A stretch of DNA of 64,000 nucleotides, taken from IMG/VR virus record IMGVR_UViG_3300027777_000022. One strand, written 5' to 3'. Numbering within the stretch: position 1 is the stretch's first letter; each line of letters begins with the position of its first letter. This document shows, in pieces, positions 1 through 64,000 of the stretch. The translations under genes were made by a program, and so were the position numbers. Source of the stretch: a virus. Taxonomy: Duplodnaviria; Heunggongvirae; Uroviricota; Caudoviricetes. The notes below the pieces were generated by a model. The model saw nothing but the letters and a program-made list of their open reading frames with translations, did not search any database and had not been told where the DNA came from.

Positions 1-176
1 GTTTCACGCACAGCAGTATCTGTGGCTTCTTCAAATGCTTCTTCCAGGCTTAATGCCGACAGCATGGCACGAACAGTGTTCTGAGACAGTTGATGCACTC
101 TGGCAACCATCACAATGCCTTGGATGGCTTGATTGCCAGCGTCAGTAAACATGCCATAATCTTGTGTTTTAACCAT
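1..176 (-). CDS. hypothetical protein, C-terminus lies beyond window start
   Basis: Minus-strand ORF starting at ATG 176-174 (MVKTQDYGMFTDAGNQ...) and running off the window; consensus promoter 206-234 sits upstream. Confidence 0.4.
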   Translation of the reverse strand, partial: MVKTQDYGMFTDAGNQAIQGIVMVARVHQLSQNTVRAMLSALSLEEAFEEATDTAVRE

Positions 177-205
177 TTTTGGTCCTTTTTGCTGCGTATA
201 TGAGT

Positions 206-234
206 ATTATAGCACTAGGCTGGAATCCGGTCAA
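206..234 (-). promoter_or_regulatory. sigma70-like promoter TTGACC-N17-TATAAT
   Basis: Minus strand: -35 TTGACC (plus 229-234), 17-nt spacer, -10 TATAAT (plus 206-211). Confidence 0.55.
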
Positions 235-349
235 CCAAAATCTCTGCAGAAATCAGCTTTCCACCGTATGCTTGCACGTAAGTTTCGGCTACTGCACGGA
301 TAAAAAACGTAAGAACATGACCTTTTGCTGTGATAACTGTGTACTGCAT
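215..349 (-). CDS. small hypothetical protein (44 aa; internal start of ORF 215..418)
   Basis: The upstream promoter -10 falls inside ORF 215..418, so the first Met is unlikely to be the start. Met at 349 (MQYTVITAKG...) is preceded by AAGGA 8 nt upstream. Confidence 0.25.
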   Translation of the reverse strand: MQYTVITAKGHVLTFFIRAVAETYVQAYGGKLISAEILVDRIPA

Positions 350-374
350 GTGGTGTTCCTTGTTGCTTATGTGA

Positions 375-403
375 CTATTATAGCAGTTTGAGAAATAGCG
401 GTC
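375..403 (-). promoter_or_regulatory. sigma70-like promoter TTGACC-N17-TATAAT
   Basis: Minus strand: -35 TTGACC (plus 398-403), 17-nt spacer, -10 TATAAT (plus 375-380). Confidence 0.55.
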
Positions 404-457
404 AACCTGAAATACCACACAAAAAGTGTGGTATTTTCACAACAAAAATTGTTTAAA

Positions 458-626
458 TTACAGGAGTTCTGTCAGAAGATTTCTGACGTGGAGCAGCTTG
501 ACGACTGATGAGATCAGCTTGGATCATGAGTCTGCGTATCTCACCGCGATATTGCGGATCTACGATAATTGCTAGTTGACGTTTGATGTTTTTGGGCATG
601 CGGTAGTTTGCGTTGGGTTTGATCAT
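458..626 (-). CDS. small basic hypothetical protein (55 aa)
   Basis: ORF below the 60-aa cutoff of the track: MIKPNANYRMPKNIKRQLAIIVDPQYRGEIRR... Its ATG overlaps the stop of the upstream 572-aa gene (ATGA). Lys/Arg rich. Confidence 0.3.
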
Positions 627-2341
627 TTGGTTCCTGCTGTGGGTTTTTTTGCTGCTATAGCTCTGTCTAATATTTGATCTATTTTCTTTTGCATATCTGG
701 GGGTAGTGCGTGATATGTATCCTGGTCGGGTACCAGCTTGTTAATTTCGTCGACCAAGCGGTTAAATTCAGCCTGGTCTGCTGCGTCCATGGTTTTTGGC
801 GCTGTCAAATCTTTCCATGCTTCATAACCCTGATATCCACCATACCCAAGAGCACCATATCCGGCAACAGTAGCAGTTGGTTTTACAAAAGTTTTCACTC
901 CCCATTTTGCAACCGGTTTGATCACATGTTGTACAGCCGCAGCGCCCAGCCCTTCGCTAATTATGTCACGATCACGTGCCATTTGTTCGCTTAGTGTTCT
1001 GGGTTCACGACTTTCAAAATTACTTTTCTTTAGTAATTTATCAAGTTTGTCTACTGTGTCTTTGAGGGCAGGCGGCGGCACTTTGTTTGCAGTAGCAGGT
1101 GTAGAAGCCTGTACAGGAGCAGAAGCTGGTGCAGTTGGTGTTGCAGTTGGTGTATCATATCCTGTATCCACAGCTAGATCGTGCAAATCTTTAAAGGCAA
1201 TTGCTACTCGATTTTGTATGTCTGGGGGCAAGGTATTTGCAATCTTGGGATCTTTCATAAAACTCATAACCACTGCAAGATTCTGTTTGACCACAGCTTG
1301 ATCTGCATCATTCATACCTTCAAGATTATCAGAATCTTTGTATGCATCATACAGCATGCTACCTATATCCCAAATAGTATATGCTGTGGCTGCAAGGCCT
1401 ACCAGTGGAGAAAGTGGGCCTGACGCCGCTGTAATTCCTGCTTTGGCCGCTGTTCGGGCCCCTAATCCAGGCAACTTAGAAACAATTTTTTGTCCGATCC
1501 TGGCTGCCCACCCTGATGGCTTCAATTCTACGGCCTTTGCAAGTTCTACTGGAGCACCGCTAGGCTTGTTGAATCTATCGTATATGGAAGAAGGTTGCGC
1601 TGGCTTGGTTGATAAGGCACGACTAGAATCTAGATTTGCTTGTGCAGCTTTTTGTAAACGTATGCGTTTTTGTTCGGGGGATTCATTGGGATTTGCTACT
1701 GCTGGTGCTGCCACATCTGGAGGAATGCTCTGCGCAATGCGATCCTGGTATTCTTTTGCGCTCAACCGAGGGTCAGCTTCGTAGATCTGGCTTTCGGAAA
1801 CTTTGGTATTGCCTTTATACTTCTTGATGATAGTTTCGATAGCACTCAGCGCAGAGATCAACTTGCTGGTATCCACAGCTGGGGTTGAAGCTTGTGCAGC
1901 AGATGCACCGCTGAGATCAGCATATTTGGCAGAGATGGCAGGGTACTTGATCATTGCAGCCTGGGTCAACGGACCTATATCGCCATCTATGCCGTCTTGA
2001 TTGGCACCAGTTCTTCCTAAGGCAGCACCTGCTGCCGACAACTCGCGTTGTAATTGTTTGATGCGTGAAGTATCACCATTACCACCACTTTGAGCAACAG
2101 GTGCAGGTTGAATGTCGTTACCAGCTACAAATTGATGTTGTAACTGCCGATGTTGACTTTGTGGTGTGCCACACACTGCACAGCGTGGTTCACTCCCGCC
2201 GGTCATTTGTCGATTTAGGTTGGCAATGGCATCATCATTACTGAATGTCCCAGAACTTGGTAATGCCACAGTGGTATTGGGTGGTACTAGATCTGCCTCA
2301 TTCAAGAGGTCAAGGTACCGGCGAAATTGATTAGTGCTCAT
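623..2341 (-). CDS. hypothetical large protein (572 aa), Ala/Pro/Thr/Gln-rich low-complexity segments; possible structural/internal protein
   Basis: Long uninterrupted minus ORF; plus-strand ORFs inside it are antisense artefacts. No catalytic motif recognised. Confidence 0.55.
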   Translation of the reverse strand: MSTNQFRRYLDLLNEADLVPPNTTVALPSSGTFSNDDAIANLNRQMTGGSEPRCAVCGTPQSQHRQLQHQFVAGNDIQPAPVAQSGGNGDTSRIKQLQRELSAAGAALGRTGANQDGIDGDIGPLTQAAMIKYPAISAKYADLSGASAAQASTPAVDTSKLISALSAIETIIKKYKGNTKVSESQIYEADPRLSAKEYQDRIAQSIPPDVAAPAVANPNESPEQKRIRLQKAAQANLDSSRALSTKPAQPSSIYDRFNKPSGAPVELAKAVELKPSGWAARIGQKIVSKLPGLGARTAAKAGITAASGPLSPLVGLAATAYTIWDIGSMLYDAYKDSDNLEGMNDADQAVVKQNLAVVMSFMKDPKIANTLPPDIQNRVAIAFKDLHDLAVDTGYDTPTATPTAPASAPVQASTPATANKVPPPALKDTVDKLDKLLKKSNFESREPRTLSEQMARDRDIISEGLGAAAVQHVIKPVAKWGVKTFVKPTATVAGYGALGYGGYQGYEAWKDLTAPKTMDAADQAEFNRLVDEINKLVPDQDTYHALPPDMQKKIDQILDRAIAAKKPTAGTK

Positions 2342-2375
2342 GTAGATATTTATCTTTTTTCATGAGCACCAGATT

Positions 2376-2609
2376 TCAGTATTTCCTGTGATGGCTTTTG
2401 CTCACAATATCTTGCGGTTTGTACAGCCAACTGCGATCCACGTGACCCTGCTCAATTTCGCGCAGGGCAGTGACTGCATGACTGGATACTTTGGTCACTT
2501 TGGGTCGGTCTCCACGTGCTAGTTCTCGCGCTCGACGTGCTGCGATCAGTACCAATTCGTAACGATTGCCGATCATTTCTGCTGCAAGTTGACTGGTAAT
2601 TCGTGCCAT
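2376..2609 (-). CDS. rpoZ: DNA-directed RNA polymerase omega subunit homolog
   Basis: [31 protein letters not shown]...ALREIEQG aligns closely by eye with E. coli RpoZ ([30 protein letters not shown]...ALREIEEG). GGAG sits 6 nt upstream of Met at 2609. Confidence 0.7.
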
Positions 2610-2667
2610 ATAGTTCTCCAATGTTGATGATTTATACAGTATACAACATCGTATTCACAAAGTCAAG

Positions 2668-2910
2668 TTAAAACTCTTTCAATTTGGCAATATCTCGGTG
2701 CTTGACTATGATGATGTTGCGGATCATGCCTTCATGTTTGATCGGAAGATCCAGGTGAATTGAGATTCTAGGCCCGGTGTTGTCAATCACAGTATCGTTG
2801 CCCACAGTACCAACAAATGGGATCTGGTTCCAGCGTCCAAACACACGATCACCAATCCAGTACTTGGGTTGATATCCAATGCGTTCAAAGTATTCAGTTT
2901 GTTTGCCCAT
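2668..2910 (-). CDS. hypothetical protein (80 aa)
   Basis: ORF immediately downstream of promoter 2914-2942; the predicted transcription start lies at or near the ATG, so the transcript may be leaderless. Confidence 0.35.
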   Translation of the reverse strand: MGKQTEYFERIGYQPKYWIGDRVFGRWNQIPFVGTVGNDTVIDNTGPRISIHLDLPIKHEGMIRNIIIVKHRDIAKLKEF

Positions 2911-2913
2911 GCT

Positions 2914-2942
2914 AGTATATAGTGATCAAAAATAACAGTCAA
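2914..2942 (-). promoter_or_regulatory. sigma70-like promoter TTGACT-N17-TATACT
   Basis: Minus strand: -35 TTGACT (plus 2937-2942), 17-nt spacer, -10 TATACT (plus 2914-2919). Confidence 0.45.
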
Positions 2943-2945
2943 AAG

Positions 2946-2975
2946 AAAGCCCGCCAAAGCGGGCTTCTGTTATTT
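2946..2975. terminator. bidirectional rho-independent terminator
   Basis: GCCCGC-caaa-GCGGGC stem with T-runs on both strands (plus ...cttctgttatttt; minus ...ttttctttt). Confidence 0.6.
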
Positions 2976-3350
2976 TCTGTTACGAGGTATAACTACCCTA
3001 AGCTGAGTTTAGGCAGCTAAGGCAAAAAGTTCGTCATTTGCATTTACGTTTTTTGTGTCTCCAACTGTGCTCCGTCTTTCTATGCTATGTGCATAGCGAC
3101 CTAAGTTACCACAATCCTAACGGCTTCTACATTGCCGGACAGTCCATTTCCGTACTCTTGACTCAATCGATCCTGTGTCATCCCCATCAGAAACAGTCTT
3201 GTATATGAATGCACTATGGACTTATAACATATGACCCAAACTGCTTATGGTGGAGATGTCGGGCACTGCCCCCGAGTCTTGAATCCTTTTCTGTCTACTT
3301 CATACCATCATACGTTACATTGTAACAGAGTATTTATAATCTGTCAACAA

Positions 3351-3962
3351 TCAAGATGTCAACATTTCATTGATATACGCATAGTGAGGTATGCGCTCAA
3401 TCACCGCAACCATTTCCAAACATCCGGTGCTGTGTGTAAATGCCGATAGTGAATAATCAAACCCAGCATCATTGTCGTACATTTCTCGCAAGCGCCATTG
3501 TCCAAATGGCAGTGCTCTTTCAATTTCCAACAACAAGGTGCTGGGCATGTAAAACTTCAAATGCTCGCCGCTGTATCTGCTGGGCATGATCATTTTCTTT
3601 TCGTACAATTGCTGATGAGGTACTACCACAACTAAAAATCCACCCACTCGCAGCACACGAAACCAGTCGGCCAACGCTGCTGCTGGATTGGGCAAGTGTT
3701 CTAGGCAATGACTGGAATACACAGTGTCTTGACTGGCATCTGGAAAAGGCAAATGTACACCATCATATCCTGGATAATGTTGATCAATACCAATGGCATT
3801 GTCGGTGATGGGCAATGCACCGTTGCCGCCTGCATATCCAATTTCAATAGTGTTATCACCGCTGAAATAGCGTTGCATGAAACCTGATTCAATCAGAGAA
3901 CGATAGCTTTTACTGGTTTCGGACCCCACGTGTCGATTAGGATCAAATGTTTTTGTTTGCAT
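3351..3962 (-). CDS. class I SAM-dependent methyltransferase
   Basis: Methyltransf_11-like region: CLEHLPNPAAALADWFRVLRVGGFLVVVVP. Confidence 0.65.
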   Translation of the reverse strand: MQTKTFDPNRHVGSETSKSYRSLIESGFMQRYFSGDNTIEIGYAGGNGALPITDNAIGIDQHYPGYDGVHLPFPDASQDTVYSSHCLEHLPNPAAALADWFRVLRVGGFLVVVVPHQQLYEKKMIMPSRYSGEHLKFYMPSTLLLEIERALPFGQWRLREMYDNDAGFDYSLSAFTHSTGCLEMVAVIERIPHYAYINEMLTS

Positions 3963-3964
3963 AG

Positions 3965-5377
3965 TTAGAGAACAGTTTTTAATTTTTTAATCACATCATC
4001 CACTGAGAATCTGTTTGTGCATTCGTCGTCGCCGCGCACACATTCATATCTGGTAACAGGTGCTGGTTGATTCTCCACACATCCATAACATTCAATGTCA
4101 CTGGCGATACCAATGAATGGAGCATTACGATTTCGTGGGGCTCGGTATTGAGATTTTACACTGGTAAACAATCCAATAATAGGAGTGTTAGTAGTTGCTG
4201 CTATGTGCATGGGTCCGCCGTCGACACCAATAAAGGCTCTTGCCCGCGATATAAGTGCAGCGGTCTGATGCAAACTTAAATGTCTAGTTAGATCATACAG
4301 TAGACCATCTATAGTACCAAACGTGTGATCACCCTTGCTGCCAATTTGCACAACTGCATGACCAGTCTGACTGAAAATTTCGTTCATGAGATCAATATGA
4401 AAAATTCTTGGTAAGTTGCGACTGGTCCAGGGGTGATGCCTTTGATGTACAACCACAAACTTCTCTGGCAATCCAACTTGTGCAAGGAACGCATGATGCT
4501 CTGGTTGCACAAACAATTCTGTATGTAGATCAGTTGTGGCAGGATCAATTCCGGCTCTGGCAGCATAGGCATCTATGGTATGCATGCGAGGATTGAGCTC
4601 ATATGCCATTTCCAGATCAACCACTAGATCATACCGACTTCTATCAAATTGATCAGCTGGCGCAGCATATCTTATGTGATGGCTACCACTAAACACGTAA
4701 AAATCGTTTGTGGCCACGTCAACGGCTGCTTGTGGATGACGTTGCTTTAATGCACGTACAATGCCAGTGGCCATGATCACATCACCTAGTGCAGCTGGTC
4801 TAATAACCAGTATGTTTTTAATTTCAACACGTCGGTCAACAATGATATAACCTTCTTCGTTTAGTACGAGGCTAACATTTGCATCTGGAAATATCTCATG
4901 CACAAATTGATACCCGCCGGGCACTTGTAACCATTCAGTATTGCCATGTTCGAATTCAGCTATGGTATAGATCCTGGCATCATCACAGATGATGATATCG
5001 TTTGCATTGGGCCGATATTTCTTTATTAGCCGTAGCTCTTGTTCCAACGGCACTGCATCTGGTGCAGATACATCGTATGGTTTACCACGATAATCGCTGC
5101 CCGGAAAGTGTGCATCAAGAAAAAACAAAACAGTTTGATCTGATGGCAAGTCGTCTTTAAGCCACTGTTCTAGTGCTGCGGTAGACAGCCCATGTGCAAT
5201 AGTCGCAGATGGAAATCTGCTTCTTGCGCTGGACACACAGTCCAGATCCATATCTACCGAATAGCATTTTTTAAAATGCGGAATGGCCTTTGACAAAGTA
5301 CCGCCGACTCCTGTACCGGTTTCGACATAAACATCACACTTGTAATTGGCAAGATCGAAGTCTCTTAGGGTTCCCAT
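3965..5377 (-). CDS. bifunctional protein: N-terminal SAM methyltransferase-like domain fused to GT9 heptosyltransferase-like domain
   Basis: N-terminus has DVYVETGTGVGGTL (methyltransferase motif I-like). C-terminus has ILVIRPAALGDVIMATG ... IGVDGGPMHIAATTNTPIIGLF, typical of the GT9 RfaF/WaaC family. Confidence 0.65.
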   Translation of the reverse strand: MGTLRDFDLANYKCDVYVETGTGVGGTLSKAIPHFKKCYSVDMDLDCVSSARSRFPSATIAHGLSTAALEQWLKDDLPSDQTVLFFLDAHFPGSDYRGKPYDVSAPDAVPLEQELRLIKKYRPNANDIIICDDARIYTIAEFEHGNTEWLQVPGGYQFVHEIFPDANVSLVLNEEGYIIVDRRVEIKNILVIRPAALGDVIMATGIVRALKQRHPQAAVDVATNDFYVFSGSHHIRYAAPADQFDRSRYDLVVDLEMAYELNPRMHTIDAYAARAGIDPATTDLHTELFVQPEHHAFLAQVGLPEKFVVVHQRHHPWTSRNLPRIFHIDLMNEIFSQTGHAVVQIGSKGDHTFGTIDGLLYDLTRHLSLHQTAALISRARAFIGVDGGPMHIAATTNTPIIGLFTSVKSQYRAPRNRNAPFIGIASDIECYGCVENQPAPVTRYECVRGDDECTNRFSVDDVIKKLKTVL

Positions 5378-5520
5378 TGTTTATTTTTTCTTTCGTACTA
5401 CACGTTTGGCCATGGCTTTCATGGTCTTGGGTTTTGGTGGCTTTTTGCCATTGAGGATTTGACTTGCTCTACGTGGACTTGGCATTGCTATCTCCTTGAT
5501 TGTGTTACTTAGTGATGCAC

Positions 5521-5595
5521 TGGTGCTCCCAACAAGAATTGAACTTGTAGCTCGTCCTTACCAAGGACGTGTATTGCCATTATACTATAGGAGCG
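5521..5595 (-). tRNA. tRNA-Thr(GGT)
   Basis: Hand-folded cloverleaf: acceptor GCTCCTA, anticodon arm CGTCC-TTGGTAA-GGACG, T-arm GTTCAATTC, CCA encoded. Confidence 0.6.
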
Positions 5596-5670
5596 TGGTC
5601 TCTGCGACCAGAATTGAACTGATATTTCGTCTTTAGGAGAGACTGGTTCTATCCATTGAACTACGCAGAG
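5596..5670 (-). tRNA. tRNA-Arg(CCT)
   Basis: Acceptor CTCTGCG/CGCAGAG, anticodon loop CTCCTAA, T-loop TTCAATT, CCA encoded. Confidence 0.55.
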
Positions 5671-5712
5671 ATTTAAAAATCTGATGCACGGTGAAATAAA
5701 TATACATACATT

Positions 5713-6519
5713 ATGTCTAAACTAACTAACTTTCCCACTGTGAACTATATCACTCTATACGAGAACGTGGCCCGTATGGAGTTTATGAATGAGCAGTTGG
5801 CTAGATATGGTATCCGTTATGTGCCATGCTTAAATCATAGATACACCACATTCCAGCATACGATCAATATCACGTGGCCCAACATTATCAGAGAGGACAC
5901 TGAAATATTTCGAGGATTTAGCCATCCGGGAACAGTGATCAGTTATCTAACTGCAATGCGAAATTGGTATGACACCACCAGCGAAGAATATGCAATATTC
6001 TGTGATGACGACATGAGTTTTGAAAGCATTGATCATTGGAGTTTTACCTGGCAAGAATTCTTAGATATGTTACCCAATGATTGGGAATGTGTGCAACTTG
6101 TGCGTATCAACAATTGGATACCAGGCCTGATCAACAATGGATTCAAAGTTGAAGTACCGTCACTGAGTATGAGAGTAAAGGAATGGGATGACTTTGGTGG
6201 TGCTGGACTGTTCAAACGTGCCTACGTCAAAAAAATACTAGATCGACATTGGATAAGTCCTTTGGATTTTAATTTTGAAATACCAAGCCGATACGACCCG
6301 GGATTCTTTTACTATGCCACAATTGAAAATGTGTTGTTTAGTCATCTTGCTGATTCAGCAGTATACAATGTTCCGCTGTTGATGGAAAAACCCTTCCCCT
6401 CAACCTTAGACGTTCCGCAAGCAGTATATTCACACTTGAAATCTTATGAGTATTATTCCGCACTATGGAAGCTGTATGGGCAAGATCTTCCACTGTCGGT
6501 GTTCATGAATCTCAGTTGA
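5713..6519 (+). CDS. glycosyltransferase family 25-like (LPS glycosyltransferase-like)
   Basis: RGFSHPGTVISYLTAMRNW...EYAIFCDDDMSF...DWECVQL fits the GT25 pattern (S-H...EDD...dwD). One of only three plus-strand genes in the window. Confidence 0.4.
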   Translation: MSKLTNFPTVNYITLYENVARMEFMNEQLARYGIRYVPCLNHRYTTFQHTINITWPNIIREDTEIFRGFSHPGTVISYLTAMRNWYDTTSEEYAIFCDDDMSFESIDHWSFTWQEFLDMLPNDWECVQLVRINNWIPGLINNGFKVEVPSLSMRVKEWDDFGGAGLFKRAYVKKILDRHWISPLDFNFEIPSRYDPGFFYYATIENVLFSHLADSAVYNVPLLMEKPFPSTLDVPQAVYSHLKSYEYYSALWKLYGQDLPLSVFMNLS

Positions 6520-6594
6520 TGGTGGGCCCTGCAAGAATCGAACTTGCATCTTGAGTTTCGAAGACTCGGATTCTATCCATTGAACTAAGAGCCC
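6520..6594 (-). tRNA. tRNA-Arg(TCG)
   Basis: Acceptor GGGCTCT/AGGGCCC, anticodon loop CTTCGAA, T-arm GCAAG-TTCGATT-CTTGC, CCA encoded. Confidence 0.55.
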
Positions 6595-6611
6595 TGGCTA
6601 AAATTTTTACT

Positions 6612-8063
6612 TCAATCTAAAGTTTTATCTGCAATGAGTTCAAACAATCTTTTTTTATATTCTGAAAAAAACAAAATTGAATGTACATGAGGTCTATGTG
6701 TATGCCATAGAGATGTAGTTGATATCTGTTTATAATTCATATGAAACATGGTAGCAAGTTTTTGAGCTTTATCAGAATTAAGTTCATTATTTTCCCACGA
6801 TAATGCAAAAGGATTTTCATTGGTTACTGCTCGATATCCAAATTTTTTATAATCTTTAGTAATTTTACTTTCAAATACCAAGCCATTTTCTTTTTTACCA
6901 ATGATCAATGGACGAACTACAACTGTGTCTAGTTTTATTTCATGCGAAATTAACGCATCTAATGTACGTCTAATAGATTCTTCAGATTCGTAAGGAGTAC
7001 CAATGATAAAACTTCCATGTAAGTGAATGTCTGGATAAGTTTCTTTAATGTGCGATATCATTGCTATTTGATTTTCTCTATTGTATCCTTTACCTATAGC
7101 CAATCCAGACTTTCTGTCAAGTGTTTCAATTCCAAACATCATTTTTCTTATTCCGATGTCATATAACATCTGCATTGTGTTAGGGTGCGTACATATTAAA
7201 TCTAATCTGGCATAACACCAAAATTCTGGTTTGAATGGCAATCCTATTATAACTTCTCGTATTTGTATTAATTTATCAACCGAATCATTGAAAGTATCAT
7301 CTGTTATATAATACTGAGTTATACCATAGTTATTAAAATTATATAATAACTCGTCTGCTATTATTTCTGATTCTTTAATAAAATCTAGCTTTTTCTTTCC
7401 GTTCATTGGGTAAGAACAAAATGCACAACTAAATATGCACCCTCTACCAATTTCAATAGGCAATATGGTGTTATTAACTACGTCTTCGGGTAACCATGTC
7501 ATTGAGTCGGTGGTAAATTTATATCCCTCTGCCAGTACATTATTAATAATAATTTTGTTATTGATAATATTTCTATAACTATTTTTTAATGGAGCATTGT
7601 CTTTTACATGATCAACTAAATTTACTATATTTGCTTCTGCATATCCTAATACCAAAAAATCAGCATATTTGCATTTTAAATCTGCACAAATCATTGGACC
7701 ACCAACAGTTATTTTTACCTTATGGTTTAGTCGTTTGATGTGGTAAAAAATTTGATCATCAAATTCAGCTCCTTGGGGGAACAAATTAAAATTTTCCGCA
7801 AGCAAGTCAACTTTTTTAGTGTTTAAAATATTATAGAATGTTGTACTGAACCCAATCAAGTAAGTGTTATCACCTACAGTTGTGTCTAGTAATTTACAAA
7901 TTTCATCAACTGTAAATTTTGAAGTATGGTGTACTACTAAACATGAGTATCCACTTTTCCGAAGGGTATTTGCTAATTTATATGCACCAATTCCGGGCGA
8001 TAGTACGTTATCATCTTGGATTGTAATTACATCAGTGAAAAGAATAACATTATATTTTGACAT
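6612..8063 (-). CDS. B12-binding domain / radical SAM protein
   Basis: CIFSCAFCSY (CxxxCxxC) preceded by an N-terminal Rossmann-like B12-binding-type segment (MSKYNVILFTD...). Confidence 0.65.
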   Translation of the reverse strand: MSKYNVILFTDVITIQDDNVLSPGIGAYKLANTLRKSGYSCLVVHHTSKFTVDEICKLLDTTVGDNTYLIGFSTTFYNILNTKKVDLLAENFNLFPQGAEFDDQIFYHIKRLNHKVKITVGGPMICADLKCKYADFLVLGYAEANIVNLVDHVKDNAPLKNSYRNIINNKIIINNVLAEGYKFTTDSMTWLPEDVVNNTILPIEIGRGCIFSCAFCSYPMNGKKKLDFIKESEIIADELLYNFNNYGITQYYITDDTFNDSVDKLIQIREVIIGLPFKPEFWCYARLDLICTHPNTMQMLYDIGIRKMMFGIETLDRKSGLAIGKGYNRENQIAMISHIKETYPDIHLHGSFIIGTPYESEESIRRTLDALISHEIKLDTVVVRPLIIGKKENGLVFESKITKDYKKFGYRAVTNENPFALSWENNELNSDKAQKLATMFHMNYKQISTTSLWHTHRPHVHSILFFSEYKKRLFELIADKTLD

Positions 8064-8260
8064 GTTTTATTTATCAAAGAAAAACCCTACCGTATGTAAC
8101 AACTTCTCAGAGTGGCAGTTACACAGAGGGCAGGGCCGTGTTATCCGATGGAGTGAAGTTTATACCCGGCCTTTCCTCCAGCTCAAATAAAACATAAGTG
8201 TCCTTTGTTATTCTTATGTTTATTTATATTAGTTCGACGCTTGTGCGCGAACTCAAGGGC

Positions 8261-8348
8261 GGAGAGCAGAGGAGTCGAACCCCATCCCATTTCTGAGAAC
8301 CTGGTTTTCAAGGCCAGTCGCAGGACCATCCCCGCTGCATTACTCTCC
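8261..8348 (-). tRNA. class II tRNA-Ser(TGA)-like, 3' CCA not encoded
   Basis: Acceptor GGAGAGT/GCTCTCC fully paired, D-stem GCAG/CTGC, anticodon loop CTTGAAA, long variable arm, T-loop TTCGACT. 3' tail is GCC, not NCCA, unlike the other tRNAs here. Confidence 0.45.
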
Positions 8349-8492
8349 AAATTGGTGGGATTCGTTTTGAGGCCGGTCCCGGTGAGTAGATCACTACTGC
8401 CTGTTACATCGCATTATTGTACTATTGCTTGCCCAAGGATTTACCGCGGTACCTTGTGACTCATACTGGCGAATGTAACTTCGCCGCTGCTC

Positions 8493-8567
8493 TGGAGCGG
8501 GCAACGAGAATCGAACTCGTGACTTAACTTTGGCAAAGTTATGTGTTACCACTAGCACTATGCCCGC
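8493..8567 (-). tRNA. tRNA-Gly(GCC)
   Basis: Acceptor GCGGGCA/TGCCCGC, anticodon arm TAACT-TTGCCAA-AGTTA, T-loop TTCGATT, CCA encoded. Confidence 0.65.
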
Positions 8568-8602
8568 TTATGTTGTTATTATATATTGAATCTTGAATCA
8601 AG

Positions 8603-9001
8603 TCAAGAGTTTTGTTCTTGGCTGGCACAGTTTGGGCACAGCATTTTCAAATTGTTAGGTGCATTGTTGTCTGGATTGCCATCCATGTGATACATCACAA
8701 ACTTCAACGGCTTGTTCATGTAGCTGGTTATGTCACAGCACTCACATTGTTGTTCACGTACCTGGGCAGCGTCAGACGCTTTTTGCTGTCGGTATTCTTC
8801 TACCACGTCATTGACCTTGACTGCCACTGGTACTGTTTCCATAACCTTGGCCAACTGCTGTACTTCAAACGGAACCAATGAGTTTCTTGCTGCCTCTGAT
8901 GCCTGGCACCGGGTACTGCAAAACCCAGGTGTACGCCGCTCTTGAGACCAAAGATACCGATTTCTACAATGTTCACAGTAATAGGGTTGATGCACAGTCA
9001 T
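8603..9001 (-). CDS. HNH endonuclease
   Basis: C-terminal HMDGNPDNNAPNNLKMLCPNC (H-N-H with flanking Cys pairs); N-terminal CxxC zinc ribbon. Confidence 0.7.
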   Translation of the reverse strand: MTVHQPYYCEHCRNRYLWSQERRTPGFCSTRCQASEAARNSLVPFEVQQLAKVMETVPVAVKVNDVVEEYRQQKASDAAQVREQQCECCDITSYMNKPLKFVMYHMDGNPDNNAPNNLKMLCPNCASQEQNS

Positions 9002-9049
9002 ATAGTATTTATTCTAAATATGGATGCTGCGGCCCAATAAATATTTGCC

Positions 9050-9334
9050 ATGCTAAAACAACGTATACCATTGAATCTTCGACGCAGGATCGTCGAACGC
9101 GACGGCTTGCATTGTGTGTACTGTGATGAGGATCTGTCAGATTCTGAGATACATATGGATCATGTGATTCCAGAATCAAAAGGTGGAGAAACCACTTACC
9201 ACAATCTACAAGTTACTTGTCGCAAGTGCAATCTAGCAAAAGGTGTGCTATCTGAACACGAGTTCTCTAAGAGATTGAGAACTCGTGCAATGAACATCCT
9301 TTACAGACTTGGGCCTACAGCAGACCTTCCGTAG
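9050..9334 (+). CDS. HNH endonuclease
   Basis: CVYCDEDL...HMDHVIPESKGGETTYHNLQVTCRKCN is a canonical HNH motif. Confidence 0.75.
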   Translation: MLKQRIPLNLRRRIVERDGLHCVYCDEDLSDSEIHMDHVIPESKGGETTYHNLQVTCRKCNLAKGVLSEHEFSKRLRTRAMNILYRLGPTADLP

Positions 9335-9899
9335 TCAACACAGTGACCACATCGGCACTGAGTTCAATCTCAGTACGAACGTTGATTTCCAACAATTCGT
9401 CTTGTAACTTTTGCTTGGCCTTCTTGCCCATGCTCACAGCAGTACGGAAACCTGCAATATCTTCTTGAGTGAAGATAGAAGTATCCACAGTAGCGTCGTG
9501 TCCGTAGTACAAACTACGAGAGTCTTCTTTGCGATTACGCAGTTTGTCCATCTTGCCTGCCACAACCTCTGCACTATCGCGCACAGTCTTGCCTGACAAT
9601 TCGGCAAGGTACTGGATCTTCTTGTCCATCAAGGCCACATCGGCCAGCTTGACATCCACACCTTGTGCCGCATTGGCCTGGCTCACTGCCTTGCGGATAT
9701 CGTACAGGCTGTTGAGCAATCCGCGATGACGTTCTTGGTTGGCAACAAAGGCTTCACGTGCCTTGGCAATTTCGTCTTCGGCTGTTTGGAATTCGTTGAC
9801 TTTGATTTCAGTGTCAAATTTGATACTTTTGATTGCTTCCTGAACACTCAGTTGCAATGCGTTGGCTTTACGTAGATTGATTTTCATAATTTCTTTCAT
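9315..9899 (-). CDS. hypothetical protein (194 aa), predicted coiled-coil rich
   Basis: Long ORF with no recognised motif. Confidence 0.5.
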   Translation of the reverse strand: MKEIMKINLRKANALQLSVQEAIKSIKFDTEIKVNEFQTAEDEIAKAREAFVANQERHRGLLNSLYDIRKAVSQANAAQGVDVKLADVALMDKKIQYLAELSGKTVRDSAEVVAGKMDKLRNRKEDSRSLYYGHDATVDTSIFTQEDIAGFRTAVSMGKKAKQKLQDELLEINVRTEIELSADVVTVLTTEGLL

Positions 9900-10203
9900 T
9901 AAACAATAAGGGTGGCAAGACCCAAGTCAAGTCACAGACTAAGCAAGGTGCAATACGCAACATGCAAAATACAAACCACAGTGGCCTGCGTATGTCCGGT
10001 TATCAAAGTGCAGATGTCTATAATAGGTCCGGTTCACACAAGCACGATCCAGGTTTCCCCAGAGGCCATTTTAAGTGTCAGCTGTTAAGGCTGGTCGGAA
10101 TAATCCAACAGTTGTCTGTTCTAATCTACTCAAATCTTGCCTGCCAGCTTGCGCTGACAAAACTAATTATATGCGAAACAGCGACGGAAATCAACTGTTT
10201 TGG

Positions 10204-10686
10204 TTAAGCTGCTCGGCGATTGCTCAACACCCAATCCAGTCTGTCAGCAGCATAGCTGGCAGCAAAGGCTCGAGGTTTGACCATTGGAATCACATTGCAA
10301 GTGCCTTTGATGTAACCAATTGCTTGGTTAACCACCACGGAGCTCTTGTGCATCTGATCAGGGTTGATGTCCAAGTGTACTTCCACCAGTCGGTCTTCTA
10401 GTACATCACTCATCTTTTGAAACAGTTCTGATACCTTGTACACTTCGTTCATGAGTCTCATAGCAGGCTTGTCGCTGCGTTGATCCCAATCACGTTCACG
10501 TTGTACTTCACCAAAGATTTTGCAGCCATGGCAGCTATCAATGTGTACAACCACTGCCAGCGCATAGTCTGCGTACCATACGCCATTGACTTTTACTCGT
10601 TCGCTGTCGCAGCCTAGATACACCGAAGTTTCTGGACTTTGAGCAGTGATAAATTCTTTGACCTGAGCCATGTCCATTTTTTTCAT
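10204..10686 (-). CDS. hypothetical protein (160 aa)
   Basis: Long ORF; possible RNase H-like fold (YLGCDS ... VVVHIDS) but the call is not secure. Confidence 0.45.
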   Translation of the reverse strand: MKKMDMAQVKEFITAQSPETSVYLGCDSERVKVNGVWYADYALAVVVHIDSCHGCKIFGEVQRERDWDQRSDKPAMRLMNEVYKVSELFQKMSDVLEDRLVEVHLDINPDQMHKSSVVVNQAIGYIKGTCNVIPMVKPRAFAASYAADRLDWVLSNRRAA

Positions 10687-10743
10687 AATTTACTTTCTTT
10701 TATTTAATTAGTGTAGATAATTCTGAGGTCGATAAATAGTACA

Positions 10744-11877
10744 ATGTCTAAAACTATTATCTTAAATTCAACAAATTCTTTTTTAGAGTGGGCGGCTGAA
10801 TCAGCTGCCATCAAGAAAGTGAATATAGTTATTTTTTCGATAGATCATTGGCAAGATAACATTACAGTATGGGATGATGATCAACTTGACCAATCTCCAA
10901 TTAGAATATTTCAAAAATTTGTCCAGGAGCATGCTGACTGTAAATTTCTGTTATTTTCTACAATAATCAACTTTGAATCACAGTTTGATCATTTGCACAA
11001 TGTTAGAGTTGTGTATTGGGGTCCTGATTTTATTAGAGATGCTCGAAATACACATTTATTATACCGTCCGGCATCCACTAAAAATTTTAATGAATACTCT
11101 CATCATTGGATTGTACTTTGTAGGATGATGAGAGAACATCGTGTACTATTGATGTTATTGTTGTTAGGAAAAGATCTAGAAAAAACAGGACTGATTAAAG
11201 CTAGTGTTCCTAAATCACTTCATTCAAACAATTCAATTGATGACTATTTAAGAATGATCAACTGTCAACATTTATGTGACGAAATCATACATTCGCAGCG
11301 AAGTCATATCTATCAAAAAGGGTTTGATAAAATTATTCAAAATGCACCAAACAATTTTCTAGGGTTTAGATCAAATCATACGGAAGATGACTTTTCATTT
11401 AAAGACTCTGATAACGGACAAAATTTTAATTGTCTAAGAACTGATTATCAAAACAGTCTAATAGAAATCATTGTTGAAACTATATTTTTTCATAACAATG
11501 GGTTGGTAAGTGAAAAATTTGCCAACTGCGTTTATGGTTTTAATTTTTTTATTGCATTGGCAAGTCCGGGATACGTCGAACATCTGCGACAGTTAGGATT
11601 TGATGTATTTGATGATGTGATTGATCACTCATACGATCAAATCGTAAATCCTTACGATCGACTCGAAGCCTCCATTGAATCTAATAGAAAAATTTTACAA
11701 GATAAACAATTTGCATTTGACCAATGGACCAACTGTAAATTCCGGATGCAATCTAATTTAGAACAGTTGATAAAACTTATGAAAAGTTCTTATATCTTCA
11801 GATTACCAGGTAATCTTAAAACATGGGCCGACGCTAACATAACTATTGAAAATTTTGACACAATACTACTGCCTTGA
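10744..11877 (+). CDS. hypothetical protein (377 aa), AT-rich gene
   Basis: Long plus-strand ORF with lower GC than its neighbours; no motif recognised. Confidence 0.5.
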   Translation: MSKTIILNSTNSFLEWAAESAAIKKVNIVIFSIDHWQDNITVWDDDQLDQSPIRIFQKFVQEHADCKFLLFSTIINFESQFDHLHNVRVVYWGPDFIRDARNTHLLYRPASTKNFNEYSHHWIVLCRMMREHRVLLMLLLLGKDLEKTGLIKASVPKSLHSNNSIDDYLRMINCQHLCDEIIHSQRSHIYQKGFDKIIQNAPNNFLGFRSNHTEDDFSFKDSDNGQNFNCLRTDYQNSLIEIIVETIFFHNNGLVSEKFANCVYGFNFFIALASPGYVEHLRQLGFDVFDDVIDHSYDQIVNPYDRLEASIESNRKILQDKQFAFDQWTNCKFRMQSNLEQLIKLMKSSYIFRLPGNLKTWADANITIENFDTILLP

Positions 11878-11882
11878 CTAAT

Positions 11883-11956
11883 TGGCGTACCCACTAGGAC
11901 TCGAACCTAGACTGACGGTTTTGGAGACCGCGATGCTGCCATTACACTATGGATAC
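11883..11956 (-). tRNA. tRNA-Trp(CCA)
   Basis: Acceptor GTATCCA/TGGGTAC, anticodon arm GCGGT-CTCCAAA-ACCGT, T-loop TTCGAGT, CCA encoded. Confidence 0.6.
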
Positions 11957-12007
11957 ATAAACGTGGTGGAAACGTTGAGATTTGAACTTACGAGAGTTAT
12001 CTTCTAT

Positions 12008-12637
12008 CTAATATTTTTCGGCAATCAATTCAGCAATTTTGTCTGAATGAACTCCTATACTAATTGCAATTCGAGAATCAGTTATATTTTGTACACTGTG
12101 TATGATGTTGGTTTTTATCATAGCCCATGAATTAATTGGTATCTCAATCTGGGACATCTCTACCAGTGCAGTTGAATCCAAAGCCACTGTATGGGGAAGT
12201 CTAACAAGATCTTCTCCTGGCTGTTGCCACCAATGAGTAGTGACTGGACTTTTGGGATTCCCACTTTTTATAAGATATAGCATTGTATATTTGCCTCTTG
12301 CGCTACCATCGGTATGCGGCAACAATGCAGATACAAAACCAGTCACGCTGGTGCAATATTGAACTCCGGTAGTAATACTAGAGTTGTTTAATTCGTTGAT
12401 ATTTTTGTATAACCACTCATCAAGTGTAGGATTAATTGGACCGGTGACTGGAGTTCTATAATATAATGCCCCGTCTTGTGTTGACCCATCACTTACAATA
12501 ACCTTGTGTTGTGTTAGTTCTTGTTTATTGGCAACTGTAGTTGAGTTATCAACATTGTTTGAGTCAACATACACTATTTGATCAAGCAATTCAGACGGGA
12601 TTACAGGAAGCTGATTTAAAAATTTAAAATATTGCAT
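12008..12637 (-). CDS. hypothetical protein; possible 2OG-Fe(II) oxygenase-like
   Basis: LLPHTDGS (HxD) and a later LPHTVAL His might form an HxD...H facial triad; weak. Confidence 0.4.
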   Translation of the reverse strand: MQYFKFLNQLPVIPSELLDQIVYVDSNNVDNSTTVANKQELTQHKVIVSDGSTQDGALYYRTPVTGPINPTLDEWLYKNINELNNSSITTGVQYCTSVTGFVSALLPHTDGSARGKYTMLYLIKSGNPKSPVTTHWWQQPGEDLVRLPHTVALDSTALVEMSQIEIPINSWAMIKTNIIHSVQNITDSRIAISIGVHSDKIAELIAEKY

Positions 12638-12658
12638 ACAAAATGAACCTAATGTTAT

Positions 12659-13489
12659 TTAACAAATATTGTTTTTTAAATATTGAGAATATAGCAAATC
12701 AGCAAAATACGCATTCCATTCATGGCCAAAGTGTATTTTATCTCGGGCTCTGGGAAATCTAAATTCGTGTCCTAGAGTATTATCAGTAGGGCCCAATGGA
12801 ACAACGTCACGTTCGTAAGCGTAAACATCAAAAGACTCCAGATCTTCATTTTTACATAAATTGATTTCTTGTAGTGGTATTTTTCTATTTTTGCAAATTT
12901 CTTGTAACATAATGCGATTTTTATCATAATGATACTTTAAATAGCTATTGTCATTGAATATGTCAGCTGCCTGTTCCAAACGTTTACTGCTGTTGGTATG
13001 ACCATCATAGGTTTCTAAGAATATTTTATACGGCAGATATCGACGTTTGATAGAAATTTCTCTTGAAGAAATAAACGGCCATTGCACAAACACTGCTCGA
13101 GGACATAAAACATCAATGGTTTTGGCAATTGCTCTAACCACATAGTCACTGCTAGCAGCAGCAAGACCTAAATTGTATAACTTGGTATTGGGAAATTTCT
13201 CTCTCAACATGTGTGGCCAAGTGTGTTCAACAGGGCATCCGATACCAATGGTGCAACTGTCTCCGATGGCTATTATGGAATCTCGTCCATCGTTAACAAA
13301 CTCGTCTGATCTGAACCCGTGCGTGTTCCACCGGTAAGTAATGTCAGTGTCAGAGTAGATGCTGTTGGGATTTATTCCAGGACAATCTCTACGATACCAA
13401 TAACTGGTATTGGTATTTTCTGGCCCACCGGGCACCCCTACAACACTAAAAATTCCTTGGTCCCAATTGTTAAAATCTGAAGTTAGCAT
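12659..13489 (-). CDS. SGNH/GDSL-type hydrolase
   Basis: IIAIGDSCTIGIG (GDS block I motif). Confidence 0.6.
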   Translation of the reverse strand: MLTSDFNNWDQGIFSVVGVPGGPENTNTSYWYRRDCPGINPNSIYSDTDITYRWNTHGFRSDEFVNDGRDSIIAIGDSCTIGIGCPVEHTWPHMLREKFPNTKLYNLGLAAASSDYVVRAIAKTIDVLCPRAVFVQWPFISSREISIKRRYLPYKIFLETYDGHTNSSKRLEQAADIFNDNSYLKYHYDKNRIMLQEICKNRKIPLQEINLCKNEDLESFDVYAYERDVVPLGPTDNTLGHEFRFPRARDKIHFGHEWNAYFADLLYSQYLKNNIC

Positions 13490-14166
13490 AGATTGTGTAA
13501 ATCCAGTTTGTGCCTAAGTCTAATGCTAAGGCTAGTTCTTGGCAGTTTACCCAAATTAATTGCTCGGTGTGGAATAGTCACATTCAGATATATTGGTTGC
13601 GTTAGACTTGCTCGTGCCACTTCAACTGCCGAAGAATCGTCATATGCCATACTACTATTTGACCAATTCATCACAATATTTTTCATTGATTCCGATGGAG
13701 AATCAACAAAATCTGCGGTTATAGATTTGTCACCTAATTTTGTTGTTGAATACCAAACTGTGTAGGAATCATCATAATTTAACAAAGGAACGTTAATGGC
13801 TTCGCCGGTTACATCTAACATTAAATCAAATGGAACATCACCGTCACGGTCAGTGTCTACGTGTATGGGAAACATTTTAAGACCATTGCTGGAAACAACA
13901 ATCCAGGCCACCGCAAAAATATCACGAAATTGTATATTTTTACTAGATAACCAATCCGCAAATATGGGACATGCATTTTTAAATTCTTTAAGTTTGCGTA
14001 AATATTTTGTGCCAACTTCACTTTTGTTGTTGATCAACCCAGTTGATGTAGTATCCAAATCAATCATTGACACGTATAATGGGCAAGTGGTTCTTAGATA
14101 GGTATCAATTTCTGCAGACATCTGCTGCAGATTTGGAGCGGTAAGTGTTTTGTAATATGGTAACAT
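13483..14166 (-). CDS. hypothetical protein (227 aa)
   Basis: Long ORF, no motif recognised. Confidence 0.5.
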   Translation of the reverse strand: MLPYYKTLTAPNLQQMSAEIDTYLRTTCPLYVSMIDLDTTSTGLINNKSEVGTKYLRKLKEFKNACPIFADWLSSKNIQFRDIFAVAWIVVSSNGLKMFPIHVDTDRDGDVPFDLMLDVTGEAINVPLLNYDDSYTVWYSTTKLGDKSITADFVDSPSESMKNIVMNWSNSSMAYDDSSAVEVARASLTQPIYLNVTIPHRAINLGKLPRTSLSIRLRHKLDLHNLC

Positions 14167-14233
14167 GATAGGTTAAATTATACTCTGTAATATAACCTAT
14201 TTAGTTTGGCAATATGACAAATTTAAATAATTA

Positions 14234-14325
14234 TGGTACCAGCGGAGAGATTCGAACTCTCTCAAGAACGCTAATCTGGCGCTAAAAGGCTTATAAGACC
14301 TCTCTGACTACCCAGTCTCGCTGGC
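14234..14325 (-). tRNA. class II (long variable arm) tRNA, anticodon loop CUUAUAA (UAU?); identity uncertain
   Basis: Acceptor GCCAGCG/CGCTGGT, T-arm GAGAG-TTCGAAT-CTCTC, 22-nt variable region, CCA encoded. Confidence 0.45.
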
Positions 14326-14331
14326 ATTGTT

Positions 14332-14406
14332 TGGTCCGGCGTAACAGAATCGAACTGCTATCTAGGGAGTAGAAATCCCCTGTATTATCCATTATACTAA
14401 CGCCAG
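14332..14406 (-). tRNA. tRNA-Arg(TCT)
   Basis: Anticodon arm GGGGA-TTTCTAC-TCCCT, T-loop TTCGATT, CCA encoded. Confidence 0.55.
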
Positions 14407-14447
14407 ATAAATTTACTTTGGTATTCTCTGTAAATTTACTTTGGTAT

Positions 14448-14534
14448 TGGTGCGACTGGCCGGGATCGAACCGGCACGCCCTCACAGGCGTCAGATTTTA
14501 AGTCTGGTGCGGCTACCAATTACGCCACAGTCGC
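14448..14534 (-). tRNA. tRNA-Leu(TAA), class II
   Basis: Acceptor GCGACTG/CAGTCGC, anticodon loop CTTAAAA, long variable arm, T-loop TTCGATC, CCA encoded. Confidence 0.6.
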
Positions 14535-14538
14535 TTGT

Positions 14539-14612
14539 TGGTCTCGGTAGGAAGAATCGAACTTCCGCTTCATGCTCCCAAAGCACGGGTGATACCATTT
14601 CACTATACCGAG
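14539..14612 (-). tRNA. tRNA-Pro(TGG)
   Basis: Acceptor CTCGGTA/TACCGAG, anticodon loop TTTGGGA, CCA encoded. Confidence 0.55.
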
Positions 14613-14619
14613 TATTAAT

Positions 14620-14697
14620 TGGAGCAACGGGAGGGATTTGAACCCCCGGTTTTACGGATTTGCAATCCGTTGCATTGGGCCGCTCTGCCACCGTTGC
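14620..14697 (-). tRNA. tRNA-Cys(GCA)
   Basis: Acceptor GCAACGG/CCGTTGC, anticodon arm ACGGA-TTGCAAA-TCCGT, T-loop TTCAAAT, CCA encoded. Confidence 0.65.
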
Positions 14698-14701
14698 ATA
14701 T

Positions 14702-14777
14702 TGGTACCTGGTGACAGACTCGAACTGTCATCGCTCTCCGTGTAAAGGAGACGTATAACCTCTCTACGCAACCAGGC
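14702..14777 (-). tRNA. tRNA-Val(TAC)
   Basis: Anticodon arm TCTCC-TTTACAC-GGAGA, T-loop TTCGAGT, CCA encoded. Confidence 0.6.
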
Positions 14778-14816
14778 AGTTTTTTTGTTTTGAATTGTTA
14801 AAATCTATATATCCAC

Positions 14817-14895
14817 ATACACTTGCAGGAATTGAACCTGCCTACCCCGGATTGACCAGAGCTGTAATCCGCTACATCTGCCTGGCCCGGGCATT
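14817..14895 (-). ncRNA. tRNA-like element with canonical T-arm (GCAGG-TTCAATT-CCTGC) but no foldable acceptor stem and no CCA; possible degenerate or interrupted tRNA
   Basis: T-arm is perfect, but I could not pair an acceptor stem by hand; an internal GGATT...AATCC helix carries a 12-nt loop. Confidence 0.25.
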
Positions 14896-14986
14896 TGTGC
14901 ATGTGGATATAAAGACTTGGACTGTTTCCAGTCTTTATATCATGTAAATTTTTAATGAGCGTATGTTAATTTCTTAACATGCTGCA

Positions 14987-15015
14987 ATTATAGCATCACC
15001 CGTGATACTTGTCAA
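14987..15015 (-). promoter_or_regulatory. sigma70-like promoter TTGACA-N17-TATAAT inside tRNA array
   Basis: Minus strand: -35 TTGACA (plus 15010-15015), 17-nt spacer, -10 TATAAT (plus 14987-14992). Confidence 0.5.
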
Positions 15016-15016
15016 C

Positions 15017-15090
15017 TGGTAGACTCTACAAGAATTGAACTTGTGTCTGTGCAATGTCAATGCACCGTTCTACCATTGAACTAAGAGTCT
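15017..15090 (-). tRNA. tRNA-Val(GAC)
   Basis: Acceptor AGACTCT/AGAGTCT, anticodon arm GTGCA-TTGACAT-TGCAC, T-loop TTCAATT, CCA encoded. Confidence 0.5.
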
Positions 15091-15094
15091 GAGT

Positions 15095-15169
15095 TGGTGG
15101 AGGATAGCAGATTCGAACTGCTGATGCTGCCATGCCATGGCAGTATGTTTCCAACTATATCAATCCCCC
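15095..15169 (-). tRNA. tRNA-Ala(GGC) with G3-U70
   Basis: Acceptor GGGGGAT/ATCCTCC gives the G3-U70 wobble that is the Ala identity element; anticodon arm CTGCC-ATGGCAT-GGCAG; CCA encoded. Confidence 0.55.
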
Positions 15170-15173
15170 AAAA

Positions 15174-15249
15174 TGGTGCCCTAGGTGGGACTCGAACCCA
15201 CAGAACCTGGTTTCTAAGACCAGTACGTATGCCATTCCGTCACCAGGGC
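15174..15249 (-). tRNA. tRNA with anticodon UAG (Leu-decoding) but short variable arm
   Basis: Anticodon arm CTGGT-CTTAGAA-ACCAG, T-arm GTGGG-TTCGAGT-CCCAC, only about 5-nt variable loop (class I geometry), CCA encoded. Confidence 0.45.
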
Positions 15250-15250
15250 A

Positions 15251-15325
15251 TGGTGGTCATGGTTGGTATCGATCCAACCTCCTCGCCTTATGAGGGCGGT
15301 GCGCATCCATCTACGCCACATGACC
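15251..15325 (-). tRNA. tRNA-Met(CAT) (initiator, elongator or Ile-lysidine type not resolved)
   Basis: Acceptor GGTCATG/CATGACC, anticodon loop CTCATAA, T-loop ATCGATA, CCA encoded. Confidence 0.55.
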
Positions 15326-15505
15326 AATAAATACTTGTGTGAGACGCTATCAAAACCTAACACCACAGGGCTTGAATTTCCATTTAAGCCTAAGTGATAT
15401 CGGTGTTTGCTGCATCATCGTTTATGATGTGTTCACAGCCGAAGCTCAGTTGCGTTATTTTACCAACGTGAATCTAGCTTTGCGCTTTATAAACAATCTT
15501 TAATT

Positions 15506-15580
15506 TGGGTTGACCAATGGGTATCGATCCCATGCTACGACTTTCACAGAGTCGGGTGCTTCCATTACACCATGGCCAAC
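15506..15580 (-). tRNA. tRNA-His(GTG) including G-1
   Basis: Anticodon arm CGACT-CTGTGAA-AGTCG, discriminator C, and an extra 5' G (plus C at 15580) as expected for His. Confidence 0.6.
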
Positions 15581-15883
15581 ATAAAACCATATAAAAACAC
15601 TTTAGATATTAGTTCAATGCTGGCACAAAGAACCGTTCGCCCCTGCCAGGGGACCGAAGTAGTTACCGCATTTATGCGCGGCACCCTCCCCGTCAAAAAT
15701 GTTTATATATGGCCCCAGTCTCTCCTAGGAAGTCACGACTGACGCTGCCGTTTACGCTGAGTAATGACCTCAGACCGGAATCTTGTCATATAGAAACACA
15801 CTACAGTCCATTCGGTAGGAAAGTTACAACTCAACAGGCTACCACCGCTGTCAAATTTGTAATGTGTTTATATATGGCGAACT

Positions 15884-15962
15884 CATTGTAGGCAGGACTC
15901 GAACCTGCATTCGCCTCTTGAGCGAGGCTTTCCTACCATTAGAAGACTACGAGTTCATCGGG
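15884..15962 (-). ncRNA. tRNA-like element (T-arm GCAGG-TTCGAGT-CCTGC; 6-nt anticodon-like loop GCUCAA; no CCA)
   Basis: T-arm and D-like GG present, but anticodon loop is non-canonical and the acceptor pairs poorly; possible pseudogene or unusual tRNA. Confidence 0.25.
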
Positions 15963-16082
15963 TCATGACTCCCGATTATGGATCAGGGTAATTACTCCTG
16001 TTTTTACCATATAGAAACACACTAAAACACAACCTTAGTTTCCCAGTTACGGTATTGTCAGTTGGTATAATGTGTTTGCATA

Positions 16083-16157
16083 TGGTCGGGGCACAGGGAC
16101 TCGAACCCTGATAGACCGGGTAAAAGCCGGTTATTCTAGCCATTGAATTATACCCCG
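16083..16157 (-). tRNA. tRNA-Lys(TTT)
   Basis: Acceptor CGGGGTA/TGCCCCG, anticodon arm ACCGG-CTTTTAC-CCGGT, T-loop TTCGAGT, CCA encoded. Confidence 0.65.
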
Positions 16158-16161
16158 TATA

Positions 16162-16236
16162 TGGTCCACTCTCTGAGACTCGAACTCAGTTCTCTCTGCT
16201 TAAGAGGCAGGACTTCACCTTCAAAGTTTAGAGTGG
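16162..16236 (-). tRNA. tRNA-Lys(CTT)
   Basis: Acceptor CCACTCT/AGAGTGG, anticodon loop CTCTTAA, T-arm CTGAG-TTCGAGT-CTCAG, CCA encoded. Confidence 0.5.
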
Positions 16237-16346
16237 GTTGTGCATATCAAATTGTCTTTAATGTGCCAACCCTAGACCATATACGGGATCTACGATTGAC
16301 ACTAGCGTTTAGCACGTTTCATGTCATGTTTCCTTGTTAAAAATGT

Positions 16347-16375
16347 ATTATACAACAATTGAGGTTTGTTGTCAA
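16347..16375 (-). promoter_or_regulatory. sigma70 consensus promoter TTGACA-N17-TATAAT at head of tRNA array
   Basis: Minus strand: -35 TTGACA (plus 16370-16375), 17-nt spacer, -10 TATAAT (plus 16347-16352), reading toward tRNAs 16236 down to 14234. Confidence 0.55.
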
Positions 16376-16376
16376 C

Positions 16377-16682
16377 CTACCAGAGATCCTGTATACCAGT
16401 GGTGACCAAAGTTATATTATAAGTTGGTGCAGTAACAGTTACAAAATCAATAAATTCCTGAGCAGCAGCATGATTGATCCACGCGGCAAATTCTATGGAT
16501 TGTGACCGACCTGGTAATCTAACCCAACATGGAGTTAACGTAGTTTTACCTTGGTTAAACATTATTTGCATCAAATTTTCTTTTTCTATAAAAAAATTTG
16601 TTTCATATTGATCAGTTGTGTTTTGATATGTTATCTCACTCAAACAAGTATTTTTTGGCATAATTGCAACTCCTATATTCAT
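16377..16682 (-). CDS. hypothetical protein (101 aa)
   Basis: ORF between tRNA-Arg(ACG) and the tRNA-array promoter. Confidence 0.35.
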   Translation of the reverse strand: MNIGVAIMPKNTCLSEITYQNTTDQYETNFFIEKENLMQIMFNQGKTTLTPCWVRLPGRSQSIEFAAWINHAAAQEFIDFVTVTAPTYNITLVTTGIQDLW

Positions 16683-16766
16683 TATTTATCAAATTTAGAT
16701 AAAATTTGATAGCCTTGAGAGATAATGGTTCTCCAACTGTTATACCTTTTGATCAACGGCCATGCA

Positions 16767-16843
16767 TGGTACCACCTGAGAGATTCGAACTCCCAACCCC
16801 CGGATTCGTAATCCAGTGCTCTATCCAATTGAGCCAAGGCGGT
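16767..16843 (-). tRNA. tRNA-Arg(ACG)
   Basis: Acceptor ACCGCCT/AGGTGGT, anticodon arm CTGGA-TTACGAA-TCCGG, T-loop TTCGAAT, CCA encoded. Confidence 0.6.
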
Positions 16844-16937
16844 GAAAAACAGTCCATATTGTATGCAATTCTTGGATTGTTGTCAACCAGTTTTTTTTGT
16901 ATTTTTACAACAAATTTTTTGGATTGCAACTTTCTTT

Positions 16938-17672
16938 TTATGCCCAGTTATTATCTAACGGCAGTGTTCTCAGCGTAATTTCAAAATTGCCTACTTTAAG
17001 TTCTGTTCCATTGGCATTTTGTAAATGATGTGATAATAAACTTTCAGGGTGAAAAACCAGCCCCAAGTCGTTATATTCTTTTAAATAATTAACTATATTA
17101 GAATATATCGTCATACTGTCAGAGTTACCAATAGCAAACTGATCATTACAAGGTGGTGTCCCATACCATTGATTTCCTGGCATAATAATTGTATTTGATG
17201 ATGGAATATTATTGCGAACATCAACTTCGTGAAGTAACCCCACATCTGATCTTGTCCTAATAACTATATCATATTTAAAATTATTTTCATTTTCATAACT
17301 AGTCCTTAGTTCGTTAGTTTTGAATATGTTGTAAAACATTTTGAAATATTGTTCAGGCGGTGAATGTACTCCTGATTGATCAGATGGATGATTACATTGG
17401 GGCCAAACTTGAGTATTCGCATCTGATATTTCAAATTTTTTAAGAAAATTATTAGGTGGAAGATTTTTTTCGATTATAGACTTGGCCCAACACGGATCAT
17501 AATCAACCCAAGTATCGTGCATAACAATGCTGACCCATTTTTGAGGTTCGTAATTTTTATTAGTCAGATAAACAAACCAATCAGCTTGATCGTACCCTTT
17601 TAAATTGTTTAAAAAAAGTTGCAGATCTTCTGTAAATCTTGGTTGTCCAGAAAGCAATATAGCAATTCTCAT
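16938..17672 (-). CDS. hypothetical protein (244 aa)
   Basis: Long ORF; no motif recognised. Confidence 0.5.
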   Translation of the reverse strand: MRIAILLSGQPRFTEDLQLFLNNLKGYDQADWFVYLTNKNYEPQKWVSIVMHDTWVDYDPCWAKSIIEKNLPPNNFLKKFEISDANTQVWPQCNHPSDQSGVHSPPEQYFKMFYNIFKTNELRTSYENENNFKYDIVIRTRSDVGLLHEVDVRNNIPSSNTIIMPGNQWYGTPPCNDQFAIGNSDSMTIYSNIVNYLKEYNDLGLVFHPESLLSHHLQNANGTELKVGNFEITLRTLPLDNNWA

Positions 17673-18115
17673 AATTTATCCTTTATTAACTGTACAAAAT
17701 CACTACATATGCCGTAACAATTTGTGTCAATATTTTTTAGCTCTGGATCATGCCACTCGGGTAGTACCGCAATGCTGCGGCATGTTAGCTCTTTACCTGG
17801 ATAAGTCCATATAAAATTGTTGCTGGTAAGAACAAAATCATCTTCTTGATGCCAGAAATAATACAGACTAGTGTTAGTCAACCACCTCAGTGCTGCTAAA
17901 TTTTTGGCATGAATCCATAGACCAAATTTACTCAAGAACTCTTTGTTAACTGGATAGTCCGGTCTATCATGACCTAGATAAAATTCTGAGTTGACTACCC
18001 AAAGATCAATTTCACAATCGAACTCTTGAGATAACGTCAATTCAATTTGTTCAGGGCGATTTTCTAAATTAACATCTGGACCGTTGGTTAATCCTCTATG
18101 TGCTATTAGTTTCAT
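17669..18115 (-). CDS. glycerophosphodiester phosphodiesterase (GDPD)-like, short
   Basis: N-terminal MKLIAHRG...E-x-D (HRG motif of GDPD family). Confidence 0.4.
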   Translation of the reverse strand: MKLIAHRGLTNGPDVNLENRPEQIELTLSQEFDCEIDLWVVNSEFYLGHDRPDYPVNKEFLSKFGLWIHAKNLAALRWLTNTSLYYFWHQEDDFVLTSNNFIWTYPGKELTCRSIAVLPEWHDPELKNIDTNCYGICSDFVQLIKDKL

Positions 18116-18116
18116 T

Positions 18117-19493
18117 TTATTCGCTTTTATGATTTTTTAAAAATTGTTCTAAATCTTCTGGGGTACCAATTCCCCACATTTTGCCAACCCTGTTTACTTT
18201 AATTTTTTTACCGTCTGCAATTGCTTGATTGAATACAGGACATACATAAAACTCGTTATTCACACGAATATTTTTTGCAATCATTTCTTCAGCATATTTG
18301 ACATAGTCACTGCCATGTTTCCAATAGTAAATTCCTACTGTTGCTTCCGTACTAATAATTTTCTTTTCGGCCACTTCACTGACAAACCCATCGTGGCCAA
18401 GTTTTGCATAACTCCATTTGGGATGCCTGGCTTCAAATGTAACAATACCGCCATCAATCTCATCAGCAGTAAACGCATACATACACTCGTTGCTATTCCA
18501 TTCAACATATTGATCACTGTTGGCTATCACCAATGGTGCGTCTGAATTTATATAATCTTTGGCTAACAGCGTAGAGCATGCCGCGCCGTCTGTAATTCCA
18601 TTAACCTGTACAATATCACACCCTGGAGATATGAGATTAAGCAGGTATTTTAAATTGTATTTTTCATAGTGTTCCTGCTGCACAATAAAAATATAGTGTG
18701 CGTCTATGTTCAAGTTTTCCACAACTACTTGAATCATGGGCTTGCTGTTTACTTCAATCAAGGGTTTAGGAAAGGTATACCCGTGTTGTGCAAATCTACT
18801 ACCTGCTCCAGCCATTGGTACTAGTACATTAAGTTTACTATCTTTCCACGGTATAGAGTTTGATGTCATTTGCGAATCCATTTCGTGCAATTTTTTATTA
18901 ATTTTATTCCATGTAACATCGTGGGAATTTTTCACCGCTAACAGGTGTGCCCCACTGTCTATGGCACCTTGTCTGCCGATGTGACTGTCTTCAATTATAA
19001 GGGTGTTCCTAGGAATTGCATCAAGCATGGTCATACACTGCCAATACATCTCAGGGTAAGGTTTTGGGTGCTGCACGTCTTGGTTACTGACGTAGTAATC
19101 AACATATTCCATTACTCCAATTTTTAATAGGCTAAGTTTAACTGTTTCTCTAATGCTGTTACTGGCAACTGCTATAACATACCCTGATGCTTTGAGTTTA
19201 GAAAATATATCTACTAGTTTGTTATCAATAGGAAACTTTTTAATTAGTTCGAAAGTGGCCAGCTGTTTGCGCCGCCATACTACATCATGATAGTCTAAAG
19301 GTAGTCCCTTAGATTCTGATAACATCTTTAGTTTCTTAGTGGTATTGAGACCGTCATATACTGAAAGATGCTCGTCTCTAGTAATTACATATTTGGAGTC
19401 AACGCTGCCCAGTGCATCATTAAGGCTTTGGTAGTGTAATTCTCTACTTTCAATTAACACTCCATCTAGGTCAAATATAATTAATTTACTCAT
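18117..19493 (-). CDS. bifunctional HAD-family phosphatase / sugar-phosphate nucleotidyltransferase
   Basis: N-terminus IIFDLDGVLIES (HAD motif I). C-terminal half LVPMAGAGSRF...KPLIEV is the nucleotidyltransferase G-x-G-x-R signature. Confidence 0.6.
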   Translation of the reverse strand: MSKLIIFDLDGVLIESRELHYQSLNDALGSVDSKYVITRDEHLSVYDGLNTTKKLKMLSESKGLPLDYHDVVWRRKQLATFELIKKFPIDNKLVDIFSKLKASGYVIAVASNSIRETVKLSLLKIGVMEYVDYYVSNQDVQHPKPYPEMYWQCMTMLDAIPRNTLIIEDSHIGRQGAIDSGAHLLAVKNSHDVTWNKINKKLHEMDSQMTSNSIPWKDSKLNVLVPMAGAGSRFAQHGYTFPKPLIEVNSKPMIQVVVENLNIDAHYIFIVQQEHYEKYNLKYLLNLISPGCDIVQVNGITDGAACSTLLAKDYINSDAPLVIANSDQYVEWNSNECMYAFTADEIDGGIVTFEARHPKWSYAKLGHDGFVSEVAEKKIISTEATVGIYYWKHGSDYVKYAEEMIAKNIRVNNEFYVCPVFNQAIADGKKIKVNRVGKMWGIGTPEDLEQFLKNHKSE

Positions 19494-19546
19494 ATAGTTA
19501 TTTAAGCTGTTGGTGAGTTGTTATGAACTCATGTATTAACTAAGAA

Positions 19547-19625
19547 TGGATGCGGAGGCAGGATTCGCACCTGCGATCTCCAGCTTATGAGACTGGCGGG
19601 GACGGCTAGACTCCCCTACTCCGCA
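19547..19625 (-). tRNA. tRNA-Met(CAT), second copy with unusually long D-loop
   Basis: Acceptor TGCGGAG/CTCCGCA, anticodon loop CTCATAA, T-arm GCAGG-TGCGAAT-CCTGC, CCA encoded. Confidence 0.5.
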
Positions 19626-19639
19626 ATAACTTGTAAAAC

Positions 19640-20272
19640 CTAACGGTTTAGATTTTTTAAAATATGCTCGGCAAATGATTCATGTGCTGATCTGTAAAAA
19701 TGTATTTTTTCCGTATGAGAAAAATTGTGTTGTTGGCACCAAGCCATAAAATCTATATCCACAGGCCACTTTACCGTGGTAGGCCAAATAAAATCAGTTA
19801 CTGGCCAAAAACTATCTATGTTGATAACTTGGATACCTTGTGCCTGGGCTAATGCATTCAGAGCCATGATATTTTTTATTTTATTTAACATACCTAACTC
19901 AACGCTAGTTGAATACAACACCCAATATTTAAAATAATCAAGGTCAATGTTATCAGGCGGAACTCCTGGTACTAATCTTATCCAATGTCCATCAAAAATT
20001 TCACTTCTATTTACTCCTGACCAACAAGCAATCACAAGATCATTGTTGGTGAGTTTAGTCTCTGTAAATAATCTAAACACTGCATCATTGCTGCCGCCGG
20101 ATATTGCTCGATTGATTGGATCATATCCTAATGCTCGTGCAATTTGTGCAGGATAGCAATAGGTAAGTTCATAGTCGGACGCTTGTTCAAAACTATCAAA
20201 AACCAGTCCGGGTTCTTTATTTATTTCTGCACCTACTGCATGGCTGCATCCTAGTATTAATGCTTTTTTCAT
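19640..20272 (-). CDS. SGNH-like hydrolase paralog (catalytic Ser replaced; GCSHAVGAE)
   Basis: N-terminus ALILGCSHAVGAEIN parallels the VNGDSHTAGAEAV of the SGNH protein at 42533..43249. Confidence 0.4.
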   Translation of the reverse strand: MKKALILGCSHAVGAEINKEPGLVFDSFEQASDYELTYCYPAQIARALGYDPINRAISGGSNDAVFRLFTETKLTNNDLVIACWSGVNRSEIFDGHWIRLVPGVPPDNIDLDYFKYWVLYSTSVELGMLNKIKNIMALNALAQAQGIQVINIDSFWPVTDFIWPTTVKWPVDIDFMAWCQQHNFSHTEKIHFYRSAHESFAEHILKNLNR

Positions 20273-20277
20273 ATTAA

Positions 20278-20350
20278 TGGTGCCCCATGAGAGAATCGAA
20301 CTCCCGTCAACGGATTACAAAACCGTGATAATGCCATTATACTAATAGGG
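20278..20350 (-). tRNA. tRNA-Thr(TGT)
   Basis: Acceptor GCCCTAT/ATGGGGC, anticodon loop TTTGTAA, T-loop TTCGATT, CCA encoded. Confidence 0.5.
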
Positions 20351-20357
20351 CTTGAAT

Positions 20358-20433
20358 TTGGCTCCGACCGCTGGAATCGAACCAGCCTTCAAGGATTAAC
20401 AGTCCTCTGCCCACACCGTGTTTGCTTCGTCGG
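20358..20433 (-). tRNA. tRNA-Asn(GTT)
   Basis: Anticodon arm GAGGA-CTGTTAA-TCCTT, discriminator G, CCA encoded. Confidence 0.55.
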
Positions 20434-20457
20434 AATAATACTTTATATATCTCTTGT

Positions 20458-20543
20458 TTGGTGGACAGTAATGGATTTGAACCACTGCGCTTTTTACAGA
20501 ACGGATTTACAGTCCGTCGCCTTCAACCACTCGGCCAACTGTC
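20458..20543 (-). tRNA. tRNA-Tyr(GTA), class II
   Basis: Acceptor GGACAGT/ACTGTCC, anticodon arm ACGGA-CTGTAAA-TCCGT, long variable arm, T-loop TTCAAAT, CCA encoded. Confidence 0.6.
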
Positions 20544-20775
20544 CTGATTGAATTTGCAAGTAGTTGCTCCCTGTATTATAGCAACCATTCACCCTATGCT
20601 AAAGCCGGCCGGGATTTTGGTACGTCACTTGGGATACTGATCCAGATGATACGCCAATTGTATGCCAGTCCCACTCAAGCGACCAGCCGGGCATTGAACC
20701 CGCTACCTTCTACTGTACAGTACCTTCGAAGAATACTGCACAGCGTGACTTTCTCTTGCTGACACTTACAAAACT

Positions 20776-20850
20776 TGGTGCCACGAGCTGGACTCGAACC
20801 AGCCACACACAGATTTTCAGTCTGCTGCTCTACCTGATGAGCTACCGCGA
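20776..20850 (-). tRNA. tRNA-Phe(GAA)
   Basis: D-arm GCTCATCAGGTAGAGC, anticodon loop CTGAAAA, T-loop TTCGAGT, CCA encoded. Confidence 0.6.
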
Positions 20851-20857
20851 CATTGTA

Positions 20858-20947
20858 TTGGCGGAACGACTGAGACTCGAACTCAGAAACCGGATTACGC
20901 CGATCGACAGATTAGCAATCTGCTCCAATACCATTATGGGACCGTTC
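20858..20947 (-). tRNA. tRNA-Ser(GCT), class II
   Basis: Acceptor GGAACGG/TCGTTCC, anticodon loop TTGCTAA, long variable arm, CCA encoded. Confidence 0.55.
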
Positions 20948-20956
20948 CTTAAAACT

Positions 20957-21030
20957 ATGGAGCGGGGTGCGAGAATCGAACTCGCGCTATCAGCTTGGAA
21001 GGCTGAAATCCTACCATTAAATGAACCCCG
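20957..21030 (-). tRNA. tRNA-Gly(TCC)
   Basis: Acceptor GCGGGGT/ACCCCGC, anticodon arm TCAGC-CTTCCAA-GCTGA, T-loop TTCGATT, CCA encoded. Confidence 0.65.
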
Positions 21031-21260
21031 CATAAAAAATTGGAGACAGCCTACACAAAAGGTTTGCCTAATGTGCCGTCCACTTTATCCGCTTATCCTA
21101 GCCACTTGCCGATCACTAGATCAGGGCAGCAAAGATAAGTTTCAGTCTCCGAAAACTGTTGTCGGTATAAGGAGTCTATCCCCGACTGTGCAACACTAAT
21201 ACTCTATCCTGCGTAAGGTGTCTCCATAAACGGAGCCTTAGCGCGGTTGCATCTGAAAAC

Positions 21261-21335
21261 TGGTGGAGGCCGGGGGTATCGAACCCCTCTAGACAAGATG
21301 CTTGCAAAGCAACTCCGCACCCCTGTGCTGCCCCC
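21261..21335 (-). tRNA. tRNA-Ala(TGC) with G3-U70
   Basis: Acceptor GGGGGCA/GGCCTCC gives G3-U70; anticodon loop TTTGCAA; T-loop TTCGATA; CCA encoded. D-arm is short. Confidence 0.45.
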
Positions 21336-21343
21336 ATATTGTT

Positions 21344-21419
21344 TGGCTCCATCTGTTGGATTCGAACCAACCTCTTCCGGTTAACAGCCGGGGGTACTCG
21401 CCAAGAATACTAAGATGGA
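21344..21419 (-). tRNA. tRNA-Asn(GTT), second divergent copy
   Basis: Acceptor TCCATCT/AGATGGA, anticodon loop CTGTTAA, discriminator G, CCA encoded. Confidence 0.45.
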
Positions 21420-21426
21420 ATAAAAT

Positions 21427-21513
21427 TGGTGGAGCAGAGAGGGTTCGAACCTCTACAGAACTTGCTGACCTCCGGGTTACAGCCGGGTACCCTTCCTCTC
21501 AGGTGTCTACTCC
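21427..21513 (-). tRNA. tRNA-Tyr(GTA)-like, second class II copy
   Basis: Acceptor GGAGTAG/CTGCTCC, anticodon loop CTGTAAC, long variable arm, T-arm AGAGG-TTCGAAC-CCTCT, CCA encoded. Confidence 0.45.
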
Positions 21514-21575
21514 ATTAACTAATTTGAAGTCCTGCTTGACATTGTAGTGCAGGTAACTGTGTCGTCTTCAAAACT

Positions 21576-21649
21576 TGGTCCTCTGTAGAAGAATTGAACT
21601 TCTGTCTATCGGTTATCAGCCGATTGCTCTGCCATTGAGCTAACGGAGG
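21576..21649 (-). tRNA. tRNA-Ile(GAT)
   Basis: D-arm GCTCAATGGCAGAGC, anticodon arm ATCGG-CTGATAA-CCGAT, T-loop TTCAATT, CCA encoded. Confidence 0.6.
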
Positions 21650-21657
21650 AAAAAACT

Positions 21658-21733
21658 TGGCGGTCTTAGGGGGTAACGATCCCCACTCTTACGGCGTGAC
21701 AAGCCGTCGTGCGTCCATGAACACTTTAAGACC
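21658..21733 (-). tRNA. tRNA-Asp(GTC)
   Basis: Acceptor GGTCTTA/TAAGACC, anticodon arm ACGGC-TTGTCAC-GCCGT, atypical T-loop ATCGTTA, CCA encoded. Confidence 0.5.
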
Positions 21734-21739
21734 TAAATT

Positions 21740-21814
21740 TGGTACTGCGTACGGGTATCGAGCCCGTCTAGTCACCTTGAAAGGGTGATGACCTCACCTG
21801 AAGTCGAACGCAGT
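21740..21814 (-). tRNA. tRNA-Glu(TTC)
   Basis: Acceptor ACTGCGT/ACGCAGT, anticodon arm TCACC-CTTTCAA-GGTGA, T-loop CTCGATA, CCA encoded. Confidence 0.5.
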
Positions 21815-21834
21815 GTATCTTTGTTATATTTCAA

Positions 21835-21900
21835 CACACTACCAGTCCCCAGGATTCGAACCTGTTTCTTTAGTAGTTTACCTTGACGTTTGCAGTCGGG
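21835..21900 (-). ncRNA. tRNA-like fragment (T-arm CAGG-TTCGAAT-CCTG only)
   Basis: T-arm motif without a recognisable acceptor or anticodon arm; possible tRNA remnant. Confidence 0.2.
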
Positions 21901-22071
21901 CAAGTAATGTATTGAAATATAACTTCTCGCCACGCTGTCTTTCACAAGATTGCGGACTGTTATCACCTTGCAGCAAACTCGTGCTTGGTGTTGTCTTGCG
22001 AGAAAAATTATACTTTATAAGTTGTTAATGAACCTGTTGCAACCAACTCGATCGTTTGCTGCTAAGTGTTT

Positions 22072-22100
22072 ATTATAACACCGTTTGCTATACTGGTCAA
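22072..22100 (-). promoter_or_regulatory. sigma70 consensus promoter TTGACC-N17-TATAAT (tandem copy 1)
   Basis: Minus strand: -35 TTGACC (plus 22095-22100), 17-nt spacer, -10 TATAAT (plus 22072-22077). Confidence 0.55.
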
Positions 22101-22166
22101 CCGGTTTTGCAAAGCCCTACAACTTGGAAGGACTCTACAAATCTCGCTGCTTTCTAACTAGTCTCT

Positions 22167-22195
22167 AGTATAACACCATGTGCGATACTGGTCAA
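22167..22195 (-). promoter_or_regulatory. sigma70-like promoter TTGACC-N17-TATACT (tandem copy 2)
   Basis: Near-duplicate of the promoter 95 bp downstream: tataacacc-N8-atactggtcaac. Confidence 0.5.
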
Positions 22196-22238
22196 CTTGT
22201 TTTGTAATGCCCTTCTTGTCTGAAGGGTCTTTGTTACA

Positions 22239-22312
22239 TGGCAGACGTGCCAGGGCTCGAACCTAGAACGACAGAGTCAAAGTCTGTTGTGTTACCATTA
22301 CACCACACGCCT
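22239..22312 (-). tRNA. tRNA-Gln(TTG)
   Basis: Acceptor AGGCGTG/CACGTCT, D-arm GTGT-AATGGTA-ACAC, anticodon arm ACAGA-CTTTGAC-TCTGT, CCA encoded. Confidence 0.55.
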
Positions 22313-22318
22313 ATAAAT

Positions 22319-22397
22319 TTGGTACCCTTGCTCAGATTCGAACTGAGAGAACTCTTCCTTTTGAGAGAAGCGACTTTGCCAATTTGTCCACAAGGGC
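22319..22397 (-). tRNA. tRNA with anticodon CAA (Leu-decoding) but short variable arm
   Basis: Acceptor GCCCTTG/CAAGGGT, anticodon arm CTTCT-CTCAAAA-GGAAG, T-arm CTCAG-TTCGAAT-CTGAG, CCA encoded; 11-nt D-loop. Confidence 0.45.
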
Positions 22398-22398
22398 G

Positions 22399-23157
22399 TT
22401 ATTTTTTTCTTTTGTGAAATACCACTGGCTGGAAATCAAATTCACCAGGGCAAAATTCACATTGATCAATGGGTTGATTTCTTGTGTCAACAAAGTCTGC
22501 CAACTGTTGCTCGGTGCAGTCCACACTCAATGGTTGATACTGAGCCAACAACTGTTCTTGCCTTGCATCCATGATTACTGATTGCTGTGTACGAAACTCT
22601 GGCAACACAGCCATCACAGGACACTTGTACAGTTTTCCTTTGAATACAGTGTGACTATGCCTCATGGTGCAGGCTTTGAATGCAGTTATTGGATTGCTCT
22701 GATGAACAACAAATGCATCACCTTGCGGGATGATTGCAGCCGGAGTAAATTCTGTATTGTCAATAAGGTTGCCCCATTGTCGTTCTAATGCAGGTCGCAT
22801 CTCAGGTCGATGTACACTTATACCCCATCCCACACGGTATTTGCTGTAAGAGTCGAGATCTTTTGCTATTTTTGCATTAGTGCCATTGCTTTGTATCATG
22901 ATAGTGGTTTCTGGCCACAATCTGCGAAGATTCACTACCCAAGTTTCTAATCCGGGATGCAAGCTGGGTTCACCACCAATGATCACTATCATTGACGCAT
23001 TGATTCGTTGACTCCAGGCTTCAACAGCAGGTGCAGAATCCTCCCATGAGTAGTGACCACGGAAATCGTGATCATTGAACCTATTGCAGTTGGTGCAGGC
23101 CAGGTTGCATTGATTGGTGATGTAGAACTCTATCACTGAGTCTAAGAATACGGACAT
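22399..23157 (-). CDS. radical SAM protein (small QueE/NrdG-activase-like family)
   Basis: ITNQCNLACTNC (CxxxCxxC) and IIGGEP motif. Confidence 0.6.
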   Translation of the reverse strand: MSVFLDSVIEFYITNQCNLACTNCNRFNDHDFRGHYSWEDSAPAVEAWSQRINASMIVIIGGEPSLHPGLETWVVNLRRLWPETTIMIQSNGTNAKIAKDLDSYSKYRVGWGISVHRPEMRPALERQWGNLIDNTEFTPAAIIPQGDAFVVHQSNPITAFKACTMRHSHTVFKGKLYKCPVMAVLPEFRTQQSVIMDARQEQLLAQYQPLSVDCTEQQLADFVDTRNQPIDQCEFCPGEFDFQPVVFHKRKK

Positions 23158-23592
23158 TGATTATTTACGCAATATTTTGAATGCGTATATTAAAACACAC
23201 TTACTATCCCCTCGGGCGGCAAAACCCAAAGTTAAACATGTTCTACCATGAAAGACAATGAATGTATTTTAATATGACGAATTTTTTTATCTACAAGAAG
23301 ATAAGCCATCCTCGTCACCGCCCGTTTGCCCCATGTTTAAAGTGCAGGGCCCAGTCCTCGTTACTGGGATACTTCACACTATTTTCCTACGCTACAAAAC
23401 AAAAAACCCCAGGGTTTTTAGTCCTAGGGTCCTTGGAAGTTGAGTATGCTATTTTGTTATACTCGGTCTCCTTGGACCCAGGCCCCGCGATCATAATTCA
23501 TCTCAATCGCAAACCACAAGGCGGGGCAGGTGCCCTGACTTGGTGTCAGTGATTTGAGTGTAGAATGATGTATCGAGTGTCTCATAGCATGT

Positions 23593-23622
23593 ATTGTATA
23601 TGTTTATTTATACCTTGTCAAC
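23593..23622 (-). promoter_or_regulatory. sigma70-like promoter TTGACA-N18-TACAAT
   Basis: Minus strand: -35 TTGACA (plus 23617-23622), -10 TACAAT (plus 23593-23598); reads into the ORF-free region 23160-23590. Confidence 0.4.
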
Positions 23623-23673
23623 CTTTGTTTTGACTTTTTTTACGGTATTTTGGCAAAAAAGATGAAAATATTT

Positions 23674-23889
23674 TTATTTTGATTCAGCTGCTTCTAGTGC
23701 AGCAGCAGCTTCTTCCAAGAGGTCGGCGATACGGTCAGGCTTGCCTTCCTCTACACTTTTACGTGAAGTGATCTGCCGACGGATCTCTGCTCGCTTGCGC
23801 AAACGAAAGATCAAACTTTGTTCACTCACAGGCAAGTGACTTTCGTCCTTGGCCATAAGTTCTTCAAACCTGTCAAATTCTTCGTTCAT
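23674..23889 (-). CDS. hypothetical protein (71 aa), acidic
   Basis: Short ORF whose start overlaps the RNA ligase stop by 4 nt. Confidence 0.35.
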   Translation of the reverse strand: MNEEFDRFEELMAKDESHLPVSEQSLIFRLRKRAEIRRQITSRKSVEEGKPDRIADLLEEAAAALEAAESK

Positions 23890-24791
23890 ACAGTCTCCAA
23901 ATATTCACGTACCCATGCCAGGCGCTCTTGTTCGTTCAACACAGTGTACTTCACAATGTTGGAACGGATATGTTCCAGCAATGGATAGTATTCCTCGTCA
24001 ATTTGTTCCCGGAACTCTTGAGTCATCAACTTATCAGTACGAGGGTTACGTGCTACCCACTTTGCAGTTAGATAGTATGGTGATTTGATCTTGGCACTCA
24101 CACCATCTTCGGTATAGAACACAAAACCTTCGTGCTTGACACGCTTGGATTCGGCTACCAACTCACCAACAGTTATGCGATAAGATTCTACTGCATGACA
24201 CTTTACAGTATCCTGAGCAAATATCTTCCACACTGTATCACAGTCAAATCCATGCACCCGAGATTCCCAAGCGTTTTCACGCCAGCCAAGAAAGTACATT
24301 CCTGCCTTTTCTACCACAATGTGAGGGTCGCTTGGGTGTACGCATTCAAACATGAAAGTATGACCTTCATTGGAAGCTATTGCCAACACCCAATCTTCCC
24401 AGCACATGTGCTTCAACATCATTTCCTTGGCGTAGTCCACATAGTCGCTGGCAGTTGAGCCAGTTGTACTCACTAGGATATCGTTCTTGTACCAAGTCAT
24501 TGCTACCATAAAGCCATTGGCTTTGCGATAAGCAGTTACCTTTGTATCATCACTCAACACAGGAGATTTGGCTTCCACACCATAGTTGTAGATCTTTGTG
24601 AATGGCCGCGACACCACATTGAAGTCCTCATCAACGATAGTACCGCGACATTCTTCAAGAAAGTCATTCCATAGGTTGTCAAAGAACACACGCTTGGAAT
24701 ACTTTAGCACATAGATACCATCACCAGCAGGCCGCATATTAACCAACCGTGGGTTAGCTAGCACAAACTTTTTTAATTCATCTTGGTTCAT
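23886..24791 (-). CDS. rnlA: RNA ligase 1 (T4 RnlA-like)
   Basis: LEECRGTIVDEDFNVVSRPFTKIYNY parallels T4 Rnl1 [30 protein letters not shown]; nucleotidyl-lysine motif KANG. Start moved to Met 24791 because promoter -10 (24821-24826) lies inside the longer ORF. Confidence 0.65.
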   Translation of the reverse strand: MNQDELKKFVLANPRLVNMRPAGDGIYVLKYSKRVFFDNLWNDFLEECRGTIVDEDFNVVSRPFTKIYNYGVEAKSPVLSDDTKVTAYRKANGFMVAMTWYKNDILVSTTGSTASDYVDYAKEMMLKHMCWEDWVLAIASNEGHTFMFECVHPSDPHIVVEKAGMYFLGWRENAWESRVHGFDCDTVWKIFAQDTVKCHAVESYRITVGELVAESKRVKHEGFVFYTEDGVSAKIKSPYYLTAKWVARNPRTDKLMTQEFREQIDEEYYPLLEHIRSNIVKYTVLNEQERLAWVREYLETV

Positions 24792-24820
24792 AATTCTACT
24801 TGTTTTTGCTATAAGTCCAA

Positions 24821-24849
24821 ATTGTAACATCAAATGGATTACGTGTCAA
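24821..24849 (-). promoter_or_regulatory. sigma70-like promoter TTGACA-N17-TACAAT
   Basis: Minus strand: -35 TTGACA (plus 24844-24849), 17-nt spacer, -10 TACAAT (plus 24821-24826). Confidence 0.5.
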
Positions 24850-24852
24850 CAA

Positions 24853-26160
24853 CTAGATGTACATTCGATAAAGTTCGGGCAGTAGTTCATCTCCGATCAG
24901 TGCTGCAAATATGATAGGTGCAGCACTTTGTCCTTTGATGGCAAATCCCACAATTGTACCAATGATCAGTGTCAACCAAGTCAAAACAAAGTGCCCGCTA
25001 GCGTATGATTCCCATAGCATGGCCACGGTGATTATTACTAATAATATTGCTGCAATTTCTTTTTGATAGACAATGAAAAATCTCAAATGTGTATATAATT
25101 TTCCAGAAATATAAAAATTAATAAGACTCACTGCCACGCACAATGTACACAGCAAGATTGCATTATTTTTTATCAACTCAAAAGCAGTTTGTATCACAAA
25201 GCCTTTATTTTCAACCAACGATAATATTATTGCTTCTGATGGCAGAATAGGCAATCCCAATAGTAATAAAGGAATCAATGATGTTATAGCCCCTGCATTA
25301 TTTGCTGTTTCGGCTGATATAATATTATTATAATAAGTTTGCGGGTCGGATACCTGATTCAAAGTATTTCTAAATTTTTCAACTGCCTCTGCAAATGAGG
25401 AACTCAGCGCATAGCTAATGCCCGGTATTAACCCCGATAAACTTCCAACTGCTGACCCTATCATAATTGTTCCAGTAGAGTTTGTCATAACAGGAGTATC
25501 ATTGGTTTTCTGAAAACTATTCACTATCGTAGACTTGGATCTAACAATACCGGGTATAACCAAAAGTCCCATTGCAATGGGAATGATTGGTACCCCTCCA
25601 AGCTGCGCAATATAACTTGGAACAAATTGTTGCATAGACTCAATGTACCAAATAGAGCCGGTACTGATATACAATCCAACCAATGATAACGCTGTTGCTA
25701 TAATTTTATTGCCGCTCATGCCAATAAGTAGTAAGATAGCTATTACTAATACAGCTATTTTGATTTTGCCAGAAAAGAAATAAATCAGGGTCTCATAGTA
25801 TGGAATGGCACACATGAATATTCCCAGTGCAATGATTGCTCCTACAAAACTACCCAACGCAGTGCCTGCTAATATTTTTTCTTGAAGACCATATTTGGCA
25901 ATTTGAAAACCATTTTCTACTGCCGGGACAGAGGTGAATTCACCTACTACCCCAAACAAAATTGCACTCACACTACCATAGTATTGCATAGTCATCACAA
26001 CTACACAATAAAACCACATGAGCAATTGCCAGTTTGGAATTACGTGTGCAGCGGGCATCATTAAAATCAAAACTCCCGACACATTTAGTGACGGGAGCAT
26101 CCCTGCTAATATGCCCAAAAATAAAGCAATACCAGTGACGGTGACCCACCAGGTTATCAT
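24853..26160 (-). CDS. polytopic membrane protein, TctA-like (tripartite tricarboxylate transporter permease family)
   Basis: At least 10 hydrophobic spans; Gly-rich GLIPGISYALSS-type repeats; immediately upstream of a TctC-like binding protein. Confidence 0.4.
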   Translation of the reverse strand: MITWWVTVTGIALFLGILAGMLPSLNVSGVLILMMPAAHVIPNWQLLMWFYCVVVMTMQYYGSVSAILFGVVGEFTSVPAVENGFQIAKYGLQEKILAGTALGSFVGAIIALGIFMCAIPYYETLIYFFSGKIKIAVLVIAILLLIGMSGNKIIATALSLVGLYISTGSIWYIESMQQFVPSYIAQLGGVPIIPIAMGLLVIPGIVRSKSTIVNSFQKTNDTPVMTNSTGTIMIGSAVGSLSGLIPGISYALSSSFAEAVEKFRNTLNQVSDPQTYYNNIISAETANNAGAITSLIPLLLLGLPILPSEAIILSLVENKGFVIQTAFELIKNNAILLCTLCVAVSLINFYISGKLYTHLRFFIVYQKEIAAILLVIITVAMLWESYASGHFVLTWLTLIIGTIVGFAIKGQSAAPIIFAALIGDELLPELYRMYI

Positions 26161-26163
26161 GTT

Positions 26164-27078
26164 CTACTTGGCTAGTCCAATTGCTATTTCTGTTGCAATA
26201 ACACGATCTAATGTTGTTTCAGATGGAAACTTTGTAGGAGTTTGCAGTATTGAAGTTACATATTTTTTAATAGGTTCAGTTTTGAATACATCAACCAATA
26301 CTTTCCGTGCAGATGCGCTTGTTCCTGGAGGTACTGCAACATATTGTTCCAGAACCAAATCTATCTCGGTGTTGTTTTGATCTTTGACTCGTACTACCGG
26401 AATGTTAACCAATTCGTTCTTGGCTGACTGCATAATTCCAATAGAATTGTCTTCTGCTATCAGTTGATAGCAGGCTGTGCTAATACCCAAATCAACATCG
26501 GATGTTTTTAGTGCAATTCTGATAGGTCCTGCGCCACTGTAGGGCACAAAAGTTGCTTTGAGTTTTGGATTTTGTTCTTGTAGCATTCGCAAATACTTTT
26601 TACCAATTTCGCCAGCAGCAGCAATTCTAACTGGAGTGCCAGAAGTTAGCAATTCGGTTGCAGTTGTTACCTTGGCTGTTTTTGAGGCCGAGGTACACAT
26701 CACCTGAGGGGTAGACGACACCGAAGTGATCAAAGTCAATTCAACCGGCCAAGAATCTTGTTTAGGACACACAGCTAATGCCTTGGATTTGTCTGACCAA
26801 ATTGTGTCTCCACTAGTCATCATTACAACAGGTACCGTTGAATCCTTGATGCGACTTACTATTTGTAATGCTGCTGCACAGGAATTGGTAAATTGCCTAG
26901 ATACTGTATGTCCGTTTTTTTCTAGTTCAGCCGCAGCGGCATCGGTGATCATACCGGTTGAACCTCCAGGGCTAGCAAATTGTACAAACGTGATATTCTC
27001 TGCGCTAATTGATGTAGAGCCAATGAGCAGTGCCAATGGCAAAATCAGATTGCGTAGTGTGGTGTAATAAGTTTTCAT
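26164..27078 (-). CDS. TctC/Bug-family periplasmic substrate-binding protein
   Basis: Signal peptide, then ITFVQFASPGGSTGMITDAAA ... ATFVPYSGAGPI ... VAVPPGTSASARKVL, matching the TctC pattern (GGxxD, VPYxG, AP-GTP). Confidence 0.5.
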   Translation of the reverse strand: MKTYYTTLRNLILPLALLIGSTSISAENITFVQFASPGGSTGMITDAAAAELEKNGHTVSRQFTNSCAAALQIVSRIKDSTVPVVMMTSGDTIWSDKSKALAVCPKQDSWPVELTLITSVSSTPQVMCTSASKTAKVTTATELLTSGTPVRIAAAGEIGKKYLRMLQEQNPKLKATFVPYSGAGPIRIALKTSDVDLGISTACYQLIAEDNSIGIMQSAKNELVNIPVVRVKDQNNTEIDLVLEQYVAVPPGTSASARKVLVDVFKTEPIKKYVTSILQTPTKFPSETTLDRVIATEIAIGLAK

Positions 27079-27146
27079 AAGTTTCCTATTGTTAATAATT
27101 CATTGATACATAATATGTATTGGTCACCCTGTGTGGTTCACACAGG

Positions 27147-28235
27147 TCAACGTACTTGTCGAAATTTACCAAATCGTCCGTGATACTTATCGATGGATCC
27201 ATCGGGTGGCAAAAGACTGTGTCTCTTCATGTAGCTTATTATAGTTTGATCTGTTTGCATTGCAAGTAATCCGGCAATATAAGACTTAAATCTATCATCT
27301 TTTGTGTAAAAATTATTGTCACTTTTGGTTAATATGCCTACTGTGTTGACAGGATTTTTTGAAAGCCAAGTTCGCTGCAAGTATGTCAATCCAGAAATTA
27401 ATTCAGAATCTCTTCCACATGCAGTTGCCATAAAATTAGCATTGGTTATATTTTGTTCTGCAAATCTCAGTGAGTTCCATCCTTCATAAATTGGATAATT
27501 TGAGTTAATCATACTGTTCACTACCATGTGAGTTTGTTTAACATGCAACTCGATCAAGTCGGGACTTATAAAAAACCATTCAAATGCATTATTATCTAAA
27601 TGAGCATACCCTGAGTATATTTTATCCAAATGTGTACTGAACCATTTGCCACCTGAATAGTACACATGAGGTTTTTCTACTCCTAGTATTGCTGCCCATG
27701 ACTGCCCCCGCCACCTCTCAGTCCTTTCAATAATTTTAGAATGATTTGCAAGGGGACTAGGGCTATATGTGATTGCTGGGTTGATGGTCCAATCATCATT
27801 CAATCCCTTATAAGTGTCAAAATTTTCATTTCTATGATATACTGTGATGATAGTCGTGGGATCCCAATGATTGTCTTTTAACCACTTGACATTCTGTGCA
27901 GGATGTCCATGTTCATCTTGGTCATGGTAGTATATGATAATTTCATCAATATGAAGGTTCAATCTTTTGAAAGTGTTGTAAATTGTAATAGAGTCAGTGC
28001 CACCGCTGAAAAATAATACTAATCTATCATACTTGTGCCTTAGTTGGGCAGCTCTGATGTTGCACAATTCAGCAAATGACTGTGAGGGTTCTATTAACCA
28101 ATTGACAGCATCAAATTCTTCTTCCAGCAACTCAAAGTTGACTATTGTGTGAGGGGTGTGAACTGCGGCATACGAAATAGCTTGAAATGCGTTTATAAAT
28201 TTGTTATGGTCAGTGGACCAAATTGGATTTTTCAT
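27147..28235 (-). CDS. PP-loop superfamily ATP pyrophosphatase (QueC/TilS/AsnB-like); specific function unresolved
   Basis: LVLFFSGGTDSITI (SGGxDS PP-loop); no QueC-type C-terminal Cys cluster. Confidence 0.5.
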   Translation of the reverse strand: MKNPIWSTDHNKFINAFQAISYAAVHTPHTIVNFELLEEEFDAVNWLIEPSQSFAELCNIRAAQLRHKYDRLVLFFSGGTDSITIYNTFKRLNLHIDEIIIYYHDQDEHGHPAQNVKWLKDNHWDPTTIITVYHRNENFDTYKGLNDDWTINPAITYSPSPLANHSKIIERTERWRGQSWAAILGVEKPHVYYSGGKWFSTHLDKIYSGYAHLDNNAFEWFFISPDLIELHVKQTHMVVNSMINSNYPIYEGWNSLRFAEQNITNANFMATACGRDSELISGLTYLQRTWLSKNPVNTVGILTKSDNNFYTKDDRFKSYIAGLLAMQTDQTIISYMKRHSLLPPDGSIDKYHGRFGKFRQVR

Positions 28236-28246
28236 GCTATATTTAA

Positions 28247-28465
28247 TCAGCGTCCCAAAGTTTCAATTCGTTTCAGCAAGGCCTGTGCTCCGCACAGTTG
28301 CGTATCCAGCGCATCAATGGCAGCCCGATAGTTTGCTGGAATGTGTTTGGTATGGTACATGCGCTGATGTGCCTGCCCGGCGATTTTGACAGAGCTCATG
28401 GACCATTCCAACAACTCTACCTCACGCTGGGCTTTTTCCAGCACTGACAATTCTTTATCAGACAT
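28247..28465 (-). CDS. hypothetical protein (72 aa)
   Basis: Short ORF in operon context. Confidence 0.3.
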   Translation of the reverse strand: MSDKELSVLEKAQREVELLEWSMSSVKIAGQAHQRMYHTKHIPANYRAAIDALDTQLCGAQALLKRIETLGR

Positions 28466-28466
28466 T

Positions 28467-28970
28467 TCATTCTCCTACTATTCTGCGGGCACGAGCCATC
28501 AATGTGGCGTCACCGCGGGTCAATACCGCCAACAACATGCGTTTCTCCGCCAAGTAGATCTTGGCAAAAGCAGGGTCATGTGTCATGATGCTGCCACTGT
28601 TGGCGATCAAGTCAGCCAATTTCACAGTTTGTGCAGCAGCAGGTGCCATTGCAATATGCTCACGGTCTCGGGCCTTGCGAACAGCTCTGTTGCCATCTTC
28701 TGGCTGGCTGACATCAGTTAACCAGCTGACTAAAGACGCAACTTCGTGTCCAAATTCACGAGTGATGTCCACAATGGTAACACCAGTGTCTTCCACTGTG
28801 TCATGCAACCAGGCAGCAGCCAACATCACGTCGGTGTGTGGCACACTGGCAACAATGTTGGCAACTTCGGTAGGATGCACAATGTACGGCTCAAAGGTGT
28901 ACTTGCGCACTTGCTTGACCGCAGCATGGGCAGCAGTGGCAAATACTCGGGCTCGTTCTACTATTGTCAT
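28467..28970 (-). CDS. HD-domain phosphohydrolase, RelA/SpoT (ppGpp hydrolase)-like
   Basis: HPTEVANIV...AAWLHDTVEDTGVT...FGHEVASLV matches the HD motif of SpoT/Mesh1 hydrolase domains. Confidence 0.55.
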   Translation of the reverse strand: MTIVERARVFATAAHAAVKQVRKYTFEPYIVHPTEVANIVASVPHTDVMLAAAWLHDTVEDTGVTIVDITREFGHEVASLVSWLTDVSQPEDGNRAVRKARDREHIAMAPAAAQTVKLADLIANSGSIMTHDPAFAKIYLAEKRMLLAVLTRGDATLMARARRIVGE

Positions 28971-28999
28971 TGTATGCTCCTATTTCTGTCTATGTGTAT

Positions 29000-29028
29000 A
29001 TTATAGCAGAACGGGCAATTCCGGTCAA
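29000..29028 (-). promoter_or_regulatory. sigma70 consensus promoter TTGACC-N17-TATAAT
   Basis: Minus strand: -35 TTGACC (plus 29023-29028), 17-nt spacer, -10 TATAAT (plus 29000-29005). Confidence 0.55.
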
Positions 29029-29031
29029 CCG

Positions 29032-29577
29032 TTAGTGATGCCCTTTGATTGCACCCTTCAAGCCAAGTCGAATTGCTTCGTCCATGGCAATGGCAATTGC
29101 ACCAGTAGAATCCATGCCCACATCCACAGCACGATACTTTTCTAAGCCACTTGTACCACCGTGCAAGTGACCGTGCAAGTGAACAGCGCCGTGATGCATC
29201 TGATCCCATTCTGCAATAGGATAGTGAAACATCACAACTTTGGTTTCGTTGAACTGCACATCCAGATACTTGTGGACTTCTCGAAAACATGCACGGAACA
29301 CATTATCCTGCAGGGTTTTGCGGTCGTGATTGCCTTCGATCAGGATCTTGGTGCCGTTGCAGCGATTCATGTATTCTGCTGCTTTGGCAGCTGGCAAGAA
29401 TGCCACGTCGCCCAGAATGTACACAGTGTCTTCAGGAGCAATCATGGCATTCCATTCGATCACCATTTGTTCGTTCATGTATGCAACGTCGTTGCGAAAC
29501 CGCGCCCGTGTTACAGGGCAAAAACTCATGATGTTCTTGTGCCCAAAATGTAAATCAGATGTTACCCAAGTTTTCAT
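29032..29577 (-). CDS. calcineurin-like metallophosphoesterase
   Basis: TSDLHFGH, ILGDVAF, GNHD and LHGHLHGG motifs; start moved to MKTWV (29577). Confidence 0.7.
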   Translation of the reverse strand: MKTWVTSDLHFGHKNIMSFCPVTRARFRNDVAYMNEQMVIEWNAMIAPEDTVYILGDVAFLPAAKAAEYMNRCNGTKILIEGNHDRKTLQDNVFRACFREVHKYLDVQFNETKVVMFHYPIAEWDQMHHGAVHLHGHLHGGTSGLEKYRAVDVGMDSTGAIAIAMDEAIRLGLKGAIKGHH

Positions 29578-29578
29578 A

Positions 29579-29830
29579 TTATTTCTTCTTTGTTCTTCCA
29601 ATTCGTGATGCCTTGTTCCAGGTGTATGCCACACCATCCGGAGTCCGGCCATCCATCACACTATCCACACCAGGTTTGCCCACATGGTCAGGATCTTCAG
29701 ATACCATGGTAACAAAGATCATGCCCAGCTTGCGAAAGGCCTCGGTATACTTCAATGCTTCGTTCAATGTAACGGCATTGTGTGCATGTGACCAATCAGT
29801 TACAGGATCTGTGTAATATATTTTAAACAT
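29579..29830 (-). CDS. hypothetical protein (83 aa)
   Basis: ORF directly downstream of promoter 29836-29864; predicted transcription start at or near the ATG, so possibly leaderless. Confidence 0.4.
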   Translation of the reverse strand: MFKIYYTDPVTDWSHAHNAVTLNEALKYTEAFRKLGMIFVTMVSEDPDHVGKPGVDSVMDGRTPDGVAYTWNKASRIGRTKKK

Positions 29831-29835
29831 GATTC

Positions 29836-29864
29836 ATTATACTGCATGGACCATGAGTAGTCAA
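29836..29864 (-). promoter_or_regulatory. sigma70 consensus promoter TTGACT-N17-TATAAT
   Basis: Minus strand: -35 TTGACT (plus 29859-29864), 17-nt spacer, -10 TATAAT (plus 29836-29841). Confidence 0.55.
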
Positions 29865-29885
29865 CCTGGTGTGGCAGAATTACAA

Positions 29886-30010
29886 CTATACCAAAAGTTC
29901 TTGATATTCTTCTTGACCACAGCCGCATTCAGGGCATGTGAAACCATCGGGCAACAAGTCCCAAGCGCCTTCAGTAGCTTCATCGTGGACATGGCCACAT
30001 ACTACACAAA
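29886..30010 (-). CDS. rubredoxin-like zinc-ribbon mini-protein (about 41 aa)
   Basis: Not in the ORF track. Translation MKHVCVVCGHVHDEATEGAWDLLPDGFTCPECGCGQEEYQELLV has two CxxCG knuckles. ATG overlaps the rubrerythrin stop. Confidence 0.4.
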
Positions 30011-30019
30011 CATGTTTCA

Positions 30020-30469
30020 TTACAGGTTCTCCAGTTGTTGTTGATATGCTGCTGCATGACGCTGTTCAATCTTGGTCAGTGCTGCAAACCGTTTTTCAGC
30101 CTTGGCCAGCACCGCAGCAAATTGCTCTGCATGCTGTTTCGATTCTGCAATCTGACTATCAGCTTCGATCACAGCACGAGCATTGTGCTCATGTTCAGCT
30201 GCTCTGCGGAATTCTGGATACATGGTTTCAAACTCGTAAGTTTCTCCTTCAATGGCCCGGACCAGGCACTCCCGGGTTGAGGGCTTGCCGATCAGCAGTT
30301 CTAAGTGTGCCCAGGCATGCAACAATTCTTGATCAGCTGTGTGTTCAAAGTGCTGTGCCACTTGTTCGTGGCCTTCGGCACGAGCAATTTTTGCAAAGTA
30401 ACGATACTTGATGTGTGCTTGGCTTTCTCCAGACAATGCACTTTCTAAGTTTTTGATTGTGAGTGACAT
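30020..30469 (-). CDS. rubrerythrin / ferritin-like diiron protein
   Basis: Paired E-x-x-H motifs (AEGHEQVAQHFEH ... EFRRAAEHEHNARA). Start set to MSLTIKN, which has AAGGAG 7 nt upstream. Confidence 0.55.
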   Translation of the reverse strand: MSLTIKNLESALSGESQAHIKYRYFAKIARAEGHEQVAQHFEHTADQELLHAWAHLELLIGKPSTRECLVRAIEGETYEFETMYPEFRRAAEHEHNARAVIEADSQIAESKQHAEQFAAVLAKAEKRFAALTKIEQRHAAAYQQQLENL

Positions 30470-30547
30470 GTTTTCTCCTTGGTTGTCAAGTGTAAGTATA
30501 TAGCGTTTGCAACCTATGTGTCGATGTATTTTCATAGGATTTTGCTA

Positions 30548-30937
30548 TTAAAATTTTATATCCTCATCATAGGGTTCTACTGTCCACCCGATAGAAAATA
30601 AATCTTGACGGATCTCATCTGTGACGGTACTTTCGCTTACGTAGTGTTTTGTGCTAAACACATCATCATTTCCCAACCCGCTAGCAATACCGCTACAGTA
30701 CCAGTCCATGTAGTCGCCCTTGTTCCGCAAGCGGGCAATGATACCACCAGCATAGCGCCAACTGCATGACCATGTTAGATCTGCAAGTCTAGGCCACACA
30801 TCGTTTTTTTGGAAAACATTGTTGCACATGGCCGCATAGAGATTCTGTGCGTATGTATCGCCATCAATTACTTTTGTTACTATCCATTCACATGCAACAA
30901 TATCTTCTTCAAGATTATTGTCCGGATCGTCTCTCAT
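30548..30937 (-). CDS. hypothetical protein (129 aa)
   Basis: ORF, no motif. Confidence 0.45.
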   Translation of the reverse strand: MRDDPDNNLEEDIVACEWIVTKVIDGDTYAQNLYAAMCNNVFQKNDVWPRLADLTWSCSWRYAGGIIARLRNKGDYMDWYCSGIASGLGNDDVFSTKHYVSESTVTDEIRQDLFSIGWTVEPYDEDIKF

Positions 30938-31137
30938 TGCAAGATACGTGGCTCATCAAGAAGACCAGCTTGCACATGGTCTGGGAGATCCGCAACATCA
31001 ACTGGTCTGCTTTGTGCAGCAAGTTCTTCGGGGGTCATGGATTCAAACATTTCTTCAAGTTCTGCTATCAAAGCATCCAATTCTTCCTGGGTGCCGTCGA
31101 AGTCATCAAACGCTCCGGGTGCAAATTGTACTTTCAT
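30934..31137 (-). CDS. hypothetical acidic protein (67 aa)
   Basis: Short ORF; stop/start overlap with downstream gene. Confidence 0.35.
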   Translation of the reverse strand: MKVQFAPGAFDDFDGTQEELDALIAELEEMFESMTPEELAAQSRPVDVADLPDHVQAGLLDEPRILQ

Positions 31138-31309
31138 AATGTATCCTTGTGATAAATTGGTGGGATGTTTTGTTGGACCCTCCGGACTCGAACCGGAACC
31201 TTACAAATTATGAGTTTGCGGCACTAACCATTATGCTAGAGTCCAACAAAACACCCTTTCCTATATTGTGTGTGTGGATGCTGTCAACTTTCATAATATT
31301 ACTTATCAG

Positions 31310-31588
31310 CTACTGCTGTTCTTTGTTCAACGTAGCTTCCAGCTGTCGAATCAATTGACGCACCGAGTCAGGCCCCATGGTCAATGTAGTTGTGCCGTAA
31401 TTGATCTTTAGTACCAGCTGTGTGTTACCTGCTTGATTCAGTCCAACTGTATACAAAGCATCTGCGTTCTTATCAATAACAGGAGTTGATACTGCCTGGG
31501 TTTCATCAACCGGACATGTACCAGCATCATTGATATCTTGATCAACCTTGTTGGCAATTTGCCGTTTACGCCATCCAAACATATCCAA
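31310..31588 (-). CDS. hypothetical protein (92 aa)
   Basis: ORF, no motif. Confidence 0.4.
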   Translation of the reverse strand: MDMFGWRKRQIANKVDQDINDAGTCPVDETQAVSTPVIDKNADALYTVGLNQAGNTQLVLKINYGTTTLTMGPDSVRQLIRQLEATLNKEQQ

Positions 31589-31600
31589 CTCCTATTGTGA

Positions 31601-32398
31601 TTACTTAGGCATCATTAGTGCGTTGAAGTTACTTGGAACAACAATGGTCTGAACTTTGCCAGTCTTGATACCTTCGGAAATATTCAACATGGCCTGAGCT
31701 TGCATGAATGCAATTGAGCTGCCGCTGTTGTTGGCCAGTGCTGCCATACGACGGGATTCAGCTTCAGCAGTCTTGACTTCAATTTCCTTCTGCTTTAGCT
31801 CGTTCTTGGATTTAACCAATTCATTAGCACTTGCCACAACCGAATCTGCCGGAACAATGTTACGAATCAACACTTGACTGATGGTGATGCTACCATCCAA
31901 CTTTTCTTCGGTAAGGTTGCGAATGATCTCTTCCTTGATAAAGTTTTCCATATCGCTACGGGCATCTGCCATATCCAGAGCCTCATGCTTACGAGCAGCC
32001 TTGTAGATGGCGTTACGAGCGTTCTGCACAATGTAGTTGTACATCACGTATGTGTCGCCCTTGAACTCGGCGTGGAAGCTCTTGTTCTTGGTTGAATACA
32101 ATTCACTTACTTGCTGGGGATTGATGTTGTAAACAACCACGGCGTCAAAATCTTTCATGGTTGAGTTGTCTTTGGCAACAGGAGTCATGTCGTTAAGTGA
32201 TACATTAACGTCCTTGACTGGAAAGGTTAGAACTTCCCCAATGATTGATTGGTTGAAACTACCAGGCAACAGTTCGCCGCTTTGAACTTGCTTATCAAAT
32301 CCAATTCGTACACCCACTTCACCAGTTTCAATACGAGTACATGCAGATGTTAGTGCAACTGCGGCGGCAATAAAAGAAAGTTTAATAACACGATTCAT
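31601..32398 (-). CDS. SPFH/Band-7 (prohibitin/HflK-like) domain lipoprotein
   Basis: Lipoprotein signal ...ALTSAC, SPFH-like core and C-terminal coiled coil (KNELKQKEIEVKTAEAESRR). Confidence 0.55.
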   Translation of the reverse strand: MNRVIKLSFIAAAVALTSACTRIETGEVGVRIGFDKQVQSGELLPGSFNQSIIGEVLTFPVKDVNVSLNDMTPVAKDNSTMKDFDAVVVYNINPQQVSELYSTKNKSFHAEFKGDTYVMYNYIVQNARNAIYKAARKHEALDMADARSDMENFIKEEIIRNLTEEKLDGSITISQVLIRNIVPADSVVASANELVKSKNELKQKEIEVKTAEAESRRMAALANNSGSSIAFMQAQAMLNISEGIKTGKVQTIVVPSNFNALMMPK

Positions 32399-32493
32399 TT
32401 AGATAAATCCAGTGGAAAAAAGATAAAAACACATAACAAAACCCAACACGAAATACAAAGGCCTAAGCCAACGATCATTAATCATACAACACC

Positions 32494-32676
32494 TTAGAAT
32501 AAAATCACAAGCACTGTCATCAACATCACTGCTGCCAGTGATACAAGTATACTATACCCTATGCTTTTTGTCAAGGCCAATTGTTCCAAGCCGTTCATAT
32601 TTCTCAAAGCAGTAATGCCAAAGTGTATCAAACCGGCAAGGATAGCAAACGCAACCCAAAGTTTAATCATATTCAT
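32494..32676 (-). CDS. small membrane protein (60 aa)
   Basis: Two hydrophobic helices; promoter 32695-32723 immediately upstream. Confidence 0.35.
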   Translation of the reverse strand: MNMIKLWVAFAILAGLIHFGITALRNMNGLEQLALTKSIGYSILVSLAAVMLMTVLVILF

Positions 32677-32694
32677 CCTTTGTTAAAAAAACAT

Positions 32695-32723
32695 ACTATA
32701 GCATTGTTACAAATAGCCGTCAA
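32695..32723 (-). promoter_or_regulatory. sigma70-like promoter TTGACG-N17-TATAGT
   Basis: Minus strand: -35 TTGACG (plus 32718-32723), 17-nt spacer, -10 TATAGT (plus 32695-32700). Confidence 0.45.
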
Positions 32724-32858
32724 CCTCTGCTAATGCAGCAGTTTCTGCCACAGCATACACCAAATCCACTGACACTTTCAGCATACCAGCAACGGTCACT
32801 GGTCGGTATCCTTGCTCCAACAGAGATTCAATCTCTGCAATTATTTCTTTCATCTTGC

Positions 32859-33770
32859 TCATTTGTTGTCCTTTTTGTCGGGTAGTAAAAATTCTCGTAC
32901 TCTTGGTAATTCAAACAGCATGGCAGGCAGTTGATCCACAGGAAACCGTTTCAAAATTGACTCTGGTTCCCAGGACAAACTTTCACCTTCGACAAATTTG
33001 AATCCTCGGCTTTTATGCAGTTGATGTCCTTTATTTGGTGCATGTGCATATGATGCACTTTTGGTTTGATTCCTTGCATCTCCGCCCATCCAACTGAAAT
33101 GCCATCCAAACTCATCAAATATGTTTCCATCTATGGTGGGAGTAATTATCTGTGCAGGCACATGATATTTGCAACGAATACGATGCGGAGTTGATTGGCT
33201 GATAATGGATTTTTTACAAATACTCATAGCGGTACGCCAAACAAATGGCCACCCTGCACGAGCATATGGTCGCAGGTCGGCCCTACCATACAGATTGATC
33301 AAGGGCAATTTTACCACACAATCAGGATGGTTGCGAGCTATATTCAACGCAAATCCAATATGGTCTGGATTGATAATCTCATCACAGTCACTCATCAAGA
33401 TCCAGTCATTATCATCGAACATGTAAAGTACCTTCTGCAATGCATTGCGTTGAATGCGATCTCTGGCCACAGCTTTGATAGATTCTATATCTGCACGATC
33501 CTCAGGGAACTGTGCATTAAAGTCATGCTCTTCTAATTTTAAATCAAGATCATCAGCCATTTGCACTTCGACCACAGTGATTTTTTCTGCAGGAAGTCCC
33601 AGCTCTTTAATCAAGTTTTTCAACTGATACTGTCTAGGAATAGCAGTGTGTGTCATATTGGATTCTGAAATCACAAAATGATCCACATGATCTTTCAGTA
33701 AATTGATCCTGAATTCCAACAACTCACGCTCGTTGAAATAGGGAAAATAATCAATAAGTTGATTGGTCAT
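32859..33770 (-). CDS. glycosyltransferase family 17-like
   Basis: YFPYFNERELLEFRINLLKDHVDHFVISES fits the GT17 N-terminal signature (F-N-E-ldlLe-Rl..l...VD-FvivEs). Confidence 0.4.
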   Translation of the reverse strand: MTNQLIDYFPYFNERELLEFRINLLKDHVDHFVISESNMTHTAIPRQYQLKNLIKELGLPAEKITVVEVQMADDLDLKLEEHDFNAQFPEDRADIESIKAVARDRIQRNALQKVLYMFDDNDWILMSDCDEIINPDHIGFALNIARNHPDCVVKLPLINLYGRADLRPYARAGWPFVWRTAMSICKKSIISQSTPHRIRCKYHVPAQIITPTIDGNIFDEFGWHFSWMGGDARNQTKSASYAHAPNKGHQLHKSRGFKFVEGESLSWEPESILKRFPVDQLPAMLFELPRVREFLLPDKKDNK

Positions 33771-33785
33771 TGTTGGGGTCTTTCG

Positions 33786-34250
33786 TCAACCGGCATTCCA
33801 CACCTCTGTGTATCCTTCTTCCACAGTTGGTTCTTCCCAACCTGCGATCATACCACGCATGACATGATCAGGAATGTTCTTGCCCGGCCGGCTGGCCAGT
33901 CGACGAGCCAATTCTTCTGGTTCAGGAGTCTTAAACACCACAGCAATATGTTCGTAGTTGGGCAACATGCGGAACTTCTTCTTGCGGCTTTTGACTGTGG
34001 TCGAGGTCTGATCCCAGATCACAGTATGTCCGTGCTCACGTGCAAATACAACTTGTTCAGTCATCAAGTCCACAGCCGTGGGCATGTATTCCTTGAACAC
34101 TTCGTTGTAGGTTTTACCTTGTTTATGGGCATACGCTTCAACAAAATTGTCCGTAGAAACTATAGTCAACCCCAACGCCCAGTCTTGATCTCGAATCCAG
34201 GTGCTTTTGCCTGCGCCCGGCACTCCTACTAATACGTAAACTTTTGGCAC
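33786..34250 (-). CDS. P-loop polynucleotide kinase-like protein (T4 Pnk kinase-domain-like, no phosphatase domain)
   Basis: GVPGAGKSTWIRD Walker A; VIWDQTSTT and RPGKNIPDHVMRGM parallel the T4 Pnk kinase domain. Confidence 0.5.
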   Translation of the reverse strand: MPKVYVLVGVPGAGKSTWIRDQDWALGLTIVSTDNFVEAYAHKQGKTYNEVFKEYMPTAVDLMTEQVVFAREHGHTVIWDQTSTTVKSRKKKFRMLPNYEHIAVVFKTPEPEELARRLASRPGKNIPDHVMRGMIAGWEEPTVEEGYTEVWNAG

Positions 34251-34359
34251 TATTTCTCTACAATTCGATAATCACTCTTGGGATAGCGTTGTTGCAACCA
34301 TTCAATAAGACCTGGTTCCCAAGGCAGTTTGACTGATTCATAACGATTGGTAATGTATT

Positions 34360-34554
34360 TCATTCTTCAACTCCGAAATGTTTCAACAAAAATTCTAAAT
34401 CGGGATGACCATTATGAAACGCTTTATCAATACATTCCCTCACAATCAACTCGGCGAACTTTTCTAATTCATCTGTGTAGAATTGATATACGCAAAGGTT
34501 CTGTTTGTGTGTAGATCCAGCCTGTTCAGCAAGTTTTCGAATTCGTTCGTTCAT
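34360..34554 (-). CDS. small protein, member of a 3-gene paralog family
   Basis: Shares ...FAELIVRECIDKA...HFGVEE with the adjacent gene. Confidence 0.4.
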   Translation of the reverse strand: MNERIRKLAEQAGSTHKQNLCVYQFYTDELEKFAELIVRECIDKAFHNGHPDLEFLLKHFGVEE

Positions 34555-34745
34555 TCTTCAACTCCGAAATGTTCTCTAATCTCTTCGTAAATGTCCAATG
34601 CATCATGGTCGGCGGCAACATTGGCACATTCCCGCACAATTAACTGGGCAAACCGTTCAACATTAAGCCAATCTTCAAGTTCATACTGTGCTTGCCCATC
34701 CCAACAGGCTTTGTTGAGAAATTTTTGTATTAGTTCTTTGTTCAT
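34551..34745 (-). CDS. small protein, member of a 3-gene paralog family
   Basis: FAQLIVRECANVA...REHFGVEE; tandem duplicate of 34360..34554. Confidence 0.4.
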   Translation of the reverse strand: MNKELIQKFLNKACWDGQAQYELEDWLNVERFAQLIVRECANVAADHDALDIYEEIREHFGVEE

Positions 34746-34960
34746 TCTACATGTCCTAGCGTTTGAGGGCTGTGATCCAATCGATCCATGTTATCACCGT
34801 GATAGAAGAATGCGTCTGGATCCGTTATTGTAACACACAAATCGCTATGGGTCAAGTCATAGTCCACAAAGTCTGTGCCATTGTACACACGGAAAAAATA
34901 CTTGCCCTCAAAGGAACGAAGAAGGTGGCCTTTGACTCCATCTGCTGACGTTGGTTTCAT
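34742..34960 (-). CDS. hypothetical protein (72 aa)
   Basis: ORF in operon context. Confidence 0.35.
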   Translation of the reverse strand: MKPTSADGVKGHLLRSFEGKYFFRVYNGTDFVDYDLTHSDLCVTITDPDAFFYHGDNMDRLDHSPQTLGHVE

Positions 34961-35160
34961 TCTTGTCTCCTGTACAAGGCATCGCCTAGTTCTTGCTCCA
35001 GGCGGTCGATACGGTATTCATACCGATCAGTGATCCGAGCCACTTCATCTTCTGCACTTGAAAGTTCTTCTTGTAGATAGGTGATTTGTCCACGCAACCG
35101 AATAATCTCTTGTTCAAGCTCAAATATCTTTTCTCGTCGTGGATCTTCATCCTCGTTCAT
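34957..35160 (-). CDS. hypothetical coiled-coil protein (67 aa)
   Basis: ORF in operon context. Confidence 0.35.
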   Translation of the reverse strand: MNEDEDPRREKIFELEQEIIRLRGQITYLQEELSSAEDEVARITDRYEYRIDRLEQELGDALYRRQE

Positions 35161-35398
35161 TTTTTAACCCAGATGTTTTTGCATCATGCAATTCACCATA
35201 TCCAAATTCCAACTGAATCCATTGACGATCTAACTCATCGCTCCAGTCTCGGTCTCCGGTGTAGTAAGCACGTTCCTTGACCTCATCCAACACAGCCTCA
35301 ACAACCAACTTGGCAAACTTTTCTAGTGTTTCGCCGCCAACCATGGGATAGTGACTGCCGCCTGCTTGCAATGCAATTTCGTAAATTCGTTTGTTCAT
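35147..35398 (-). CDS. small protein, third member of paralog family
   Basis: LEKFAKLVVEAVLDEV parallels FAELIVRECIDKA. Confidence 0.35.
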   Translation of the reverse strand: MNKRIYEIALQAGGSHYPMVGGETLEKFAKLVVEAVLDEVKERAYYTGDRDWSDELDRQWIQLEFGYGELHDAKTSGLKNERG

Positions 35399-35757
35399 TA
35401 TTTGTTCTTGGTTAGATCTTTGAGATTGAGCACTTCTTCTTTCAGCTTTTTGTTCTCGCGCTTGAGATTTCTATTCTCGTGCTGCGCCCAGCCTTCTTTT
35501 TCATGTGCTTTGCGCAAGGCCAACAACTCGTCGGCTTCAATGATTCGCAGGTCCTTGTCGGGAAAGATCATCAATTTACCATTGTCCCAATCAAATCCTG
35601 ATTGCATGTTCTTGATATTGACACAGGGCGTACCACCAGCGGATCCTGCAGTCTTTACCACAACAACAACATTAACTCCTTCGGGAGTAGGATAGTTGTG
35701 ACGCAATTGACTTTCGTATAGCCAATCAACTTGTTCTTTAAGTTCTTTAAGATTCAT
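35398..35757 (-). CDS. hypothetical protein (119 aa)
   Basis: ORF in operon context. Confidence 0.4.
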   Translation of the reverse strand: MNLKELKEQVDWLYESQLRHNYPTPEGVNVVVVVKTAGSAGGTPCVNIKNMQSGFDWDNGKLMIFPDKDLRIIEADELLALRKAHEKEGWAQHENRNLKRENKKLKEEVLNLKDLTKNK

Positions 35758-35956
35758 TTTGTTTTTGCTCTTTCATAATCACAATAATTTATGTTTGCTT
35801 TTGCAACAGTGCCAAAAACTCGTCCATTCGAGCCAATTGCATGTGATGCAGATACATGTACAGTCGAGTCTCTACAGGCCAGGAACCAAATGCACTTACC
35901 ACCCAGCCCGGTACTGTTTCTTCCAGTTGTGCAACATATTCTTCAACGCTCACGAT

Positions 35957-36298
35957 TTACTCCTTGTGCCAATTGCCTTGCAAACAATGCAAGAACTCAT
36001 GCCCGGCCATACGCATGTCCACTTTCTCGGGCAGGATCATGGTACAACGATCCTGTTGATACCATGTGCATGCCAGTGCCCCTTTGGGAAATCCATTGAA
36101 TCCAAACTTGCGACTTTGCGCATCACAAGCAGCTTGGATCTCCGAAGCCTTGACATAACTTATGTCCAACTGTGTTCGGTTGGTGAGATTCTGCCGCATG
36201 TCAAACACACGGCCAGGCGAGTTATCAAAATTCCATTGTGCATGCACCGTGCTTGCAAGCAAAGTTATTGCAACAGATAAAGCAATATTTTTCAACAT
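35957..36298 (-). CDS. small secreted protein with HExxH zinc-metallopeptidase-like motif
   Basis: N-terminal signal peptide (MLKNIALSVAITLLASTVHA) and HEFLHCLQGNWH. Confidence 0.35.
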   Translation of the reverse strand: MLKNIALSVAITLLASTVHAQWNFDNSPGRVFDMRQNLTNRTQLDISYVKASEIQAACDAQSRKFGFNGFPKGALACTWYQQDRCTMILPEKVDMRMAGHEFLHCLQGNWHKE

Positions 36299-36301
36299 AA
36301 A

Positions 36302-37324
36302 TTATTTTTCTCCCAGCAGATACCGGTTAGAGATAGCCTTGAAAGTCATTCCACCACCCACTTGCTTGAACACAATACCTTCACGTTCTGGTCCAGTGAT
36401 ATCACCCATGACAGATTTGCCTTCGGCAAACTGTAGAATTTCTTCAACAGCGCCTGTGCCAAGATTCCTGTCAGTGTGCAGCACAGGAACATGCAGCAGT
36501 CCCATCTTCTCAACAAGAGCTCGACGGAATGCAGGAGAGATGTACCCGCCGCCAAACACGTCGTACACATCAAACACACAAAACTCTGGCTGGGTCAACC
36601 GGTAGATATTGCCTTGAATGCCGGGGCCGATCAGTTCACCTTGGATAGCAACATCCTTGTCACCAAACAGATTGCGGATCTTGTCTTCGATGTTGTCACG
36701 ACGTGCAACAGACCAGAATGTGTTACCTTCGGTTTCCTTAAGGTCCAGGTTGCGAGAGCAAACACCAAACTCACCATCGATCAAGTACACAGTCATTGAA
36801 GAGCCTTCCAGCTTTTCAGTAACTTCAAACTCAGCGCCTGTTTCAGCGGCAGCACGGATTTCCGCAACAAGATTCTGAGCACGTTCCTGGTCAGTCTTGG
36901 GAATCTCAGAAGGGAAGTTACCCTTGGCCAGGCCAGCCAACTGTGCATTCATAGGCATTTCCCACTTCACAATGCCCAGCAGTTCAGACACATCTTCACC
37001 TTCAGTGAAAGAATTTGTTTGTGGAATAACATCATCAAGATTCAGCAGCAGACCTTGGCTCAGTTGGCCTCGTAGCTTTACAGTACGCAGACGTTCACCG
37101 CGGATGCCTTCAAACTCGCGAGGCTCCTTGCCCTTGCTTAGGAAAGCAGCAATCTCAGTGGGAATCCAAGAGTCAATCTCGCAATACACTGCACGGTCGC
37201 CCGTCTTGAACTCGCCCTTCTTTACCACTACCTTCCATCCACCAATGGTAGCGCACTCAATTGCATCTGCACCCTCAATGGGATTCAGCGCATCAATCAC
37301 ACGGATAGTTGCCATCTTACGCAT
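36302..37324 (-). CDS. ATP-dependent RNA ligase, Rnl5/DraRnl-like with N-terminal OB/tRNA-binding-like domain
   Basis: N-terminus IRVIDALNPIEGADAIE...VKLRGQLSQGLLL (tRNA-binding/OB-like). Nucleotidyltransferase motifs TEKLEGSS (KxxG) and EGIVFK (motif V). Confidence 0.55.
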   Translation of the reverse strand: MRKMATIRVIDALNPIEGADAIECATIGGWKVVVKKGEFKTGDRAVYCEIDSWIPTEIAAFLSKGKEPREFEGIRGERLRTVKLRGQLSQGLLLNLDDVIPQTNSFTEGEDVSELLGIVKWEMPMNAQLAGLAKGNFPSEIPKTDQERAQNLVAEIRAAAETGAEFEVTEKLEGSSMTVYLIDGEFGVCSRNLDLKETEGNTFWSVARRDNIEDKIRNLFGDKDVAIQGELIGPGIQGNIYRLTQPEFCVFDVYDVFGGGYISPAFRRALVEKMGLLHVPVLHTDRNLGTGAVEEILQFAEGKSVMGDITGPEREGIVFKQVGGGMTFKAISNRYLLGEK

Positions 37325-37335
37325 TTTGTTTCTCC

Positions 37336-37536
37336 TTACTCAATTACTCGCATTACCTTCAACCATTTGTTGAAGTCTTTTTGTTTCCACTCACCTTGCC
37401 GAAGCCAACAATAAACCTTATCAACAGGCAGATGAGCAATTTCATCTTCTGACAAACGACCAACGTGTTTGATATCTTCGGCGTAAATGCCTTTCTTGGC
37501 AATACGGCAACGAATAAGTTCTTCATGTTTGGTCAT
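37336..37536 (-). CDS. hypothetical protein (66 aa)
   Basis: ORF. Confidence 0.3.
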   Translation of the reverse strand: MTKHEELIRCRIAKKGIYAEDIKHVGRLSEDEIAHLPVDKVYCWLRQGEWKQKDFNKWLKVMRVIE

Positions 37537-37745
37537 TTGCTTTTCTTTCCAATCTGTGCCACAACATTGGCCTTGCTCGAGTGCAGTTGGTACAGGAACC
37601 TACGGTACGCTCGCAATGAGGCAATGCTCATGGGATCTTCTTTGCCTTCAAGTTCGGCAATCTTTGCTTCTAACTCTTGTTCTTTTGCACGGTGGCGCTC
37701 AATGTCTGCACTGAGCCCTTTTGCTTTGTTCCAAAAGAATTTCAT
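37533..37745 (-). CDS. hypothetical protein (70 aa)
   Basis: ORF downstream of promoter 37779-37807. Confidence 0.35.
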   Translation of the reverse strand: MKFFWNKAKGLSADIERHRAKEQELEAKIAELEGKEDPMSIASLRAYRRFLYQLHSSKANVVAQIGKKSK

Positions 37746-37778
37746 AACATTCTCCTGTTTGTTGCTGTGTATGTGTGT

Positions 37779-37807
37779 ATTATACTCGATTTGTCAATTC
37801 TGGTCAA
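37779..37807 (-). promoter_or_regulatory. sigma70 consensus promoter TTGACC-N17-TATAAT
   Basis: Spacer agaattgacaaatcgag shared with copies at 38940 and 39316. Confidence 0.55.
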
Positions 37808-37951
37808 CTGTTTTATTGGCTTGATCAACTGCTGCTTCAGCATCTCGCTTGCCTGTGGGTCCAGTATGATGCCAGGGATATCCATGCAGCACCGCAATCC
37901 ATCCAGGGCTCCGCCTACCGTAGTAAGCAGAGGCTTTGATGATGTAGTGCA

Positions 37952-38326
37952 TCACAGACCCAGCAGTTCGCGTTCAAAGTCAGTCAACTTGGCCAATGCT
38001 TCCTTCTTGGCTGCTTCACGCTCTGCTGCCTTACGACGATCCTCATCCAACTGATCCAGGTCCCACATCAGACTTTCCAAGTCTATCTGGGCCTGCATAG
38101 AGTGTACCGGAGACAATGTCCAACTGTCACGACCTTCGACCAGTAGAAACTTGTTGTCACGTACTGTGAGTGTAAAGAAGTTGGGATTCTGTGTAGCCCG
38201 CTCCAATTGTGCCATCAACAGGCCTGGAAAGGAGGCCACTTCTTCTGCCTCACGCAGGGCCATGAACTCTTCGTGCTCTGCTACCTGCTCTGCTTTTGTC
38301 TTGCGCTTTGCCATGATTAACCCCAA
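37952..38326 (-). CDS. hypothetical protein (124 aa)
   Basis: ORF. Confidence 0.4.
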   Translation of the reverse strand: MGLIMAKRKTKAEQVAEHEEFMALREAEEVASFPGLLMAQLERATQNPNFFTLTVRDNKFLLVEGRDSWTLSPVHSMQAQIDLESLMWDLDQLDEDRRKAAEREAAKKEALAKLTDFERELLGL

Positions 38327-38550
38327 TCTTTTTTGTCACCAAACTGTTCGTTGTCGTTAAAGCCTGCGGTGTATGCAGTGATTTCTGCCGCAGTCATATC
38401 CTGCATTTCCACACGAGGTGTGGTGCTTGTGGCACCCTCAAAGTAGTGCGGATTGAATCCACGGCTGTAATAGCTGTCGGCGCTGCCACGATCATAAGCA
38501 CCACCGTGACGTGTATCGTATTGTGAAGTGCGAGTGTCTGTTGCAAACAT
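38317..38550 (-). CDS. hypothetical protein (77 aa)
   Basis: ORF. Confidence 0.35.
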   Translation of the reverse strand: MFATDTRTSQYDTRHGGAYDRGSADSYYSRGFNPHYFEGATSTTPRVEMQDMTAAEITAYTAGFNDNEQFGDKKDWG

Positions 38551-38562
38551 TATGTTCTCCTA

Positions 38563-38913
38563 TTACTTGAAATAACGATAAGGAAGACCAACCAAGTAGC
38601 ACAGGAACTCGTCGTCACCGTTAGAACCTTCAGCCTCGTGGATCCAACGCAGGGCCATCTCACGGTCTTTAGCACCGCAAGCCAGGATGCTTTGCACCCG
38701 CATCTCAAACGCATGAGCGGCCTCGTGCTCAGCAATCTTACGCTGGGATTCATTGGCTTCGATAGTCAAAGCCAAATGCTCAAACTCAACCTTGAATGCA
38801 TACTCAGTCCAGTTGGATGTATCCACACCACGTGGGCGGAAGCCGTAGGCATCCTTGTGCATATCCCAGTAGATGCTGTGCAGTTCTTCTTGGCGTGTCA
38901 TTGTATCTTGCAT
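38563..38913 (-). CDS. hypothetical protein (116 aa)
   Basis: ORF downstream of promoter 38940-38968. Confidence 0.4.
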   Translation of the reverse strand: MQDTMTRQEELHSIYWDMHKDAYGFRPRGVDTSNWTEYAFKVEFEHLALTIEANESQRKIAEHEAAHAFEMRVQSILACGAKDREMALRWIHEAEGSNGDDEFLCYLVGLPYRYFK

Positions 38914-38939
38914 GGTGTGTTCCTTGTTGCGATGTATGT

Positions 38940-38968
38940 ATTATAACCGATTTGTCAATTCCGGTCAA
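38940..38968 (-). promoter_or_regulatory. sigma70 consensus promoter TTGACC-N17-TATAAT
   Basis: Minus: cggTTGACCggaattgacaaatcggtTATAATac. Confidence 0.55.
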
Positions 38969-39309
38969 CCGTTTTGCTTCACACGCACATCAGTATTCAG
39001 TGCAGGTGTGTACTGAGCAATCAGCTCGCGTTCCAATTTGTGTGCATCAGCTTTGCCACGCACAATATCCACAATCACAGCGGTGATGCTGTCAGCACCA
39101 GCGATGCGAATTGCTTCGTACAGGCGCCAAGATTTGTCCTCAGTACGCGAACGATAGATGTGCTTGTTAACACGGCTACGCAAGCTCATTGGGATTGTAC
39201 GCTGAGTCTTGGCAGTGATACCAATGTAAAACTCTGTACCGATGTGCAGAGCATACACGATATGAGTGCGATCAACACGCTTTTTACGAGTGGCTTTTGT
39301 TGCTTCCAT
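38965..39309 (-). CDS. GIY-YIG nuclease domain protein
   Basis: [17 protein letters not shown]...R...E (GIY-YIG core). Confidence 0.45.
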
Positions 39310-39315
39310 ACATGT

Positions 39316-39344
39316 ATTATAACCAATCTAGCAATTTTGGTCAA
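39316..39344 (-). promoter_or_regulatory. sigma70 consensus promoter TTGACC-N17-TATAAT
   Basis: Minus: cggTTGACCaaaattgctagattggtTATAATac. Confidence 0.55.
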
Positions 39345-39396
39345 CCGTTTTTGCCGCAAAAAGAGTGGATTTTTGTGTGGGGTTTTTACAACACTT

Positions 39397-39759
39397 TTAC
39401 TGTGTATAGTGCTCAAGAAAGCGATCCAAATCCCCGTACAAATTGGCTAAAAATGCTTCTTTGGATCCGTAGAATTTGATATTAGGATTCTTTCTATCTA
39501 GATTGAGATAATATGGATCTTGTAATCGTTGATCCAACTGCACCAGGAGTTTGGGACGTATTTGTTCTGGTTTGATATCAAAATTATAATACTCGATATT
39601 CAATCGTTGCATCACAACATAACCATGAGGACTGAGTCGCATGCCTGCGCCTTGACGACTATTACGCCACCATGTTTTCATGGCCCAATCCAGTCCGGGG
39701 CGCTGTGATTCGGGATACTGCCGAATCAGTGCTTCAGTGATGGCTTGCTTATTTCGCAT
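39397..39759 (-). CDS. hypothetical protein
   Basis: ORF trimmed to an internal Met to reduce overlap with the upstream gene. Confidence 0.35.
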   Translation of the reverse strand: MRNKQAITEALIRQYPESQRPGLDWAMKTWWRNSRQGAGMRLSPHGYVVMQRLNIEYYNFDIKPEQIRPKLLVQLDQRLQDPYYLNLDRKNPNIKFYGSKEAFLANLYGDLDRFLEHYTQ

Positions 39760-40045
39760 TGGGATATATTTTATCCCCTTGCTTGAGTAATACCACAGAA
39801 AACTTTTCAGTTCTAAACTGAACATTTAGTTTACGTGCCAGGTTGATTGCGTGTCCTGGATTTGAAAAAGATACTTTTTTGTATTTCGGACCCGGGTACT
39901 GTGTGAGCAGATTGGAAGTCTTGAGATTGATCGGCTGATTATCAAAAAACACTGCCCAGATACCTTCGCTGGCCAACACCTGTTCAGTTTTATAGCTCTG
40001 TTTGTTGGTGTTCTCAATTAACACTGATGGTTTGGGTCGGCTCAT
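39749..40045 (-). CDS. hypothetical protein (98 aa)
   Basis: ORF. Confidence 0.35.
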   Translation of the reverse strand: MSRPKPSVLIENTNKQSYKTEQVLASEGIWAVFFDNQPINLKTSNLLTQYPGPKYKKVSFSNPGHAINLARKLNVQFRTEKFSVVLLKQGDKIYPNAK

Positions 40046-40087
40046 TCATAATACTCCTACATTTATTTATCCAAAATGTAGGAGTAT

Positions 40088-40297
40088 TTAGAAGTCTTTG
40101 CCGCCCAGTTCTACCGTGATAACTTCTTGTTGTTGTGCAGCCAGCAGGCGATTTTGCAAGTCTGTCATGGTCAACAGCAGCTTGGTTATATCAGCATGCA
40201 GGTCTTTGGCATCTCGCATGGACATGATGAAGTCACGTTGAGCACGTGCCTCATGTGCCTTTACTGAATCAACAAACCGATTGATATGGATGCTCAC
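40088..40297 (-). CDS. hypothetical protein (69 aa)
   Basis: ORF. Confidence 0.3.
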   Translation of the reverse strand: MSIHINRFVDSVKAHEARAQRDFIMSMRDAKDLHADITKLLLTMTDLQNRLLAAQQQEVITVELGGKDF

Positions 40298-40755
40298 ACA
40301 AACACCTCTTCATCAAGATATCGACGCAGTTCTTTGTCTGTGGGTTCTACGGTGTAGTTGTTCTTGAAGAAGATCTCATATGAATCAGAACCATACTTGC
40401 CAATACCATACAGCCGGGCAGCGTTGTCCCCGTCCCAGTTGATATAGTCTTCAGTCATTCTACGTATGCGATTCTCTTTCACGGTGCTCATGCCCAGGCT
40501 CCAGATAATATCTCGAACCTCCAATGGGGTGCTGCGTAACAAAGCACCAGGAGTGGGCCAGCGATGCACGAACAGTGGATACACAGTTTTCACTGGTTTG
40601 CGGCCAGTTTGGTTCAGCATGATCACTGCTACCATGTGTCTCCACTTTTCTACATAAGGAATATCTTCCGACCCCAGCTGTTGCTGGACCATGAGATCAT
40701 CGCGGAGAGGTTTAATCATGTTGTTTGTGTATTTAGGAGAACTTGTTAAAGGCAC
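40294..40755 (-). CDS. HhH-GPD superfamily DNA glycosylase-like (endonuclease III-like)
   Basis: MVAVIMLNQT parallels Endo III LxAVxLSAQT; helix-hairpin-helix LYGIGKYGSDSY. Confidence 0.45.
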   Translation of the reverse strand: MPLTSSPKYTNNMIKPLRDDLMVQQQLGSEDIPYVEKWRHMVAVIMLNQTGRKPVKTVYPLFVHRWPTPGALLRSTPLEVRDIIWSLGMSTVKENRIRRMTEDYINWDGDNAARLYGIGKYGSDSYEIFFKNNYTVEPTDKELRRYLDEEVFV

Positions 40756-41119
40756 CCTTCTTTTTCAAGAAAGGTTTCAAGTTTGGTGGTTCCCAACCTT
40801 GTGGCTTGAGCACCTTGCCATCTTCACGCTTGCGCACCTTGCCGTTGGCTTCGATCTTTGCAAAGTTAGTGGCCATTACTTCTTTCCAGGCTGCTTCTCC
40901 ATCAAAGCCTGCACTATGTATAGCACCAATGGTAACAACCAAGATATCAATCAAGGCATCCAATGTTTCAACCTGATCGCCCACAGCAAGAGCTTGCATT
41001 AGCTCTGTTTTTTCTTCTTCAATCAGTTTGACATACATATCAAACTGTGCAGTATCACCAGTGACGCTTTGGTCACAGGCTTTCATAAATTTTTCTTGAT
41101 CACGGAAGAGGTTTGACAT
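40733..41119 (-). CDS. mazG: MazG-like nucleoside triphosphate pyrophosphohydrolase
   Basis: EEEKTELMQALAVGDQVETLDALIDILVVTIGAIHSAGFDGEAAWKEVMATNFAK is a MazG-type EExxE...D core. Start set at MSNLFRD; the longer ORF overlaps the upstream gene. Confidence 0.55.
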   Translation of the reverse strand: MSNLFRDQEKFMKACDQSVTGDTAQFDMYVKLIEEEKTELMQALAVGDQVETLDALIDILVVTIGAIHSAGFDGEAAWKEVMATNFAKIEANGKVRKREDGKVLKPQGWEPPNLKPFLKKKGAFNKFS

Positions 41120-41558
41120 TGGCTTCTTCTCGGGTATAAAATGGACCTTGATACGGATAACGTTCCAAGGTAATGAGTTTGGGGCTTTGTACAATGGTCC
41201 AGGTTCGACGTTGTTTGACCTGATACCATCCGGCAGCATACCACGAACGTGACTTGCGACTCTTGGTAAACAGCGGAAGTTTATGTTGAACATTCCAAAT
41301 GGGATTGTATACTCGAGCTCCTGACGGATATCCTTGCACTTGATAACTGGACGGCTGTTTGTTGGGTCGGTTACCCACCGCTGGAAATTCAATATCAACT
41401 TGTTTACGGATCATGGCCATGGTCTTGAATGGCATGACCTTGTTGTTGATCCGTACTGCAAAGCCATCTCCTGTGGCTTCGATGTTGCCGACTTTTTTAT
41501 CATCCTGCGTGAGGATGTAAAACTGATCTTTAACTATGGGTTTGGCTATGATGCTCAT
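41100..41558 (-). CDS. hypothetical protein (152 aa)
   Basis: ORF. Confidence 0.45.
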   Translation of the reverse strand: MSIIAKPIVKDQFYILTQDDKKVGNIEATGDGFAVRINNKVMPFKTMAMIRKQVDIEFPAVGNRPNKQPSSYQVQGYPSGARVYNPIWNVQHKLPLFTKSRKSRSWYAAGWYQVKQRRTWTIVQSPKLITLERYPYQGPFYTREEANVKPLP

Positions 41559-42552
41559 CTAGTGTTCCTTTATAGGTTTCGTTGAGCCAGCGAGCATATT
41601 GCTCTGCTGATTCGGATATCTTGTTGAGTTCGTACTTGCCGCAGAACTTCATGAATCTCACACCAACTTGACCAATGTCCTTGTGGCTGATCTGTTCACG
41701 TATTGCGCCATCTACTTTGGCTTTGATTGCTTCTGGCTGTGCAGTGAGATCAATCAACACACGATTGCGTTCGTAGTCGTCTTTCACACGATGCTCATCA
41801 CCATTGTGGTCAGTCCAACGTTGCAACATGAGATTGTTCCAGTTGAATCCTTTTGAGTTACGGTCTTCAAATGCTTCTTGCAAGCCAACTCGGTTCTTTG
41901 TGCCCTTGGTTCTCACACCAGGATACGCTGAAAATACATTGTCTGAAGTATCACCGCGCATGCATTTTTCAAACAACAGCCATTCAGGGTCTGGAATCTC
42001 TTTGTCTGTCTTGGTTTTTTTGTCTTGCACACGCTTGCCCTTGGCATCAAAGATGCCATTCACGGTGTGAAGTTCGTCAGTGATGCCATTGTATTGGCTA
42101 ACATTGGGCGCTAGCAGTTGCACAAAATCTGTATCTGATGAAATAATATAGTGCTCATCTTGTGGATGCAAGGCTATCCAACGAGCAATAACGTCGTCCG
42201 CTTCGGCTTCTGGGTGTCGAATAACACTACAGTTGGTACCGTCGGCCAAATATTTAGTCAGGCTATCGTAGGTTTCCCAAAATAATTTGTCCTCTTCTTG
42301 CTCTGTGTCCGATAGTGCAGCACGGGCCACAGCACGATTTTTCTTGTAAGGAGCGTAGTAGTCCTTGCGCCATGATCGACCTTCCAGTGCAAAAATCACA
42401 TGATCTGTTTGAAACTGTTTGTGTACTTTGTTCACACTGCTCATCACAATGTGTAAAGCATATCCTACTTTTTCCCACGCATCGGCAGCACGGAAAACAG
42501 AGTGACGGGCACGGAAAAAAGTGTTAGCTGTGTCAATCAGGAGATATCTCAT
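41530..42552 (-). CDS. rnh: RNase H / 5'-3' flap endonuclease (T4 rnh-like)
   Basis: YYAPYKKNRAV...EADDVIA...IISSDTDFVQL aligns by eye with T4 RNase H (YYYKKNRGK...EADDHIA...IISSDGDFTQL). Confidence 0.8.
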   Translation of the reverse strand: MRYLLIDTANTFFRARHSVFRAADAWEKVGYALHIVMSSVNKVHKQFQTDHVIFALEGRSWRKDYYAPYKKNRAVARAALSDTEQEEDKLFWETYDSLTKYLADGTNCSVIRHPEAEADDVIARWIALHPQDEHYIISSDTDFVQLLAPNVSQYNGITDELHTVNGIFDAKGKRVQDKKTKTDKEIPDPEWLLFEKCMRGDTSDNVFSAYPGVRTKGTKNRVGLQEAFEDRNSKGFNWNNLMLQRWTDHNGDEHRVKDDYERNRVLIDLTAQPEAIKAKVDGAIREQISHKDIGQVGVRFMKFCGKYELNKISESAEQYARWLNETYKGTLDEHHSQTHS

Positions 42553-43249
42553 GGGGATCCAATATATTGTTTTCTATACAGTATTGTAACACAAATTCAG
42601 CCCAAAAGCAATGAGCTTCTTTACCAAAATGCCAAGAGCCATCCTTTACTGGTTCAAAACGATCTCTCAGGATTTCATTGTAAGTGAATTCCAAATACGG
42701 TGCTATGTACGAATTGCCCCAGTCCAGTTGCTGAGCAACACGATCAAACCGGTTATTACCGTTGAAGAACACATGCGGTATCTTCATCCCAGTCAGTTCT
42801 TGATGCAGTTGCCAAATCTCTCGGTGCCAATATTGTTGACACTGATTCCAATTCACATTGACCACAAACTGCCGGTATCGATCTTGAAATTTGTTAGGAA
42901 CCCAATCCAGTCCTGAACTGCCCACCTGCAAGTATTCACCGTTGTGCAACCATTCTTCTCGCTCCCAGGTACTCCATTGTATGATTGCCACTGCCGATTC
43001 CCACGGACGCAGACTCCGCATCCAATCACGTGTGGTACGTAGGATTCTATAATTTGAAGCAGCACTTTCAGCATCACAGATTAGTTCAACCCCCAACCGG
43101 TTAGCCAACTGTTGACCCCAGCTCGCAGCTAGGTTAGCAGGATGCGGTCTGCGTCCCAGTTCTGGATAGCCATCATCTTCGGCAAATGCAGCAGGTGATA
43201 CTGCTTCTGCACCTGCTGTGTGGCTATCGCCATTTACATATAGGATCAC
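42533..43249 (-). CDS. SGNH/GDSL hydrolase
   Basis: N-terminus MILYVNGDSHTAGAE (GDSH block I). Confidence 0.5.
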   Translation of the reverse strand: MILYVNGDSHTAGAEAVSPAAFAEDDGYPELGRRPHPANLAASWGQQLANRLGVELICDAESAASNYRILRTTRDWMRSLRPWESAVAIIQWSTWEREEWLHNGEYLQVGSSGLDWVPNKFQDRYRQFVVNVNWNQCQQYWHREIWQLHQELTGMKIPHVFFNGNNRFDRVAQQLDWGNSYIAPYLEFTYNEILRDRFEPVKDGSWHFGKEAHCFWAEFVLQYCIENNILDPHEISPD

Positions 43250-43950
43250 AATGTAATTGGCCCTTGGTAAAAATCAACAGACAATTTTGACATCAGATTG
43301 TTGTACAAGTTATCAGGATCCAAACATTCTCCTGAATCTGTAAATGAACAAACTTCATTGAGTTGCCAACTACGATCATGTTCAATAAAGTTATTCATAT
43401 GTTCAAATTTGATAATCTCAGCAGCGATACTACAACCATGATTTAATGCTATTGGTTGAAAATTAGCTTGATTTGTTGTCTGTATTGCTTTGATGAGTCT
43501 GTTGGATGGAGATTTTTTATTAACTTGAAAATACAAGTTGCACATAAACTCTGTGTCAAATGTCTGCTCAAAGTCTATATGATAATCATACCAGTCGTTG
43601 ACTGTTACAGCAGCATCGGGTGCCCAGTGAAAATTAAATGCATAGTACATTTTTTCAATGATTTTACGATCACTCACGTGGCAATTTTGGAATTTTTCTT
43701 TTTGTCTCTTCAATACATTTTTTTGAAAAAACAAGAAAAAATGTCGATCTAACATAGCAAAAGTTGTATGGATACATATTTTAGTGTTTGAAAACAATGA
43801 TAAGATCTGTGGATCAAATGTATGTAATTTACGGAAATCTTGCTGAACCAAATCTCCTACATCAAACAAATTATCTAATAATTTATCGTGCAAGACTGCG
43901 GCCACAAATCCTAGTCTGGATCCAGGATGTCCGTGTATAAGGAGATTCAC
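43246..43950 (-). CDS. hypothetical protein (234 aa)
   Basis: ORF. Confidence 0.45.
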   Translation of the reverse strand: MNLLIHGHPGSRLGFVAAVLHDKLLDNLFDVGDLVQQDFRKLHTFDPQILSLFSNTKICIHTTFAMLDRHFFLFFQKNVLKRQKEKFQNCHVSDRKIIEKMYYAFNFHWAPDAAVTVNDWYDYHIDFEQTFDTEFMCNLYFQVNKKSPSNRLIKAIQTTNQANFQPIALNHGCSIAAEIIKFEHMNNFIEHDRSWQLNEVCSFTDSGECLDPDNLYNNLMSKLSVDFYQGPITL

Positions 43951-44360
43951 GATACTTCAGTGCGGCCGTCACCAATGTCTGTGCTACGTACCCACACGCC
44001 GCTCTTGCTGATGGCTTCTTCTTGTTCCCAGGTTTCCATTACCACATGTCGGCATACATTTTGGAACCAACGGTCCACAATCTCTGCGTCAGTGTCGTCC
44101 TTCTTGATCATGTATCCAGCTTTGACCAGACGTGCCACGAAGATCTCATTCCAGTCCAATTCAAATGCACCTTGATGCAGGTTGTCTAGATCCACATCCA
44201 TACTGAGAATGTTCACGTAAGGCAAGTTATTTTCAGTGGCCTGTTGTTTGGCCGACTTGGGTTCTTCTTTAGGTGGCCGAACTCGGGGCTCTTTGGGCTC
44301 GGGCAATTTGGGTTCTACAACGGGTGCGATTTTCTTTCGAAACATATCAAAAAATGCCAT
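43947..44360 (-). CDS. hypothetical protein (137 aa)
   Basis: ORF. Confidence 0.45.
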   Translation of the reverse strand: MAFFDMFRKKIAPVVEPKLPEPKEPRVRPPKEEPKSAKQQATENNLPYVNILSMDVDLDNLHQGAFELDWNEIFVARLVKAGYMIKKDDTDAEIVDRWFQNVCRHVVMETWEQEEAISKSGVWVRSTDIGDGRTEVS

Positions 44361-44361
44361 A

Positions 44362-44829
44362 TTAATCCTCTTTTACTTCTATCCAAGTATAGTCGCCCAA
44401 CCACTTGACTTGTGCAATGTATTCGTAATGTTCGGGCGCACTACTGTTCCAATCATTGGGGCCTGATCTAACCAAGATGGTTTTCTTTTTGTTGGTGTCA
44501 AACACCAACCAATAATTCTGTCCATGATATGTTTGAAACTGGTATTCAGCAGCATGTACTGCATCTGTTATCTCCAGTCGGCGTTTGATATCTTGTGCCT
44601 GCGCCTCTAGTACCTTGACTAAATCCATGATGCGATTGTATTCCTGTTGAGAATGCATTCTGGCAACATTGATCATGATGTCCTTTTGTTTTTCAACAGG
44701 CACAAGATCAAACTTTGGACCCAGCGTGGATGTGGCGTACGGTGTTACATTTCTGTTGAGGAAATGCACCAGCGTACCAGTTGACTCACTGTCAAAACTG
44801 CTCACACCATTGGCTGAATTTTTAGTCAT
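44362..44829 (-). CDS. hypothetical protein (155 aa)
   Basis: ORF. Confidence 0.45.
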   Translation of the reverse strand: MTKNSANGVSSFDSESTGTLVHFLNRNVTPYATSTLGPKFDLVPVEKQKDIMINVARMHSQQEYNRIMDLVKVLEAQAQDIKRRLEITDAVHAAEYQFQTYHGQNYWLVFDTNKKKTILVRSGPNDWNSSAPEHYEYIAQVKWLGDYTWIEVKED

Positions 44830-44835
44830 GAGTGC

Positions 44836-45957
44836 TTAGAACAAGTCAACTTTTTCCCACGGCAAATGGGCTTTACCAAAATGTCCGTAGTTTGTGGTAT
44901 CGCTGTAGATTGGGCGGAACAACTCAAAGCGATCAATAATTCCTTTGGGAGTGAGATCTACCATGTTTGGAATACTCAAAGTCAGATGCCTTGCCAGAGC
45001 TCGATCCTCACATTCCACATAGAAACTCATGGGTTGTGATAGTCCGATTGCATAACTGATTTGCACAGTGGCCCACTTGGCTTGACCACTGGCCACAATG
45101 TTCTTGGCAAGATATCGCATCATGTATGCAGCACTACGATCAACTTTGGTTGGATCCTTGCCTGAAAAAGCACCGCCTCCGTGTGGACTGTATCCACCAT
45201 ATGTGTCCACAATAATCTTGCGCCCAGTTAGGCCAGTGTCACCGTCGGGGCCACCAATCACAAAACGTCCGGTTGGGTTGATATGGAATTCTGTATGCTC
45301 ATCCACATACTGTGCAGGCAAAATATCACGAATAAGAGTTTCCACATTGGCTCGTAATGCATCAGTGGTAATACAGTCACGATGTTGAGTAGAGCACACC
45401 ACCTTGGAGATTCTTACAGGAACACCATCGTTGTCGTACTCAAATGTGACCTGACTCTTGGCATCCGGGCCTAACCAATCAAGTTCTGACTGCTTGCGAC
45501 GATACGACAACATCTCTACAATTTTGTGACTCCAGTAGATGGCACTGGGCATGAACGTATCAGTTTCGTTGCAGGCATATCCAAACATTAGACCTTGATC
45601 ACCTGCACCAAACGTGTCAGTACCTAGTGCGATATCTGCTGATTGTCCATGCAGTAGATTGGTAATCTCAACTGTGCGCCAGTCAAATCCTGATTGTTCG
45701 TAACCAATATTTTTAATTGTTTTACGAATTGTTGAATCAACTTCTTCATCATGCAGCACACCCTTGTACTCGCCTGCAACTACCACACGATTGGTAGTGA
45801 CTAGAGTTTCGCATGCACATCGTAACGCAGTATCTTGCGTGGACATAACCAAGTCCAACACAGCATCACTGATAGCATCTGCTACCTTATCTGGGTGCCC
45901 TTCAGACACGCTTTCGCTTGTAAATAAATAACTCATTTTTTCCTTTTTAAATTCCAA
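44836..45957 (-). CDS. metK: S-adenosylmethionine synthetase
   Basis: FTSESVSEGHPDKVADAISDAVLD, GDQGLMFGYA, FINPTGRFVIGGP, GRKIIVDTYGG and HGGGAFSGKDP all match MetK. Confidence 0.93.
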   Translation of the reverse strand: MEFKKEKMSYLFTSESVSEGHPDKVADAISDAVLDLVMSTQDTALRCACETLVTTNRVVVAGEYKGVLHDEEVDSTIRKTIKNIGYEQSGFDWRTVEITNLLHGQSADIALGTDTFGAGDQGLMFGYACNETDTFMPSAIYWSHKIVEMLSYRRKQSELDWLGPDAKSQVTFEYDNDGVPVRISKVVCSTQHRDCITTDALRANVETLIRDILPAQYVDEHTEFHINPTGRFVIGGPDGDTGLTGRKIIVDTYGGYSPHGGGAFSGKDPTKVDRSAAYMMRYLAKNIVASGQAKWATVQISYAIGLSQPMSFYVECEDRALARHLTLSIPNMVDLTPKGIIDRFELFRPIYSDTTNYGHFGKAHLPWEKVDLF

Positions 45958-46208
45958 ATCAAAAACTCATGTTTATCAACCCAATAAGTTTTTATCACCT
46001 GATCTCCTGGCCCATAAATGTACTGATCTGCAACATATGCACGTTTACCCCATAATGGTTTTCCGCTTAAGAAACATTTTTGTGGGAGCCAACATAATTT
46101 TAATTCCCACCCCCGGGCTCTATTCAATCCCCAGTCTTGATATTCTTGGGTTTGTTGTTCACGTGCCCAATCTTGCTTAACCCATTCGTGTTGTGTCATG
46201 TGCCCCAC
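45933..46208 (-). CDS. hypothetical protein (91 aa)
   Basis: ORF between queE and metK. Confidence 0.35.
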   Translation of the reverse strand: MGHMTQHEWVKQDWAREQQTQEYQDWGLNRARGWELKLCWLPQKCFLSGKPLWGKRAYVADQYIYGPGDQVIKTYWVDKHEFLIWNLKRKK

Positions 46209-47059
46209 TCGTTCTTGAACAACGGAACCTGTAGTCGATCACTGTAGCGCCAGCCTTGATTCATGGCCATAATAGCCACAGCCTTGTTGTTCAACGAGTA
46301 AACACTTTCCACTCCGCCAATGGGCATCAAGTACACATGGCCCTTGAATCCAGCTGCACGATACTCTGCTACTGCACGTTGAGCGTCTGCAAAATCTTCT
46401 TGGGTAGCGATTACCAGCTTCAAGTATGTGTGGCCAACATCTTGGTATTGACACACGATCTCTGGACGTATGGCATCCTCCCACTTTTCACCTGAGCAAG
46501 GCAATTTAGCACTCACACTAAATGTCAATGCTTCGCGCCCACGTGACTTGTTACCTAGGGACCAGTTCAGCAGGTACTGCCTAAACTCCGTACTGAGTTC
46601 TTGGGTACCATTGGTCTCAAATGTGATCTCTCTAACACCTGCCATCTTGGGATCATCCAACAAGCTGGGATAAGCACGTTGCCAACCCAGCAATGGTTCA
46701 CCACCTGTGATCACAAGATGTTCATCGCGCCATTCTTTAAACGGCAGCATGGCCGCAATATCCTCTGCCAGTTCAGCATTTTTACGCATGGGACTTAGAT
46801 TTTTGAAATCAGGATGCCAGCTGGCGTAGCTGTCACATCCTGTACTAACCAATGGCAGTTCTTCGTATTTTGTAAATGGATGCATGGCATTCATAACTGC
46901 CACTTCATCTGCTTCTTTGCTGAGTTCACCACGCGGCATGCCAAAGCCTGCGCATTTGAAGTTGCATCCAAACACACGCAAGAACACGCTGGGTACCCCC
47001 ATATAACGTCCTTCACCTTGGATACTGTAAAACAGTTCCGCTACTTTAAGTTTACTCAT
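46196..47059 (-). CDS. queE: 7-carboxy-7-deazaguanine synthase (QueE)-like radical SAM enzyme
   Basis: AELFYSIQGEGRYMGVPSVFLRVFGCNFKC plus ITGGEP. Start set to MSKLKV to remove an 88-nt overlap with the upstream gene. Confidence 0.7.
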   Translation of the reverse strand: MSKLKVAELFYSIQGEGRYMGVPSVFLRVFGCNFKCAGFGMPRGELSKEADEVAVMNAMHPFTKYEELPLVSTGCDSYASWHPDFKNLSPMRKNAELAEDIAAMLPFKEWRDEHLVITGGEPLLGWQRAYPSLLDDPKMAGVREITFETNGTQELSTEFRQYLLNWSLGNKSRGREALTFSVSAKLPCSGEKWEDAIRPEIVCQYQDVGHTYLKLVIATQEDFADAQRAVAEYRAAGFKGHVYLMPIGGVESVYSLNNKAVAIMAMNQGWRYSDRLQVPLFKNEWGT

Positions 47060-47847
47060 ATTTTTTGTGCTTTGATTAACAGATGCCAACCTAGGTATTC
47101 TTTCACTGCTGCTCGCATGTCTTCGGGCATGGCAGCAAACCAAGGCTCCAATTCGTACTCGCCTTGCCGGTACTTAGATACATTATACATGAAATTATGA
47201 TCTTGCCTAATTCTTAGCACTCGAAACTTTGCCTCCAATAGATCATAAATTTCTTCTTTGCTGTAGGCTTTGGCATAGGGACAATCTGATTGTGCTTCAA
47301 ATTGATCTAGTCCTTTTTGGATCATGGCATATTTCCAAGAGTTCTTTGCATATACCAACATGCGGAATTCTCCGTCGGGCACCAGGGCAGCATGAATATT
47401 ATTCAAGCATGCAGTCATGTCTGGATAGTGATGCAGTACCCCGCAACTGTACACTAGATCAAATTTGCCCAGGCTGGACACTGCTGCACTATCTGCACCA
47501 TCCATCACATGAAACTCTCCAGTTAGTCCAAACAAGTCAAATCTTTGTTGACTCATAGCTACAGATTCTGCTGAAAGATCAATTCCCACATAGTCTGCAC
47601 CATGTCGGGCAAATTCCACAGCATCGGATCCAATACCAGATCCTATTTCCAACACACGTTTGCCGCGCCACAAGTGAAAACTAGCAAAATCACGTAGATG
47701 AGGTTCTACAAAGAATCTACGTTCGGTGACTTCATTCCAATATTGTTCTGTGCCCGGATCGCTCAGACTGTGTTTGACATTACAAGGTTGTACATTCCAG
47801 TAATGTTTGATTCGATCTATAAGTTCAGTGGTCAAGTGTAGTGGCAC
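47056..47847 (-). CDS. class I SAM-dependent methyltransferase
   Basis: VLEIGSGIGSDAVEFARHGADYVGIDLS (motif I, GxGxG). Confidence 0.7.
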   Translation of the reverse strand: MPLHLTTELIDRIKHYWNVQPCNVKHSLSDPGTEQYWNEVTERRFFVEPHLRDFASFHLWRGKRVLEIGSGIGSDAVEFARHGADYVGIDLSAESVAMSQQRFDLFGLTGEFHVMDGADSAAVSSLGKFDLVYSCGVLHHYPDMTACLNNIHAALVPDGEFRMLVYAKNSWKYAMIQKGLDQFEAQSDCPYAKAYSKEEIYDLLEAKFRVLRIRQDHNFMYNVSKYRQGEYELEPWFAAMPEDMRAAVKEYLGWHLLIKAQKI

Positions 47848-48667
47848 TCCAGGATTTCATTAGACCTTTGGTGTCTAGTTTCAACATCTTATGCCAGATG
47901 TCAATTTTGTTTTCTATTCCCAATTTAAAATGTTCAAGATCGTAGCCCAATTCTGCTAGATAGTTGGCAATTTTTATTGCTTCTTGCATGCGGCGGGTAC
48001 GCCATGTATGATAATTAAAATCTCTAGGATGATTAGGATTACCTTCCAGCATGGGACGATTCTTAAACACATCGTCACCATTCTTACCTGTGAGATCAAA
48101 ACGTTCATGTTCAATCATTACAGGTATGGTAATCACAATATCCAGCATCCAGCCAATCTGACTGGCCCATGCATCGTTGATCTGATGTGGCGATATGTTA
48201 CCTGTAAGCTCTACCCATTTGCGTGGCAAGATAGGAAAGATAGCATACGGATGGCCATGATTGGTTTCGGCTCGTAACAATGCAAATCGATCATTGTGCT
48301 CGCGTATGACATCGTCCCAGCCCTGAGTGGTCATCACAGCATCATCGTTCCAAAAGAAAATCCACTTTCCGGTGCTGTGATTGGCCAGCTCATTCAGGTA
48401 TTCATTCAGTCGAAGATACCCTAATCTTTTGAATTGCATGGCACTATAGGTCACACCCTTTGCATCAAGATATGGAGCAATCACATCCACAAAGTATTTT
48501 ATAGTATCTGTGTCATCATCATCAAATGCTATCAATACTTCAATGCGTTCGGGGCAAGTGGCAGTACCAATCAGAGTGTGCAAGCATTGCTCCATTGGGA
48601 TTGGTCTTGCACGTACTGGTAATAGTACACTGATATCTATGTTGGGATTTTGTGCAGGCAAACTCAT
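47825..48667 (-). CDS. GT-A fold (family 2-like) glycosyltransferase, paralog A
   Basis: ISVLLPVRAR N-terminus and WIFFWNDDAVM (DxD); shares FFWNDDAVM and HPY-IFPI-P-W blocks with 50586..51416. Confidence 0.5.
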   Translation of the reverse strand: MSLPAQNPNIDISVLLPVRARPIPMEQCLHTLIGTATCPERIEVLIAFDDDDTDTIKYFVDVIAPYLDAKGVTYSAMQFKRLGYLRLNEYLNELANHSTGKWIFFWNDDAVMTTQGWDDVIREHNDRFALLRAETNHGHPYAIFPILPRKWVELTGNISPHQINDAWASQIGWMLDIVITIPVMIEHERFDLTGKNGDDVFKNRPMLEGNPNHPRDFNYHTWRTRRMQEAIKIANYLAELGYDLEHFKLGIENKIDIWHKMLKLDTKGLMKSWSATTLDH

Positions 48668-50589
48668 TGTGTTATACGGGTAATATTAGTTTTTCCAAAG
48701 TTGCGCTTTCTACTAAAGTACATGTTTTCTAAAAAACGGTCTTCGCTCATTTCGGAATCTTCAACAGTATCAAATTGGTAAACTGTGGCGGTTTTTAGCG
48801 TGGCATTGTCTTGTATGTAACCAAGGAAGTCATATTCAAATGTCTGTGTGATTGGCAACGATTTTAAATCTCTATAGTCAATTACATAATTTCTTTGAAA
48901 CTGTAGCAATTGATGTTTCACTTGCAAATCAATATTATAATGACTCTGCAAAAATTTGTCAAGCGAATCAAACACATAATTGATCATTTGATCTTTGACC
49001 ATGTACAGAGTGGTCCTGTGCATGAGGTTCCACCCGAACACTTCAATGTTACCAATACGAGGGTGGTCAATACGTCCTTTGGTCATCCAGTTTTGGAAAT
49101 AACTGCGTGTTTCTAAAAACTGTAATTTAAACCAAGGATCTTTTTGTACCCATGCATAGAGGTCTTCATAGAACTTGCTGTAATCAATGTTTTGGTGCTT
49201 GGCTAGATATCGTGCAATGTAGGTTGATAGACCGTTGATATGGAAAGTTTGTATAAAACTACTCCATACCAAGGTATCCAACATGGTCTCTCGTGGTATG
49301 GTCTTTGTGCTTACTACCACATCAATGCTTTCGTTGAGATCCACATCACCGTAACTGCCGCTCATGTAATCGTATACAGGTACACTTTCCAACTTGTACA
49401 GCTTCTTCTGCAAGAGATTCATCTCTGCATTTTCCAGCAATTGACATTGTAGAATGTTGATCCCGCCATGATTGCCTGCTCGGAAGATTTTCCAAAAGGC
49501 TTCTTTCCATGATTCTACTGTTTCCCCCGGTAAGCCTAGAATCAATTCTGTGTATACAGGAATATTGTTCCGGTCGCACAGTGCAAAGATTTCATCAATC
49601 TTGTGTTGATCAAGATTACGACGTTTGATATTCTCTAACACATCGTTGTCCATGCTTTGCACACTGACCGTGAGCCCTTGACCAAAGTTAGGTGACTCAT
49701 CAATCAGTTTCTTAACAATGCCCACAACTTCGTTCTTTTGATTCTTGGCCCAGGTCATGGAAAAACTTTCCAGTTTACCCCAACGCTTTTGCACTTCGAT
49801 CAGTTTGTCCACAATCATGTTGTCACGCTCTACAAACATACCAAAGTTGGCATCGGTAATGGTGACAAAGCCACAATGTTCACCAATCCAATCCAATTCA
49901 TCGTATACACGTTGCAGCTCAAACTTCTTGACTTTGTTGTATGTGAGACTGCCCCAGTCGCAGAATGTGCATTGATAAGGGCATCCGCGATTGGTTTCCA
50001 GTGTGGCATTCCATATTACTTCGGGGCTCTCAGACATGATACGATCAAATACGCCTGTGAGATATGGACTAGGCACTTCGTCTAGATTGTTGATACGTTT
50101 GGGATCTCCTGTGTCAACTAGTCCTGTGCCTGTATTGATCAAAAGTCCAGGAATGTGTGTGTAGTCAGTGCCGTAATCTTCAAGAATATGTCGAAACGTC
50201 ACTTCGCCCTCCATCTTGATCACCAAATCCATAAACGGTTCTTTTTCAAACAATTCAGGATCTTCAATAGCCGGTTCGGGCCCACCGAATATTATAGTAC
50301 ATTTGGGGTTGAGCGTCTTTACTAACTTTGCTAGTTTATAATTGTAGCGATGATTCCATACGTAAGTTGAAAATGCTACCACGTTACTGGTGCTTAGTTT
50401 CAGCGCCTGTTCTTCAATGGGTTCCCTGCGCCATACCAAGTGATCTACTTCCCATTCTGCATTGACTTTTTTTGAAGCCAGTGCATAACTCAGTATAACT
50501 CCTGCAGAATACGGCAAGTAGTAGGCATTGAATTCTTTAGGACCTTGTTGAAAGTTAGGTTGTACAAAGCTGATTTTCTTTTTTGTCAT
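48664..50589 (-). CDS. B12-binding domain / radical SAM protein (641 aa)
   Basis: NRGCPYQCTFCDW (CxxxCxxC) with an N-terminal B12-binding-like region. Confidence 0.7.
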   Translation of the reverse strand: MTKKKISFVQPNFQQGPKEFNAYYLPYSAGVILSYALASKKVNAEWEVDHLVWRREPIEEQALKLSTSNVVAFSTYVWNHRYNYKLAKLVKTLNPKCTIIFGGPEPAIEDPELFEKEPFMDLVIKMEGEVTFRHILEDYGTDYTHIPGLLINTGTGLVDTGDPKRINNLDEVPSPYLTGVFDRIMSESPEVIWNATLETNRGCPYQCTFCDWGSLTYNKVKKFELQRVYDELDWIGEHCGFVTITDANFGMFVERDNMIVDKLIEVQKRWGKLESFSMTWAKNQKNEVVGIVKKLIDESPNFGQGLTVSVQSMDNDVLENIKRRNLDQHKIDEIFALCDRNNIPVYTELILGLPGETVESWKEAFWKIFRAGNHGGINILQCQLLENAEMNLLQKKLYKLESVPVYDYMSGSYGDVDLNESIDVVVSTKTIPRETMLDTLVWSSFIQTFHINGLSTYIARYLAKHQNIDYSKFYEDLYAWVQKDPWFKLQFLETRSYFQNWMTKGRIDHPRIGNIEVFGWNLMHRTTLYMVKDQMINYVFDSLDKFLQSHYNIDLQVKHQLLQFQRNYVIDYRDLKSLPITQTFEYDFLGYIQDNATLKTATVYQFDTVEDSEMSEDRFLENMYFSRKRNFGKTNITRITQ

Positions 50590-51416
50590 CCAGTATTTAC
50601 TCGTCTAGCTGTGGCATCAACTTGATTATTGGTGTCGTTGGCCCGCATCTTCTCCCACGGATCCTGCTGCCCTTGCCATGCATTAACAAAAAATGTTAAG
50701 TCAAGCCCTTGATCCTGCATCCATGTGGCCAGTTTAGCAGTATCATTGGTACGTATTTTGACCATGTCAGGATGATTTAGATCTCCTGGTTGACTGGGAT
50801 CACCTTCCATGATACAACGCTGCTGATAGGTTGCGTCGTTGTTTGCACCAGTGATGTCATATCGATTGTGATCACAATGCACATCAATGCGTTCAAAGAT
50901 ATCTAGGTAGTATGCAATCTGACTCACATACGCATCATTGCTACTGTGTTGACTGATATGCCCTAGTATTTCAAACCATTGGCGCGGCACGATGGGAAAG
51001 ATACTGTACGGATGATCATTGTGTGTATGCACACTCAGCAGTTTGAATTCACCTATGCGCTTGCGTATACATGCATCCCACCCAGGAGTTTTCATCACAG
51101 CATCATCGTTCCAGAAGAACAACCAGGAGCCTTGACTGTGTTCGGCTAGTCCATTTACATATTGGTGCAAGTTGTTGTAACCCAGTGGCTCAAACACCAC
51201 GATCTTGTGATTGACTTTGTTTTGTTCAATCCACGGGCATACGTTGTTCAGCATGTTCTCCATGCCTACCACGTCATCGTTATCTACACCAAACAATACT
51301 TCAATTGAAGCAAAATCCTCAGCCAGGGTGCAGAGACTTTGTATACTGCTCATTAGTGCCTCTGCCCGCCCGCGAGTAGGTAGCAATATACTGATATCAA
51401 TTTTGCTATTCATCAC
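50586..51416 (-). CDS. GT-A fold (family 2-like) glycosyltransferase, paralog B
   Basis: ISILLPTRGR and LFFWNDDAVM; paralog of 47825..48667. Confidence 0.5.
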   Translation of the reverse strand: MMNSKIDISILLPTRGRAEALMSSIQSLCTLAEDFASIEVLFGVDNDDVVGMENMLNNVCPWIEQNKVNHKIVVFEPLGYNNLHQYVNGLAEHSQGSWLFFWNDDAVMKTPGWDACIRKRIGEFKLLSVHTHNDHPYSIFPIVPRQWFEILGHISQHSSNDAYVSQIAYYLDIFERIDVHCDHNRYDITGANNDATYQQRCIMEGDPSQPGDLNHPDMVKIRTNDTAKLATWMQDQGLDLTFFVNAWQGQQDPWEKMRANDTNNQVDATARRVNTG

Positions 51417-51892
51417 TCAAACTCATTATCCTCACGATGACCTTGACGGCCTGCCATGTTTGAATCTGTTTCACGAACTTCTACTCTGGTACACCACACA
51501 CGTCGGGCTTCTTCCGCACCGCAGTTGGGCAAGAAGATTGTGTTAACATATTCGTACAAAAAGTCAGCAATGCCTTCACATCCGGTCTTTTCTACTTCTG
51601 TTATCTTGGCCAATTTGAGTCTGCCAAGTTCCAACAAGTGTTCACGCATGGGATCATCCTGTGCTACTAAAAAAGTGTGATCAAACCAATCTTCTAACAG
51701 GCCCTTGAGTGGTTTTAATCCACCAAAGTCTGTAACCCAATTACGGGCATCTAATGTATCTGCTTCAAATTCAAAGTGAAAACTCATTGCGTAACCGTGT
51801 ATGAGATTGCAGTGACTGTCAGCTCGCCATTGACGATACGCTACAGGCCCAATTTGCTTGTAGGTTTTTGTTGAAAAATATTTCTTTGCCAT
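51413..51892 (-). CDS. queD: 6-carboxy-5,6,7,8-tetrahydropterin synthase (QueD/PTPS family)
   Basis: SHCNLIHGYAMSFHFE parallels QueD HKCGRLHGHSFMVRLE; also NWVTDFGGLK and FDHTFLVAQDD. Confidence 0.75.
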   Translation of the reverse strand: MAKKYFSTKTYKQIGPVAYRQWRADSHCNLIHGYAMSFHFEFEADTLDARNWVTDFGGLKPLKGLLEDWFDHTFLVAQDDPMREHLLELGRLKLAKITEVEKTGCEGIADFLYEYVNTIFLPNCGAEEARRVWCTRVEVRETDSNMAGRQGHREDNEFE

Positions 51893-51971
51893 GATTTTCT
51901 CCTATGTTAGATTATAGCATAGGCGGCGGAGTTTGTATAGCGGGACGATGCCGATAGGCCGCTGTGAATAT

Positions 51972-52376
51972 TTATTCCGGTAATTGATAGCCAGTGGCTT
52001 TGTAGTCAGCTTGGCCAAATACAACTCCTCGCACACCGCCCACAGGATTAGCAGTGTCGCCCATGCGACGTGGGATAAAATGCACATGCGGATACATCAC
52101 TGTTTGCCCGGCAGTAGGGCCCATATTGATACCAATGTTGAATCCTTCACAGTGCCCTTGTTCCACCATGCGACGACCATGCAGCATGGCTGATTCCATA
52201 CAGTCAATGATCACAGCATCGGTATTGTAGTTGGGCACAAACAACAAATGACCACGTGTGACAGGATACCGATCTTCAAACACAGTGATGTGAAAATCAC
52301 TCAGCTCTTGTACCAGTTGATCCCACGGCGCCACACCAGCGGCTTGTGCATCGTCAAGTGTTTTGTAATCTATCAT
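51972..52376 (-). CDS. HIT-family hydrolase-like protein
   Basis: GQTVMYPHVHFIPRR resembles the HIT histidine-triad segment, with one His position substituted. Confidence 0.45.
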   Translation of the reverse strand: MIDYKTLDDAQAAGVAPWDQLVQELSDFHITVFEDRYPVTRGHLLFVPNYNTDAVIIDCMESAMLHGRRMVEQGHCEGFNIGINMGPTAGQTVMYPHVHFIPRRMGDTANPVGGVRGVVFGQADYKATGYQLPE

Positions 52377-53164
52377 CGTGGTGCAAATTCTTGTTGTAGT
52401 TTGATATTGTCAAAGAACTCTTTCTTGGTTCCTGAATCGTCTTTAAATGCACCTTTGAGTACAGTGGTCTGTGTGAGACTTGAATGTGCCATGATACCTC
52501 GATTGGTGCAGCAACCATGTTCGGCTTGTATATAAACTGCTACATTGTCACTGTCAGTAACCTTCATGATCTCTCTTGCAATATCGTTGCACAGTTCCTC
52601 CTGTAGCGTACCGCGGCGGGCACACCATTGAGCAATACGAGTATACTTAGACAGGCCAATAAGTTTGTTAGCAGCCAAAATACCAATATAAGCAACACCG
52701 CTGACAGGTTGATGATGGTGCGAACACATTGAACGTAGCTCGCTACGGATCACAAGCATGCCTTCGTAACGATCGTCTGAATCATTTGGAAAAGCTGTTG
52801 CGTCTGGTGCTGGTTCATATCTGCCTTGCATGATTTCGTTGTAGTACATCTTGGCCAGGCGTCGTGCTGTGCCTTTAGAGTTGGGATCTGTTTCGCGATC
52901 AATTAGTAGTGCATCTAGAACTTTTTCAAATGCTGCTGTGGCTTCATCAATCAAATCTTCTTTATCAGGGCCAACCAGATAGTCACTGATGTTGTCACCG
53001 GCCCAGAATCTTTTGCCATCAGCTCGCATACGATCACGTATTACTGTGCTTAGATATTGACCTTGTGCTGCATCTTCTTTTTTGATATACAACGTTTGTC
53101 CTTCCAGTGGAACAAATTCTTCAGTGTGTGGATGTATCACCGGATCCGGTTTAAATTCTCGCAT
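52373..53164 (-). CDS. folE: GTP cyclohydrolase I
   Basis: LRSMCSHHHQPV (C-E/S-H-H), LIGLSKYTRIAQ and NVAVYIQAEHGCCTNRG align with FolE. Confidence 0.88.
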   Translation of the reverse strand: MREFKPDPVIHPHTEEFVPLEGQTLYIKKEDAAQGQYLSTVIRDRMRADGKRFWAGDNISDYLVGPDKEDLIDEATAAFEKVLDALLIDRETDPNSKGTARRLAKMYYNEIMQGRYEPAPDATAFPNDSDDRYEGMLVIRSELRSMCSHHHQPVSGVAYIGILAANKLIGLSKYTRIAQWCARRGTLQEELCNDIAREIMKVTDSDNVAVYIQAEHGCCTNRGIMAHSSLTQTTVLKGAFKDDSGTKKEFFDNIKLQQEFAPR

Positions 53165-53165
53165 G

Positions 53166-53777
53166 TTATTCCTTAATGGTTATGTTTCGCAAATCTGGAT
53201 ACTGTACAAACTTGGGTGATTCTGGAGCTGTCGCGTACTGTACCAACAACTCTAGTCCACGTTCAGCATCTTCAATTGAGGGCTTGTAGTGATATCCCAA
53301 CTGGAATGTTTTTTGTGTTTCCCAGGGTGAGATATTTAGGTCGCGACCATCATATCGTTGTTTTATCATCACTTCGTAGGCTTGCTTGTTATCTAACAGT
53401 ATAGCACCACCGTGACCTATTTGTAAAGGCTTTGTGTGTCCAAAACTCAAGCACTGCATCTGTCCTGTACGATACATGTCAGGTTCTAATCTTCTAGCAC
53501 TATCCCAAATTCTGGTGTATATGAAATTGTATTCACCAGTCCATGTTTGTTCAGTATCATCCAGATACACATAGTCAATGCCTAACTTGTGCATGGTCAT
53601 GGGTACACTTAGATAAGTGTAAGGGGTCATCTTGAGACCCTTTACTCGCTCGTATCGCAAACACATTTCTATGGCATGTGTACAGCAATCAGTCATGATT
53701 GCAGCAGGAGCACCAGTAAACCGGGCCAATGCCCGTTCAAATTCAAGGATTTTTTCGAACATACCAGGCCCATGCAT
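53166..53777 (-). CDS. short DegT/DnrJ/EryC1-like (PLP aminotransferase-like) protein or fragment
   Basis: FEKILEFERALARFTGAPAAIMTDCCTHAIEMCL and KPLQIGHGGAIL resemble DegT-family N-terminal and Lys regions, but the protein is only 203 aa. Confidence 0.3.
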   Translation of the reverse strand: MHGPGMFEKILEFERALARFTGAPAAIMTDCCTHAIEMCLRYERVKGLKMTPYTYLSVPMTMHKLGIDYVYLDDTEQTWTGEYNFIYTRIWDSARRLEPDMYRTGQMQCLSFGHTKPLQIGHGGAILLDNKQAYEVMIKQRYDGRDLNISPWETQKTFQLGYHYKPSIEDAERGLELLVQYATAPESPKFVQYPDLRNITIKE

Positions 53778-54699
53778 GTTGAATCATATCGTCCAGAGTG
53801 TACTGACGCCAGTTGGGCATCAACTTACTAAACTTTTCTGCATTGGCAGTGAGCACAGCAGGATCACCAGTACGACGTTCTTCTACGCCAATATACGGCA
53901 TTTTGCCAACAACATCTCTTGCACGACTCATTACTTGCTTGACGCTGAATCCCCGATTAGATCCTAGATTGTAAACACCGGATGGCACAGCAGCATCCAA
54001 CGCACACACATGAGCATGAGCAATATCTTCCACATGTACATAATCACGCACACAACTTCCGTCTGGTGTGTCGTAATTGTCGCCGTATACTCTGAATTGC
54101 CCGTCATCCCTTGTGGCTTCCAAGATTCTAGCAATCACGTGTGTAGCACCGGGTTCCTGCCCATGTCGACCTAACCGGTCGGCTCCGCAGGCATTGAAGT
54201 AACGAAATGCCACATAGTCAAGACGATATGCATGATGATAGCTGGCTAACACTTGTTCGATCATGCGTTTGCTTTCACCATACGGGCTCATGGGCTCGCA
54301 TGGATCAACTTCTGAACATGGAAACAGACTTGTTCCTCCGTACACTGATGCACTTGAACTAAAGATAACTCTGGTCTTAGGCAAGGCATTACAAACCAAA
54401 TCCAACAAGTGGATGGTCTTGATCACATTGTTGTGATAGTAATCCGAAGGATATTTAACGCTGGGGCCTACCAAACTGGTTCCAGCACAATGAATAATAG
54501 CATTGGGTTGTAGCTGTATCAATTTTGTTTTGGCTTGATCGCTATCAAAGTCCGCCTGAACAAATCGACTAAACGCATCCGTCAAGAGAGGCGGGCAAGG
54601 CCTACGATCAATACCAATCACCCGGTGTCCGACATCAAACAAAGCCAATGCCACTTGGCCGCCGATGTATCCTGCTGCACCAGTTACTACCACATCCAT
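53743..54699 (-). CDS. NAD-dependent sugar epimerase/dehydratase (GalE-like)
   Basis: VVVTGAAGYIGGQV Rossmann motif and YGESK (YxxxK). Confidence 0.75.
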   Translation of the reverse strand: MDVVVTGAAGYIGGQVALALFDVGHRVIGIDRRPCPPLLTDAFSRFVQADFDSDQAKTKLIQLQPNAIIHCAGTSLVGPSVKYPSDYYHNNVIKTIHLLDLVCNALPKTRVIFSSSASVYGGTSLFPCSEVDPCEPMSPYGESKRMIEQVLASYHHAYRLDYVAFRYFNACGADRLGRHGQEPGATHVIARILEATRDDGQFRVYGDNYDTPDGSCVRDYVHVEDIAHAHVCALDAAVPSGVYNLGSNRGFSVKQVMSRARDVVGKMPYIGVEERRTGDPAVLTANAEKFSKLMPNWRQYTLDDMIQHAWAWYVRKNP

Positions 54700-55875
54700 T
54701 TAGAATTTTCCTTCTCGTGTGTGTTTTCTATAGTCTACACTCATACGCAGCATATCTTCTCCATTGCCCTGCATGATATCTAGCACACGATCGATTGTGC
54801 CGTTGTTGCGATCGCTAATCTGTCCCTGGCGTGGATGTTGCCAAGTCAGCAGTATTTCCAATTTGTTCAGTGCATCTTCTATGCTCCAGGGAACATAAAG
54901 CCTAGAATGGTCATTACTAAAAGTCTCAGGGAAACTACGATAAGCAGGGTATAAAACATTACACCCAAGACTATCTGCTTCTGAGACCGTGTTAGAAACC
55001 CAATCTTGAAGTGCGCAATTGAACACAACACGGCTATCGTTTACAATGTTGTAGTAATCGTTCTTTTCCAAATCTTCGTAGATTACCAATTTGCCTGCTG
55101 CTTGTAGATCACGTGTGCGTTGCATATAGCTTTCACTATTGCTTTTTAGTTTGCCACCACTGCATACTGCAAACTCCACAGGCAGACTGGGATGACGAGT
55201 GTGCCATGCTTCAATCAAGTCCATGTAGAAGTCTGGTTGCTTCTCTTGATCCCACCGTGCTGAAAACACCACACGTGATTTGCGTTCAGACCATGGCTTG
55301 ATACTAGACACACGTGATTGCACTTCTGCCTTGCCAAATGCCAATCCTGAAATATTATAGATCGGAGCCTGCCAACCTGCAATCTTCATGTGTGCTACCA
55401 TTTCTTCGTTTGTGGCCAGCACGCCATCTACAAAGGAGTCAACCATCTTTTCATAGTGACCCATCCAAGTAGACATACCCCAAACGTGTACAAAATCATC
55501 AGGGTCAATAGACTGAGCCAAACATCTGACAAAAATGCGAGGGCGCAAGTGTACTGGAATTTGATCCAAGATATACGGGAGGCTCTCAATTCCGGGTTGA
55601 AACATGTCTTCAAAGTAGACCACATCTTCATTGTTAATTTCTCCTGCTTTCATCATACGAACAAGATTCATCAGTTGACTCATGCCAAAGTATGTGCGAC
55701 CATGCGCATCTAATACTTGGCCTGTCACAATTGCTTGGTCGTTGCTGAGTGTTTCACCGGGCACTATGACATAGTCAATCTTGCGACGATCAAAAACCGC
55801 AGTATTCCAGTGTTGTAACTGTAGAGTGTAACGTGCTTTATAGGGCTCTAGGCCCATGTAAAACAGTTTTCTCAT
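54700..55875 (-). CDS. GT-B fold (GT4-like) glycosyltransferase candidate
   Basis: KSRVVFSARWDQEKQPDFYMDLIEAW and ...SEADSLGCNVLYP resemble the GT4 C-terminal donor-binding region. Confidence 0.35.
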   Translation of the reverse strand: MRKLFYMGLEPYKARYTLQLQHWNTAVFDRRKIDYVIVPGETLSNDQAIVTGQVLDAHGRTYFGMSQLMNLVRMMKAGEINNEDVVYFEDMFQPGIESLPYILDQIPVHLRPRIFVRCLAQSIDPDDFVHVWGMSTWMGHYEKMVDSFVDGVLATNEEMVAHMKIAGWQAPIYNISGLAFGKAEVQSRVSSIKPWSERKSRVVFSARWDQEKQPDFYMDLIEAWHTRHPSLPVEFAVCSGGKLKSNSESYMQRTRDLQAAGKLVIYEDLEKNDYYNIVNDSRVVFNCALQDWVSNTVSEADSLGCNVLYPAYRSFPETFSNDHSRLYVPWSIEDALNKLEILLTWQHPRQGQISDRNNGTIDRVLDIMQGNGEDMLRMSVDYRKHTREGKF

Positions 55876-56096
55876 GTGCGATATCCTGCCAAGCGACGAG
55901 TATCCTCATCCCACATGTTCTTGGCTGGCTTGCCTTGAGTGTGTTTGTTGAATTGTTGGAATGCATAACTGCGGAAGTTATACAGGTCCGACTCGTTGAA
56001 CTTGTATCCGTAGTCCACGCAGAACTCACGATACTGCTCCAGGTCCTCCAGAGTTTGTTCAGCACGGGGATTGTGTTTGATGATGACTTTGGCCAT
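55872..56096 (-). CDS. hypothetical protein (74 aa)
   Basis: ORF in the co-directional operon. Confidence 0.35.
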   Translation of the reverse strand: MAKVIIKHNPRAEQTLEDLEQYREFCVDYGYKFNESDLYNFRSYAFQQFNKHTQGKPAKNMWDEDTRRLAGYRT

Positions 56097-56107
56097 GATA
56101 TTTCCTA

Positions 56108-56563
56108 TTAGAGTTTGATAGATTGATAAGGTTGCAGGACATTGTACACTATCACAGCACCATTTTCACCGTCTTCGCTCACGTTGATAATGATGCTGCG
56201 ATCTGGATAACGAGCAGCAATTTGCTCATATAGATCGTCACTGATCATTTCACAACTCTTGTGATCGAGTTCCAGTGTGCCATTGGCATAGAGATTTTCT
56301 AGCCAACGCTTGAACTGAATGAACTCAATGTCACGGTCGTTGTGAAATACTTGCACAGTTACTTCAAAGTGAAACATGTGTCGATGCGGGCTTGCTAGGA
56401 AACTCACATCATATTCATCGCCTGTGGCCAGCGCAGGGTCTGTAGCTGCTGCTGGATAGCAATGGATGCCTTCCTTTTGAAATCGCACAAAGATGGTTCT
56501 AAAAGCCTTATCTTTGATGCGTGTTCGGGTTTCTTCAAGTGCTTGTTGTTGTTGCTGTATCAT
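56108..56563 (-). CDS. hypothetical protein (151 aa)
   Basis: ORF in the DpdA-proximal block. Confidence 0.4.
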   Translation of the reverse strand: MIQQQQQALEETRTRIKDKAFRTIFVRFQKEGIHCYPAAATDPALATGDEYDVSFLASPHRHMFHFEVTVQVFHNDRDIEFIQFKRWLENLYANGTLELDHKSCEMISDDLYEQIAARYPDRSIIINVSEDGENGAVIVYNVLQPYQSIKL

Positions 56564-56569
56564 AAAATA

Positions 56570-57130
56570 TTATTCCAAAGTAAAAAGATTAGAAAAAGTA
56601 GATCGAGACATGGCCTCAAGTTTCTTCATGGCACCATCAGTAAATCTAAACTGATATGACCTAGGTCCGTCGGCCATGCGTTCAAAAAACCCATAGTAGC
56701 CACCCGAGACATAATTACGTTGATCACCGTCGATGATTTTTTGTCTAGCTACTTCGTAACATTTTTCAATTTTTTCTTGTATATGTGGTGCTGAAAAATC
56801 GTATACTTCAGCCGAGACTATGATTTGATCTCTGGACTTGATTCGATATTGTTGTTGTAATTTGTGATAGATCGTGGATTTTTTATACGGGGTTGATTTA
56901 ATATTTCTAGCAGACATTGTACCAACTGTGTGTGCCGAAGTAGCGTCGAGATCTCTTGTTTTGACTTCAAAATCACATTGTGGTATATCTGCCCCTGGGC
57001 CATTGGATAAAGGAACTCCTCTCTTGATCAGTTTCTTTTCGCCGTCTCGTCCCGACGCACCGCCAAAGGTTGGTGCAATAGATTCTCCCACAATGTTCAC
57101 TTTGAGATGAGTGATCTTGGGTTTCTTCAT
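56570..57130 (-). CDS. hypothetical protein (186 aa)
   Basis: ORF in the DpdA-proximal block. Confidence 0.4.
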   Translation of the reverse strand: MKKPKITHLKVNIVGESIAPTFGGASGRDGEKKLIKRGVPLSNGPGADIPQCDFEVKTRDLDATSAHTVGTMSARNIKSTPYKKSTIYHKLQQQYRIKSRDQIIVSAEVYDFSAPHIQEKIEKCYEVARQKIIDGDQRNYVSGGYYGFFERMADGPRSYQFRFTDGAMKKLEAMSRSTFSNLFTLE

Positions 57131-57663
57131 AATGTTTCGTCCTTGGTATATTTAGACCAGTCAGTAAAGTGGTCTCGATTTTGTAGTTCATGTATGCTGT
57201 GACACCAAACGCCTGGGTTGGTAGCAGCAAAGTCTCGATCGTCCAGCTTGAGAGTGGCATTGTATCCCAACTGACGGATGTAAGGCAGCTTGACAGAGAT
57301 CATTGGAATAAAGTTGTGATATTCAACAAGGGCAGATTCTAACAAGCCCTCAACGCAGTTGACATCTATGTCTAACGTACACAGGTATCCTTTTTGTAAA
57401 AAGGGTAAAATCATATTTTCCCATTGTGTCCACTTCACATAATCGTTAGTGCCGATAGTTGGAAAGCTCTGATTGGCACCAAAATAGATATGCTTGATAT
57501 GTGTTGACTTGTTTTCGTAACTGGCAAAGTCATCAATCCAATCTTGGATTTCTTGCACAGATTGTACACCTACTACAAACAATGTTTGTTTGCCCAATGC
57601 TGGTGTGTGTTCTACTTCAATTCCGGTGAAGAATTTTACTTCTTCGTGACCTTCTCGGTTCAT
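57127..57663 (-). CDS. hypothetical protein (178 aa)
   Basis: ORF in the DpdA-proximal block. Confidence 0.4.
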   Translation of the reverse strand: MNREGHEEVKFFTGIEVEHTPALGKQTLFVVGVQSVQEIQDWIDDFASYENKSTHIKHIYFGANQSFPTIGTNDYVKWTQWENMILPFLQKGYLCTLDIDVNCVEGLLESALVEYHNFIPMISVKLPYIRQLGYNATLKLDDRDFAATNPGVWCHSIHELQNRDHFTDWSKYTKDETL

Positions 57664-59204
57664 ATTTGATCCTGTTCAAGTTGTTGTAATGCTTGTGAGT
57701 TTAACAGATCTTCAGGGTCAGAGTCAACCTCTACCACATCAAAATGAACATTAAACATGGTGTTGGCGTTCACAGTCTTTTTACCTTTAAACCCACGGGT
57801 TCCCGGAATATCCATCCAGTAGTTACGATAGTGGTGAATAAGATTTTCTGACTCTTCACGGTCGGATGTGGCAAAGATTGCCTCTACAATGTCCTCAAAC
57901 TTTGCATGATCACCGTTTTGATTCCACAACATTTGAGGCCACGAACCCGAATCAAATGTTCTATTGGCACGTTGCACTGCTTCTAAATGGGTCCACACAT
58001 TGTGCCCCATTAGTAGTGCATACGAAAACGAATCCCAAGAGGTCTTGCCTTCTTTACCAATCTTGTTTAGATCGCCGGGTTTGTAGATGCATATATCCTT
58101 CATGGTCAAAAGCTGACTGAGTGGACTTTCATCAAAGTGATCAACCAAGCCATCTGCTACCACAGCCTGGCCGTAGGGTCTTGTGTCTGTGCTGTATTTC
58201 TTGTTATCAGCAATAGGACTCATTCTATAGCACCACTTGCCATCATGTGGCAAGTCAATCTGATGATATACTTGACCATTGGCAGTGGCCAGGAATGGAC
58301 TGGCACAATCAAACGATATGGTAAAGTCAGGGTTAACATATTTCCTAACAGCACGTTGGATCACTGTAAGCAACACAGCCCATTCCAGCTTTGATGTACC
58401 CAAGAAGTGCATCCAATCGTGCTTGCCCTGTTGCAGCAAATTGTCATGCCGTAGCGCCACAAGACGTTTGAGCACAAGATGTACATCACACATGTTCTGT
58501 CCACCCATTGACCAGCCATCAAAGTGTGTGTTAGGGTACTTGGCAGGATCGCAAAAGTCCTTCATTTCTTGATACCATTGTTCTGCTGAGGTGTGATTGT
58601 CACCTTGCAACACGTTCAAGAACTTGGCACCACCGTTTTCTTTGCCCCGGCGGTTGGCCATGAAGTATTCATTGTTGAACTTGGTAGCATCCACAGCTTC
58701 TTGCAGCGTGTTGATCTGGCAGGCTCGTGATGCCTTCTTGTCATGGATTACCCAGGTAGGAATATCCAAGATCATGCCATAATCACTCACGCTGTCAAGC
58801 CAAGCAAGAACAGCAGCACGTTTCTTTTGTGCTTTGGCACAACCTGAATTGGCTTTCCAATCACCTTCCCACAAGCCCTTGGCAATCTGGAATCCTCCTG
58901 AGTCGCCCAGCATAAACGTTCCGGGTTCACGATTGCGAACCATATCTTCGGACCAGTCCTGCTTGGAGAGATCTAGGTTGGCATGCCCACCTGAATACAA
59001 ACTCCAGCGATATGGAAACAATGCTTTTTGACTATTAAGCCAGTTCATCATTTCCATGTCAGTGAGCCCAGCTGGCATGCGGGCAGGATCTACATATGGA
59101 CCATTGCGTTGCTTGCCTACAAAGGTAGCATAAAATCCAGAGATTGCTGGCAGAAACACAGCATAGTCATTCTGCTTGGCTGTGAGATTGTCTTGGTTGA
59201 TCAC
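57660..59204 (-). CDS. dpdA: TGT-superfamily transglycosylase, DpdA-like (7-deazaguanine DNA transglycosylase candidate)
   Basis: FMLGDSGGFQIA (TGT DSGGFQ catalytic-Asp motif), NVLQGDNHTSAEQW (TGT QGG region) and HFLGTS (LMGVG-like). No CxCxxC...H zinc site as in tRNA TGTs. Same operon as folE-queD-queE. Confidence 0.55.
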   Translation of the reverse strand: MINQDNLTAKQNDYAVFLPAISGFYATFVGKQRNGPYVDPARMPAGLTDMEMMNWLNSQKALFPYRWSLYSGGHANLDLSKQDWSEDMVRNREPGTFMLGDSGGFQIAKGLWEGDWKANSGCAKAQKKRAAVLAWLDSVSDYGMILDIPTWVIHDKKASRACQINTLQEAVDATKFNNEYFMANRRGKENGGAKFLNVLQGDNHTSAEQWYQEMKDFCDPAKYPNTHFDGWSMGGQNMCDVHLVLKRLVALRHDNLLQQGKHDWMHFLGTSKLEWAVLLTVIQRAVRKYVNPDFTISFDCASPFLATANGQVYHQIDLPHDGKWCYRMSPIADNKKYSTDTRPYGQAVVADGLVDHFDESPLSQLLTMKDICIYKPGDLNKIGKEGKTSWDSFSYALLMGHNVWTHLEAVQRANRTFDSGSWPQMLWNQNGDHAKFEDIVEAIFATSDREESENLIHHYRNYWMDIPGTRGFKGKKTVNANTMFNVHFDVVEVDSDPEDLLNSQALQQLEQDQI

Positions 59205-59923
59205 TTGGTTTGTGCAGGTAAAATGTAGTTGTAAACAGCCATACCAGAGTCAACAGTGATCTGCATACAGCCGTCATCGCTAATTTTCATGGTCTTGTCG
59301 CCAACCAAGCCCAAGATACTGATCACTTGTGCAACAGGCCATGACCAAGTGCGCTTGAGATTGCCAGTTACATCATGTTGAAACACAAAGTTACCGCTGT
59401 GTGTGGAATGATCTCCAAAGAAAAACTTTAGATGGTTATCTTCAACTTTGATTTGAAAGTTGACTTCTTCTAAGTTAGCTTGCCACTGCATTTTCAAACG
59501 TTGGATAGCTGCTACAGTAGGTTCAACTGTGACATGCCACGGCACACCTTTGAATTTGATATTCTGAAGTTTGACATTCACAACTTCACTGGCCATAAAC
59601 CTATAGTTGTTACGGAAGTCACCTGCTTTGTTTTCAAAGTTAATGCCATCTGGTTCACCGTTTGTTTTGTGTGTGATAGTCAACTTGGCATCTTCTTTGT
59701 ACTCTTGCAAGTTGATCAAGGTCTTGATCTTGCCAAGATTGGGCATACCAAAGGTACCAATAAAATCAGCAACAGGGTTGGCAAATTGTGCTTCCACAAT
59801 AACCGAATTGTCGGCAGCTAGCCCGTTTACTGAGGTGGCAGCATCGGTGCCAGTAATTTTGATCAAGTCGATACAGCCAAGATCAAATGTGTGTTGTACT
59901 AGGTCTAAGAGATTGTCTTTCAT
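59201..59923 (-). CDS. hypothetical protein; possible gp45-like sliding clamp
   Basis: About 240 aa, adjacent to the DNA polymerase; weak resemblance to the T4 gp45 N-terminal region. Confidence 0.25.
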   Translation of the reverse strand: MKDNLLDLVQHTFDLGCIDLIKITGTDAATSVNGLAADNSVIVEAQFANPVADFIGTFGMPNLGKIKTLINLQEYKEDAKLTITHKTNGEPDGINFENKAGDFRNNYRFMASEVVNVKLQNIKFKGVPWHVTVEPTVAAIQRLKMQWQANLEEVNFQIKVEDNHLKFFFGDHSTHSGNFVFQHDVTGNLKRTWSWPVAQVISILGLVGDKTMKISDDGCMQITVDSGMAVYNYILPAQTK

Positions 59924-61110
59924 TTTTGGGTCCTTTTAAATAATTTTCTCAATTGGTCTTCTGAAAAGTTTTGTTGTTCCAGATATGTGTCTATAGTTTT
60001 TCGAACTTTTTTGATATTGTACACACGCTTGGTAGTAGCATTTGAAATATCCACAGCCAACATTCCAGCCAGTTTAACCAATTGATCTAAGTCTAAACTA
60101 TTATAGAGTTGTTTGACAGGAATGTCAACTGCTTCTGGTAGAATTTCTTTTGCCATTACCGGTTGAGATAACACTGATTTTGTAAAAACTCCAGCTAAAC
60201 ATTGTCCACCTCGAATACTGGTCAACGATCCAGGTTTCTTTAATTCTACCCATGCACTGGCAGCATCAATTGTTTCTTGATGAACAATTTCATATCCCAC
60301 TTGCTCTGCGTATTCATATATCAATCTTGCTGGAGTATAGCAGGAAAAATAATGTTCGGTCAATGCTACTCCACCTTGCTGATCGCAATCATTGAAACTG
60401 AAAAAAAATGTTCCACCGGTGCGCAGCAATCCAAATACCTCCAACAGATATTTTTTTATAACCTCCAATGGGCGGAAATTAAAGTAGTCAAATCCGTACA
60501 CCAATCCAAATTGCTGTTGTGGTAATTTTTCAAATATAGGTTGATCGTTGAATTCATCAATCACATAACGTCGTAATCTACGTTGATATTCAGGAGGATA
60601 TTGACTAGTAGCAGGAGAAATTAGATCTTCATGAGTATCTACAAAATACATAGGGTCCAGTGCTACCAGATCTTCTACCCAAGGGCTGTGTGAAGGTCTA
60701 ATTACCATGCCGGGATATTTCCAATTAGAGTGGGTTCGCAATCTACTACGCAATTGCAATTTCTTAGCTGGGTCTATAGTTCGAATTCTTTGCAAAATAT
60801 ATTCGGGAGTTTCATTTTCTTGCATAGAGTGATACAGGTTGGTGCTGTTTTCAAAATATACAGATTCATTTTGTTTGATCAACTCCTGAACAGCTTGGCG
60901 TATGTTGTGCAAAACATGATCATATTGCTGTAGATCCAGTTTGACTTGATGTTGGGTTGCAAGTAATTCATTGGTCAACTGTGCAAATTGTATTTGATTG
61001 TGTTGTATCACATAACTGATCTTGGCCAGTTCGGCATTGACTACCACAGCTGATTCTACACCAAGTGTGTCTAAATGATTGAGATATCCAACTATGCTGC
61101 TGAGCGTCAT
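59920..61110 (-). CDS. hypothetical protein (396 aa)
   Basis: ORF between polymerase and putative clamp; no Walker A motif, so it does not look like a clamp loader. Confidence 0.45.
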   Translation of the reverse strand: MTLSSIVGYLNHLDTLGVESAVVVNAELAKISYVIQHNQIQFAQLTNELLATQHQVKLDLQQYDHVLHNIRQAVQELIKQNESVYFENSTNLYHSMQENETPEYILQRIRTIDPAKKLQLRSRLRTHSNWKYPGMVIRPSHSPWVEDLVALDPMYFVDTHEDLISPATSQYPPEYQRRLRRYVIDEFNDQPIFEKLPQQQFGLVYGFDYFNFRPLEVIKKYLLEVFGLLRTGGTFFFSFNDCDQQGGVALTEHYFSCYTPARLIYEYAEQVGYEIVHQETIDAASAWVELKKPGSLTSIRGGQCLAGVFTKSVLSQPVMAKEILPEAVDIPVKQLYNSLDLDQLVKLAGMLAVDISNATTKRVYNIKKVRKTIDTYLEQQNFSEDQLRKLFKRTQK

Positions 61111-63773
61111 TCGAATGAAAACAAACTGGTAAATGTATTTGCTGTGTTGGTACTAGATTGTAAGTCCCATCCTAGCACACCCAATAGATTGTCAATCTTC
61201 TGGTCCACCACTGTGGCTTCCATGTTGGCATCATCAAACGGCAGTTCTTTGAACCATGTTGGCAAATGATGTTCGTCTGTGGGGTATCCAACACTGGTCC
61301 ATCCTAGTGCGTTGCTCTTGAGCTTGCACACAATGGTCTTCATACCATCCACAATCTGCATGGAGTAATTGTCAGAGTTCATGCGTCGCAGAGTGTTCCA
61401 GTTCAGAGCAGCTCGCACATGGCCGGGCATGTTAGACTTGCCATTCTTCTGTTCTAGATTGCCGTACTTGGTCAAGTTGTTCACACGCTTGGGTGAACCT
61501 TTTTCCCAGCCCGGACGATCAGTAAATCTGTATTTGAATTCTCTGATAGATTCCACAATTTCTTCTCTTTGTGTTCCTGTTAGTACCTTATTTAGAAGAT
61601 CGCTGAGGAACTCTTGAATAACCACAGGAGTATCACTGCGCTTGAGATCCAGGCCCATGGCCTTGACTTTGCCCGGCTTTCCATTCACGTCCACACGTTT
61701 GTTTTCTTTGTCGATGTACAACACCGCATAACGCTTTTTAGTAATGAACAAACCAGTACGTGCTACAATTTCTCGTCCACCACGGATAACTGATCCCATG
61801 TCTCGTGGACAATGAAAAGCCTGTTCCATAAATCCTGGAAAACTATCATTAACTTGATCGGCTATGGAGTTGTACAATGCAATACAAGTCTCTGCAGACC
61901 ACTCCATTCTCCCATCTTCAACTTCGGCTTGTATCATGGGCCAAGCCGAGAAGTAACAAGAGTCTGTATCACCGTAGATGATACTTTTGCCACTGTGATC
62001 ATATTCGCCTGTGATGCATTCATTCACATAAGCATCCATGTGCTTGGCAATTGTACGACCCACAAGGGTAGTTGATTGTCCAATACGTTTGTCAAAAAAT
62101 CTACAGCCCGAATTCAAGATAGCACCATACAAACTGTTCAAGTTAATCTTCTTGACCAGTTGACGTTTGTCCCAGTATTCAAACTGCACATCGTCTCGGC
62201 CTTCGAACTCTCGTGCTTTCTTCTGCATCTCTTTACGTTCAGCATACCAGCGTTTGAGCAAGCCCGGTATTACACCTTCTTTTTCATAAGTGAAGATAGT
62301 ACCATTGGCACTGAGAATCCAAGGTTGATTGGAATCAAACAGCATCTTCCAAATTTCAGACGCTGAGTGAACAGATTCCTCACCGTCTTGCCAGTCTATT
62401 GTGATCTCTGTTCCACGTTGCTGTTCCATCACGGCTGTGTATTCAAGACTGGCAAACAATCCTTCCCATGCAGCAGCAAAGCTATCGCCTTGCGCTATCT
62501 TGGTCCGGATTAGATTATCAGTTAATACAGGACGGAGTTGACCAACAATGGTTTCTGGACCCATGTTAAGGGCCCGAATAGCACTGGGATAGAGCGAGTT
62601 GATGTCAATACTACCAATCCAGTTGTGGATTCCTTTTTTGGGGTAAGCAACATAGGCACCTGCGGCTTGCGTTTCTTCATCTGTGAATCTTTCTTTACGG
62701 TTAGGAACTACCATACCACGTTCGTGAGCTTCAATAATAATAGCTTGCTCAGTCACAGCCACTGCACCCATTGTGGTTTGCAGTAACACAGTATTCTCAT
62801 GTGCCAGGGTATTGGCCAAGCTAAGAAATTTTAATTTTTTATCCAGCTTACCAATCAGCATTGTGTCCTGGCGATTGTAATCAATAAAGATCTTGAAGTT
62901 TTGGTTGTACAACTGATCCAGTGTGCCTTCAAATGCAGTCTTGCGACCAATTTCTTCGTATTCGCCAATGGCGTCTAGTGCATAGCTATGACGCTCTTCA
63001 TAAGTGTACTTGCGATACAATTGCATATAGTCCATATGCACTCGCCCTACCAAATCATAAGTTTGATTCTCTGCACCAAATCGTTCAAACATACGTGGCT
63101 TAGGAAACTGGTTCCACAAACACATACGTCTAGTGTCATCTTTGCTGAGCACTCTGGTAATGCGATTCACTGTGTAAGGAATGTCGTAACCTTCTGAATT
63201 CCATCCAGTAAGAATGTCTGCATCTTCAATCAGATCCAAGAAGGTGTTCAACATGTCTGCTTCTTTTTCAAACATAAAGCAGTTGTCAAACTCTGCTGCA
63301 ATCTCTCTTGCAGTTGCCATGCTCATGTGGCGCGGGGGTACAGCCAGAGTCACAATCTGATCCAACCAATCCATGTATACTGAAATAGCAGTGATTGGAT
63401 TGAACGGATCAGTCACTGGTGAGAAACCACGTTCAGGATCAAAGTCTACCTCAATGTCATAAAATGCTGTGTGTAACTTTGGTCCATCTTGGCCTTTGTA
63501 GTTGTCCTCAAGACAACGAAAGATAGGATTGATGTCTGACTCGTAGATTTTCTTAGAGGAGTGCATACGCACTTCCTTGCGGAACTCCTTGTTGTTGCGC
63601 GAGGAAAATCTACTTACAGGCGTGTCGTATATGCTGCGAAACTTGCCTCGTGGGTCGTCATAGTAAAGCACATAGTTGGCTGGGTACTCTTGGTATACCC
63701 GTCGCCCATCTTGGCGTTCAACAACGTGAATTCGATCGTGTGCTCGATCATAAAGTGCGTCAACGTAACTCAT
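61107..63773 (-). CDS. family B DNA polymerase (T4 gp43-like)
   Basis: YGDTDSCYF (motif C), SLYPSA (motif A) and N-terminal exonuclease region; 888 aa. Confidence 0.88.
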   Translation of the reverse strand: MSYVDALYDRAHDRIHVVERQDGRRVYQEYPANYVLYYDDPRGKFRSIYDTPVSRFSSRNNKEFRKEVRMHSSKKIYESDINPIFRCLEDNYKGQDGPKLHTAFYDIEVDFDPERGFSPVTDPFNPITAISVYMDWLDQIVTLAVPPRHMSMATAREIAAEFDNCFMFEKEADMLNTFLDLIEDADILTGWNSEGYDIPYTVNRITRVLSKDDTRRMCLWNQFPKPRMFERFGAENQTYDLVGRVHMDYMQLYRKYTYEERHSYALDAIGEYEEIGRKTAFEGTLDQLYNQNFKIFIDYNRQDTMLIGKLDKKLKFLSLANTLAHENTVLLQTTMGAVAVTEQAIIIEAHERGMVVPNRKERFTDEETQAAGAYVAYPKKGIHNWIGSIDINSLYPSAIRALNMGPETIVGQLRPVLTDNLIRTKIAQGDSFAAAWEGLFASLEYTAVMEQQRGTEITIDWQDGEESVHSASEIWKMLFDSNQPWILSANGTIFTYEKEGVIPGLLKRWYAERKEMQKKAREFEGRDDVQFEYWDKRQLVKKINLNSLYGAILNSGCRFFDKRIGQSTTLVGRTIAKHMDAYVNECITGEYDHSGKSIIYGDTDSCYFSAWPMIQAEVEDGRMEWSAETCIALYNSIADQVNDSFPGFMEQAFHCPRDMGSVIRGGREIVARTGLFITKKRYAVLYIDKENKRVDVNGKPGKVKAMGLDLKRSDTPVVIQEFLSDLLNKVLTGTQREEIVESIREFKYRFTDRPGWEKGSPKRVNNLTKYGNLEQKNGKSNMPGHVRAALNWNTLRRMNSDNYSMQIVDGMKTIVCKLKSNALGWTSVGYPTDEHHLPTWFKELPFDDANMEATVVDQKIDNLLGVLGWDLQSSTNTANTFTSLFSFE

Positions 63774-63964
63774 TTATCTCCAATTATGGCTGGTCGGCCG
63801 TGATTCATGTTCGTAAAGTGACTAAAAATCTCATAACTATCATCTAATAGGTCAAGTTGTGTGATTGACCAACCGCGTTCTAGTGAAAATGCATTTGAAA
63901 ACGTACTGCTGGCATTTTTATTTATAGGCAGATAAGCAATTTTTTCATAGACCCTTACTTCCAC
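63770..63964 (-). CDS. hypothetical protein (64 aa)
   Basis: ORF whose stop overlaps the polymerase start codon. Confidence 0.3.
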   Translation of the reverse strand: MEVRVYEKIAYLPINKNASSTFSNAFSLERGWSITQLDLLDDSYEIFSHFTNMNHGRPAIIGDK

Positions 63965-64000
63965 GTTTAGAATCCTTTTTGTAGAAGTAATTTTATCAGT

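Follow-up and report, generated by a model that had tools for sequence, protein, structure and literature searches.

The IMG/VR record IMGVR_UViG_3300027777_000022 was analysed over a stretch of 64,000 nucleotides (hereafter the window) that belongs to a novel jumbo phage with a T4-type polymerase and 34 tRNAs, and the phage context of the module described here is clear. Three genes follow each other on the minus strand and encode, in the order of transcription, a 362-aa PP-loop ATP-pyrophosphatase-like enzyme (pp; 27147..28235, minus strand), a 304-aa secreted solute-binding protein (SBP) of the TctC/Bug superfamily, of which it is a diverged member (W_304; 26164..27078, minus strand), and a 435-aa permease of the TctA family belonging to a short, virus-specific clade (24853..26160, minus strand). 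The first-pass annotation of this DNA had correctly delimited the last two open reading frames, and had placed the permease gene upstream of the binding-protein gene, an order that is reversed by the direction of transcription; pp, the conserved partner immediately upstream, was absent from it. The TAG stop codon of the SBP gene is separated by 3 nt (AAC) from the ATG of the permease gene, and an AGGA motif lies 6 nt ahead of the ATG of the SBP gene. A promoter and terminator scan of the locus gave nothing decisive: no terminator was detected within the trio, and a strong sigma-70-like site was found only downstream of TctA, before an RNA ligase gene. The same arrangement, identical or nearly so and with phage flanks, was recovered in four independent assemblies, and diverged versions of the SBP and TctA arrangement are carried by more than 100 viral contigs, so it is not a chance product. 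Radical SAM and f197 genes are also present in the window, 13-20 kb from the module.

The identity of the permease proposed from the letters alone was confirmed by its match to the Pfam TctA model (PF01970; E 4.3e-38, 131.5 bits for a cut-off of 28.9), spanning residues 11-409 of the protein and positions 6-412 of the 423 of the model; the protein scores as no other transporter family and the same domain is present in all its relatives. Alignment to six canonical TctA revealed that the core motifs are kept and that about 15 N-terminal residues, part of the central loop and the last C-terminal transmembrane helix are absent, departing from the bacterial architecture of about 500 aa and 12 transmembrane helices. 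This shortening extends to the whole viral clade, with lengths of 419-469 aa against 491-584 aa for cellular TctA. In a neighbor-joining tree, viral (54) and cellular (26) TctA are reciprocally monophyletic, and the viral clade goes deep, its mean divergence being about 70%; the closest cellular TctA is only about 25-30% identical to the phage protein. Comparison with the related locus L012 gave a dN/dS of 0.118 for TctA and 0.12 for the SBP, indicating purifying selection on both genes.

The relationship of the secreted protein to TctC is more distant. Its N-terminus was recognized as a signal peptide in the first-pass annotation, and the translation indeed predicts a Sec-type signal peptide over residues 1-26 (27001..27078, minus strand; MKTYYTTLRNLILPLALLIGSTSISA, followed by ENITF), with cleavage between SISA and EN and no lipobox cysteine; N-terminal hydrophobic signal sequences are likewise found in 43 of 43 distinct pp-linked TctC-like proteins of related phages. 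Searched as a single sequence, W_304 has no significant match in Pfam, NCBIfam, PHROGs or PDB; it falls below the curated threshold of PF03401, a model to which only 5 of 41 relatives give a match, with E-values of 0.04 or worse. Profile comparison recovers the kinship: a profile of 64 viral SBPs aligned by hhalign to one of 28 canonical TctC gives a probability of 98.9% over the full length (E 1e-17, 281 columns), smaller profiles having given 50% and E 1.6e-4. Similarly, among 2304 ORFs of the viral loci, an HMM of canonical TctC retrieves almost only viral SBPs, ranked at the top, and the best PDB profile matches of the family are the TctC proteins 6hke and 7ndr. W_304 itself is connected to other members of the family by phmmer (E 1e-24 to 1e-8) and by blastp to L004_280 (3e-11), which matches the canonical TctC HMM at 1e-7, and a protein identical to W_304 bears the JGI label TctC. 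An AF2 model of W_304, built on a 41-sequence alignment, reached a pLDDT of 45, too poor for a fold search. The assignment to TctC/Bug is real, albeit remote, and the protein does not score as a generic periplasmic or phage structural one. Among the three TctC hallmarks initially proposed for it, two are readily located (FVPYSGAGP at residues 177-185 and VAVPPGT at about 247-253), and the literal GGxxD is absent. In TctC proteins, the domain-1 signature P-F-x-A-G-G-x-x-D positions the proximal carboxylate of the ligand in a pincer (PMC5812351). The corresponding residues 34-42 of W_304 read F-A-S-P-G-G-S-T-G, where the two glycines are kept, the P is lost and a Gly occupies the Asp position. 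The close relatives L004 and L013 retain PGG(G/S)TD, and the Asp position is D or E in 16 of the 64 TctA-linked viral SBPs. This reduction of the signature to its two glycines, with an acidic residue in only this minority of sequences, suggests that something other than a classical carboxylate may be bound.

The third component of such systems, TctB, was not found, in agreement with the first-pass annotation, which saw no obvious TctB-like subunit while describing the system as tripartite; the module is bipartite (SBP and TctA). When the window was searched together with 88 viral loci, the top match to a TctB HMM had an E-value of 0.12 and lay inside TctA itself, bearing in mind that TctB is poorly conserved and that the search of this phage genome is limited to the visible 64 kb. 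The same canonical TctB HMM recovered TctB in 16 of 18 cellular loci used as a positive control. No conserved small transmembrane ORF was seen beside the module. TRAP systems cannot do without their small subunit (PMC5812351).

The short TctA clade was identified in 131 IMG/VR viral contigs, representing about 55 lineages after dereplication. As in TctABC systems, the SBP gene adjoins that of the membrane component, with a spacer of 3 nt in the window, and accompanies TctA in 49 of the 55 lineages; pp is present in 30 of them. The gene order varies among lineages (pp-SBP-TctA, TctA-SBP-pp or pp-TctA-SBP). The distance matrices of TctA and SBP are strongly correlated (Mantel r 0.955, with 0 of 2000 permutations as high), a value to be read with the caution that any two co-inherited genes yield a high correlation. 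Neither megablast of an 8-kb segment nor tblastn of TctA, SBP and pp gave a match among 50,697 GenBank phages, and tblastn of the marine clade member P0028 retrieved only canonical host-like TctA fragments from dubious records in this collection, so no cultured phage can be used as a reference. Among 185,579 species genomes, the clade was found on one short MAG contig only; as the scan relied on one narrow peptide pattern, its absence from cellular genomes is a statement of lower sensitivity. The neighbours of the module extend its composition in some relatives. In a group of 340-kb contigs, pp-TctA-SBP has a Gram-negative porin gene (PF13609, 4e-26) immediately upstream, and TRAP-type DctP binding proteins (PF03480, 3.7e-32) adjoin TctC-pp pairs in others. 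Related neighbourhoods are also rich in radical SAM and hydroxylase-like paralogues, a composition that is compatible with a biosynthetic island as well.

The pp protein is similar to the synthetase domain found in asparagine and beta-lactam synthetases. It has a PP-loop motif on a Rossmann-like fold, with an SGGxDS sequence invariant in the family, and lacks the N-terminal class II glutamine amidotransferase: about 70 residues precede the PP-loop, and no GATase match was found in Pfam. In structure it comes nearer to AsnB and beta-lactam synthetase; QueC is more distant, and pp could not be placed in its family. By analogy with these synthetases, it is most likely an enzyme of the carboxylate-adenylating type. 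The pp family comprises 1122 clusters at 50% identity, mainly from uncultured phages, whose members are named "uncharacterized protein". In many phages pp adjoins secreted TctC-like genes, often with no TctA nearby; its association with an SBP in the absence of TctA being commoner than its association with TctA, the link between pp and the permease is indirect. In lineages devoid of pp, the same slot is occupied by a probable ATP-grasp family (family A9, 390 aa), assigned from motifs and two weak Pfam matches only. This family was also considered as a remote pp homologue and rejected (hhalign 0.5%).

Taken together, we consider it somewhat probable that the module serves for the uptake of a small organic acid, followed by its ATP-dependent capture, in the infected cell. 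In a diderm host, the SBP would be exported by Sec and would bind a small organic anion in the periplasm, then hand it over to the phage TctA-like secondary permease, presumably powered by an ion gradient and operating without TctB. In the cytoplasm, pp would adenylate the imported compound, most probably on a carboxylate group, as the asparagine and beta-lactam synthetases do, and its conversion into an amide or a ligation product would trap it and channel it towards a product beneficial to the phage. In phages encoding only the SBP and pp, we infer that the SBP would plug into the TctAB of the host, as is thought for orphan Bug proteins and in the manner of cyanophage PstS, while phages like the present one would supply the permease too, and some of them an outer-membrane porin. 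By way of background, the SBP-dependent systems of the TTT and TRAP types take up their substrates with high affinity, and TctC proteins often occur as orphans (PMC5812351). The recurrence of the trio in environmental phages and in no cultured one suggests that phages equip the cells they infect with a private uptake route for a small organic acid. A broader proposal, which we hold more tentatively, concerns environmental jumbo and T4-like phages: their SBP and short TctA would be a virus-specific, TctB-independent derivative of the TTT transporter with two components and, joined by a PP-loop or ATP-grasp ligase and in certain genomes by a phage porin, could form a complete virus-encoded route for a specific organic acid, from the outside of the cell to a product under phage direction.

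Other readings of the same genes can be envisaged. The core of the module could consist of the secreted TctC-like protein and the PP-loop enzyme in a role other than import, TctA being an accessory exporter or facilitator. This role could be periplasmic sensing or signalling, as for BctC with the BctE sensor kinase, or participation in a biosynthetic or RiPP-like pathway whose product would be assembled by AsnB-like, ATP-grasp, radical SAM and hydroxylase enzymes. We regard this as unlikely, since import is the known function of SBP-dependent secondary transporters (PMC5812351) and the porin and DctP neighbours better suit uptake; moreover, neither a precursor-peptide gene nor a protease was seen, and the radical SAM and f197 genes of the window are remote from the module. 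The salvage of 7-deazaguanines is less probable still. It would have the SBP and TctA import 7-carboxy-7-deazaguanine, which is a carboxylate, or a related base, and pp, though no orthologue of QueC, act like it as an amidase or nitrile synthetase that supplies the modification pathway of phage DNA or tRNA. Against it stands the greater structural proximity of pp to AsnB and beta-lactam synthetase, as well as the absence of Que genes, a single QueD excepted, within 6 kb on either side of pp, TctA and SBP in some 150 related loci; besides, QueC may sit outside the visible 64 kb, and a phage making CDG itself would hardly need to import it.

Very improbable too, in our opinion, is that the short TctA acts as a conduit for nucleic acid or nucleotides, to which the SBP would be unrelated. 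The comparison with the archaeal 11-TM stand-alone TctA-like proteins gives this reading some substance, as the phage protein is similarly short and devoid of both TctB and the last transmembrane helix (PMC10133366; PMC5898192). The tight coupling and co-divergence of TctA with a TctC-family SBP argue against it, and no OB-fold partner was seen. Finally, the genes could have no function, as a host fragment picked up recently (a moron), or could have been brought together by a chimeric assembly. Genes for transporters are often among the cargo that comes from hosts, and the G + C content of the module genes (0.39-0.40) is slightly under the window mean. This reading is essentially refuted by the recovery of the same arrangement with phage flanks in independent assemblies, the depth and reciprocal monophyly of the viral clade, its distance from the closest cellular TctA, the signature of purifying selection and, within the lower sensitivity of the genome scan, the near confinement of the clade to viruses.

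Uptake followed by ATP-dependent capture, if it is the function of the module, would point to a metabolite needed by many aquatic phages during infection, and would imply that TctA can operate without TctB in the poorly studied TTT family, for which no crystal structure of TctA or TctB had been reported in a 2018 review. It would also define a virus-specific transporter clade and a PP-loop enzyme family mainly of uncultured phages, and offer a compact two-gene system for the heterologous study of SBP-dependent secondary transport. Should the complete route exist, phages would set the uptake specificity of their host, beyond boosting its transporters, and the SBP and pp pair would represent a new and widespread class of auxiliary metabolic module.

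Compared with the TctCBA and BctCBA systems of Salmonella and Bordetella (TC 2.A.80), the phage module shares a PF01970 permease and a Sec-exported TctC-type SBP encoded side by side as a co-transcribed pair, for which the expected mechanism is the SBP-dependent secondary uptake of organic acids. It differs from them by the lack of TctB, by a TctA 60-80 residues shorter that misses the last transmembrane helix, and by an SBP that is under the Pfam thresholds and in whose signature the P and D are missing. Its genes are virus-encoded and form a separate clade, and their partner is a PP-loop enzyme instead of a TctDE-type regulator. The archaeal stand-alone TctA-like proteins (COG1784; MMJJ_13030) are also short members of the family devoid of TctB, but they have no TctC partner and are required for natural transformation by DNA (PMC10133366), whereas the phage TctA is linked to an SBP. 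Many related phages resemble the beta- and alpha-proteobacteria with orphan Bug/TctC proteins, thought to share a few TctAB cores (PMC5812351), in that they have a gene for a secreted TctC-like protein but none for TctA in its vicinity; unlike orphan Bug genes, that of the phages nearly always adjoins pp, and the phage of the window, which brings a permease of its own, does not count among the orphan cases. As for pp, it is distinguished from the synthetase domains of AsnB, beta-lactam and carbapenam synthetases by the lack of the N-terminal glutaminase, a low identity (9-11%), a distinct N-terminal beta-hairpin and a distinct C-terminal helical region.

Among viruses, the first-pass annotation knew of no described TctA/TctC pair in a phage. 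This novelty holds in part: tctA has appeared once in a list of putative viral AMGs, from SUP05 viral contigs, as a "protein domain hit only", with a 2OG-Fe(II) oxygenase nearby and the comment that its "precise metabolic role ... remains unknown" (Roux et al. 2014, PMC4164917), and that report gives no SBP, partner enzyme, clade analysis or proposed role. The SUP05 gene probably belongs to the viral TctA clade described here; at L009, a related locus, a 2OG-Fe(II) oxygenase is likewise encoded in the vicinity. The PstS of cyanophages is an auxiliary periplasmic phosphate-binding protein that boosts uptake during infection; it is part of an ABC system and depends on the PstCAB of the host. To our knowledge, phage-encoded nutrient acquisition has essentially been limited to such binding proteins borrowing host ABC permeases. 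In contrast with PstS, the present module is of the secondary-transporter type, and its binding protein, its membrane permease and a dedicated enzyme of the cytoplasm all come from the phage, to which relatives add a porin.

The pairing of a TctA-like permease with a TctC/Bug-family binding protein, proposed for this phage in the first-pass annotation, is real and was essentially read correctly, and it extends to a conserved three-gene viral module. Three genes co-oriented on the minus strand encode a 362-aa PP-loop ATP-pyrophosphatase-like enzyme (pp, 27147-28235), the 304-aa binding protein (SBP, 26164-27078) and the 435-aa TctA permease (24853-26160). The pp gene ends 68 nt upstream of the SBP gene, whose ATG follows an AGGA located 6 nt 5' of it, and only 3 nt separate the SBP stop codon from the TctA start codon; a scan of the window revealed no terminator-like site between any of the three genes. 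Directly 3' of the pp stop (27128-27146, minus strand), a perfect 8-bp hairpin, CCTGTGTG-AAC-CACACAGG, without T-run, may represent an element for RNA processing or stability in the pp-SBP intergenic region. The flanks, also on the minus strand, comprise an HD_4 (RelA/SpoT-type HD) protein (28467-28970) and a metallophosphoesterase (29032-29652) on one side, and on the other a T4 Rnl1-like RNA ligase (23886-24833), preceded by a strong sigma-70-like promoter (24849-24821), and a small radical SAM protein whose type is unclear (22399-23157).

The window is phage DNA, as the annotation had assumed: it carries tRNAs and a T4 gp43-type DNA polymerase, and the same trio with the same flanks is present in four independent metagenome assemblies. 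The polymerase has its top match (49% identity) in two jumbo phages, Sinorhizobium phage Phosso and Agrobacterium phage Atu_ph07. Two RNA ligases are present, and no nucleotide match was found among 50,697 GenBank phages. The 34 tRNA genes (minus strand, 5521-22397 and 31172-31245), most of them in one 17-kb array with intervening ORFs, cover almost all amino acids; three have a CAT anticodon and the tRNA-Ile(TAT) at 14234-14325 is unusually long (92 nt).

The permease aligns with the Pfam TctA model (PF01970) over its whole length (E 4.3e-38), which confirms its initial assignment. Its relatives form a first group of 419-449 aa (E 1e-45 to 1e-27) and, past a gap, a second one of canonical 490-505-aa TctA (E 1e-18 or weaker). 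Aligned to six annotated TctA from tctCBA operons, the short form retains the core motifs GxLPGxG, QYxGS, PGExxS, AETANNAG and IPLLxLGxP, and is missing some 15 residues at the N-terminus, a portion of the central loop and the final transmembrane helix. Viral and cellular TctA are reciprocally monophyletic in a neighbour-joining tree of 54 dereplicated viral and 26 cellular sequences, the latter a small set excluding archaeal stand-alone proteins. The reported lack of an obvious TctB also held: a canonical TctB HMM retrieved this subunit from 16 of 18 cellular control loci, where it lies between tctC and tctA, but from neither the window nor any of 88 viral loci, and no conserved small membrane ORF was found beside the module.

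The identity of the binding protein required a more indirect demonstration. Taken alone, the SBP has no match in Pfam, NCBIfam, PHROGs or PDB, and only three close relatives. Its homology to TctC is nevertheless established, at the sequence level, transitively and through profiles. Blastp links it (3e-11) to the SBP adjoining a marine viral TctA (L004_280), phmmer ties it to 16 other viral SBPs (1e-23 to 7e-5), and an HMM built on seven canonical TctC matches almost exclusively these SBPs among 2304 viral-locus ORFs (L004_280, 1e-7). In PDB, the best-ranking matches of a family profile are the TctC proteins 6hke and 7ndr, aligned over the VPYxGxG...VD segment, and an hhalign comparison of profiles from 64 viral SBPs and 28 canonical TctC reaches 98.9% probability (E 1e-17, 281/289 columns). 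The family signature P-F-x-A-G-G-x-x-D (PMC5812351) is cut down to G-G in the window SBP, and its D position is D/E in only 16 of the 64 viral SBPs, among which VPYxG[SG]G...D-x-D is nearly invariant. The TctC/Bug assignment thus stands as profile homology and not as a Pfam match of its own; combined with the reduced signature, this leads us to call the SBP a diverged member of the TctC superfamily rather than of PF03401 as curated, and its ligand may be something other than a classical carboxylate. Its Sec signal peptide has no lipobox, from which we expect a soluble protein in the periplasm of a diderm host. Its AF2 model is of too low a quality for use (pLDDT 45).

Scanning IMG/VR with the short-TctA alignment revealed 131 viral contigs, the longest of 340 kb, and searches of GenBank phages found this clade in no cultured phage. 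A narrow-pattern scan of 185,579 species, one genome each, yielded a single copy, on an 8.9-kb MAG contig (FZLS01000099.1, “Rhodobacteraceae bacterium Water_Bin34”) that carries a viral-type SBP alongside; this contig is probably a piece of phage DNA that ended up in a bacterial bin. Dereplication at 90% TctA identity gave 55 lineages; the SBP family occurs in 49 of them and pp in 30, in varying gene order. TctA and SBP distance matrices are strongly correlated (r 0.955, 48 lineages; 0/2000 permutations as high), therefore the two genes are inherited together as a unit, physical contact not being implied. In a comparison with L012, a relative of 87% identity, TctA has a dN/dS of 0.118 and the SBP one of 0.124.

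The pp family comprises 1122 clusters at 50% identity, with S76, G78, D80 and S81 of its SGGxDS PP-loop invariant. In Pfam it has no more than weak matches to PP-loop and QueC; structural matches include carbapenam synthetase (9.1) and asparagine synthetase B (8.4), the top three being aligned over 214-216 residues, with TilS, NAD synthetase, LarE and others ranking lower. Unlike asparagine synthetase B, pp has no glutaminase domain. It was not found in GenBank phages or PHROGs, and its close matches among viral structure predictions are all “uncharacterized protein [uncultured Caudovirales phage]”. In an independent pp search of IMG/VR, a TctC-family gene lies within 6 kb in 31 of 51 dereplicated loci, directly adjoining pp in 24 of these, compared with only nine loci for TctA; the conserved core is therefore a secreted TctC-like protein plus pp, of which the window phage is a fuller version with its own permease added. 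All 43 distinct SBPs at pp loci have a signal peptide, and many keep the canonical VPYPPGGxTD. An unrelated 390-aa family fills the pp slot in 16 TctA lineages devoid of pp; its PFIIKPxIGSG and IDCNPRIGQG motifs, together with two weak ATP-grasp_3 matches, make it a probable ATP-grasp enzyme, with another carboxylate-activating chemistry.

Some loci contain several pp paralogues, two in L009:3787-10020 and five in L066:1041-13255, accompanied by a membrane protein resembling fatty-acid hydroxylases, a 2OG-Fe(II) oxygenase and a further TctC that is near-canonical (L009:4827-5690; TctC HMM 1.6e-29). Paralogues of pp also occur in two records labelled giant-virus MAGs (IMGVR_UViG_GVMAG-S-1035192-18 and GVMAG-S-1045060-49), the latter with phage-clade TctC and TctA too; both may be jumbo-phage fragments.

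The neighbourhoods of the modules display recurrent genes. Eight lineages in all encode a Gram-negative porin (PF13609, 4e-26), and in the 340-kb contig group its gene is immediately upstream of pp-TctA-SBP; the contiguous block (L025:3694-8106 in the 340-kb IMGVR_UViG_3300042473_001265; also L019, L027, L118, L119 and L144) brings together outer-membrane, cytoplasmic, inner-membrane and periplasmic components in one stretch of a jumbo-phage contig. TRAP DctP binding proteins (PF03480, 3.7e-32) adjoin TctC-pp pairs in L136:3878-4852 and 12 other loci (eight lineages), so these phages draw their binding proteins from two carboxylate-transporter families that are unrelated. Also recurrent are several radical SAM families, some of them B12-binding, and arrays of paralogues from two further families, one of 228 aa and Asp/Arg-hydroxylase-like, the other of 197 aa. 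Five to six tandem paralogues of the former (Asp/Arg beta-hydroxylase match weak, 0.006) lie beside modules at L004:14293-17334, L160:4629-10430 and L164:6948-9718. The window too has homologues of the B12-radical SAM and 197-aa families, 13-20 kb away from the module; the two B12-binding-type radical SAM proteins of the window (6612-8063 and 48664-50589, minus strand) have homologues directly beside modules in L017, L057, L146, L166 and others.

With somewhat better than even confidence, we favour uptake and capture of an organic anion. The exported SBP would bind the anion and hand it to the permease, which would work without TctB, or to the host TctAB where a phage has no permease of its own, and pp would adenylate, then convert, the imported ligand. 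This reading is favoured because SBP-dependent TTT and TRAP systems and orphan Bug proteins provide a fitting known biology (PMC5812351), the synteny is tight, shuffled yet persistent, two alternative carboxylate-activating enzymes occur, and porin and DctP are neighbours. It is weakened by the change in the carboxylate pincer, by its reliance on a putative TctB independence and by neighbourhoods with a biosynthetic flavour. The likeliest alternative, a role of the SBP-pp core in biosynthesis or in something other than transport, is itself unlikely.

Salvage of a 7-deazaguanine precursor, with pp as a QueC analogue, is raised by three minus-strand genes of the window (46196-47143, 51413-51892 and 52373-53164): a QueE-like radical SAM whose best PDB matches are 7-carboxy-7-deazaguanine synthase, a GTP cyclohydrolase I (FolE; PDB, 1.7e-25) and a PTPS/QueD-type protein with a Pfam match, placed at 51413-51892 by motif only. 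They suggest a deazaguanine DNA or tRNA modification pathway, and no canonical QueC or TGT/DpdA was seen within the 64-kb window. However, Que genes did not co-occur with the module in about 150 related loci, one QueD apart, and the pp structure appears AsnB-like, which makes this salvage improbable. A role like that of archaeal-type stand-alone TctA, as in DNA uptake (PMC10133366), is slightly less probable again, and we give hardly any credence to the module being dead host cargo.

No described TctA/TctC pair was known for a phage at first reading. Our full-text literature search likewise retrieved nothing that describes a phage TctC, its pairing with TctA, the pp family or the linkage of these genes, although tctA alone had been listed on viral contigs, as a putative AMG of unknown role with “protein domain hit only” (Roux et al. 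2014, PMC4164917); a review repeating this listing (PMC6359870) was the only other mention retrieved. Whether the phage TctA works independently of TctB is now directly testable. Compared with known systems, the phage module is a variant of the tripartite tricarboxylate transporter (TctA, TctB, TctC).

Follow-up and report, generated by a model that had tools for sequence, protein, structure and literature searches.

A putative 7-deazaguanine-type DNA modification module among the replication genes of an uncultured jumbo phage

A 64-kb stretch of an uncultured jumbo phage genome of roughly 348 kb, referred to here as the window, encodes FolE, QueD, QueE, DpdL and a DpdA-like transglycosylase, a set of enzymes that, on balance, we expect to exchange guanine in DNA for a deazaguanine. 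Together they would modify guanine in the phage DNA as a module of the 7-deazaguanine (dDG) type that is co-expressed with the replication genes. FolE, QueD and QueE would convert GTP to 7-carboxy-7-deazaguanine (CDG), DpdL would take off its carboxyl group to yield 7-deazaguanine (DG), and the 514-aa DpdA-like enzyme would put this base in place of guanine in newly made phage DNA, shielding it from restriction enzymes. A GT4-like GT-B glycosyltransferase may then add a sugar to the inserted base or its precursor, with GalE as the source of UDP-galactose. That the target is DNA and the base DG we infer from the genes, and likewise each glycosylation or methylation step.

Enzyme identities, fold, conserved motifs and synteny are shown by the analysis. 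The minus strand carries all 21 genes from the family B DNA polymerase (PolB, 61107-63773) to the S-adenosylmethionine synthetase MetK (44836-45936; Table 1), the co-directional chain of a preliminary description of this DNA. The stop/start overlaps of 1-4 nt that it reported hold in part: with the most plausible starts, 4-nt ATGA/GTGA overlaps occur at 13 of the 20 junctions, whereas the remainder range from -23 to +11 nt, the single exception being a 79-nt gap before QueD. This gap contains a promoter-like site (51939-51911); shuffled sequence yields promoter- and terminator-like sites at least as often. The proposed coupling to replication is supported, the modification genes being embedded in the replication module, and in four jumbo-phage lineages a DpdA-like gene is surrounded by genes for replication. 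Several genes had been overlooked earlier, namely DpdL, GalE, a half-size DegT-type enzyme (mini-DegT), a HIT-family protein and three glycosyltransferases.

Table 1. Genes of the chain, from the polymerase downwards, and two possible associates
Feature	Coordinates	Strand	Evidence
Family B DNA polymerase, first gene of chain	61107..63773	-	PF00136 3.7e-34, PF03104 6e-20
396-aa protein	59920..61110	-	66/80 related loci
240-aa conserved protein, just upstream of DpdA-like gene	59201..59923	-	phrog_12062 2e-31
DpdA-like guanine transglycosylase, TGT-fold TIM barrel, 514 aa	57660..59204	-	unannotated zinc-less 514-600-aa subfamily
178-aa conserved partner protein	57127..57663	-	
186-aa variable insert	56570..57130	-	only 10/80 related loci
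DpdL homologue, QueD paralogue, proposed CDG decarboxylase giving DG	56108..56563	-	motif LASPHRHMF
74-aa small conserved protein	55872..56096	-	55/80 related loci, always between DpdL and GT-B
GT-B (GT4-like) glycosyltransferase	54700..55875	-	profile match PglH/WlaC 6eji at 3e-4
UDP-glucose 4-epimerase GalE	53743..54699	-	TIGR01179 289.8 bits (cut-off 262.3); PF01370 3e-53
Mini-DegT, half-size DegT/DnrJ-type PLP enzyme, about 198-203 aa	53166..53777	-	PF01041 9e-14, N-terminal part only
GTP cyclohydrolase I FolE	52373..53164	-	PF01227 7.6e-40, CSHHH
HIT-family nucleotide hydrolase or transferase	51972..52376	-	PF01230 8.8e-8; HinT-like 1e-10
QueD, 6-carboxytetrahydropterin synthase	51413..51892	-	PF01242 5e-15, CNLIHGY
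GT-A-like glycosyltransferase 1, accessory	50586..51416	-	phrog_14945 glycosyltransferase 1e-11
Cobalamin-dependent radical-SAM methyltransferase-like enzyme (B12-rSAM), 641 aa, accessory	48664..50589	-	PF02310 + PF04055
GT-A-like glycosyltransferase 2, accessory	47825..48667	-	PF00535 8.7e-5; phrog_14945 3e-12
Class I SAM-dependent methyltransferase, accessory	47056..47847	-	PF08242 and PF13489 about 1e-16
QueE, 7-carboxy-7-deazaguanine synthase, CX3C-X38-C cluster variant	46196..47059	-	IQGEG, GCNFKC
91-aa protein	45933..46208	-	after QueE in 13 QueE-centred related loci
MetK, accessory; likely start 45936	44836..45957	-	TIGR01034 2e-140
MazG/PRA-PH-like pyrophosphatase, possible associate	40733..41398	-	PF01503 5e-8
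Short HhH-GPD glycosylase-like protein, possible associate	40294..40755	-	PF00730 2e-6

The polymerase is 49% identical to that of Pseudomonas phage PA5oct. Downstream of it, the 396-aa protein has no match in Pfam, PHROG, NCBIfam or the PDB, and the 240-aa protein is found in all 80 related loci, its homologues in PA5oct and Vibrio phage 2.275.O also lying directly upstream of the DpdA-like gene; on the strength of mass spectrometry, the PA5oct homologue is listed as a structural protein of the virion. The 186-aa insert gave no match in database searches and is possibly a PD-(D/E)xK nuclease, judging from a motif D..EVK read by eye, while a Pfam search with the 91-aa protein found nothing. 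The MazG/PRA-PH-like gene lies inside the module in two related loci (L076 and L088), and the short HhH-GPD-like gene lies between FolE and HIT/QueD in three others (L017, L068 and L071).

FolE, QueD and QueE, all named in the preliminary description, are upheld by the domain matches and motifs of Table 1 and, for QueE, by homology to annotated phage QueEs (46% identity to BUCT-ZZ01, 31% to PA5oct). Against the NCBIfam models, FolE (1e-39) and QueE (about 1e-12) score under the cut-offs. QueD is 70% identical to its counterpart in Acidovorax phage ACP17, and its CxxxHGY motif is common to the QueD of phiST, ACP17 and BUCT-ZZ01. QueE, whose start is most likely a Met 28 codons into the ORF 46196-47143, has invariant C32, C36 and C75 (CX3C-X38-C) together with QGEG and TGGEP. 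The DpdL homologue shares 59% identity with ACP17 DpdL and 34% with CGPG_00067 of phiST, and its motif matches the LxxxHRHxF described for the family (PMC10516641). QueC, QueF, QueA, QueG and a phosphoribosyltransferase (PRTase) were not detected in the 64-kb window, and QueC could be located elsewhere in the ~348-kb genome. Since DpdL is present and QueC is absent from the window, which is the gene pattern of dDG phages (PMC10516641), the base is probably 7-deazaguanine; the CDG pathway described earlier is thus retained for its three enzymes, but not for CDG as its end product. Against the proposed route stands the finding that dDG was not reconstituted in E. coli with dpdL and dpdA of phiST or ACP17 (PMC10516641).

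The presumed inserter has no Pfam TGT match, and its best structural match among TGT folds is the DNA enzyme DpdA. By profile and fold, the nearest described phage subfamily is DpdA2, with a profile link to ACP17 DpdA2, whose homologues from nt-1 and VH7D are reported to place deazaguanines in the DNA of E. coli cells (PMC10516641). The catalytic motifs are invariant across 58 members of 27-44% identity, and D101 (in DSGGFQ), D147 and D299 would likely serve as general acid/base, in base recognition and as nucleophile, respectively. The earlier reading of a TGT-superfamily protein with DSGGFQ and without a zinc site was correct, but the missing site is not a DpdA signature, because bacterial DpdA retains it: the CxCx2Cx22H site of the Salmonella enzyme is "conserved in the DpdA family" (PMC10164549), and its loss here counts against a DpdA-type role. 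Members are accompanied by DpdL and QueE in PA5oct, in which no DpdA2 homologue was found, by QueF, YhhQ, QueC and FolE in Vibrio phage 2.275.O, and by a YhhQ-like protein, DpdL and GT-B in Methylobacterium, associations that tie the family to deazaguanine genes in independent lineages. We regard it as an undescribed DpdA-like subfamily within a system of known kind, the dDG type.

A tRNA target, with deazaguanine placed at G34 of phage GUN-anticodon tRNAs and then decorated by glycosyltransferases, would find a parallel in the galactosyl- and mannosyl-queuosine of animal tRNAs, and among the 34 tRNA genes of the window are all the GUN-anticodon tRNAs on which TGTs act. We consider it improbable, given the resemblance to DpdA and DpdA2, the missing zinc subdomain, the lack of QueC, QueF, QueA and QueG for queuosine in the window and the position of the gene within replication genes; moreover, DpdL phages have DG in DNA, and PA5oct, which carries a homologue, has G-modified DNA, judging from restriction evidence. 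Even less credible is a pre-replicative route, in which the base would become first a nucleotide and then a dNTP for the phage polymerase to build in, MazG would remove dGTP and the TGT-like protein would act in salvage or proofreading. PolB does adjoin the cluster, MazG-like genes accompany it here as well as in phiST and the two loci mentioned above, a phosphoribosyltransferase lies inside the clusters of BUCT-ZZ01 and the related contigs L182, L184 and L187, and 100% of G is replaced in phiST. Yet no PRTase is detectable in the window, no gene of the module is better conserved than that of the TGT-fold enzyme, whose catalytic motifs are intact, and published work attributes every known deazaguanine mark in DNA to DpdA acting after replication.

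Close homologues of GT-B bear PF00534/PF13524. Homologues adjoin DpdA/DpdL in ACP17, PA5oct, BUCT-ZZ01, X1 and BCSR5; the arrangement with both DpdA and DpdL recurs in at least six phage lineages with two different DpdA subfamilies. The pairing is seen in 50 of 80 related loci, a count limited by flank length, and in 10 of the 16 bacterial loci or islands examined, and one MAG (L220) encodes an 859-aa GT-B::DpdA-like fusion, its GT-B being of the BUCT-ZZ01 447-aa type and not of the family found here. Because the DpdA-like enzyme is so regularly paired with a sugar-adding one, a sugar may be present on the DNA base, and the conserved pairing makes the hypermodification suggested earlier more plausible; the deazaguanine could be glycosylated or methylated. 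Huimycin and dapiramicin, 7-deazaguanine N2-glycosides made via a glycosyltransferase and a SAM methyltransferase, indicate that 7-deazaguanine can receive a sugar from a glycosyltransferase (PMC7439116). Glycosylation by GT-B is nevertheless proposed only tentatively: DG lacks a hydroxyl group, so that the attachment site is not evident. The same pathway might also yield plain 2'-deoxy-7-deazaguanosine, the sugar and tailoring genes serving, for example, glycans of the virion or the host surface, or some unrelated metabolite, with the operon as a permissive site. This is consistent with the lack of the tailoring block and MetK in most relatives, with the production of dDG by phiST-type phages without any GT-B, with RHph_I1_18, Bakedbeans and Ahp1, which carry DpdL and no GT-B within 8 kb, and with a second glycan/rSAM cluster in the window; we judge it rather unlikely in view of the recurrent GT-B pairing and fusion, and of the sugar genes being interleaved with Que genes at two separate positions of the chain. 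We know of no description so far of a sugar-bearing purine in DNA.

Most relatives lack GalE, mini-DegT, HIT, the two GT-A-like enzymes, B12-rSAM, the methyltransferase and MetK, all of which are accessory. All but GalE and MetK could elaborate the base further in this sub-lineage, with MetK supplying SAM for the block. In mini-DegT, an SFGHTK lysine motif can be read, and B12-rSAM matches the KedN5-family model NF033712 (3.9e-72, under its cut-off). The two GT-A-like proteins are paralogues (50586-51416 and 47825-48667), the first being a glycosyltransferase and not a Que enzyme. MetK is confirmed, as first described (468 bits against a TIGR01034 cut-off of 309), but calling it "dedicated" was too strong since, of about 70 related loci that extend far enough downstream, it adjoins QueE in only one. 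Likewise, two radical SAM enzymes, QueE and B12-rSAM, and not three, occur in the interval; the third (6612-8063), 38 kb away, is a second B12-rSAM in a further glycan/rSAM cluster (3965-8063) with a GT9-like gene (3965-5377).

Among known systems, the huimycin and dapiramicin clusters (PMC7439116) likewise combine FolE-, QueD- and QueE-type genes with a GT-B and a SAM methyltransferase, but they belong to actinomycetes, contain QueC, make free small molecules from preQ0 and have no TGT/DpdA enzyme, the core gene here. The DpdA of the Salmonella Montevideo Dpd restriction-modification system (PDB 7ui4) is 14% identical to the 514-aa protein and uses preQ0, whereas the substrate here is probably DG; its CxCx2Cx22H site and its partners DpdB and DpdC are absent here. 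The dDG system of Cellulophaga phage phiST and relatives (FolE, QueD, QueE, DpdL and DpdA3; Cui et al. 2023, PMC10516641) is alike in its FolE, QueD (CxxxHGY), QueE and DpdL (LxxxHRHxF), the absence of QueC, a location between pathway and polymerase genes, a nearby MazG-like gene, adjoining DpdL in phiST, and a zinc-less TGT-like enzyme as presumed inserter. That enzyme, however, is 259 aa long and only marginally related (hhalign 81.8%), phiST lacks GT-B, GalE, GT-A, B12-rSAM, the methyltransferase and MetK, and its product is plain dDG, measured, while the product here is predicted from the genes. The DpdA2 enzymes of nt-1, VH7D and ACP17 share DSGG(F/L)Q, LD.P, (V/I)xQG, HxLG and (F/Y)DS with the 514-aa protein, which is out of BLAST range (E 0.03-0.1), about 100 aa longer and different in its C-terminal half. 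Vibrio phages nt-1 and VH7D have preQ0/preQ1 pathways, unlike the window, and ACP17 has the same local set of 178-aa homologue, DpdA, GT-B, DpdL and QueE. The PA5oct-like Pseudomonas jumbo phages (Wroclawvirus) encode a protein directly homologous to the 514-aa one (32% identity, 1e-73) in the common order PolB, 240-aa protein, DpdA-like, GT-B, DpdL, then QueE and RNase H; in PA5oct this region is without GalE, DegT, HIT, GT-A, B12-rSAM, methyltransferase or MetK. The PA5oct homologues are all annotated as hypothetical, a preprint naming QueE and a PTPS only, and the DNA of these phages is resistant at G-containing restriction sites, pointing to a modified G (PMC12191111).

The 514-aa product of the DpdA-like gene is a TGT-fold transglycosylase. 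Searches of the protein against Pfam, PHROGs, NCBIfam and PDB sequences returned no match, and profile and fold methods alone succeeded. The protein adopts the (beta/alpha)8 barrel typical of TGT, and fold comparison gave its highest score with the Salmonella DNA transglycosylase DpdA (7ui4; 20.2), followed by QTRT2 (17.8), bacterial TGT (17.2), Cap10 (14.5) and ArcTGT (13.8), with unrelated TIM barrels at 11.8 or below. Profile comparison of the family recovered ACP17 DpdA (96.6%, 6e-10), which is of the nt-1/VH7D type, i.e. a DpdA2, as well as BUCT-ZZ01 DpdA (93%) and, marginally, phiST DpdA3 (81.8%). The first of the viral-model neighbours is a 596-aa protein (7e-28), identical in length to the Vibrio phage 2.275.O homologue. 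It is followed by a phage protein carrying the annotation ‘tRNA guanine transglycosylase’, by an uncharacterized nt-1 protein of 464 aa (3.6e-10; nt-1 has a DpdA2 gene) and by ‘queuine tRNA-ribosyltransferases’ of actinophages. These comparisons agree with the preliminary description, which had recognized a TGT-superfamily protein by its DSGGFQ motif, and placement in a tRNA-TGT clade with intact zinc ligands was not seen, no Cys being conserved and the closest fold being that of DpdA. The nearest relatives of the protein are DNA-acting DpdAs, and at the sequence level it lies outside every described subfamily. Modification of G34 in tRNA, rather than of DNA, has on its side the 34 tRNA genes of the window, all GUN anticodons included, and we consider it very unlikely.

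The family is large, with 7,430 matches among the 8,000 candidates scored, not one of them with a Pfam domain, and 954 clusters at 50% identity. At the BLAST level, its only relatives in phage genomes are ‘hypothetical proteins’ encoded by PA5oct-like Pseudomonas jumbo phages (32% identity), by Vibrio phage 2.275.O and by Sinorhizobium phage Phosso. Across 58 aligned members, which share 27–44% identity, the family retains the motifs D101-S-G-G-F/Y-Q, L-D147-x-P, N-V-L-Q-G, G-W-A-f-x-G, H266-x-L-G and (S/T)(F/Y)-D299-(S/A)(S/A). D101 is invariant and D147 nearly so, and both align with the DSGGFQ and LDD of QTRT1, whose weak profile match (E ~1.2) covers exactly the DSGGFQ...GFAIGG stretch; by sequence, they are the putative DpdA-type catalytic Asp of DSGG(F/Y)Q and base-binding Asp. 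D299, likewise invariant, aligns by sequence with the SYDS of ACP17 DpdA2 and is a candidate nucleophile. The residues to which the three would correspond are, in Salmonella DpdA, D95 in DSGG(F/Y)Q, the base-binding D130 and the nucleophile D256, which follows the HxLG strand, and, in Z. mobilis, D102, D156 and D280, respectively. PF01702 (TGT) did not match the window protein even at E<=1, let alone above its gathering threshold, and gave weak matches in only three of the 58 relatives (best 0.0058).

No Cys or His cluster is conserved in the 58-member alignment. The absence of a zinc site had initially been read as a signature of DpdA, which was the wrong criterion, as bacterial DpdA keeps a structural zinc site, CxCx2Cx22H, described as a conserved feature of the DpdA family (PMC10164549). 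On this ground the 514-aa protein falls outside bDpdA, although it may function in the same way. The last 40 residues are acidic and predicted to be disordered (residues 474-514; pLDDT below 50), and the PA5oct homologue has a similar acidic tail; the segment may serve for docking to a partner in the replisome, the conserved 240-aa neighbour being one possibility.

Independent links to deazaguanine genes come from the cultured phages. The PA5oct locus combines DpdA-like (EST35_0316), GT-B (EST35_0317), DpdL and QueE genes, while in Vibrio phage 2.275.O the DpdA-like gene is accompanied by an amidoligase-like gene, QueF, YhhQ, QueC, FolE and QueE, a preQ1-type context. In Phosso, it lies between a gene for a 240-aa ‘virion structural protein’ and primase/helicase genes. 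PA5oct DNA is attacked by END nucleases sensing modified G, and the pathway genes listed by the authors are QueE and PTPS only (PMC12191111). There is no DpdA2-type gene in PA5oct, and its 540-aa homologue is therefore the clear candidate for the writer of the G modification, which it probably introduces. That this family would insert 7-deazaguanine into DNA in the manner of DpdA is indirectly supported by the G-modified DNA of PA5oct and by the Que-gene neighbourhoods in PA5oct, 2.275.O, Methylobacterium and the clade of the window.

In the window, the genes from PolB to MetK form one long minus-strand chain, as previously proposed. Taking the likeliest start codon of each gene, neighbouring genes overlap by 4 nt at 13 of 20 junctions, and the other junctions range from -23 to +11 nt, with the exception of a 79-nt gap before QueD that contains a sigma-70-like site. 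Matches resembling promoters or terminators are not enriched over shuffled sequence, and the operon reading is made because the genes overlap and their order is kept in relatives, not from signal predictions. The window has a GC content of 41-47%, and the 514-aa protein recurs unchanged on a 348,042-bp JGI contig. The source is an uncultured jumbo phage, and megablast of the region against 50,697 deposited phage genomes detected none that is closely related.

Features of the 64-kb window, in coordinate order, with the matches or properties on which each assignment draws
Feature	Coordinates	Strand	Match or property
GT9 heptosyltransferase-like	3965-5377		second glycan/radical-SAM cluster (3965-8063)
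34 tRNA genes	5521-31245	minus	nearly all amino acids covered
B12-binding radical-SAM enzyme	6612-8063		second glycan/radical-SAM cluster
HAD-domain protein	18117-19493		458 aa
RNA ligase	23886-24833		PF09511, Rnl1-like
TctA-family tricarboxylate transporter subunit	24853-26160		
RNA ligase	36302-37324		PF09414 + PHA02142 OB domain
HhH-GPD glycosylase-like	40294-40755		short, 153 aa
MazG/PRA-PH-like pyrophosphatase	40733-41398		downstream of cluster
MetK	44836-45936	minus	TIGR01034, 468 bits (cut-off 309); PF00438, PF02772, PF02773
QueE	46196-47059	minus	46% identity to BUCT-ZZ01 annotated QueE, 31% to PA5oct QueE
Class I methyltransferase	47056-47847	minus	
GT-A-like glycosyltransferase (paralogue)	47825-48667	minus	
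Cobalamin-dependent radical-SAM methylase-like enzyme	48664-50589	minus	641 aa
GT-A-like glycosyltransferase (paralogue)	50586-51416	minus	
QueD	51413-51892	minus	PF01242; CxxxHGY motif
Sigma-70-like site	51939-51911		
HIT protein	51972-52376	minus	
FolE	52373-53164	minus	PF01227, 7.6e-40
Half-size DegT-type PLP enzyme	53166-53777	minus	SFxxxK lysine motif
GalE	53743-54699	minus	TIGR01179, 289.8 bits (cut-off 262.3)
GT-B glycosyltransferase	54700-55875	minus	391 aa; GT4 PglH/WlaC 6eji by profile, 3e-4, residues 195-381
DpdL	56108-56563	minus	59% identity to ACP17 protein, 34% to phiST CGPG_00067
186-aa gene	56570-57130		D..EVK motif
Acidic tail of DpdA-like protein	57660-57782		residues 474-514
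DpdA-like gene	57660-59204	minus	514 aa
PolB	61107-63773	minus	

The identities first given to PolB, FolE, QueD and MetK hold in profile searches, and the CxxxHGY form of QueD is common to phiST, ACP17 and BUCT-ZZ01. That of QueE stands on its identity to the phage QueEs and on C32, C36 and C75 (CX3C-X38-C), QGEG and TGGEP, which are invariant in the seven phage QueEs compared, and falls short in all NCBIfam QueE models, where it scores ~45-49 bits, far under the cut-offs of 200-300. The chain also contains GalE, DegT, HIT, both GT-A, B12-rSAM, methyltransferase, GT-B and DpdL genes, all absent from the initial gene list. The DegT-type enzyme measures 198-203 aa against the usual ~370 and keeps its lysine motif; this short form is conserved in relatives (196 aa). 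A role for the 318-aa protein as a 4,6-dehydratase feeding the DegT enzyme was set aside, as NCBIfam places it as GalE. A 5hmC-glycan system (bioRxiv 10.1101/2023.12.21.572611) was also rejected, neither a cytosine methyltransferase nor a TET-like gene being found among the proteins scanned.

Comparison with related loci separates a core from accessory genes. The comparison used two sets of 80 IMG/VR loci, one built around the DpdA-like gene (66-92% identity) and retrieved by a search seeded with a 15-sequence subset of the 58-member alignment, the other built around QueE. Contigs that are long enough share the order PolB, 396-aa, 240-aa, DpdA-like, 178-aa, DpdL, 74-aa and GT-B genes, followed by GalE, DegT, FolE, HIT, QueD, ... 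QueE, a 137-aa gene and RNase H. The block of GT-A1, B12-rSAM, GT-A2 and methyltransferase is confined to the closest relatives, and in many others FolE or QueD is directly followed by QueE. MetK, presented in the preliminary description as a dedicated SAM synthetase of the operon, adjoins QueE in a single related locus (L097), and the three radical-SAM enzymes it was to supply come down to two in the interval, the third (6612-8063) lying 38 kb off. The 178-aa protein has a homologue just upstream of ACP17 DpdA. The 186-aa gene, located between the 178-aa gene and DpdL in 10 of the 80 loci, resembles a mobile insert and could encode an endonuclease of the mobile kind; the motif in its product is suggestive of a PD-(D/E)xK nuclease. 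The 240-aa, 396-aa and 186-aa proteins had no match among PDB sequences.

Several further genes were observed around the cluster. Homologues of the HhH-GPD-like protein lie within the deazaguanine cluster, between FolE and HIT/QueD, in three related loci (L017, L068 and L071), and the protein could assist base excision or act as a decoy that misleads END-type sensors. The MazG-like gene recurs in association with such clusters: two loci (L076 and L088) have it interposed between their 74-aa gene and GT-B, and in phiST (L003 6385-6972) it adjoins DpdL. The tRNA set includes His-GTG, Asn-GTT (x2), Tyr-GTA (x2) and Asp-GTC, natural substrates of tRNA-guanine transglycosylase, and the two RNA ligases beside the array suggest a tRNA-repair capacity. 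tRNA genes are also found in between the genes of the second glycan/radical-SAM cluster, and the TctA-family and HAD-domain genes are unusual auxiliary genes.

The likely base is indicated by DpdL, named by Cui et al. and proposed as the CDG decarboxylase giving 7-deazaguanine (PMC10516641). The window protein, a QueD paralogue, carries the diagnostic LxxxHRHxF motif as LASPHRHMF, in place of CxxxHGH, and aligns with the DpdL of ACP17, BUCT-ZZ01 and phiST. FolE, QueD, QueE and DpdA-like genes accompany DpdL in the operon, and neither QueC or QueF (by tblastn with phage queries) nor a phosphoribosyltransferase was found within the 64-kb window. In Vibrio phage Bakedbeans (L174 7251-8402), DpdL forms the C-terminal portion of a longer protein (383 aa), fused to a further N-terminal domain. 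The gene pattern here is that of phages whose DNA contains dDG (PMC10516641), and the product could be plain dDG, the glycan genes being unrelated; we regard this as rather unlikely. Reconstitution of dDG with dpdA and dpdL failed, and the authors considered that other enzymes may be needed (PMC10516641).

The GT-B glycosyltransferase is a recurrent partner of DpdA and DpdL. Its C-terminal portion is predicted to be a Rossmann domain of the Glycos_transf_1 type that would bind a nucleotide sugar; close homologues carry PF00534/PF13524, the window protein matching PF13524 at only 0.005. Homologues directly adjoin DpdA and/or DpdL in ACP17 (2e-19), PA5oct (2e-13) and BUCT-ZZ01 (67.5% identity), and likewise in Xanthomonas phage X1 and Burkholderia phage BCSR5. 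The DpdA is a DpdA2 in ACP17, BUCT-ZZ01 and X1 and a member of the present family in PA5oct; none was identified in BCSR5. No GT-B was found within 8 kb of DpdL in phiST, RHph_I1_18, Bakedbeans and Ahp1. The cluster of the Synechococcus phage BUCT-ZZ01 (L009) also holds a PRTase and a second GT-B (9093-9554 and 11010-12353), and PRTase homologues in three related metagenomic contigs (L182, L184 and L187) hint, with it, at a nucleotide-level branch of the pathway.

Bacteria harbour homologues of the DpdA-like protein at ~30% identity, including isolates of Limnohabitans, Polynucleobacter, Ochrobactrum, Sulfitobacter, Shimia, Methylobacterium and others. Of the 16 bacterial loci examined, 10 have an adjacent GT-B, nine an adjacent YhhQ/Vut_1-like transporter, 10 a small tyrosine integrase in the vicinity and six a 585-aa protein; the Methylobacterium order is DpdA-like, YhhQ-like, DpdL and GT-B. 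In a Devosia MAG (L220 6744-9323), a single 859-aa ORF joins a GT-B (1-352, 5e-61) to a DpdA-like domain (412-845, 1e-90), the GT-B being of the BUCT-ZZ01 447-aa type and not of the family found in the window. That the genes recur side by side, that GT-B is paired with DpdAs of two types and that the fusion exists together argue for GT-B and DpdA-like enzymes acting in one shared pathway, and synteny and fusion point to GT-B as a putative DNA glycosyltransferase. The elements of the islands in Shimia and the 15 other loci are the YhhQ/Vut_1-like transporter, GT-B, DpdA-like gene, 585-aa protein, second GT-B and small tyrosine integrase, and such islands may represent an undescribed bacterial DNA-modification or restriction system. 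That of Shimia ponticola (L219 141-12858) flanks an ABC-3C defence system.

In the proposed pathway, the best supported of those considered, FolE, QueD and QueE would convert GTP to CDG, DpdL would decarboxylate CDG to DG, and the DpdA-like enzyme would exchange G for DG in DNA after replication; incorporation before replication is highly improbable. GT-B would then probably add a sugar, GalE providing UDP-Gal, and this sub-lineage would tailor the modification further, using SAM made by MetK. A GT-B can glycosylate N2 of a 7-deazaguanine, as huimycin and dapiramicin show (PMC7439116). Attachment as a C-glycoside, at the pyrrole carbon that decarboxylation lays bare, is speculation. Hypermodification as such we only infer, and we tentatively propose that the joint product of the DpdA-like enzyme and GT-B is a 7-deazaguanine in DNA that bears a sugar, attached either through N2, as huimycin has it, or through the carbon that DpdL frees. 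In this phage, the accessory block would go on to aminate and methylate the sugar.

If true, no other genome would as yet have a purine with a sugar attached, and the same pair in integrase-flanked bacterial islands would constitute an undescribed bacterial DNA-modification or defence system. ACP17, X1, BUCT-ZZ01, PA5oct and BCSR5 are the cultured phages relevant to this question, and the DpdA/GT-B/DpdL pairing may explain why dpdA and dpdL alone did not reconstitute dDG. The assignment proposes a function for a very large family for which neither Pfam nor PHROG has a model, would close a gap in the rule whereby all deazaguanine-DNA phages encode a DpdA and identifies the gene probably writing the G modification of the therapeutic jumbo phage PA5oct. 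Such marks govern restriction-enzyme resistance and sensing by END-type nucleases, hence their relevance to phage therapy, and also affect the sequencing and cloning of environmental phage DNA.

Phage 7-deazaguanine DNA marks, DpdA and DpdL are already known. The large unannotated zinc-less DpdA-like subfamily appears to be new, albeit the supplements of PMC10516641 and a 2024 MMBR review may list it. The association of DpdA, GT-B and (DpdL), with one fusion and a presence in bacterial islands, also appears new; the dDG paper (PMC10516641) does not mention the pairing and contains no occurrence of the word ‘glycosyltransferase’. The same appears to apply to the elaboration of a deazaguanine pathway by GalE, DegT, GT-A, B12-rSAM, methyltransferase and MetK.

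Follow-up and report, generated by a model that had tools for sequence, protein, structure and literature searches.

The 64-kb window (the whole stretch of phage DNA analyzed here) harbors an operon that probably encodes a dDG-type 7-deazaguanine system for DNA modification that works without QueC. QueC would be missing because the phage takes an already known branch of 7-deazaguanine synthesis that bypasses this enzyme. In the proposed route, FolE, QueD, and QueE would convert GTP to 7-carboxy-7-deazaguanine (CDG), a family chemistry that is established and is assigned here by homology. The next step would fall not to QueC but to the T-fold protein DpdL, for which decarboxylation of CDG, yielding 7-deazaguanine, is predicted. 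The protein p514 would then act on the replicated phage DNA and replace its guanine by the deazapurine, as suggested by its homology, synteny, and distribution, and a GT-B glycosyltransferase-family protein (GT391) is probably a further component of the module. The epimerase, DegT-like, HIT, GT-A-like, B12-binding radical SAM, methyltransferase, and MetK genes may, judging from their position, serve in base elaboration or cofactor supply. All genes from 63773 down to 44362 share a strand; neighbors either overlap by 4 bases or are separated by no more than 79. The modification module immediately follows the genes for the DNA polymerase and the clamp and is embedded in a replication block of the order PolB-clamp-...-5'-3' exonuclease. 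The coordinates are given in Table 1.

Table 1. Genes of the modification module and the distant PP-loop gene, with the basis of each assignment.
Feature	Position	Strand	Basis or remark
p514, very divergent TGT/DpdA-superfamily protein, proposed DNA guanine transglycosylase	57660..59204	-	
p178, unknown	57127..57663	-	homolog of ACP17 gp122, phmmer E 5.5e-11
p186, unknown, poorly conserved filler ORF	56570..57130	-	2/81 related loci
DpdL homolog, predicted CDG decarboxylase	56108..56563	-	phmmer, motif, PHROG
p74, conserved small ORF flanked by DpdL and the glycosyltransferase	55872..56096	-	77/81 loci
GT391, GT-B (GT4-like) glycosyltransferase-family protein	54700..55875	-	constant DpdL neighbor
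NAD-dependent sugar-nucleotide epimerase/dehydratase	53743..54699	-	PF01370 E 3.1e-53
Half-length DegT/DnrJ-like aminotransferase-family protein	53166..53777	-	PF01041 E 9e-14
FolE, GTP cyclohydrolase I	52373..53164	-	PF01227 E 7.6e-40
HIT-family (histidine triad) nucleotide hydrolase/transferase	51972..52376	-	PF01230 E 8.8e-8
QueD (CPH4 synthase), CxxxHGY subtype	51413..51892	-	PF01242 E 5e-15
GT-A-like glycosyltransferase 1, DxD motif NDD	50586..51416	-	phrog_14945 'glycosyltransferase' E 1.2e-11
B12-binding radical SAM enzyme, class B methylase-like	48664..50589	-	PF02310 + PF04055
GT-A-like glycosyltransferase 2	47825..48667	-	PF00535 E 8.7e-5; phrog_14945 E 3.2e-12
Class I SAM-dependent methyltransferase, accessory	47056..47847	-	PF08242/PF13489 E 1e-16
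QueE (CDG synthase), divergent phage type	46196..47062	-	five NCBIfam QueE models
p91, small conserved ORF after QueE	45933..46208	-	follows QueE in 13 related loci
MetK, S-adenosylmethionine synthetase, accessory	44836..45957	-	three MetK Pfam domains, E 1e-32 to 1e-56
PP-loop ATPase	27147..28235	-	tested and excluded as QueC; outside the modification system

The presence of FolE, QueD, and QueE without QueC, reported in the first-pass annotation, was confirmed, and the three genes were found to belong to one tightly packed minus-strand operon. FolE shares 62.9% identity with the FolE of Sinorhizobium phage Phosso, and its best full-length match beyond the Phosso lineage is the FolE of the dDG phage phi13:1 (36.9%). 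QueD is 37% identical to phi13:1 QueD (E 3e-25), both containing the CxxxHGY motif. QueE was matched by five NCBIfam QueE models (E 4e-13 to 1.6e-11, all under the curated cut-offs) and showed 46% identity to the QueE of BUCT-ZZ01 and 34% to the QueE-like protein of KVP40/nt-1; its start is likely the ATG of MSKLKV rather than the TTG at 47143. Between FolE, QueD, and QueE lie the HIT protein, the two GT-A-like proteins, the B12-binding radical SAM enzyme, and the SAM methyltransferase, none of which is QueC. No QueC emerged when all window ORFs of at least 200 aa were scanned with Pfam and NCBIfam. In tblastn, the nt-1 and pf16 QueC proteins matched nothing at E ≤ 1 in the six-frame translation of the window, and phmmer with the same queries against the window ORFs returned chance-level scores (best E 0.06). 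The positive control of the QueC search scored E 4e-77. QueC, DpdA2, and DpdA3 were absent from the window and from the syntenic comparison set of 81 related loci (1.09 Mb in total). The anomaly implied by the first-pass annotation does not hold, as QueC-less clusters of FolE, QueD, and QueE with DpdL and DpdA were described in 2023 (PMC10516641).

The stretch from QueE to FolE, to which the operon had been confined, contains genuine operon genes but was too narrow, since the same operon also contains DpdL, 3 kb further upstream. DpdL was detected by phmmer with phi13:1 DpdL (E 4.1e-12, 34% identity over 111 aa) and matched phrog_17812 (E 3.6e-36), and its motif LASPHRHMF fits exactly the published LxxxHRHxF (PMC10516641). 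Homologs in Phosso, ACP17, and PA5oct share 59-67% identity with it. Alignment of DpdL with the QueD profile by hhalign (E 2.5e-5, probability 75%) placed the invariant QueD Cys opposite an invariant DpdL Leu. DpdL is the CDG decarboxylase predicted for the QueC-less dDG phages phiST and phi13:1 (Cui et al. 2023, PMC10516641), and the same function is predicted here by extension from that literature.

Several lines of evidence point to p514 as a putative member of the TGT superfamily, namely, its motifs, its profile alignment, and its modeled fold. The family alignment revealed invariant LGDSGGFQI, LDIP, NVLQG, GW.xGGQ, HxLGTS, and FDCASPF; these six motifs are collinear with those of ACP17 DpdA2, with similar spacing. 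The hhalign comparison with the DpdA2 profile gave E 2.6e-4 at a probability of only 42%. The AF2 model was of low confidence (pLDDT 57, pTM 0.66), and its only significant Foldseek matches were to ArcTGT (1iq8/1j2b; E 1e-4, probability 1.00), with QTRT2 at rank 7. Pfam showed no TGT match for p514 even at E ≤ 10, and TGT was likewise undetected in profile searches of PDB sequences. Homologs of p514 occur in 75 of the 81 related loci and exactly in those DpdL phages devoid of DpdA2 and DpdA3 (PA5oct-like phages and Phosso). The adjacent p178, present in 29 of the loci, showed no match in Pfam or PHROG; its ACP17 homolog gp122 precedes DpdA2 in that phage. For p186, no family match and no similarity to the Phosso 'glycosylase' were found, and p74, though without a Pfam match, keeps its position unchanged in 77/81 loci.

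Similar to the window, the Cellulophaga phages phiST, phi13:1, and phi19:2 encode FolE, QueD, QueE, DpdL, and DpdA3 without QueC, and their G has been shown experimentally to be fully replaced by dDG (PMC10516641). The likeness extends to the DpdL motif LxxxHRHxF, the CxxxHGY subtype of QueD, a cluster adjoining DNA polymerase genes, and a TGT-superfamily protein beyond routine HMM detection. However, the window transglycosylase has about 514 aa where theirs has 259 and could not be recognized as a DpdA3, DpdL identity is only 34%, and BLAST finds no GT391, HIT, GT-A, B12-binding radical SAM, or methyltransferase genes in the phiST-type clusters. Three proteins of the window recur in the PA5oct-like Pseudomonas jumbo phages (Wroclawvirus) and in Phosso: one of the p514 type, 30-32% identical across 81-98% of its length, a DpdL of 59-67% identity, and a member of the GT391 family. 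PA5oct also has the window's order PolB-...-p514-GT-DpdL-...-QueE, and its DNA is resistant to G-site restriction enzymes, behaving as G-modified (PMC12191111); Phosso resembles the window in FolE (63%) and PolB (49%), but there the homolog of p514 is 170 kb away from the cluster. Neither the epimerase/DegT/HIT insertions nor the GT-A/B12-radical-SAM/GT-A/methyltransferase/MetK genes were seen in the regions examined around DpdL and QueE of PA5oct and Phosso, and the B12-binding radical SAM and GT-A proteins had no homolog in PA5oct-like or Phosso genomes.

Acidovorax ACP17, Xanthomonas X1/BUDD, and Synechococcus BUCT-ZZ01 likewise have FolE, QueD, QueE, and DpdL with an adjacent GT391-family protein and no QueC annotated in the cluster regions examined, but they carry a recognizable DpdA2-type transglycosylase, which is absent from the window; BUCT-ZZ01 has in addition a PRTase and a second GT-B. 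The classical preQ0/dG+/dPreQ1 systems (nt-1, pf16, 9g-type) share FolE, QueD, QueE, and a TGT-family DNA transglycosylase, whereas they encode QueC (adjoining DpdA2 in nt-1 and pf16) and lack DpdL, opposite to the window. The Campylobacter CP220 dADG system resembles the window by description in that synthesis stops at CDG and the transglycosylase, DpdA3, is divergent (PMC10516641), but its product is a 7-amido derivative and DpdL is not reported. No Campylobacter phage was found among the matches of the DpdL homolog search.

The genes that accompany this core raise a second reading, less likely but to be taken seriously, in which the end product in DNA is a glycosylated and/or C-/N-methylated derivative of 7-deazaguanine or CDG. 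GT391 would act with DpdL and DpdA, and the subclade genes (the GT-A/B12-radical-SAM/GT-A/methyltransferase block, epimerase, DegT-like, and HIT) would produce and transfer a modified sugar or methyl group. GT391 homologs, a family of >8000 clusters, adjoin DpdL or DpdA in six lineages (the window clade, PA5oct, ACP17, X1/BUDD, BUCT-ZZ01, and Phosso), and GT391 is better conserved than the polymerase, with identities of 70-87% in loci whose PolB reaches about 60%. It shares 67.5% identity with the DpdL-adjacent protein of BUCT-ZZ01 and is related to the Phosso (E 5e-10) and PA5oct gp167 (E 2e-13) proteins; the X1 homolog matches PF00534 (E 8e-12), and some close homologs carry PF00534/PF13524. 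A second GT-B gene is present in BUCT-ZZ01 and in one subclade. Co-expression of dpdL and dpdA of phiST and of ACP17 in E. coli yielded no dDG, and after the failed ACP17 reconstitution it was suggested that other enzymes may be needed (PMC10516641).

The tailoring genes themselves lie inside the operon, between GT391 and FolE and between QueD and QueE. The epimerase/dehydratase occupies the same slot across the window's subclade; the DegT/DnrJ-like protein covers the N-terminal part only of PF01041 and is kept as a 198-aa gene in relatives. The HIT gene, found in 13 of the 81 loci, all of the window's subclade, retains the nucleophilic His in YPHVHFIPR. The two GT-A-like proteins are paralogs, the first having a single cultured-phage homolog (HTVC008M GT, 26%). 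The B12-binding radical SAM enzyme matched NF033712 (KedN5-family C-methyltransferase) at E 3.9e-72, with 243 bits against a cut-off of 700, and had no full-length homolog in cultured phages. The methyltransferase is absent from the related locus in which GT391 is 91% identical (L022) and from the other 80, and MetK, also absent from L022, occurs in one of the 81; MetK would supply SAM to QueE, the B12-binding radical SAM enzyme, and the methyltransferase. The ORF p91 had no Pfam match. Against elaboration of the base, phiST-type phages make dDG without a BLAST-detectable GT391 homolog, N2 and O6 are the only obvious glycosyl acceptors on 7-deazaguanine, the literature searched describes no phage DNA with a glycosylated deazaguanine, and unrelated glycan genes are frequent in large phages, with several elsewhere in the window.

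Tubercidin biosynthesis involves a CDG phosphoribosyltransferase, and the deazapurine could in principle enter DNA before replication, the base reacting with PRPP to an NMP and onward to a dNTP for polymerase incorporation, with another role for p514. In BUCT-ZZ01 and three related loci, a type I phosphoribosyltransferase gene does sit between QueE and QueD (or, in L098, FolE), a MazG-like gene lies 5 kb downstream, and replacement of G in phiST is 100%. The absence of a PRTase from the window operon, the conservation of the TGT-superfamily gene (75/81 loci), and the literature, which favors post-replicative insertion by DpdA in all known cases (PMC10516641), make this route improbable.

The source of the window is an uncultured freshwater jumbo phage. 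The window covers 64 kb of a genome of roughly 348 kb, an identical protein being recorded on a 348,042-bp contig. QueC is common to many bacteria, and CDG could be converted to preQ0 by the host enzyme or by one encoded in another part of the phage genome, giving DNA with dPreQ0 or a derivative; the related DpdA2 phages nt-1 and pf16 do carry QueC. This is hardly to be expected, given that QueC adjoins DpdA2 in those two phages and is lacking from all 81 syntenic loci; host QueC would be unnecessary because DpdL is present. That the pathway targets phage-encoded or host tRNA, with p514 as a tRNA-guanine transglycosylase, is conceivable because 34 tRNAs are encoded in the window, among them all those with GUN anticodons (Asn-GTT ×2, Tyr-GTA ×2, His-GTG, and Asp-GTC), and the best fold match of p514, ArcTGT, is a tRNA enzyme. 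It is very unlikely in view of the location of the module in a replication block, the restriction resistance, consistent with modified G, of the DNA of PA5oct, a phage with the same module (PMC12191111), and the findings that tested DpdL phages contain dDG in DNA and that phage TGT-like proteins studied to date all act on DNA (PMC10516641).

The distant PP-loop ORF exists as the first-pass annotation described it, a 362-aa protein with SGGTDS and without the QueC Cys cluster. The PP-loop motif is perfect and occupies residues 77-82. SGGTDS is invariant among its 31 uncharacterized homolog clusters; neither of its two Cys is conserved, and the family has no conserved Cys for a Zn site. No Pfam or NCBIfam model matched, QueC models included, and the protein did not appear among the phmmer matches of nt-1 and pf16 QueC at E ≤ 10. 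Its model (pLDDT 83) has a PP-loop ATPase fold closest to carbapenam synthetase, LarE, TtuA, and AsnB, with QueC absent from the top 50 matches. TctA/TctC-like genes flank it in the window and in another phage lineage (L018), where no FolE, QueD, or QueE is nearby, and it is found in none of the 81 DpdL loci. Profiles, cysteines, fold, and synteny largely refute its proposed role as a divergent QueC or Gat-QueC completing a preQ0 or ADG pathway, which is thus extremely improbable. Among the scenarios raised earlier, a CDG-derived, decarboxylated dDG-like base is the one supported, because a DpdL homolog with the published signature is present, the TGT/DpdA-like p514 adjoins, and the PP-loop protein is not QueC.

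The QueC-less dDG-type arrangement is an already known kind of system. The transglycosylase subfamily of p514, common to PA5oct and Phosso, appears to be undescribed. The association of a GT-B glycosyltransferase with DpdL in six lineages, with conservation exceeding that of the polymerase, is a new feature, as is the GT-A/B12-radical-SAM/GT-A/methyltransferase/MetK block inserted between QueD and QueE. Since a glycosyltransferase constantly accompanies DpdL and tailoring genes are present, the end product is possibly not plain dDG, and the final base in the DNA of this phage may be more elaborate.

The DNA makes up nearly all of a 64,819-bp contig from a freshwater-lake metagenome (JGI 3300009154 Ga0114963_10000052), and its source is a jumbo-type phage. 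The family-B DNA polymerase (PolB) shares 43-49% identity with those of Sinorhizobium phage Phosso (469 kb), Agrobacterium phage Atu_ph07 and Rak2/BF-like phages, and a 348,042-bp contig carries a protein identical to one encoded in the window. From 63773 down to 44362 all genes lie on the minus strand, with neighboring genes overlapping by 4 bases or separated by at most 79 bases. Comparison of a 12-kb region with 50,697 phage records by megablast gave no match.

Features of the window, with the genes of the minus-strand run numbered in order from PolB (p-numbers denote ORFs by length in amino acids)
Feature	Coordinates	Strand	Remarks
1, PolB	61107-63773	-	
2, p396		-	
3, clamp-like protein		-	240 aa; 32%-identical Phosso homolog annotated as sliding clamp
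4, p514	57660-59204	-	
5, p178	57127-57663	-	
6, p186	56570-57130	-	
7, DpdL	56108-56563	-	151 aa
8, p74	55872-56096	-	
9, GT391	54700-55875	-	
10, NAD-dependent epimerase		-	
11, DegT-like protein		-	half-length
12, FolE		-	PF01227, E 7.6e-40
13, HIT protein		-	
14, QueD		-	PF01242, E 5e-15
15, GT-A-like protein		-	
16, B12-binding radical SAM enzyme (B12-rSAM)		-	
17, GT-A-like protein		-	second of two
18, SAM methyltransferase		-	
19, QueE	46196-47062	-	
20, p91	45933-46208	-	
21, MetK		-	
22, DUF2452 protein		-	
5'-3' exonuclease	41530-42552		
MazG/PRA-PH-like NTP pyrophosphohydrolase	40733-41398		
HhH-GPD base-excision-type protein	40294-40755		
PP-loop ATPase	27147-28235		
TctC-like substrate-binding protein	26164-27078		
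TctA membrane transporter subunit	24853-26160		
34 tRNA genes	5521-31245	-	mainly arrays 14234-16843 and 19547-22397

The FolE and QueD genes of the operon are real though divergent, as QueE appears to be. FolE was nearest to its homologs in Phosso (63% identity) and phi13:1 (37% over 90% of the length), and QueD is of the CxxxHGY subtype, as is the QueD of phi13:1. The QueE ORF matched five NCBIfam QueE models with E values of 1e-11 to 1e-13, yet scored 44-50 bits against cut-offs of 200-300. It shares 46% identity with the protein annotated as QueE in Synechococcus phage BUCT-ZZ01 and 34% with the KVP40/nt-1 type, and its cysteines are arranged as C33-x3-C37 followed by C76, instead of the compact CxxxCxxC radical SAM motif. 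The ORF at the QueD position of Phosso (L003:10488-10895) is short and degenerate-looking, with the QueD Cys and the greater part of its C-terminal half missing; QueD of that phage may be defective or relocated. The first-pass annotation had remarked on FolE, QueD and QueE occurring without QueC, and this was borne out for the 64-kb window of a genome of ~348 kb. Searches of all ORFs of ≥200 aa with Pfam and NCBIfam showed no QueC between these genes or elsewhere in the window, and the QueC proteins of phages nt-1 and pf16 gave nothing at E ≤ 1 against its six frames (positive control, nt-1 vs. pf16, E 4e-77).

In phiST-type phages, 2'-deoxy-7-deazaguanine (dDG) takes the place of every G. The QueD-like T-fold protein DpdL, with LxxxHRHxF instead of the QueD motif CxxxHGH, is predicted to decarboxylate 7-carboxy-7-deazaguanine (CDG), and the very divergent transglycosylase DpdA3 is predicted to insert the base (Cui et al., 2023, PMC10516641). 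The phi13:1 DpdL matched ORF 7 of the operon (phmmer E 4.1e-12, 34% identity over 111 aa), which also matched phrog_17812 (E 3.6e-36) and shares 59% identity with a homolog adjoining dpdA in phage ACP17. Its sequence LASPHRHMF fits LxxxHRHxF, with L56, H60, H62 and F64 invariant across seven phage lineages. Alignment of the DpdL and QueD profiles with hhalign (E 2.5e-5, probability 75%) placed the invariant QueD Cys opposite the invariant DpdL Leu, which is the change described by Cui et al. (2023). DpdL, FolE, QueD, QueE and the DpdA-like p514 are present in one operon. Scanning of IMG/VR with the DpdL alignment identified at least 588 relatives; 80 of their loci and one NCBI contig, together 1.09 Mb, were tabulated, and QueC was absent from all 81 of these related loci as it was from the window. 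On the strength of the DpdL match and motif, the CxxxHGY-type QueD and the kinship of FolE, the cluster is, as judged by homology, of the DpdL, QueC-independent type. A CDG-derived, decarboxylated base, one of the options previously considered for this locus, is hence supported by the DpdL homolog upstream in the same operon. The interval proposed earlier for the missing step (46196-53164) does contain operon genes; its extent did not hold, as it stops 3 kb short of DpdL, the explanatory gene. A mechanism that was reported in 2023 therefore resolves the missing-QueC puzzle, and the configuration is of an already-published kind (PMC10516641). As assigned by homology, GTP would be converted to H2NTP by FolE, to CPH4 by QueD and to CDG by QueE, and DpdL is predicted, following the literature's own inference (PMC10516641), to convert CDG to 7-deazaguanine.

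The transglycosylase was not detectable by direct comparison. Queries with phi13:1 DpdA3 and with the DpdA2 of ACP17 (gp123, with obvious TGT motifs) and BUCT by phmmer, BLAST and tblastn found nothing, whether among the ORFs of the window or in the related loci; Pfam at E ≤ 10 gave no TGT signal, PF01702 included, on ten unassigned ORFs including p514; and single-sequence and profile searches of the PDB with GT391, the PP-loop protein, p514 and p396 returned nothing useful. It was solely through the consensus of its family alignment that p514, which the clamp gene and DpdL flank in 75 of the 81 related loci, was recognized as the candidate transglycosylase. Its motifs LGDSGGFQI, LDIP, NVLQG, GW.xGGQ, HxLGTS and FDCASPF are invariant in homologs down to 48% identity and correspond, in canonical order, to the TGT catalytic-core set (DSGGFQ, LDE/IP, xxQGG, GGLxxG, HxLGxG and xDC/S). 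The motif residues of p514 (101/146/199/234/268/298) are collinear with those of ACP17 DpdA2 (75/111/168/196/235/262), and the spacing is similar. Using hhalign, p514 matched a five-member DpdA2 profile with an E value of 2.6e-4 (probability 42%) and DpdA3 with 0.049, the control comparison of DpdA2 with DpdA3 itself giving only 0.0057. The structure model of p514 was weak (pLDDT 57, pTM 0.66) because the alignment was shallow and contained near-identical sequences only. The sole significant Foldseek matches of this low-confidence model were ArcTGT structures (1iq8 and 1j2b; E 1e-4, probability 1.00) with a TM-score of about 0.35, QTRT2 being placed at rank 7. A weak tblastn match of p514 (E 5e-3) also fell on an annotated TGT-domain protein.

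Distribution data are in agreement with this assignment. PA5oct-like jumbo phages have homologs of p514 with 32% identity over the full length, and Phosso has one with 30%; these are the DpdL phages without DpdA2 and DpdA3, so that the distribution is complementary. The layout of PA5oct is the same as that of the window, i.e., polymerase, a 248-aa protein, gp168 (p514 type), gp167, gp166 (DpdL), small ORFs and QueE. PA5oct DNA is resistant to restriction enzymes whose sites contain G, and the authors of that study took this to mean that G is modified (PMC12191111). Taken from motifs, profile, weak fold model and distribution, it is likely that p514 belongs to the TGT/DpdA superfamily and acts as DNA transglycosylase of the system. 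No match was found between p514 and DpdA2 or DpdA3 (phmmer/tblastn) or DpdA4/DUF6610 (PF20314), and by these tests, which covered DpdA2, DpdA3 and DpdA4, p514 does not fall into the subfamilies compared. In the parts of the literature consulted, the p514-type subfamily, which is very abundant, is apparently undescribed when compared with DpdA2, DpdA3 and DpdA4. From motifs, fold and synteny, together with the complementary distribution and the way PA5oct DNA responds to restriction enzymes, we infer that p514 would exchange G in DNA.

The order PolB, clamp, p514, (p178), DpdL, p74, GT391, (epimerase, DegT), FolE, (HIT), QueD, a variable slot, QueE and p91 is highly conserved in the related loci. 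GT391, a glycosyltransferase-family protein, shares 67.5% identity with a protein adjoining DpdL in BUCT-ZZ01, and further homologs are placed beside DpdL or DpdA in ACP17 (gp124, between dpdL and dpdA), X1/BUDD, Phosso and PA5oct (gp167, E 2e-13). The ORF itself matched only PF13524 (E 0.005); a few homologs of 83-85% identity carry PF00534/PF13524, and the X1 homolog matched Glycos_transf_1 (PF00534, E 8e-12), on which basis the family appears to be GT-B/GT4-like. Its clusters in the protein database number more than 8000. GT391 is 70-87% identical in loci where PolB is only ~60% identical to that of the window (DpdL, 65-82% across loci), and is thus more conserved than the polymerase, a degree of purifying selection unusual for an accessory-looking phage gene. 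The window shares with phiST-type phages, the makers of plain dDG, DpdL, the CxxxHGY QueD (phi13:1) and the lack of QueC, whereas no GT391 homolog was detectable in them by BLAST. ACP17, X1 and BUCT-ZZ01 resemble the window in having a GT391-family protein and DpdL, but possess their own DpdA besides; replacement of DpdA by GT391 was accordingly ruled out, as these phages carry both. GT391 may either be needed to make or insert 7-deazaguanine or modify the base further. Among Phosso ORFs, those of 121 aa and 316 aa were not homologous to the HIT and GT-A proteins of the window, and the Phosso 'glycosylase' was unrelated to p186. About 5 kb downstream of the operon, the HhH-GPD and MazG-like genes adjoin the exonuclease gene; MazG-like genes are also found beside the deazaguanine clusters of phiST and pf16.

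The slot between QueD and QueE was found in three states: with nothing recognized; with GT-A/B12-rSAM/GT-A, the state of the window, one or more of these three genes being detected in 11 loci; or with a type I phosphoribosyltransferase of BUCT-ZZ01-like type (L078:12556, L084:16193). No other locus was found to have the SAM methyltransferase, and L098 alone had MetK; a relative with a 91%-identical GT391 had neither. Position in the operon is the basis on which roles are proposed for GT391, p74, p178, the HIT, epimerase and DegT-like proteins, both GT-A proteins, B12-rSAM and the methyltransferase; MetK plausibly would provide SAM to the radical SAM and methyltransferase enzymes. These genes bear on the possibility that the end product is more elaborate than plain dDG, which is conceivable though rather unlikely. 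No report of glycosylated deazaguanine in phage DNA was found in the literature searched. The window also encodes glycan and cofactor genes outside the operon (3351-8063, 16938-19493, 22399-23157 and 32859-33770), i.e., a methyltransferase, GT9 heptosyltransferase-like and GT17-like proteins and a HAD phosphatase fused to a weak NTP-transferase-like region, besides two more radical SAM proteins (6612-8063 and 22399-23157); glycosyltransferases here are therefore not automatically tied to DNA modification.

Incorporation of the deazapurine before replication, at the nucleotide level, is improbable for the window phage. It is suggested by the type I phosphoribosyltransferase (PF00156) of some relatives, which, apart from the two loci named above, is positioned between FolE and QueE at L098:5507 and between QueE and QueD in BUCT-ZZ01 (L001:12864-13325); the phages that carry it may use such a route. 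A tubercidin-like secondary-metabolite pathway was set aside, as the module keeps its place within the replication block, a TGT-like gene is present and the operon of the window has no phosphoribosyltransferase. Supply of preQ0 synthesis by a host QueC, or by a phage QueC elsewhere in the genome, is quite improbable; the window covers 64 kb of the genome, and QueC, like DpdA2, DpdA3 and the PP-loop gene, was found in none of the 81 related loci.

The 34 tRNA genes of the window cover 20 amino acids, with duplicated Asn-GTT/Tyr-GTA pairs and three Met-CAT, and include all GUN anticodons; all four of the queuosine family (Asn, Tyr, His and Asp) are present. Together with ArcTGT being the best fold match of p514, this could point to tRNA as the target of the pathway. 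Base exchange on DNA and not on tRNA is predicted, on indirect evidence, from the position of p514 in the replication module and from the restriction-resistant DNA of PA5oct, and a tRNA target is considered very improbable. Three further genes, at 23886-24833, 36302-37324 and 28467-28970, encode an Rnl1-like RNA ligase, an Rnl2/PHA02142-like one that is 49% identical to the product of a BUCT-ZZ01 gene, and a protein with a RelA/SpoT-type HD_4 domain; they would fit tRNA repair and alarmone metabolism in a phage rich in tRNA genes.

That the distant PP-loop protein acts as QueC or Gat-QueC, another earlier proposal, was not upheld and is extremely improbable, given that it has no QueC family match, no zinc cysteines, nearer folds and a different synteny. 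The profile comparison called for at the time, carried out with Pfam and NCBIfam, gave no family at E ≤ 0.01, and the ORF was missing from the phmmer matches of nt-1 and pf16 QueC at E ≤ 10. It indeed lacks the QueC Cys cluster, as had been noted, with only C58 and C273, neither of which is conserved; no column of the 26-member family alignment exceeds 65% Cys. The SGGTDS loop is invariant in the family and the fold is that of a PP-loop ATPase, the SGGxDS core being common to the whole PP-loop superfamily and not specific to QueC. Its homologs form ~31 clusters, all uncharacterized and without a Pfam domain. The AlphaFold model (pLDDT 83, pTM 0.85) weakly matched carbapenam synthetase/AsnB, LarE, TtuA and GMP synthase (E > 1e-3), and QueC was not among its top 50 structure matches. 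The gene forms a trio with TctA and TctC, which recurs in an unrelated marine phage contig (L018) with duplicated TctA/TctC-like pairs and with no FolE, QueD or QueE within 10 kb. A different, 177-aa PP-loop protein of the PAPS-reductase family directly follows FolE in the DpdA2/DpdL/GT cluster of Xanthomonas phage X1 (L104:3197-3730) and might be a CDG-activating enzyme in that lineage.

With the DpdL-type, QueC-independent route as the favored reading, what is new in the locus, with respect to the parts of the literature consulted, is an apparently undescribed transglycosylase subfamily, a conserved glycosyltransferase partner and lineage-specific tailoring enzymes inside the operon. The p514 type, a TGT-like family of more than 7000 sequence clusters that is invisible to Pfam, would fill the 'no DpdA' gap of PA5oct-like and Phosso-like jumbo phages, including therapy-candidate Pseudomonas phages with modified G. 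The dpdL and dpdA genes of ACP17 did not reconstitute dDG, and further enzymes were suggested as possibly needed (PMC10516641); GT391, which travels with DpdL in six lineages, may be the enzyme missing from that experiment. A broader proposal, speculative and on balance unlikely, is that in the abundant, uncultured freshwater/marine jumbo clade, and likewise in cultured PA5oct, Phosso, ACP17 and BUCT-ZZ01, the post-CDG core has three conserved parts, namely DpdL, a transglycosylase and a GT-B glycosyltransferase-family protein that had gone unnoticed and exceeds PolB in conservation. On this proposal, the GT-A/B12-rSAM/GT-A block of the window's subclade, joined in this phage by the methyltransferase and MetK, would work with sugar-nucleotide enzymes so that the 7-deazapurine in DNA becomes glycosylated and/or C-methylated; this class of purine hypermodification would be new, and the p514 type would be a sixth, undescribed DpdA subfamily. 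The operon-embedded tailoring enzymes could signal such a new hypermodified purine, which, if true, would bear on restriction and CRISPR evasion, recognition by type IV/END nucleases and sequencing artefacts in metagenomes.
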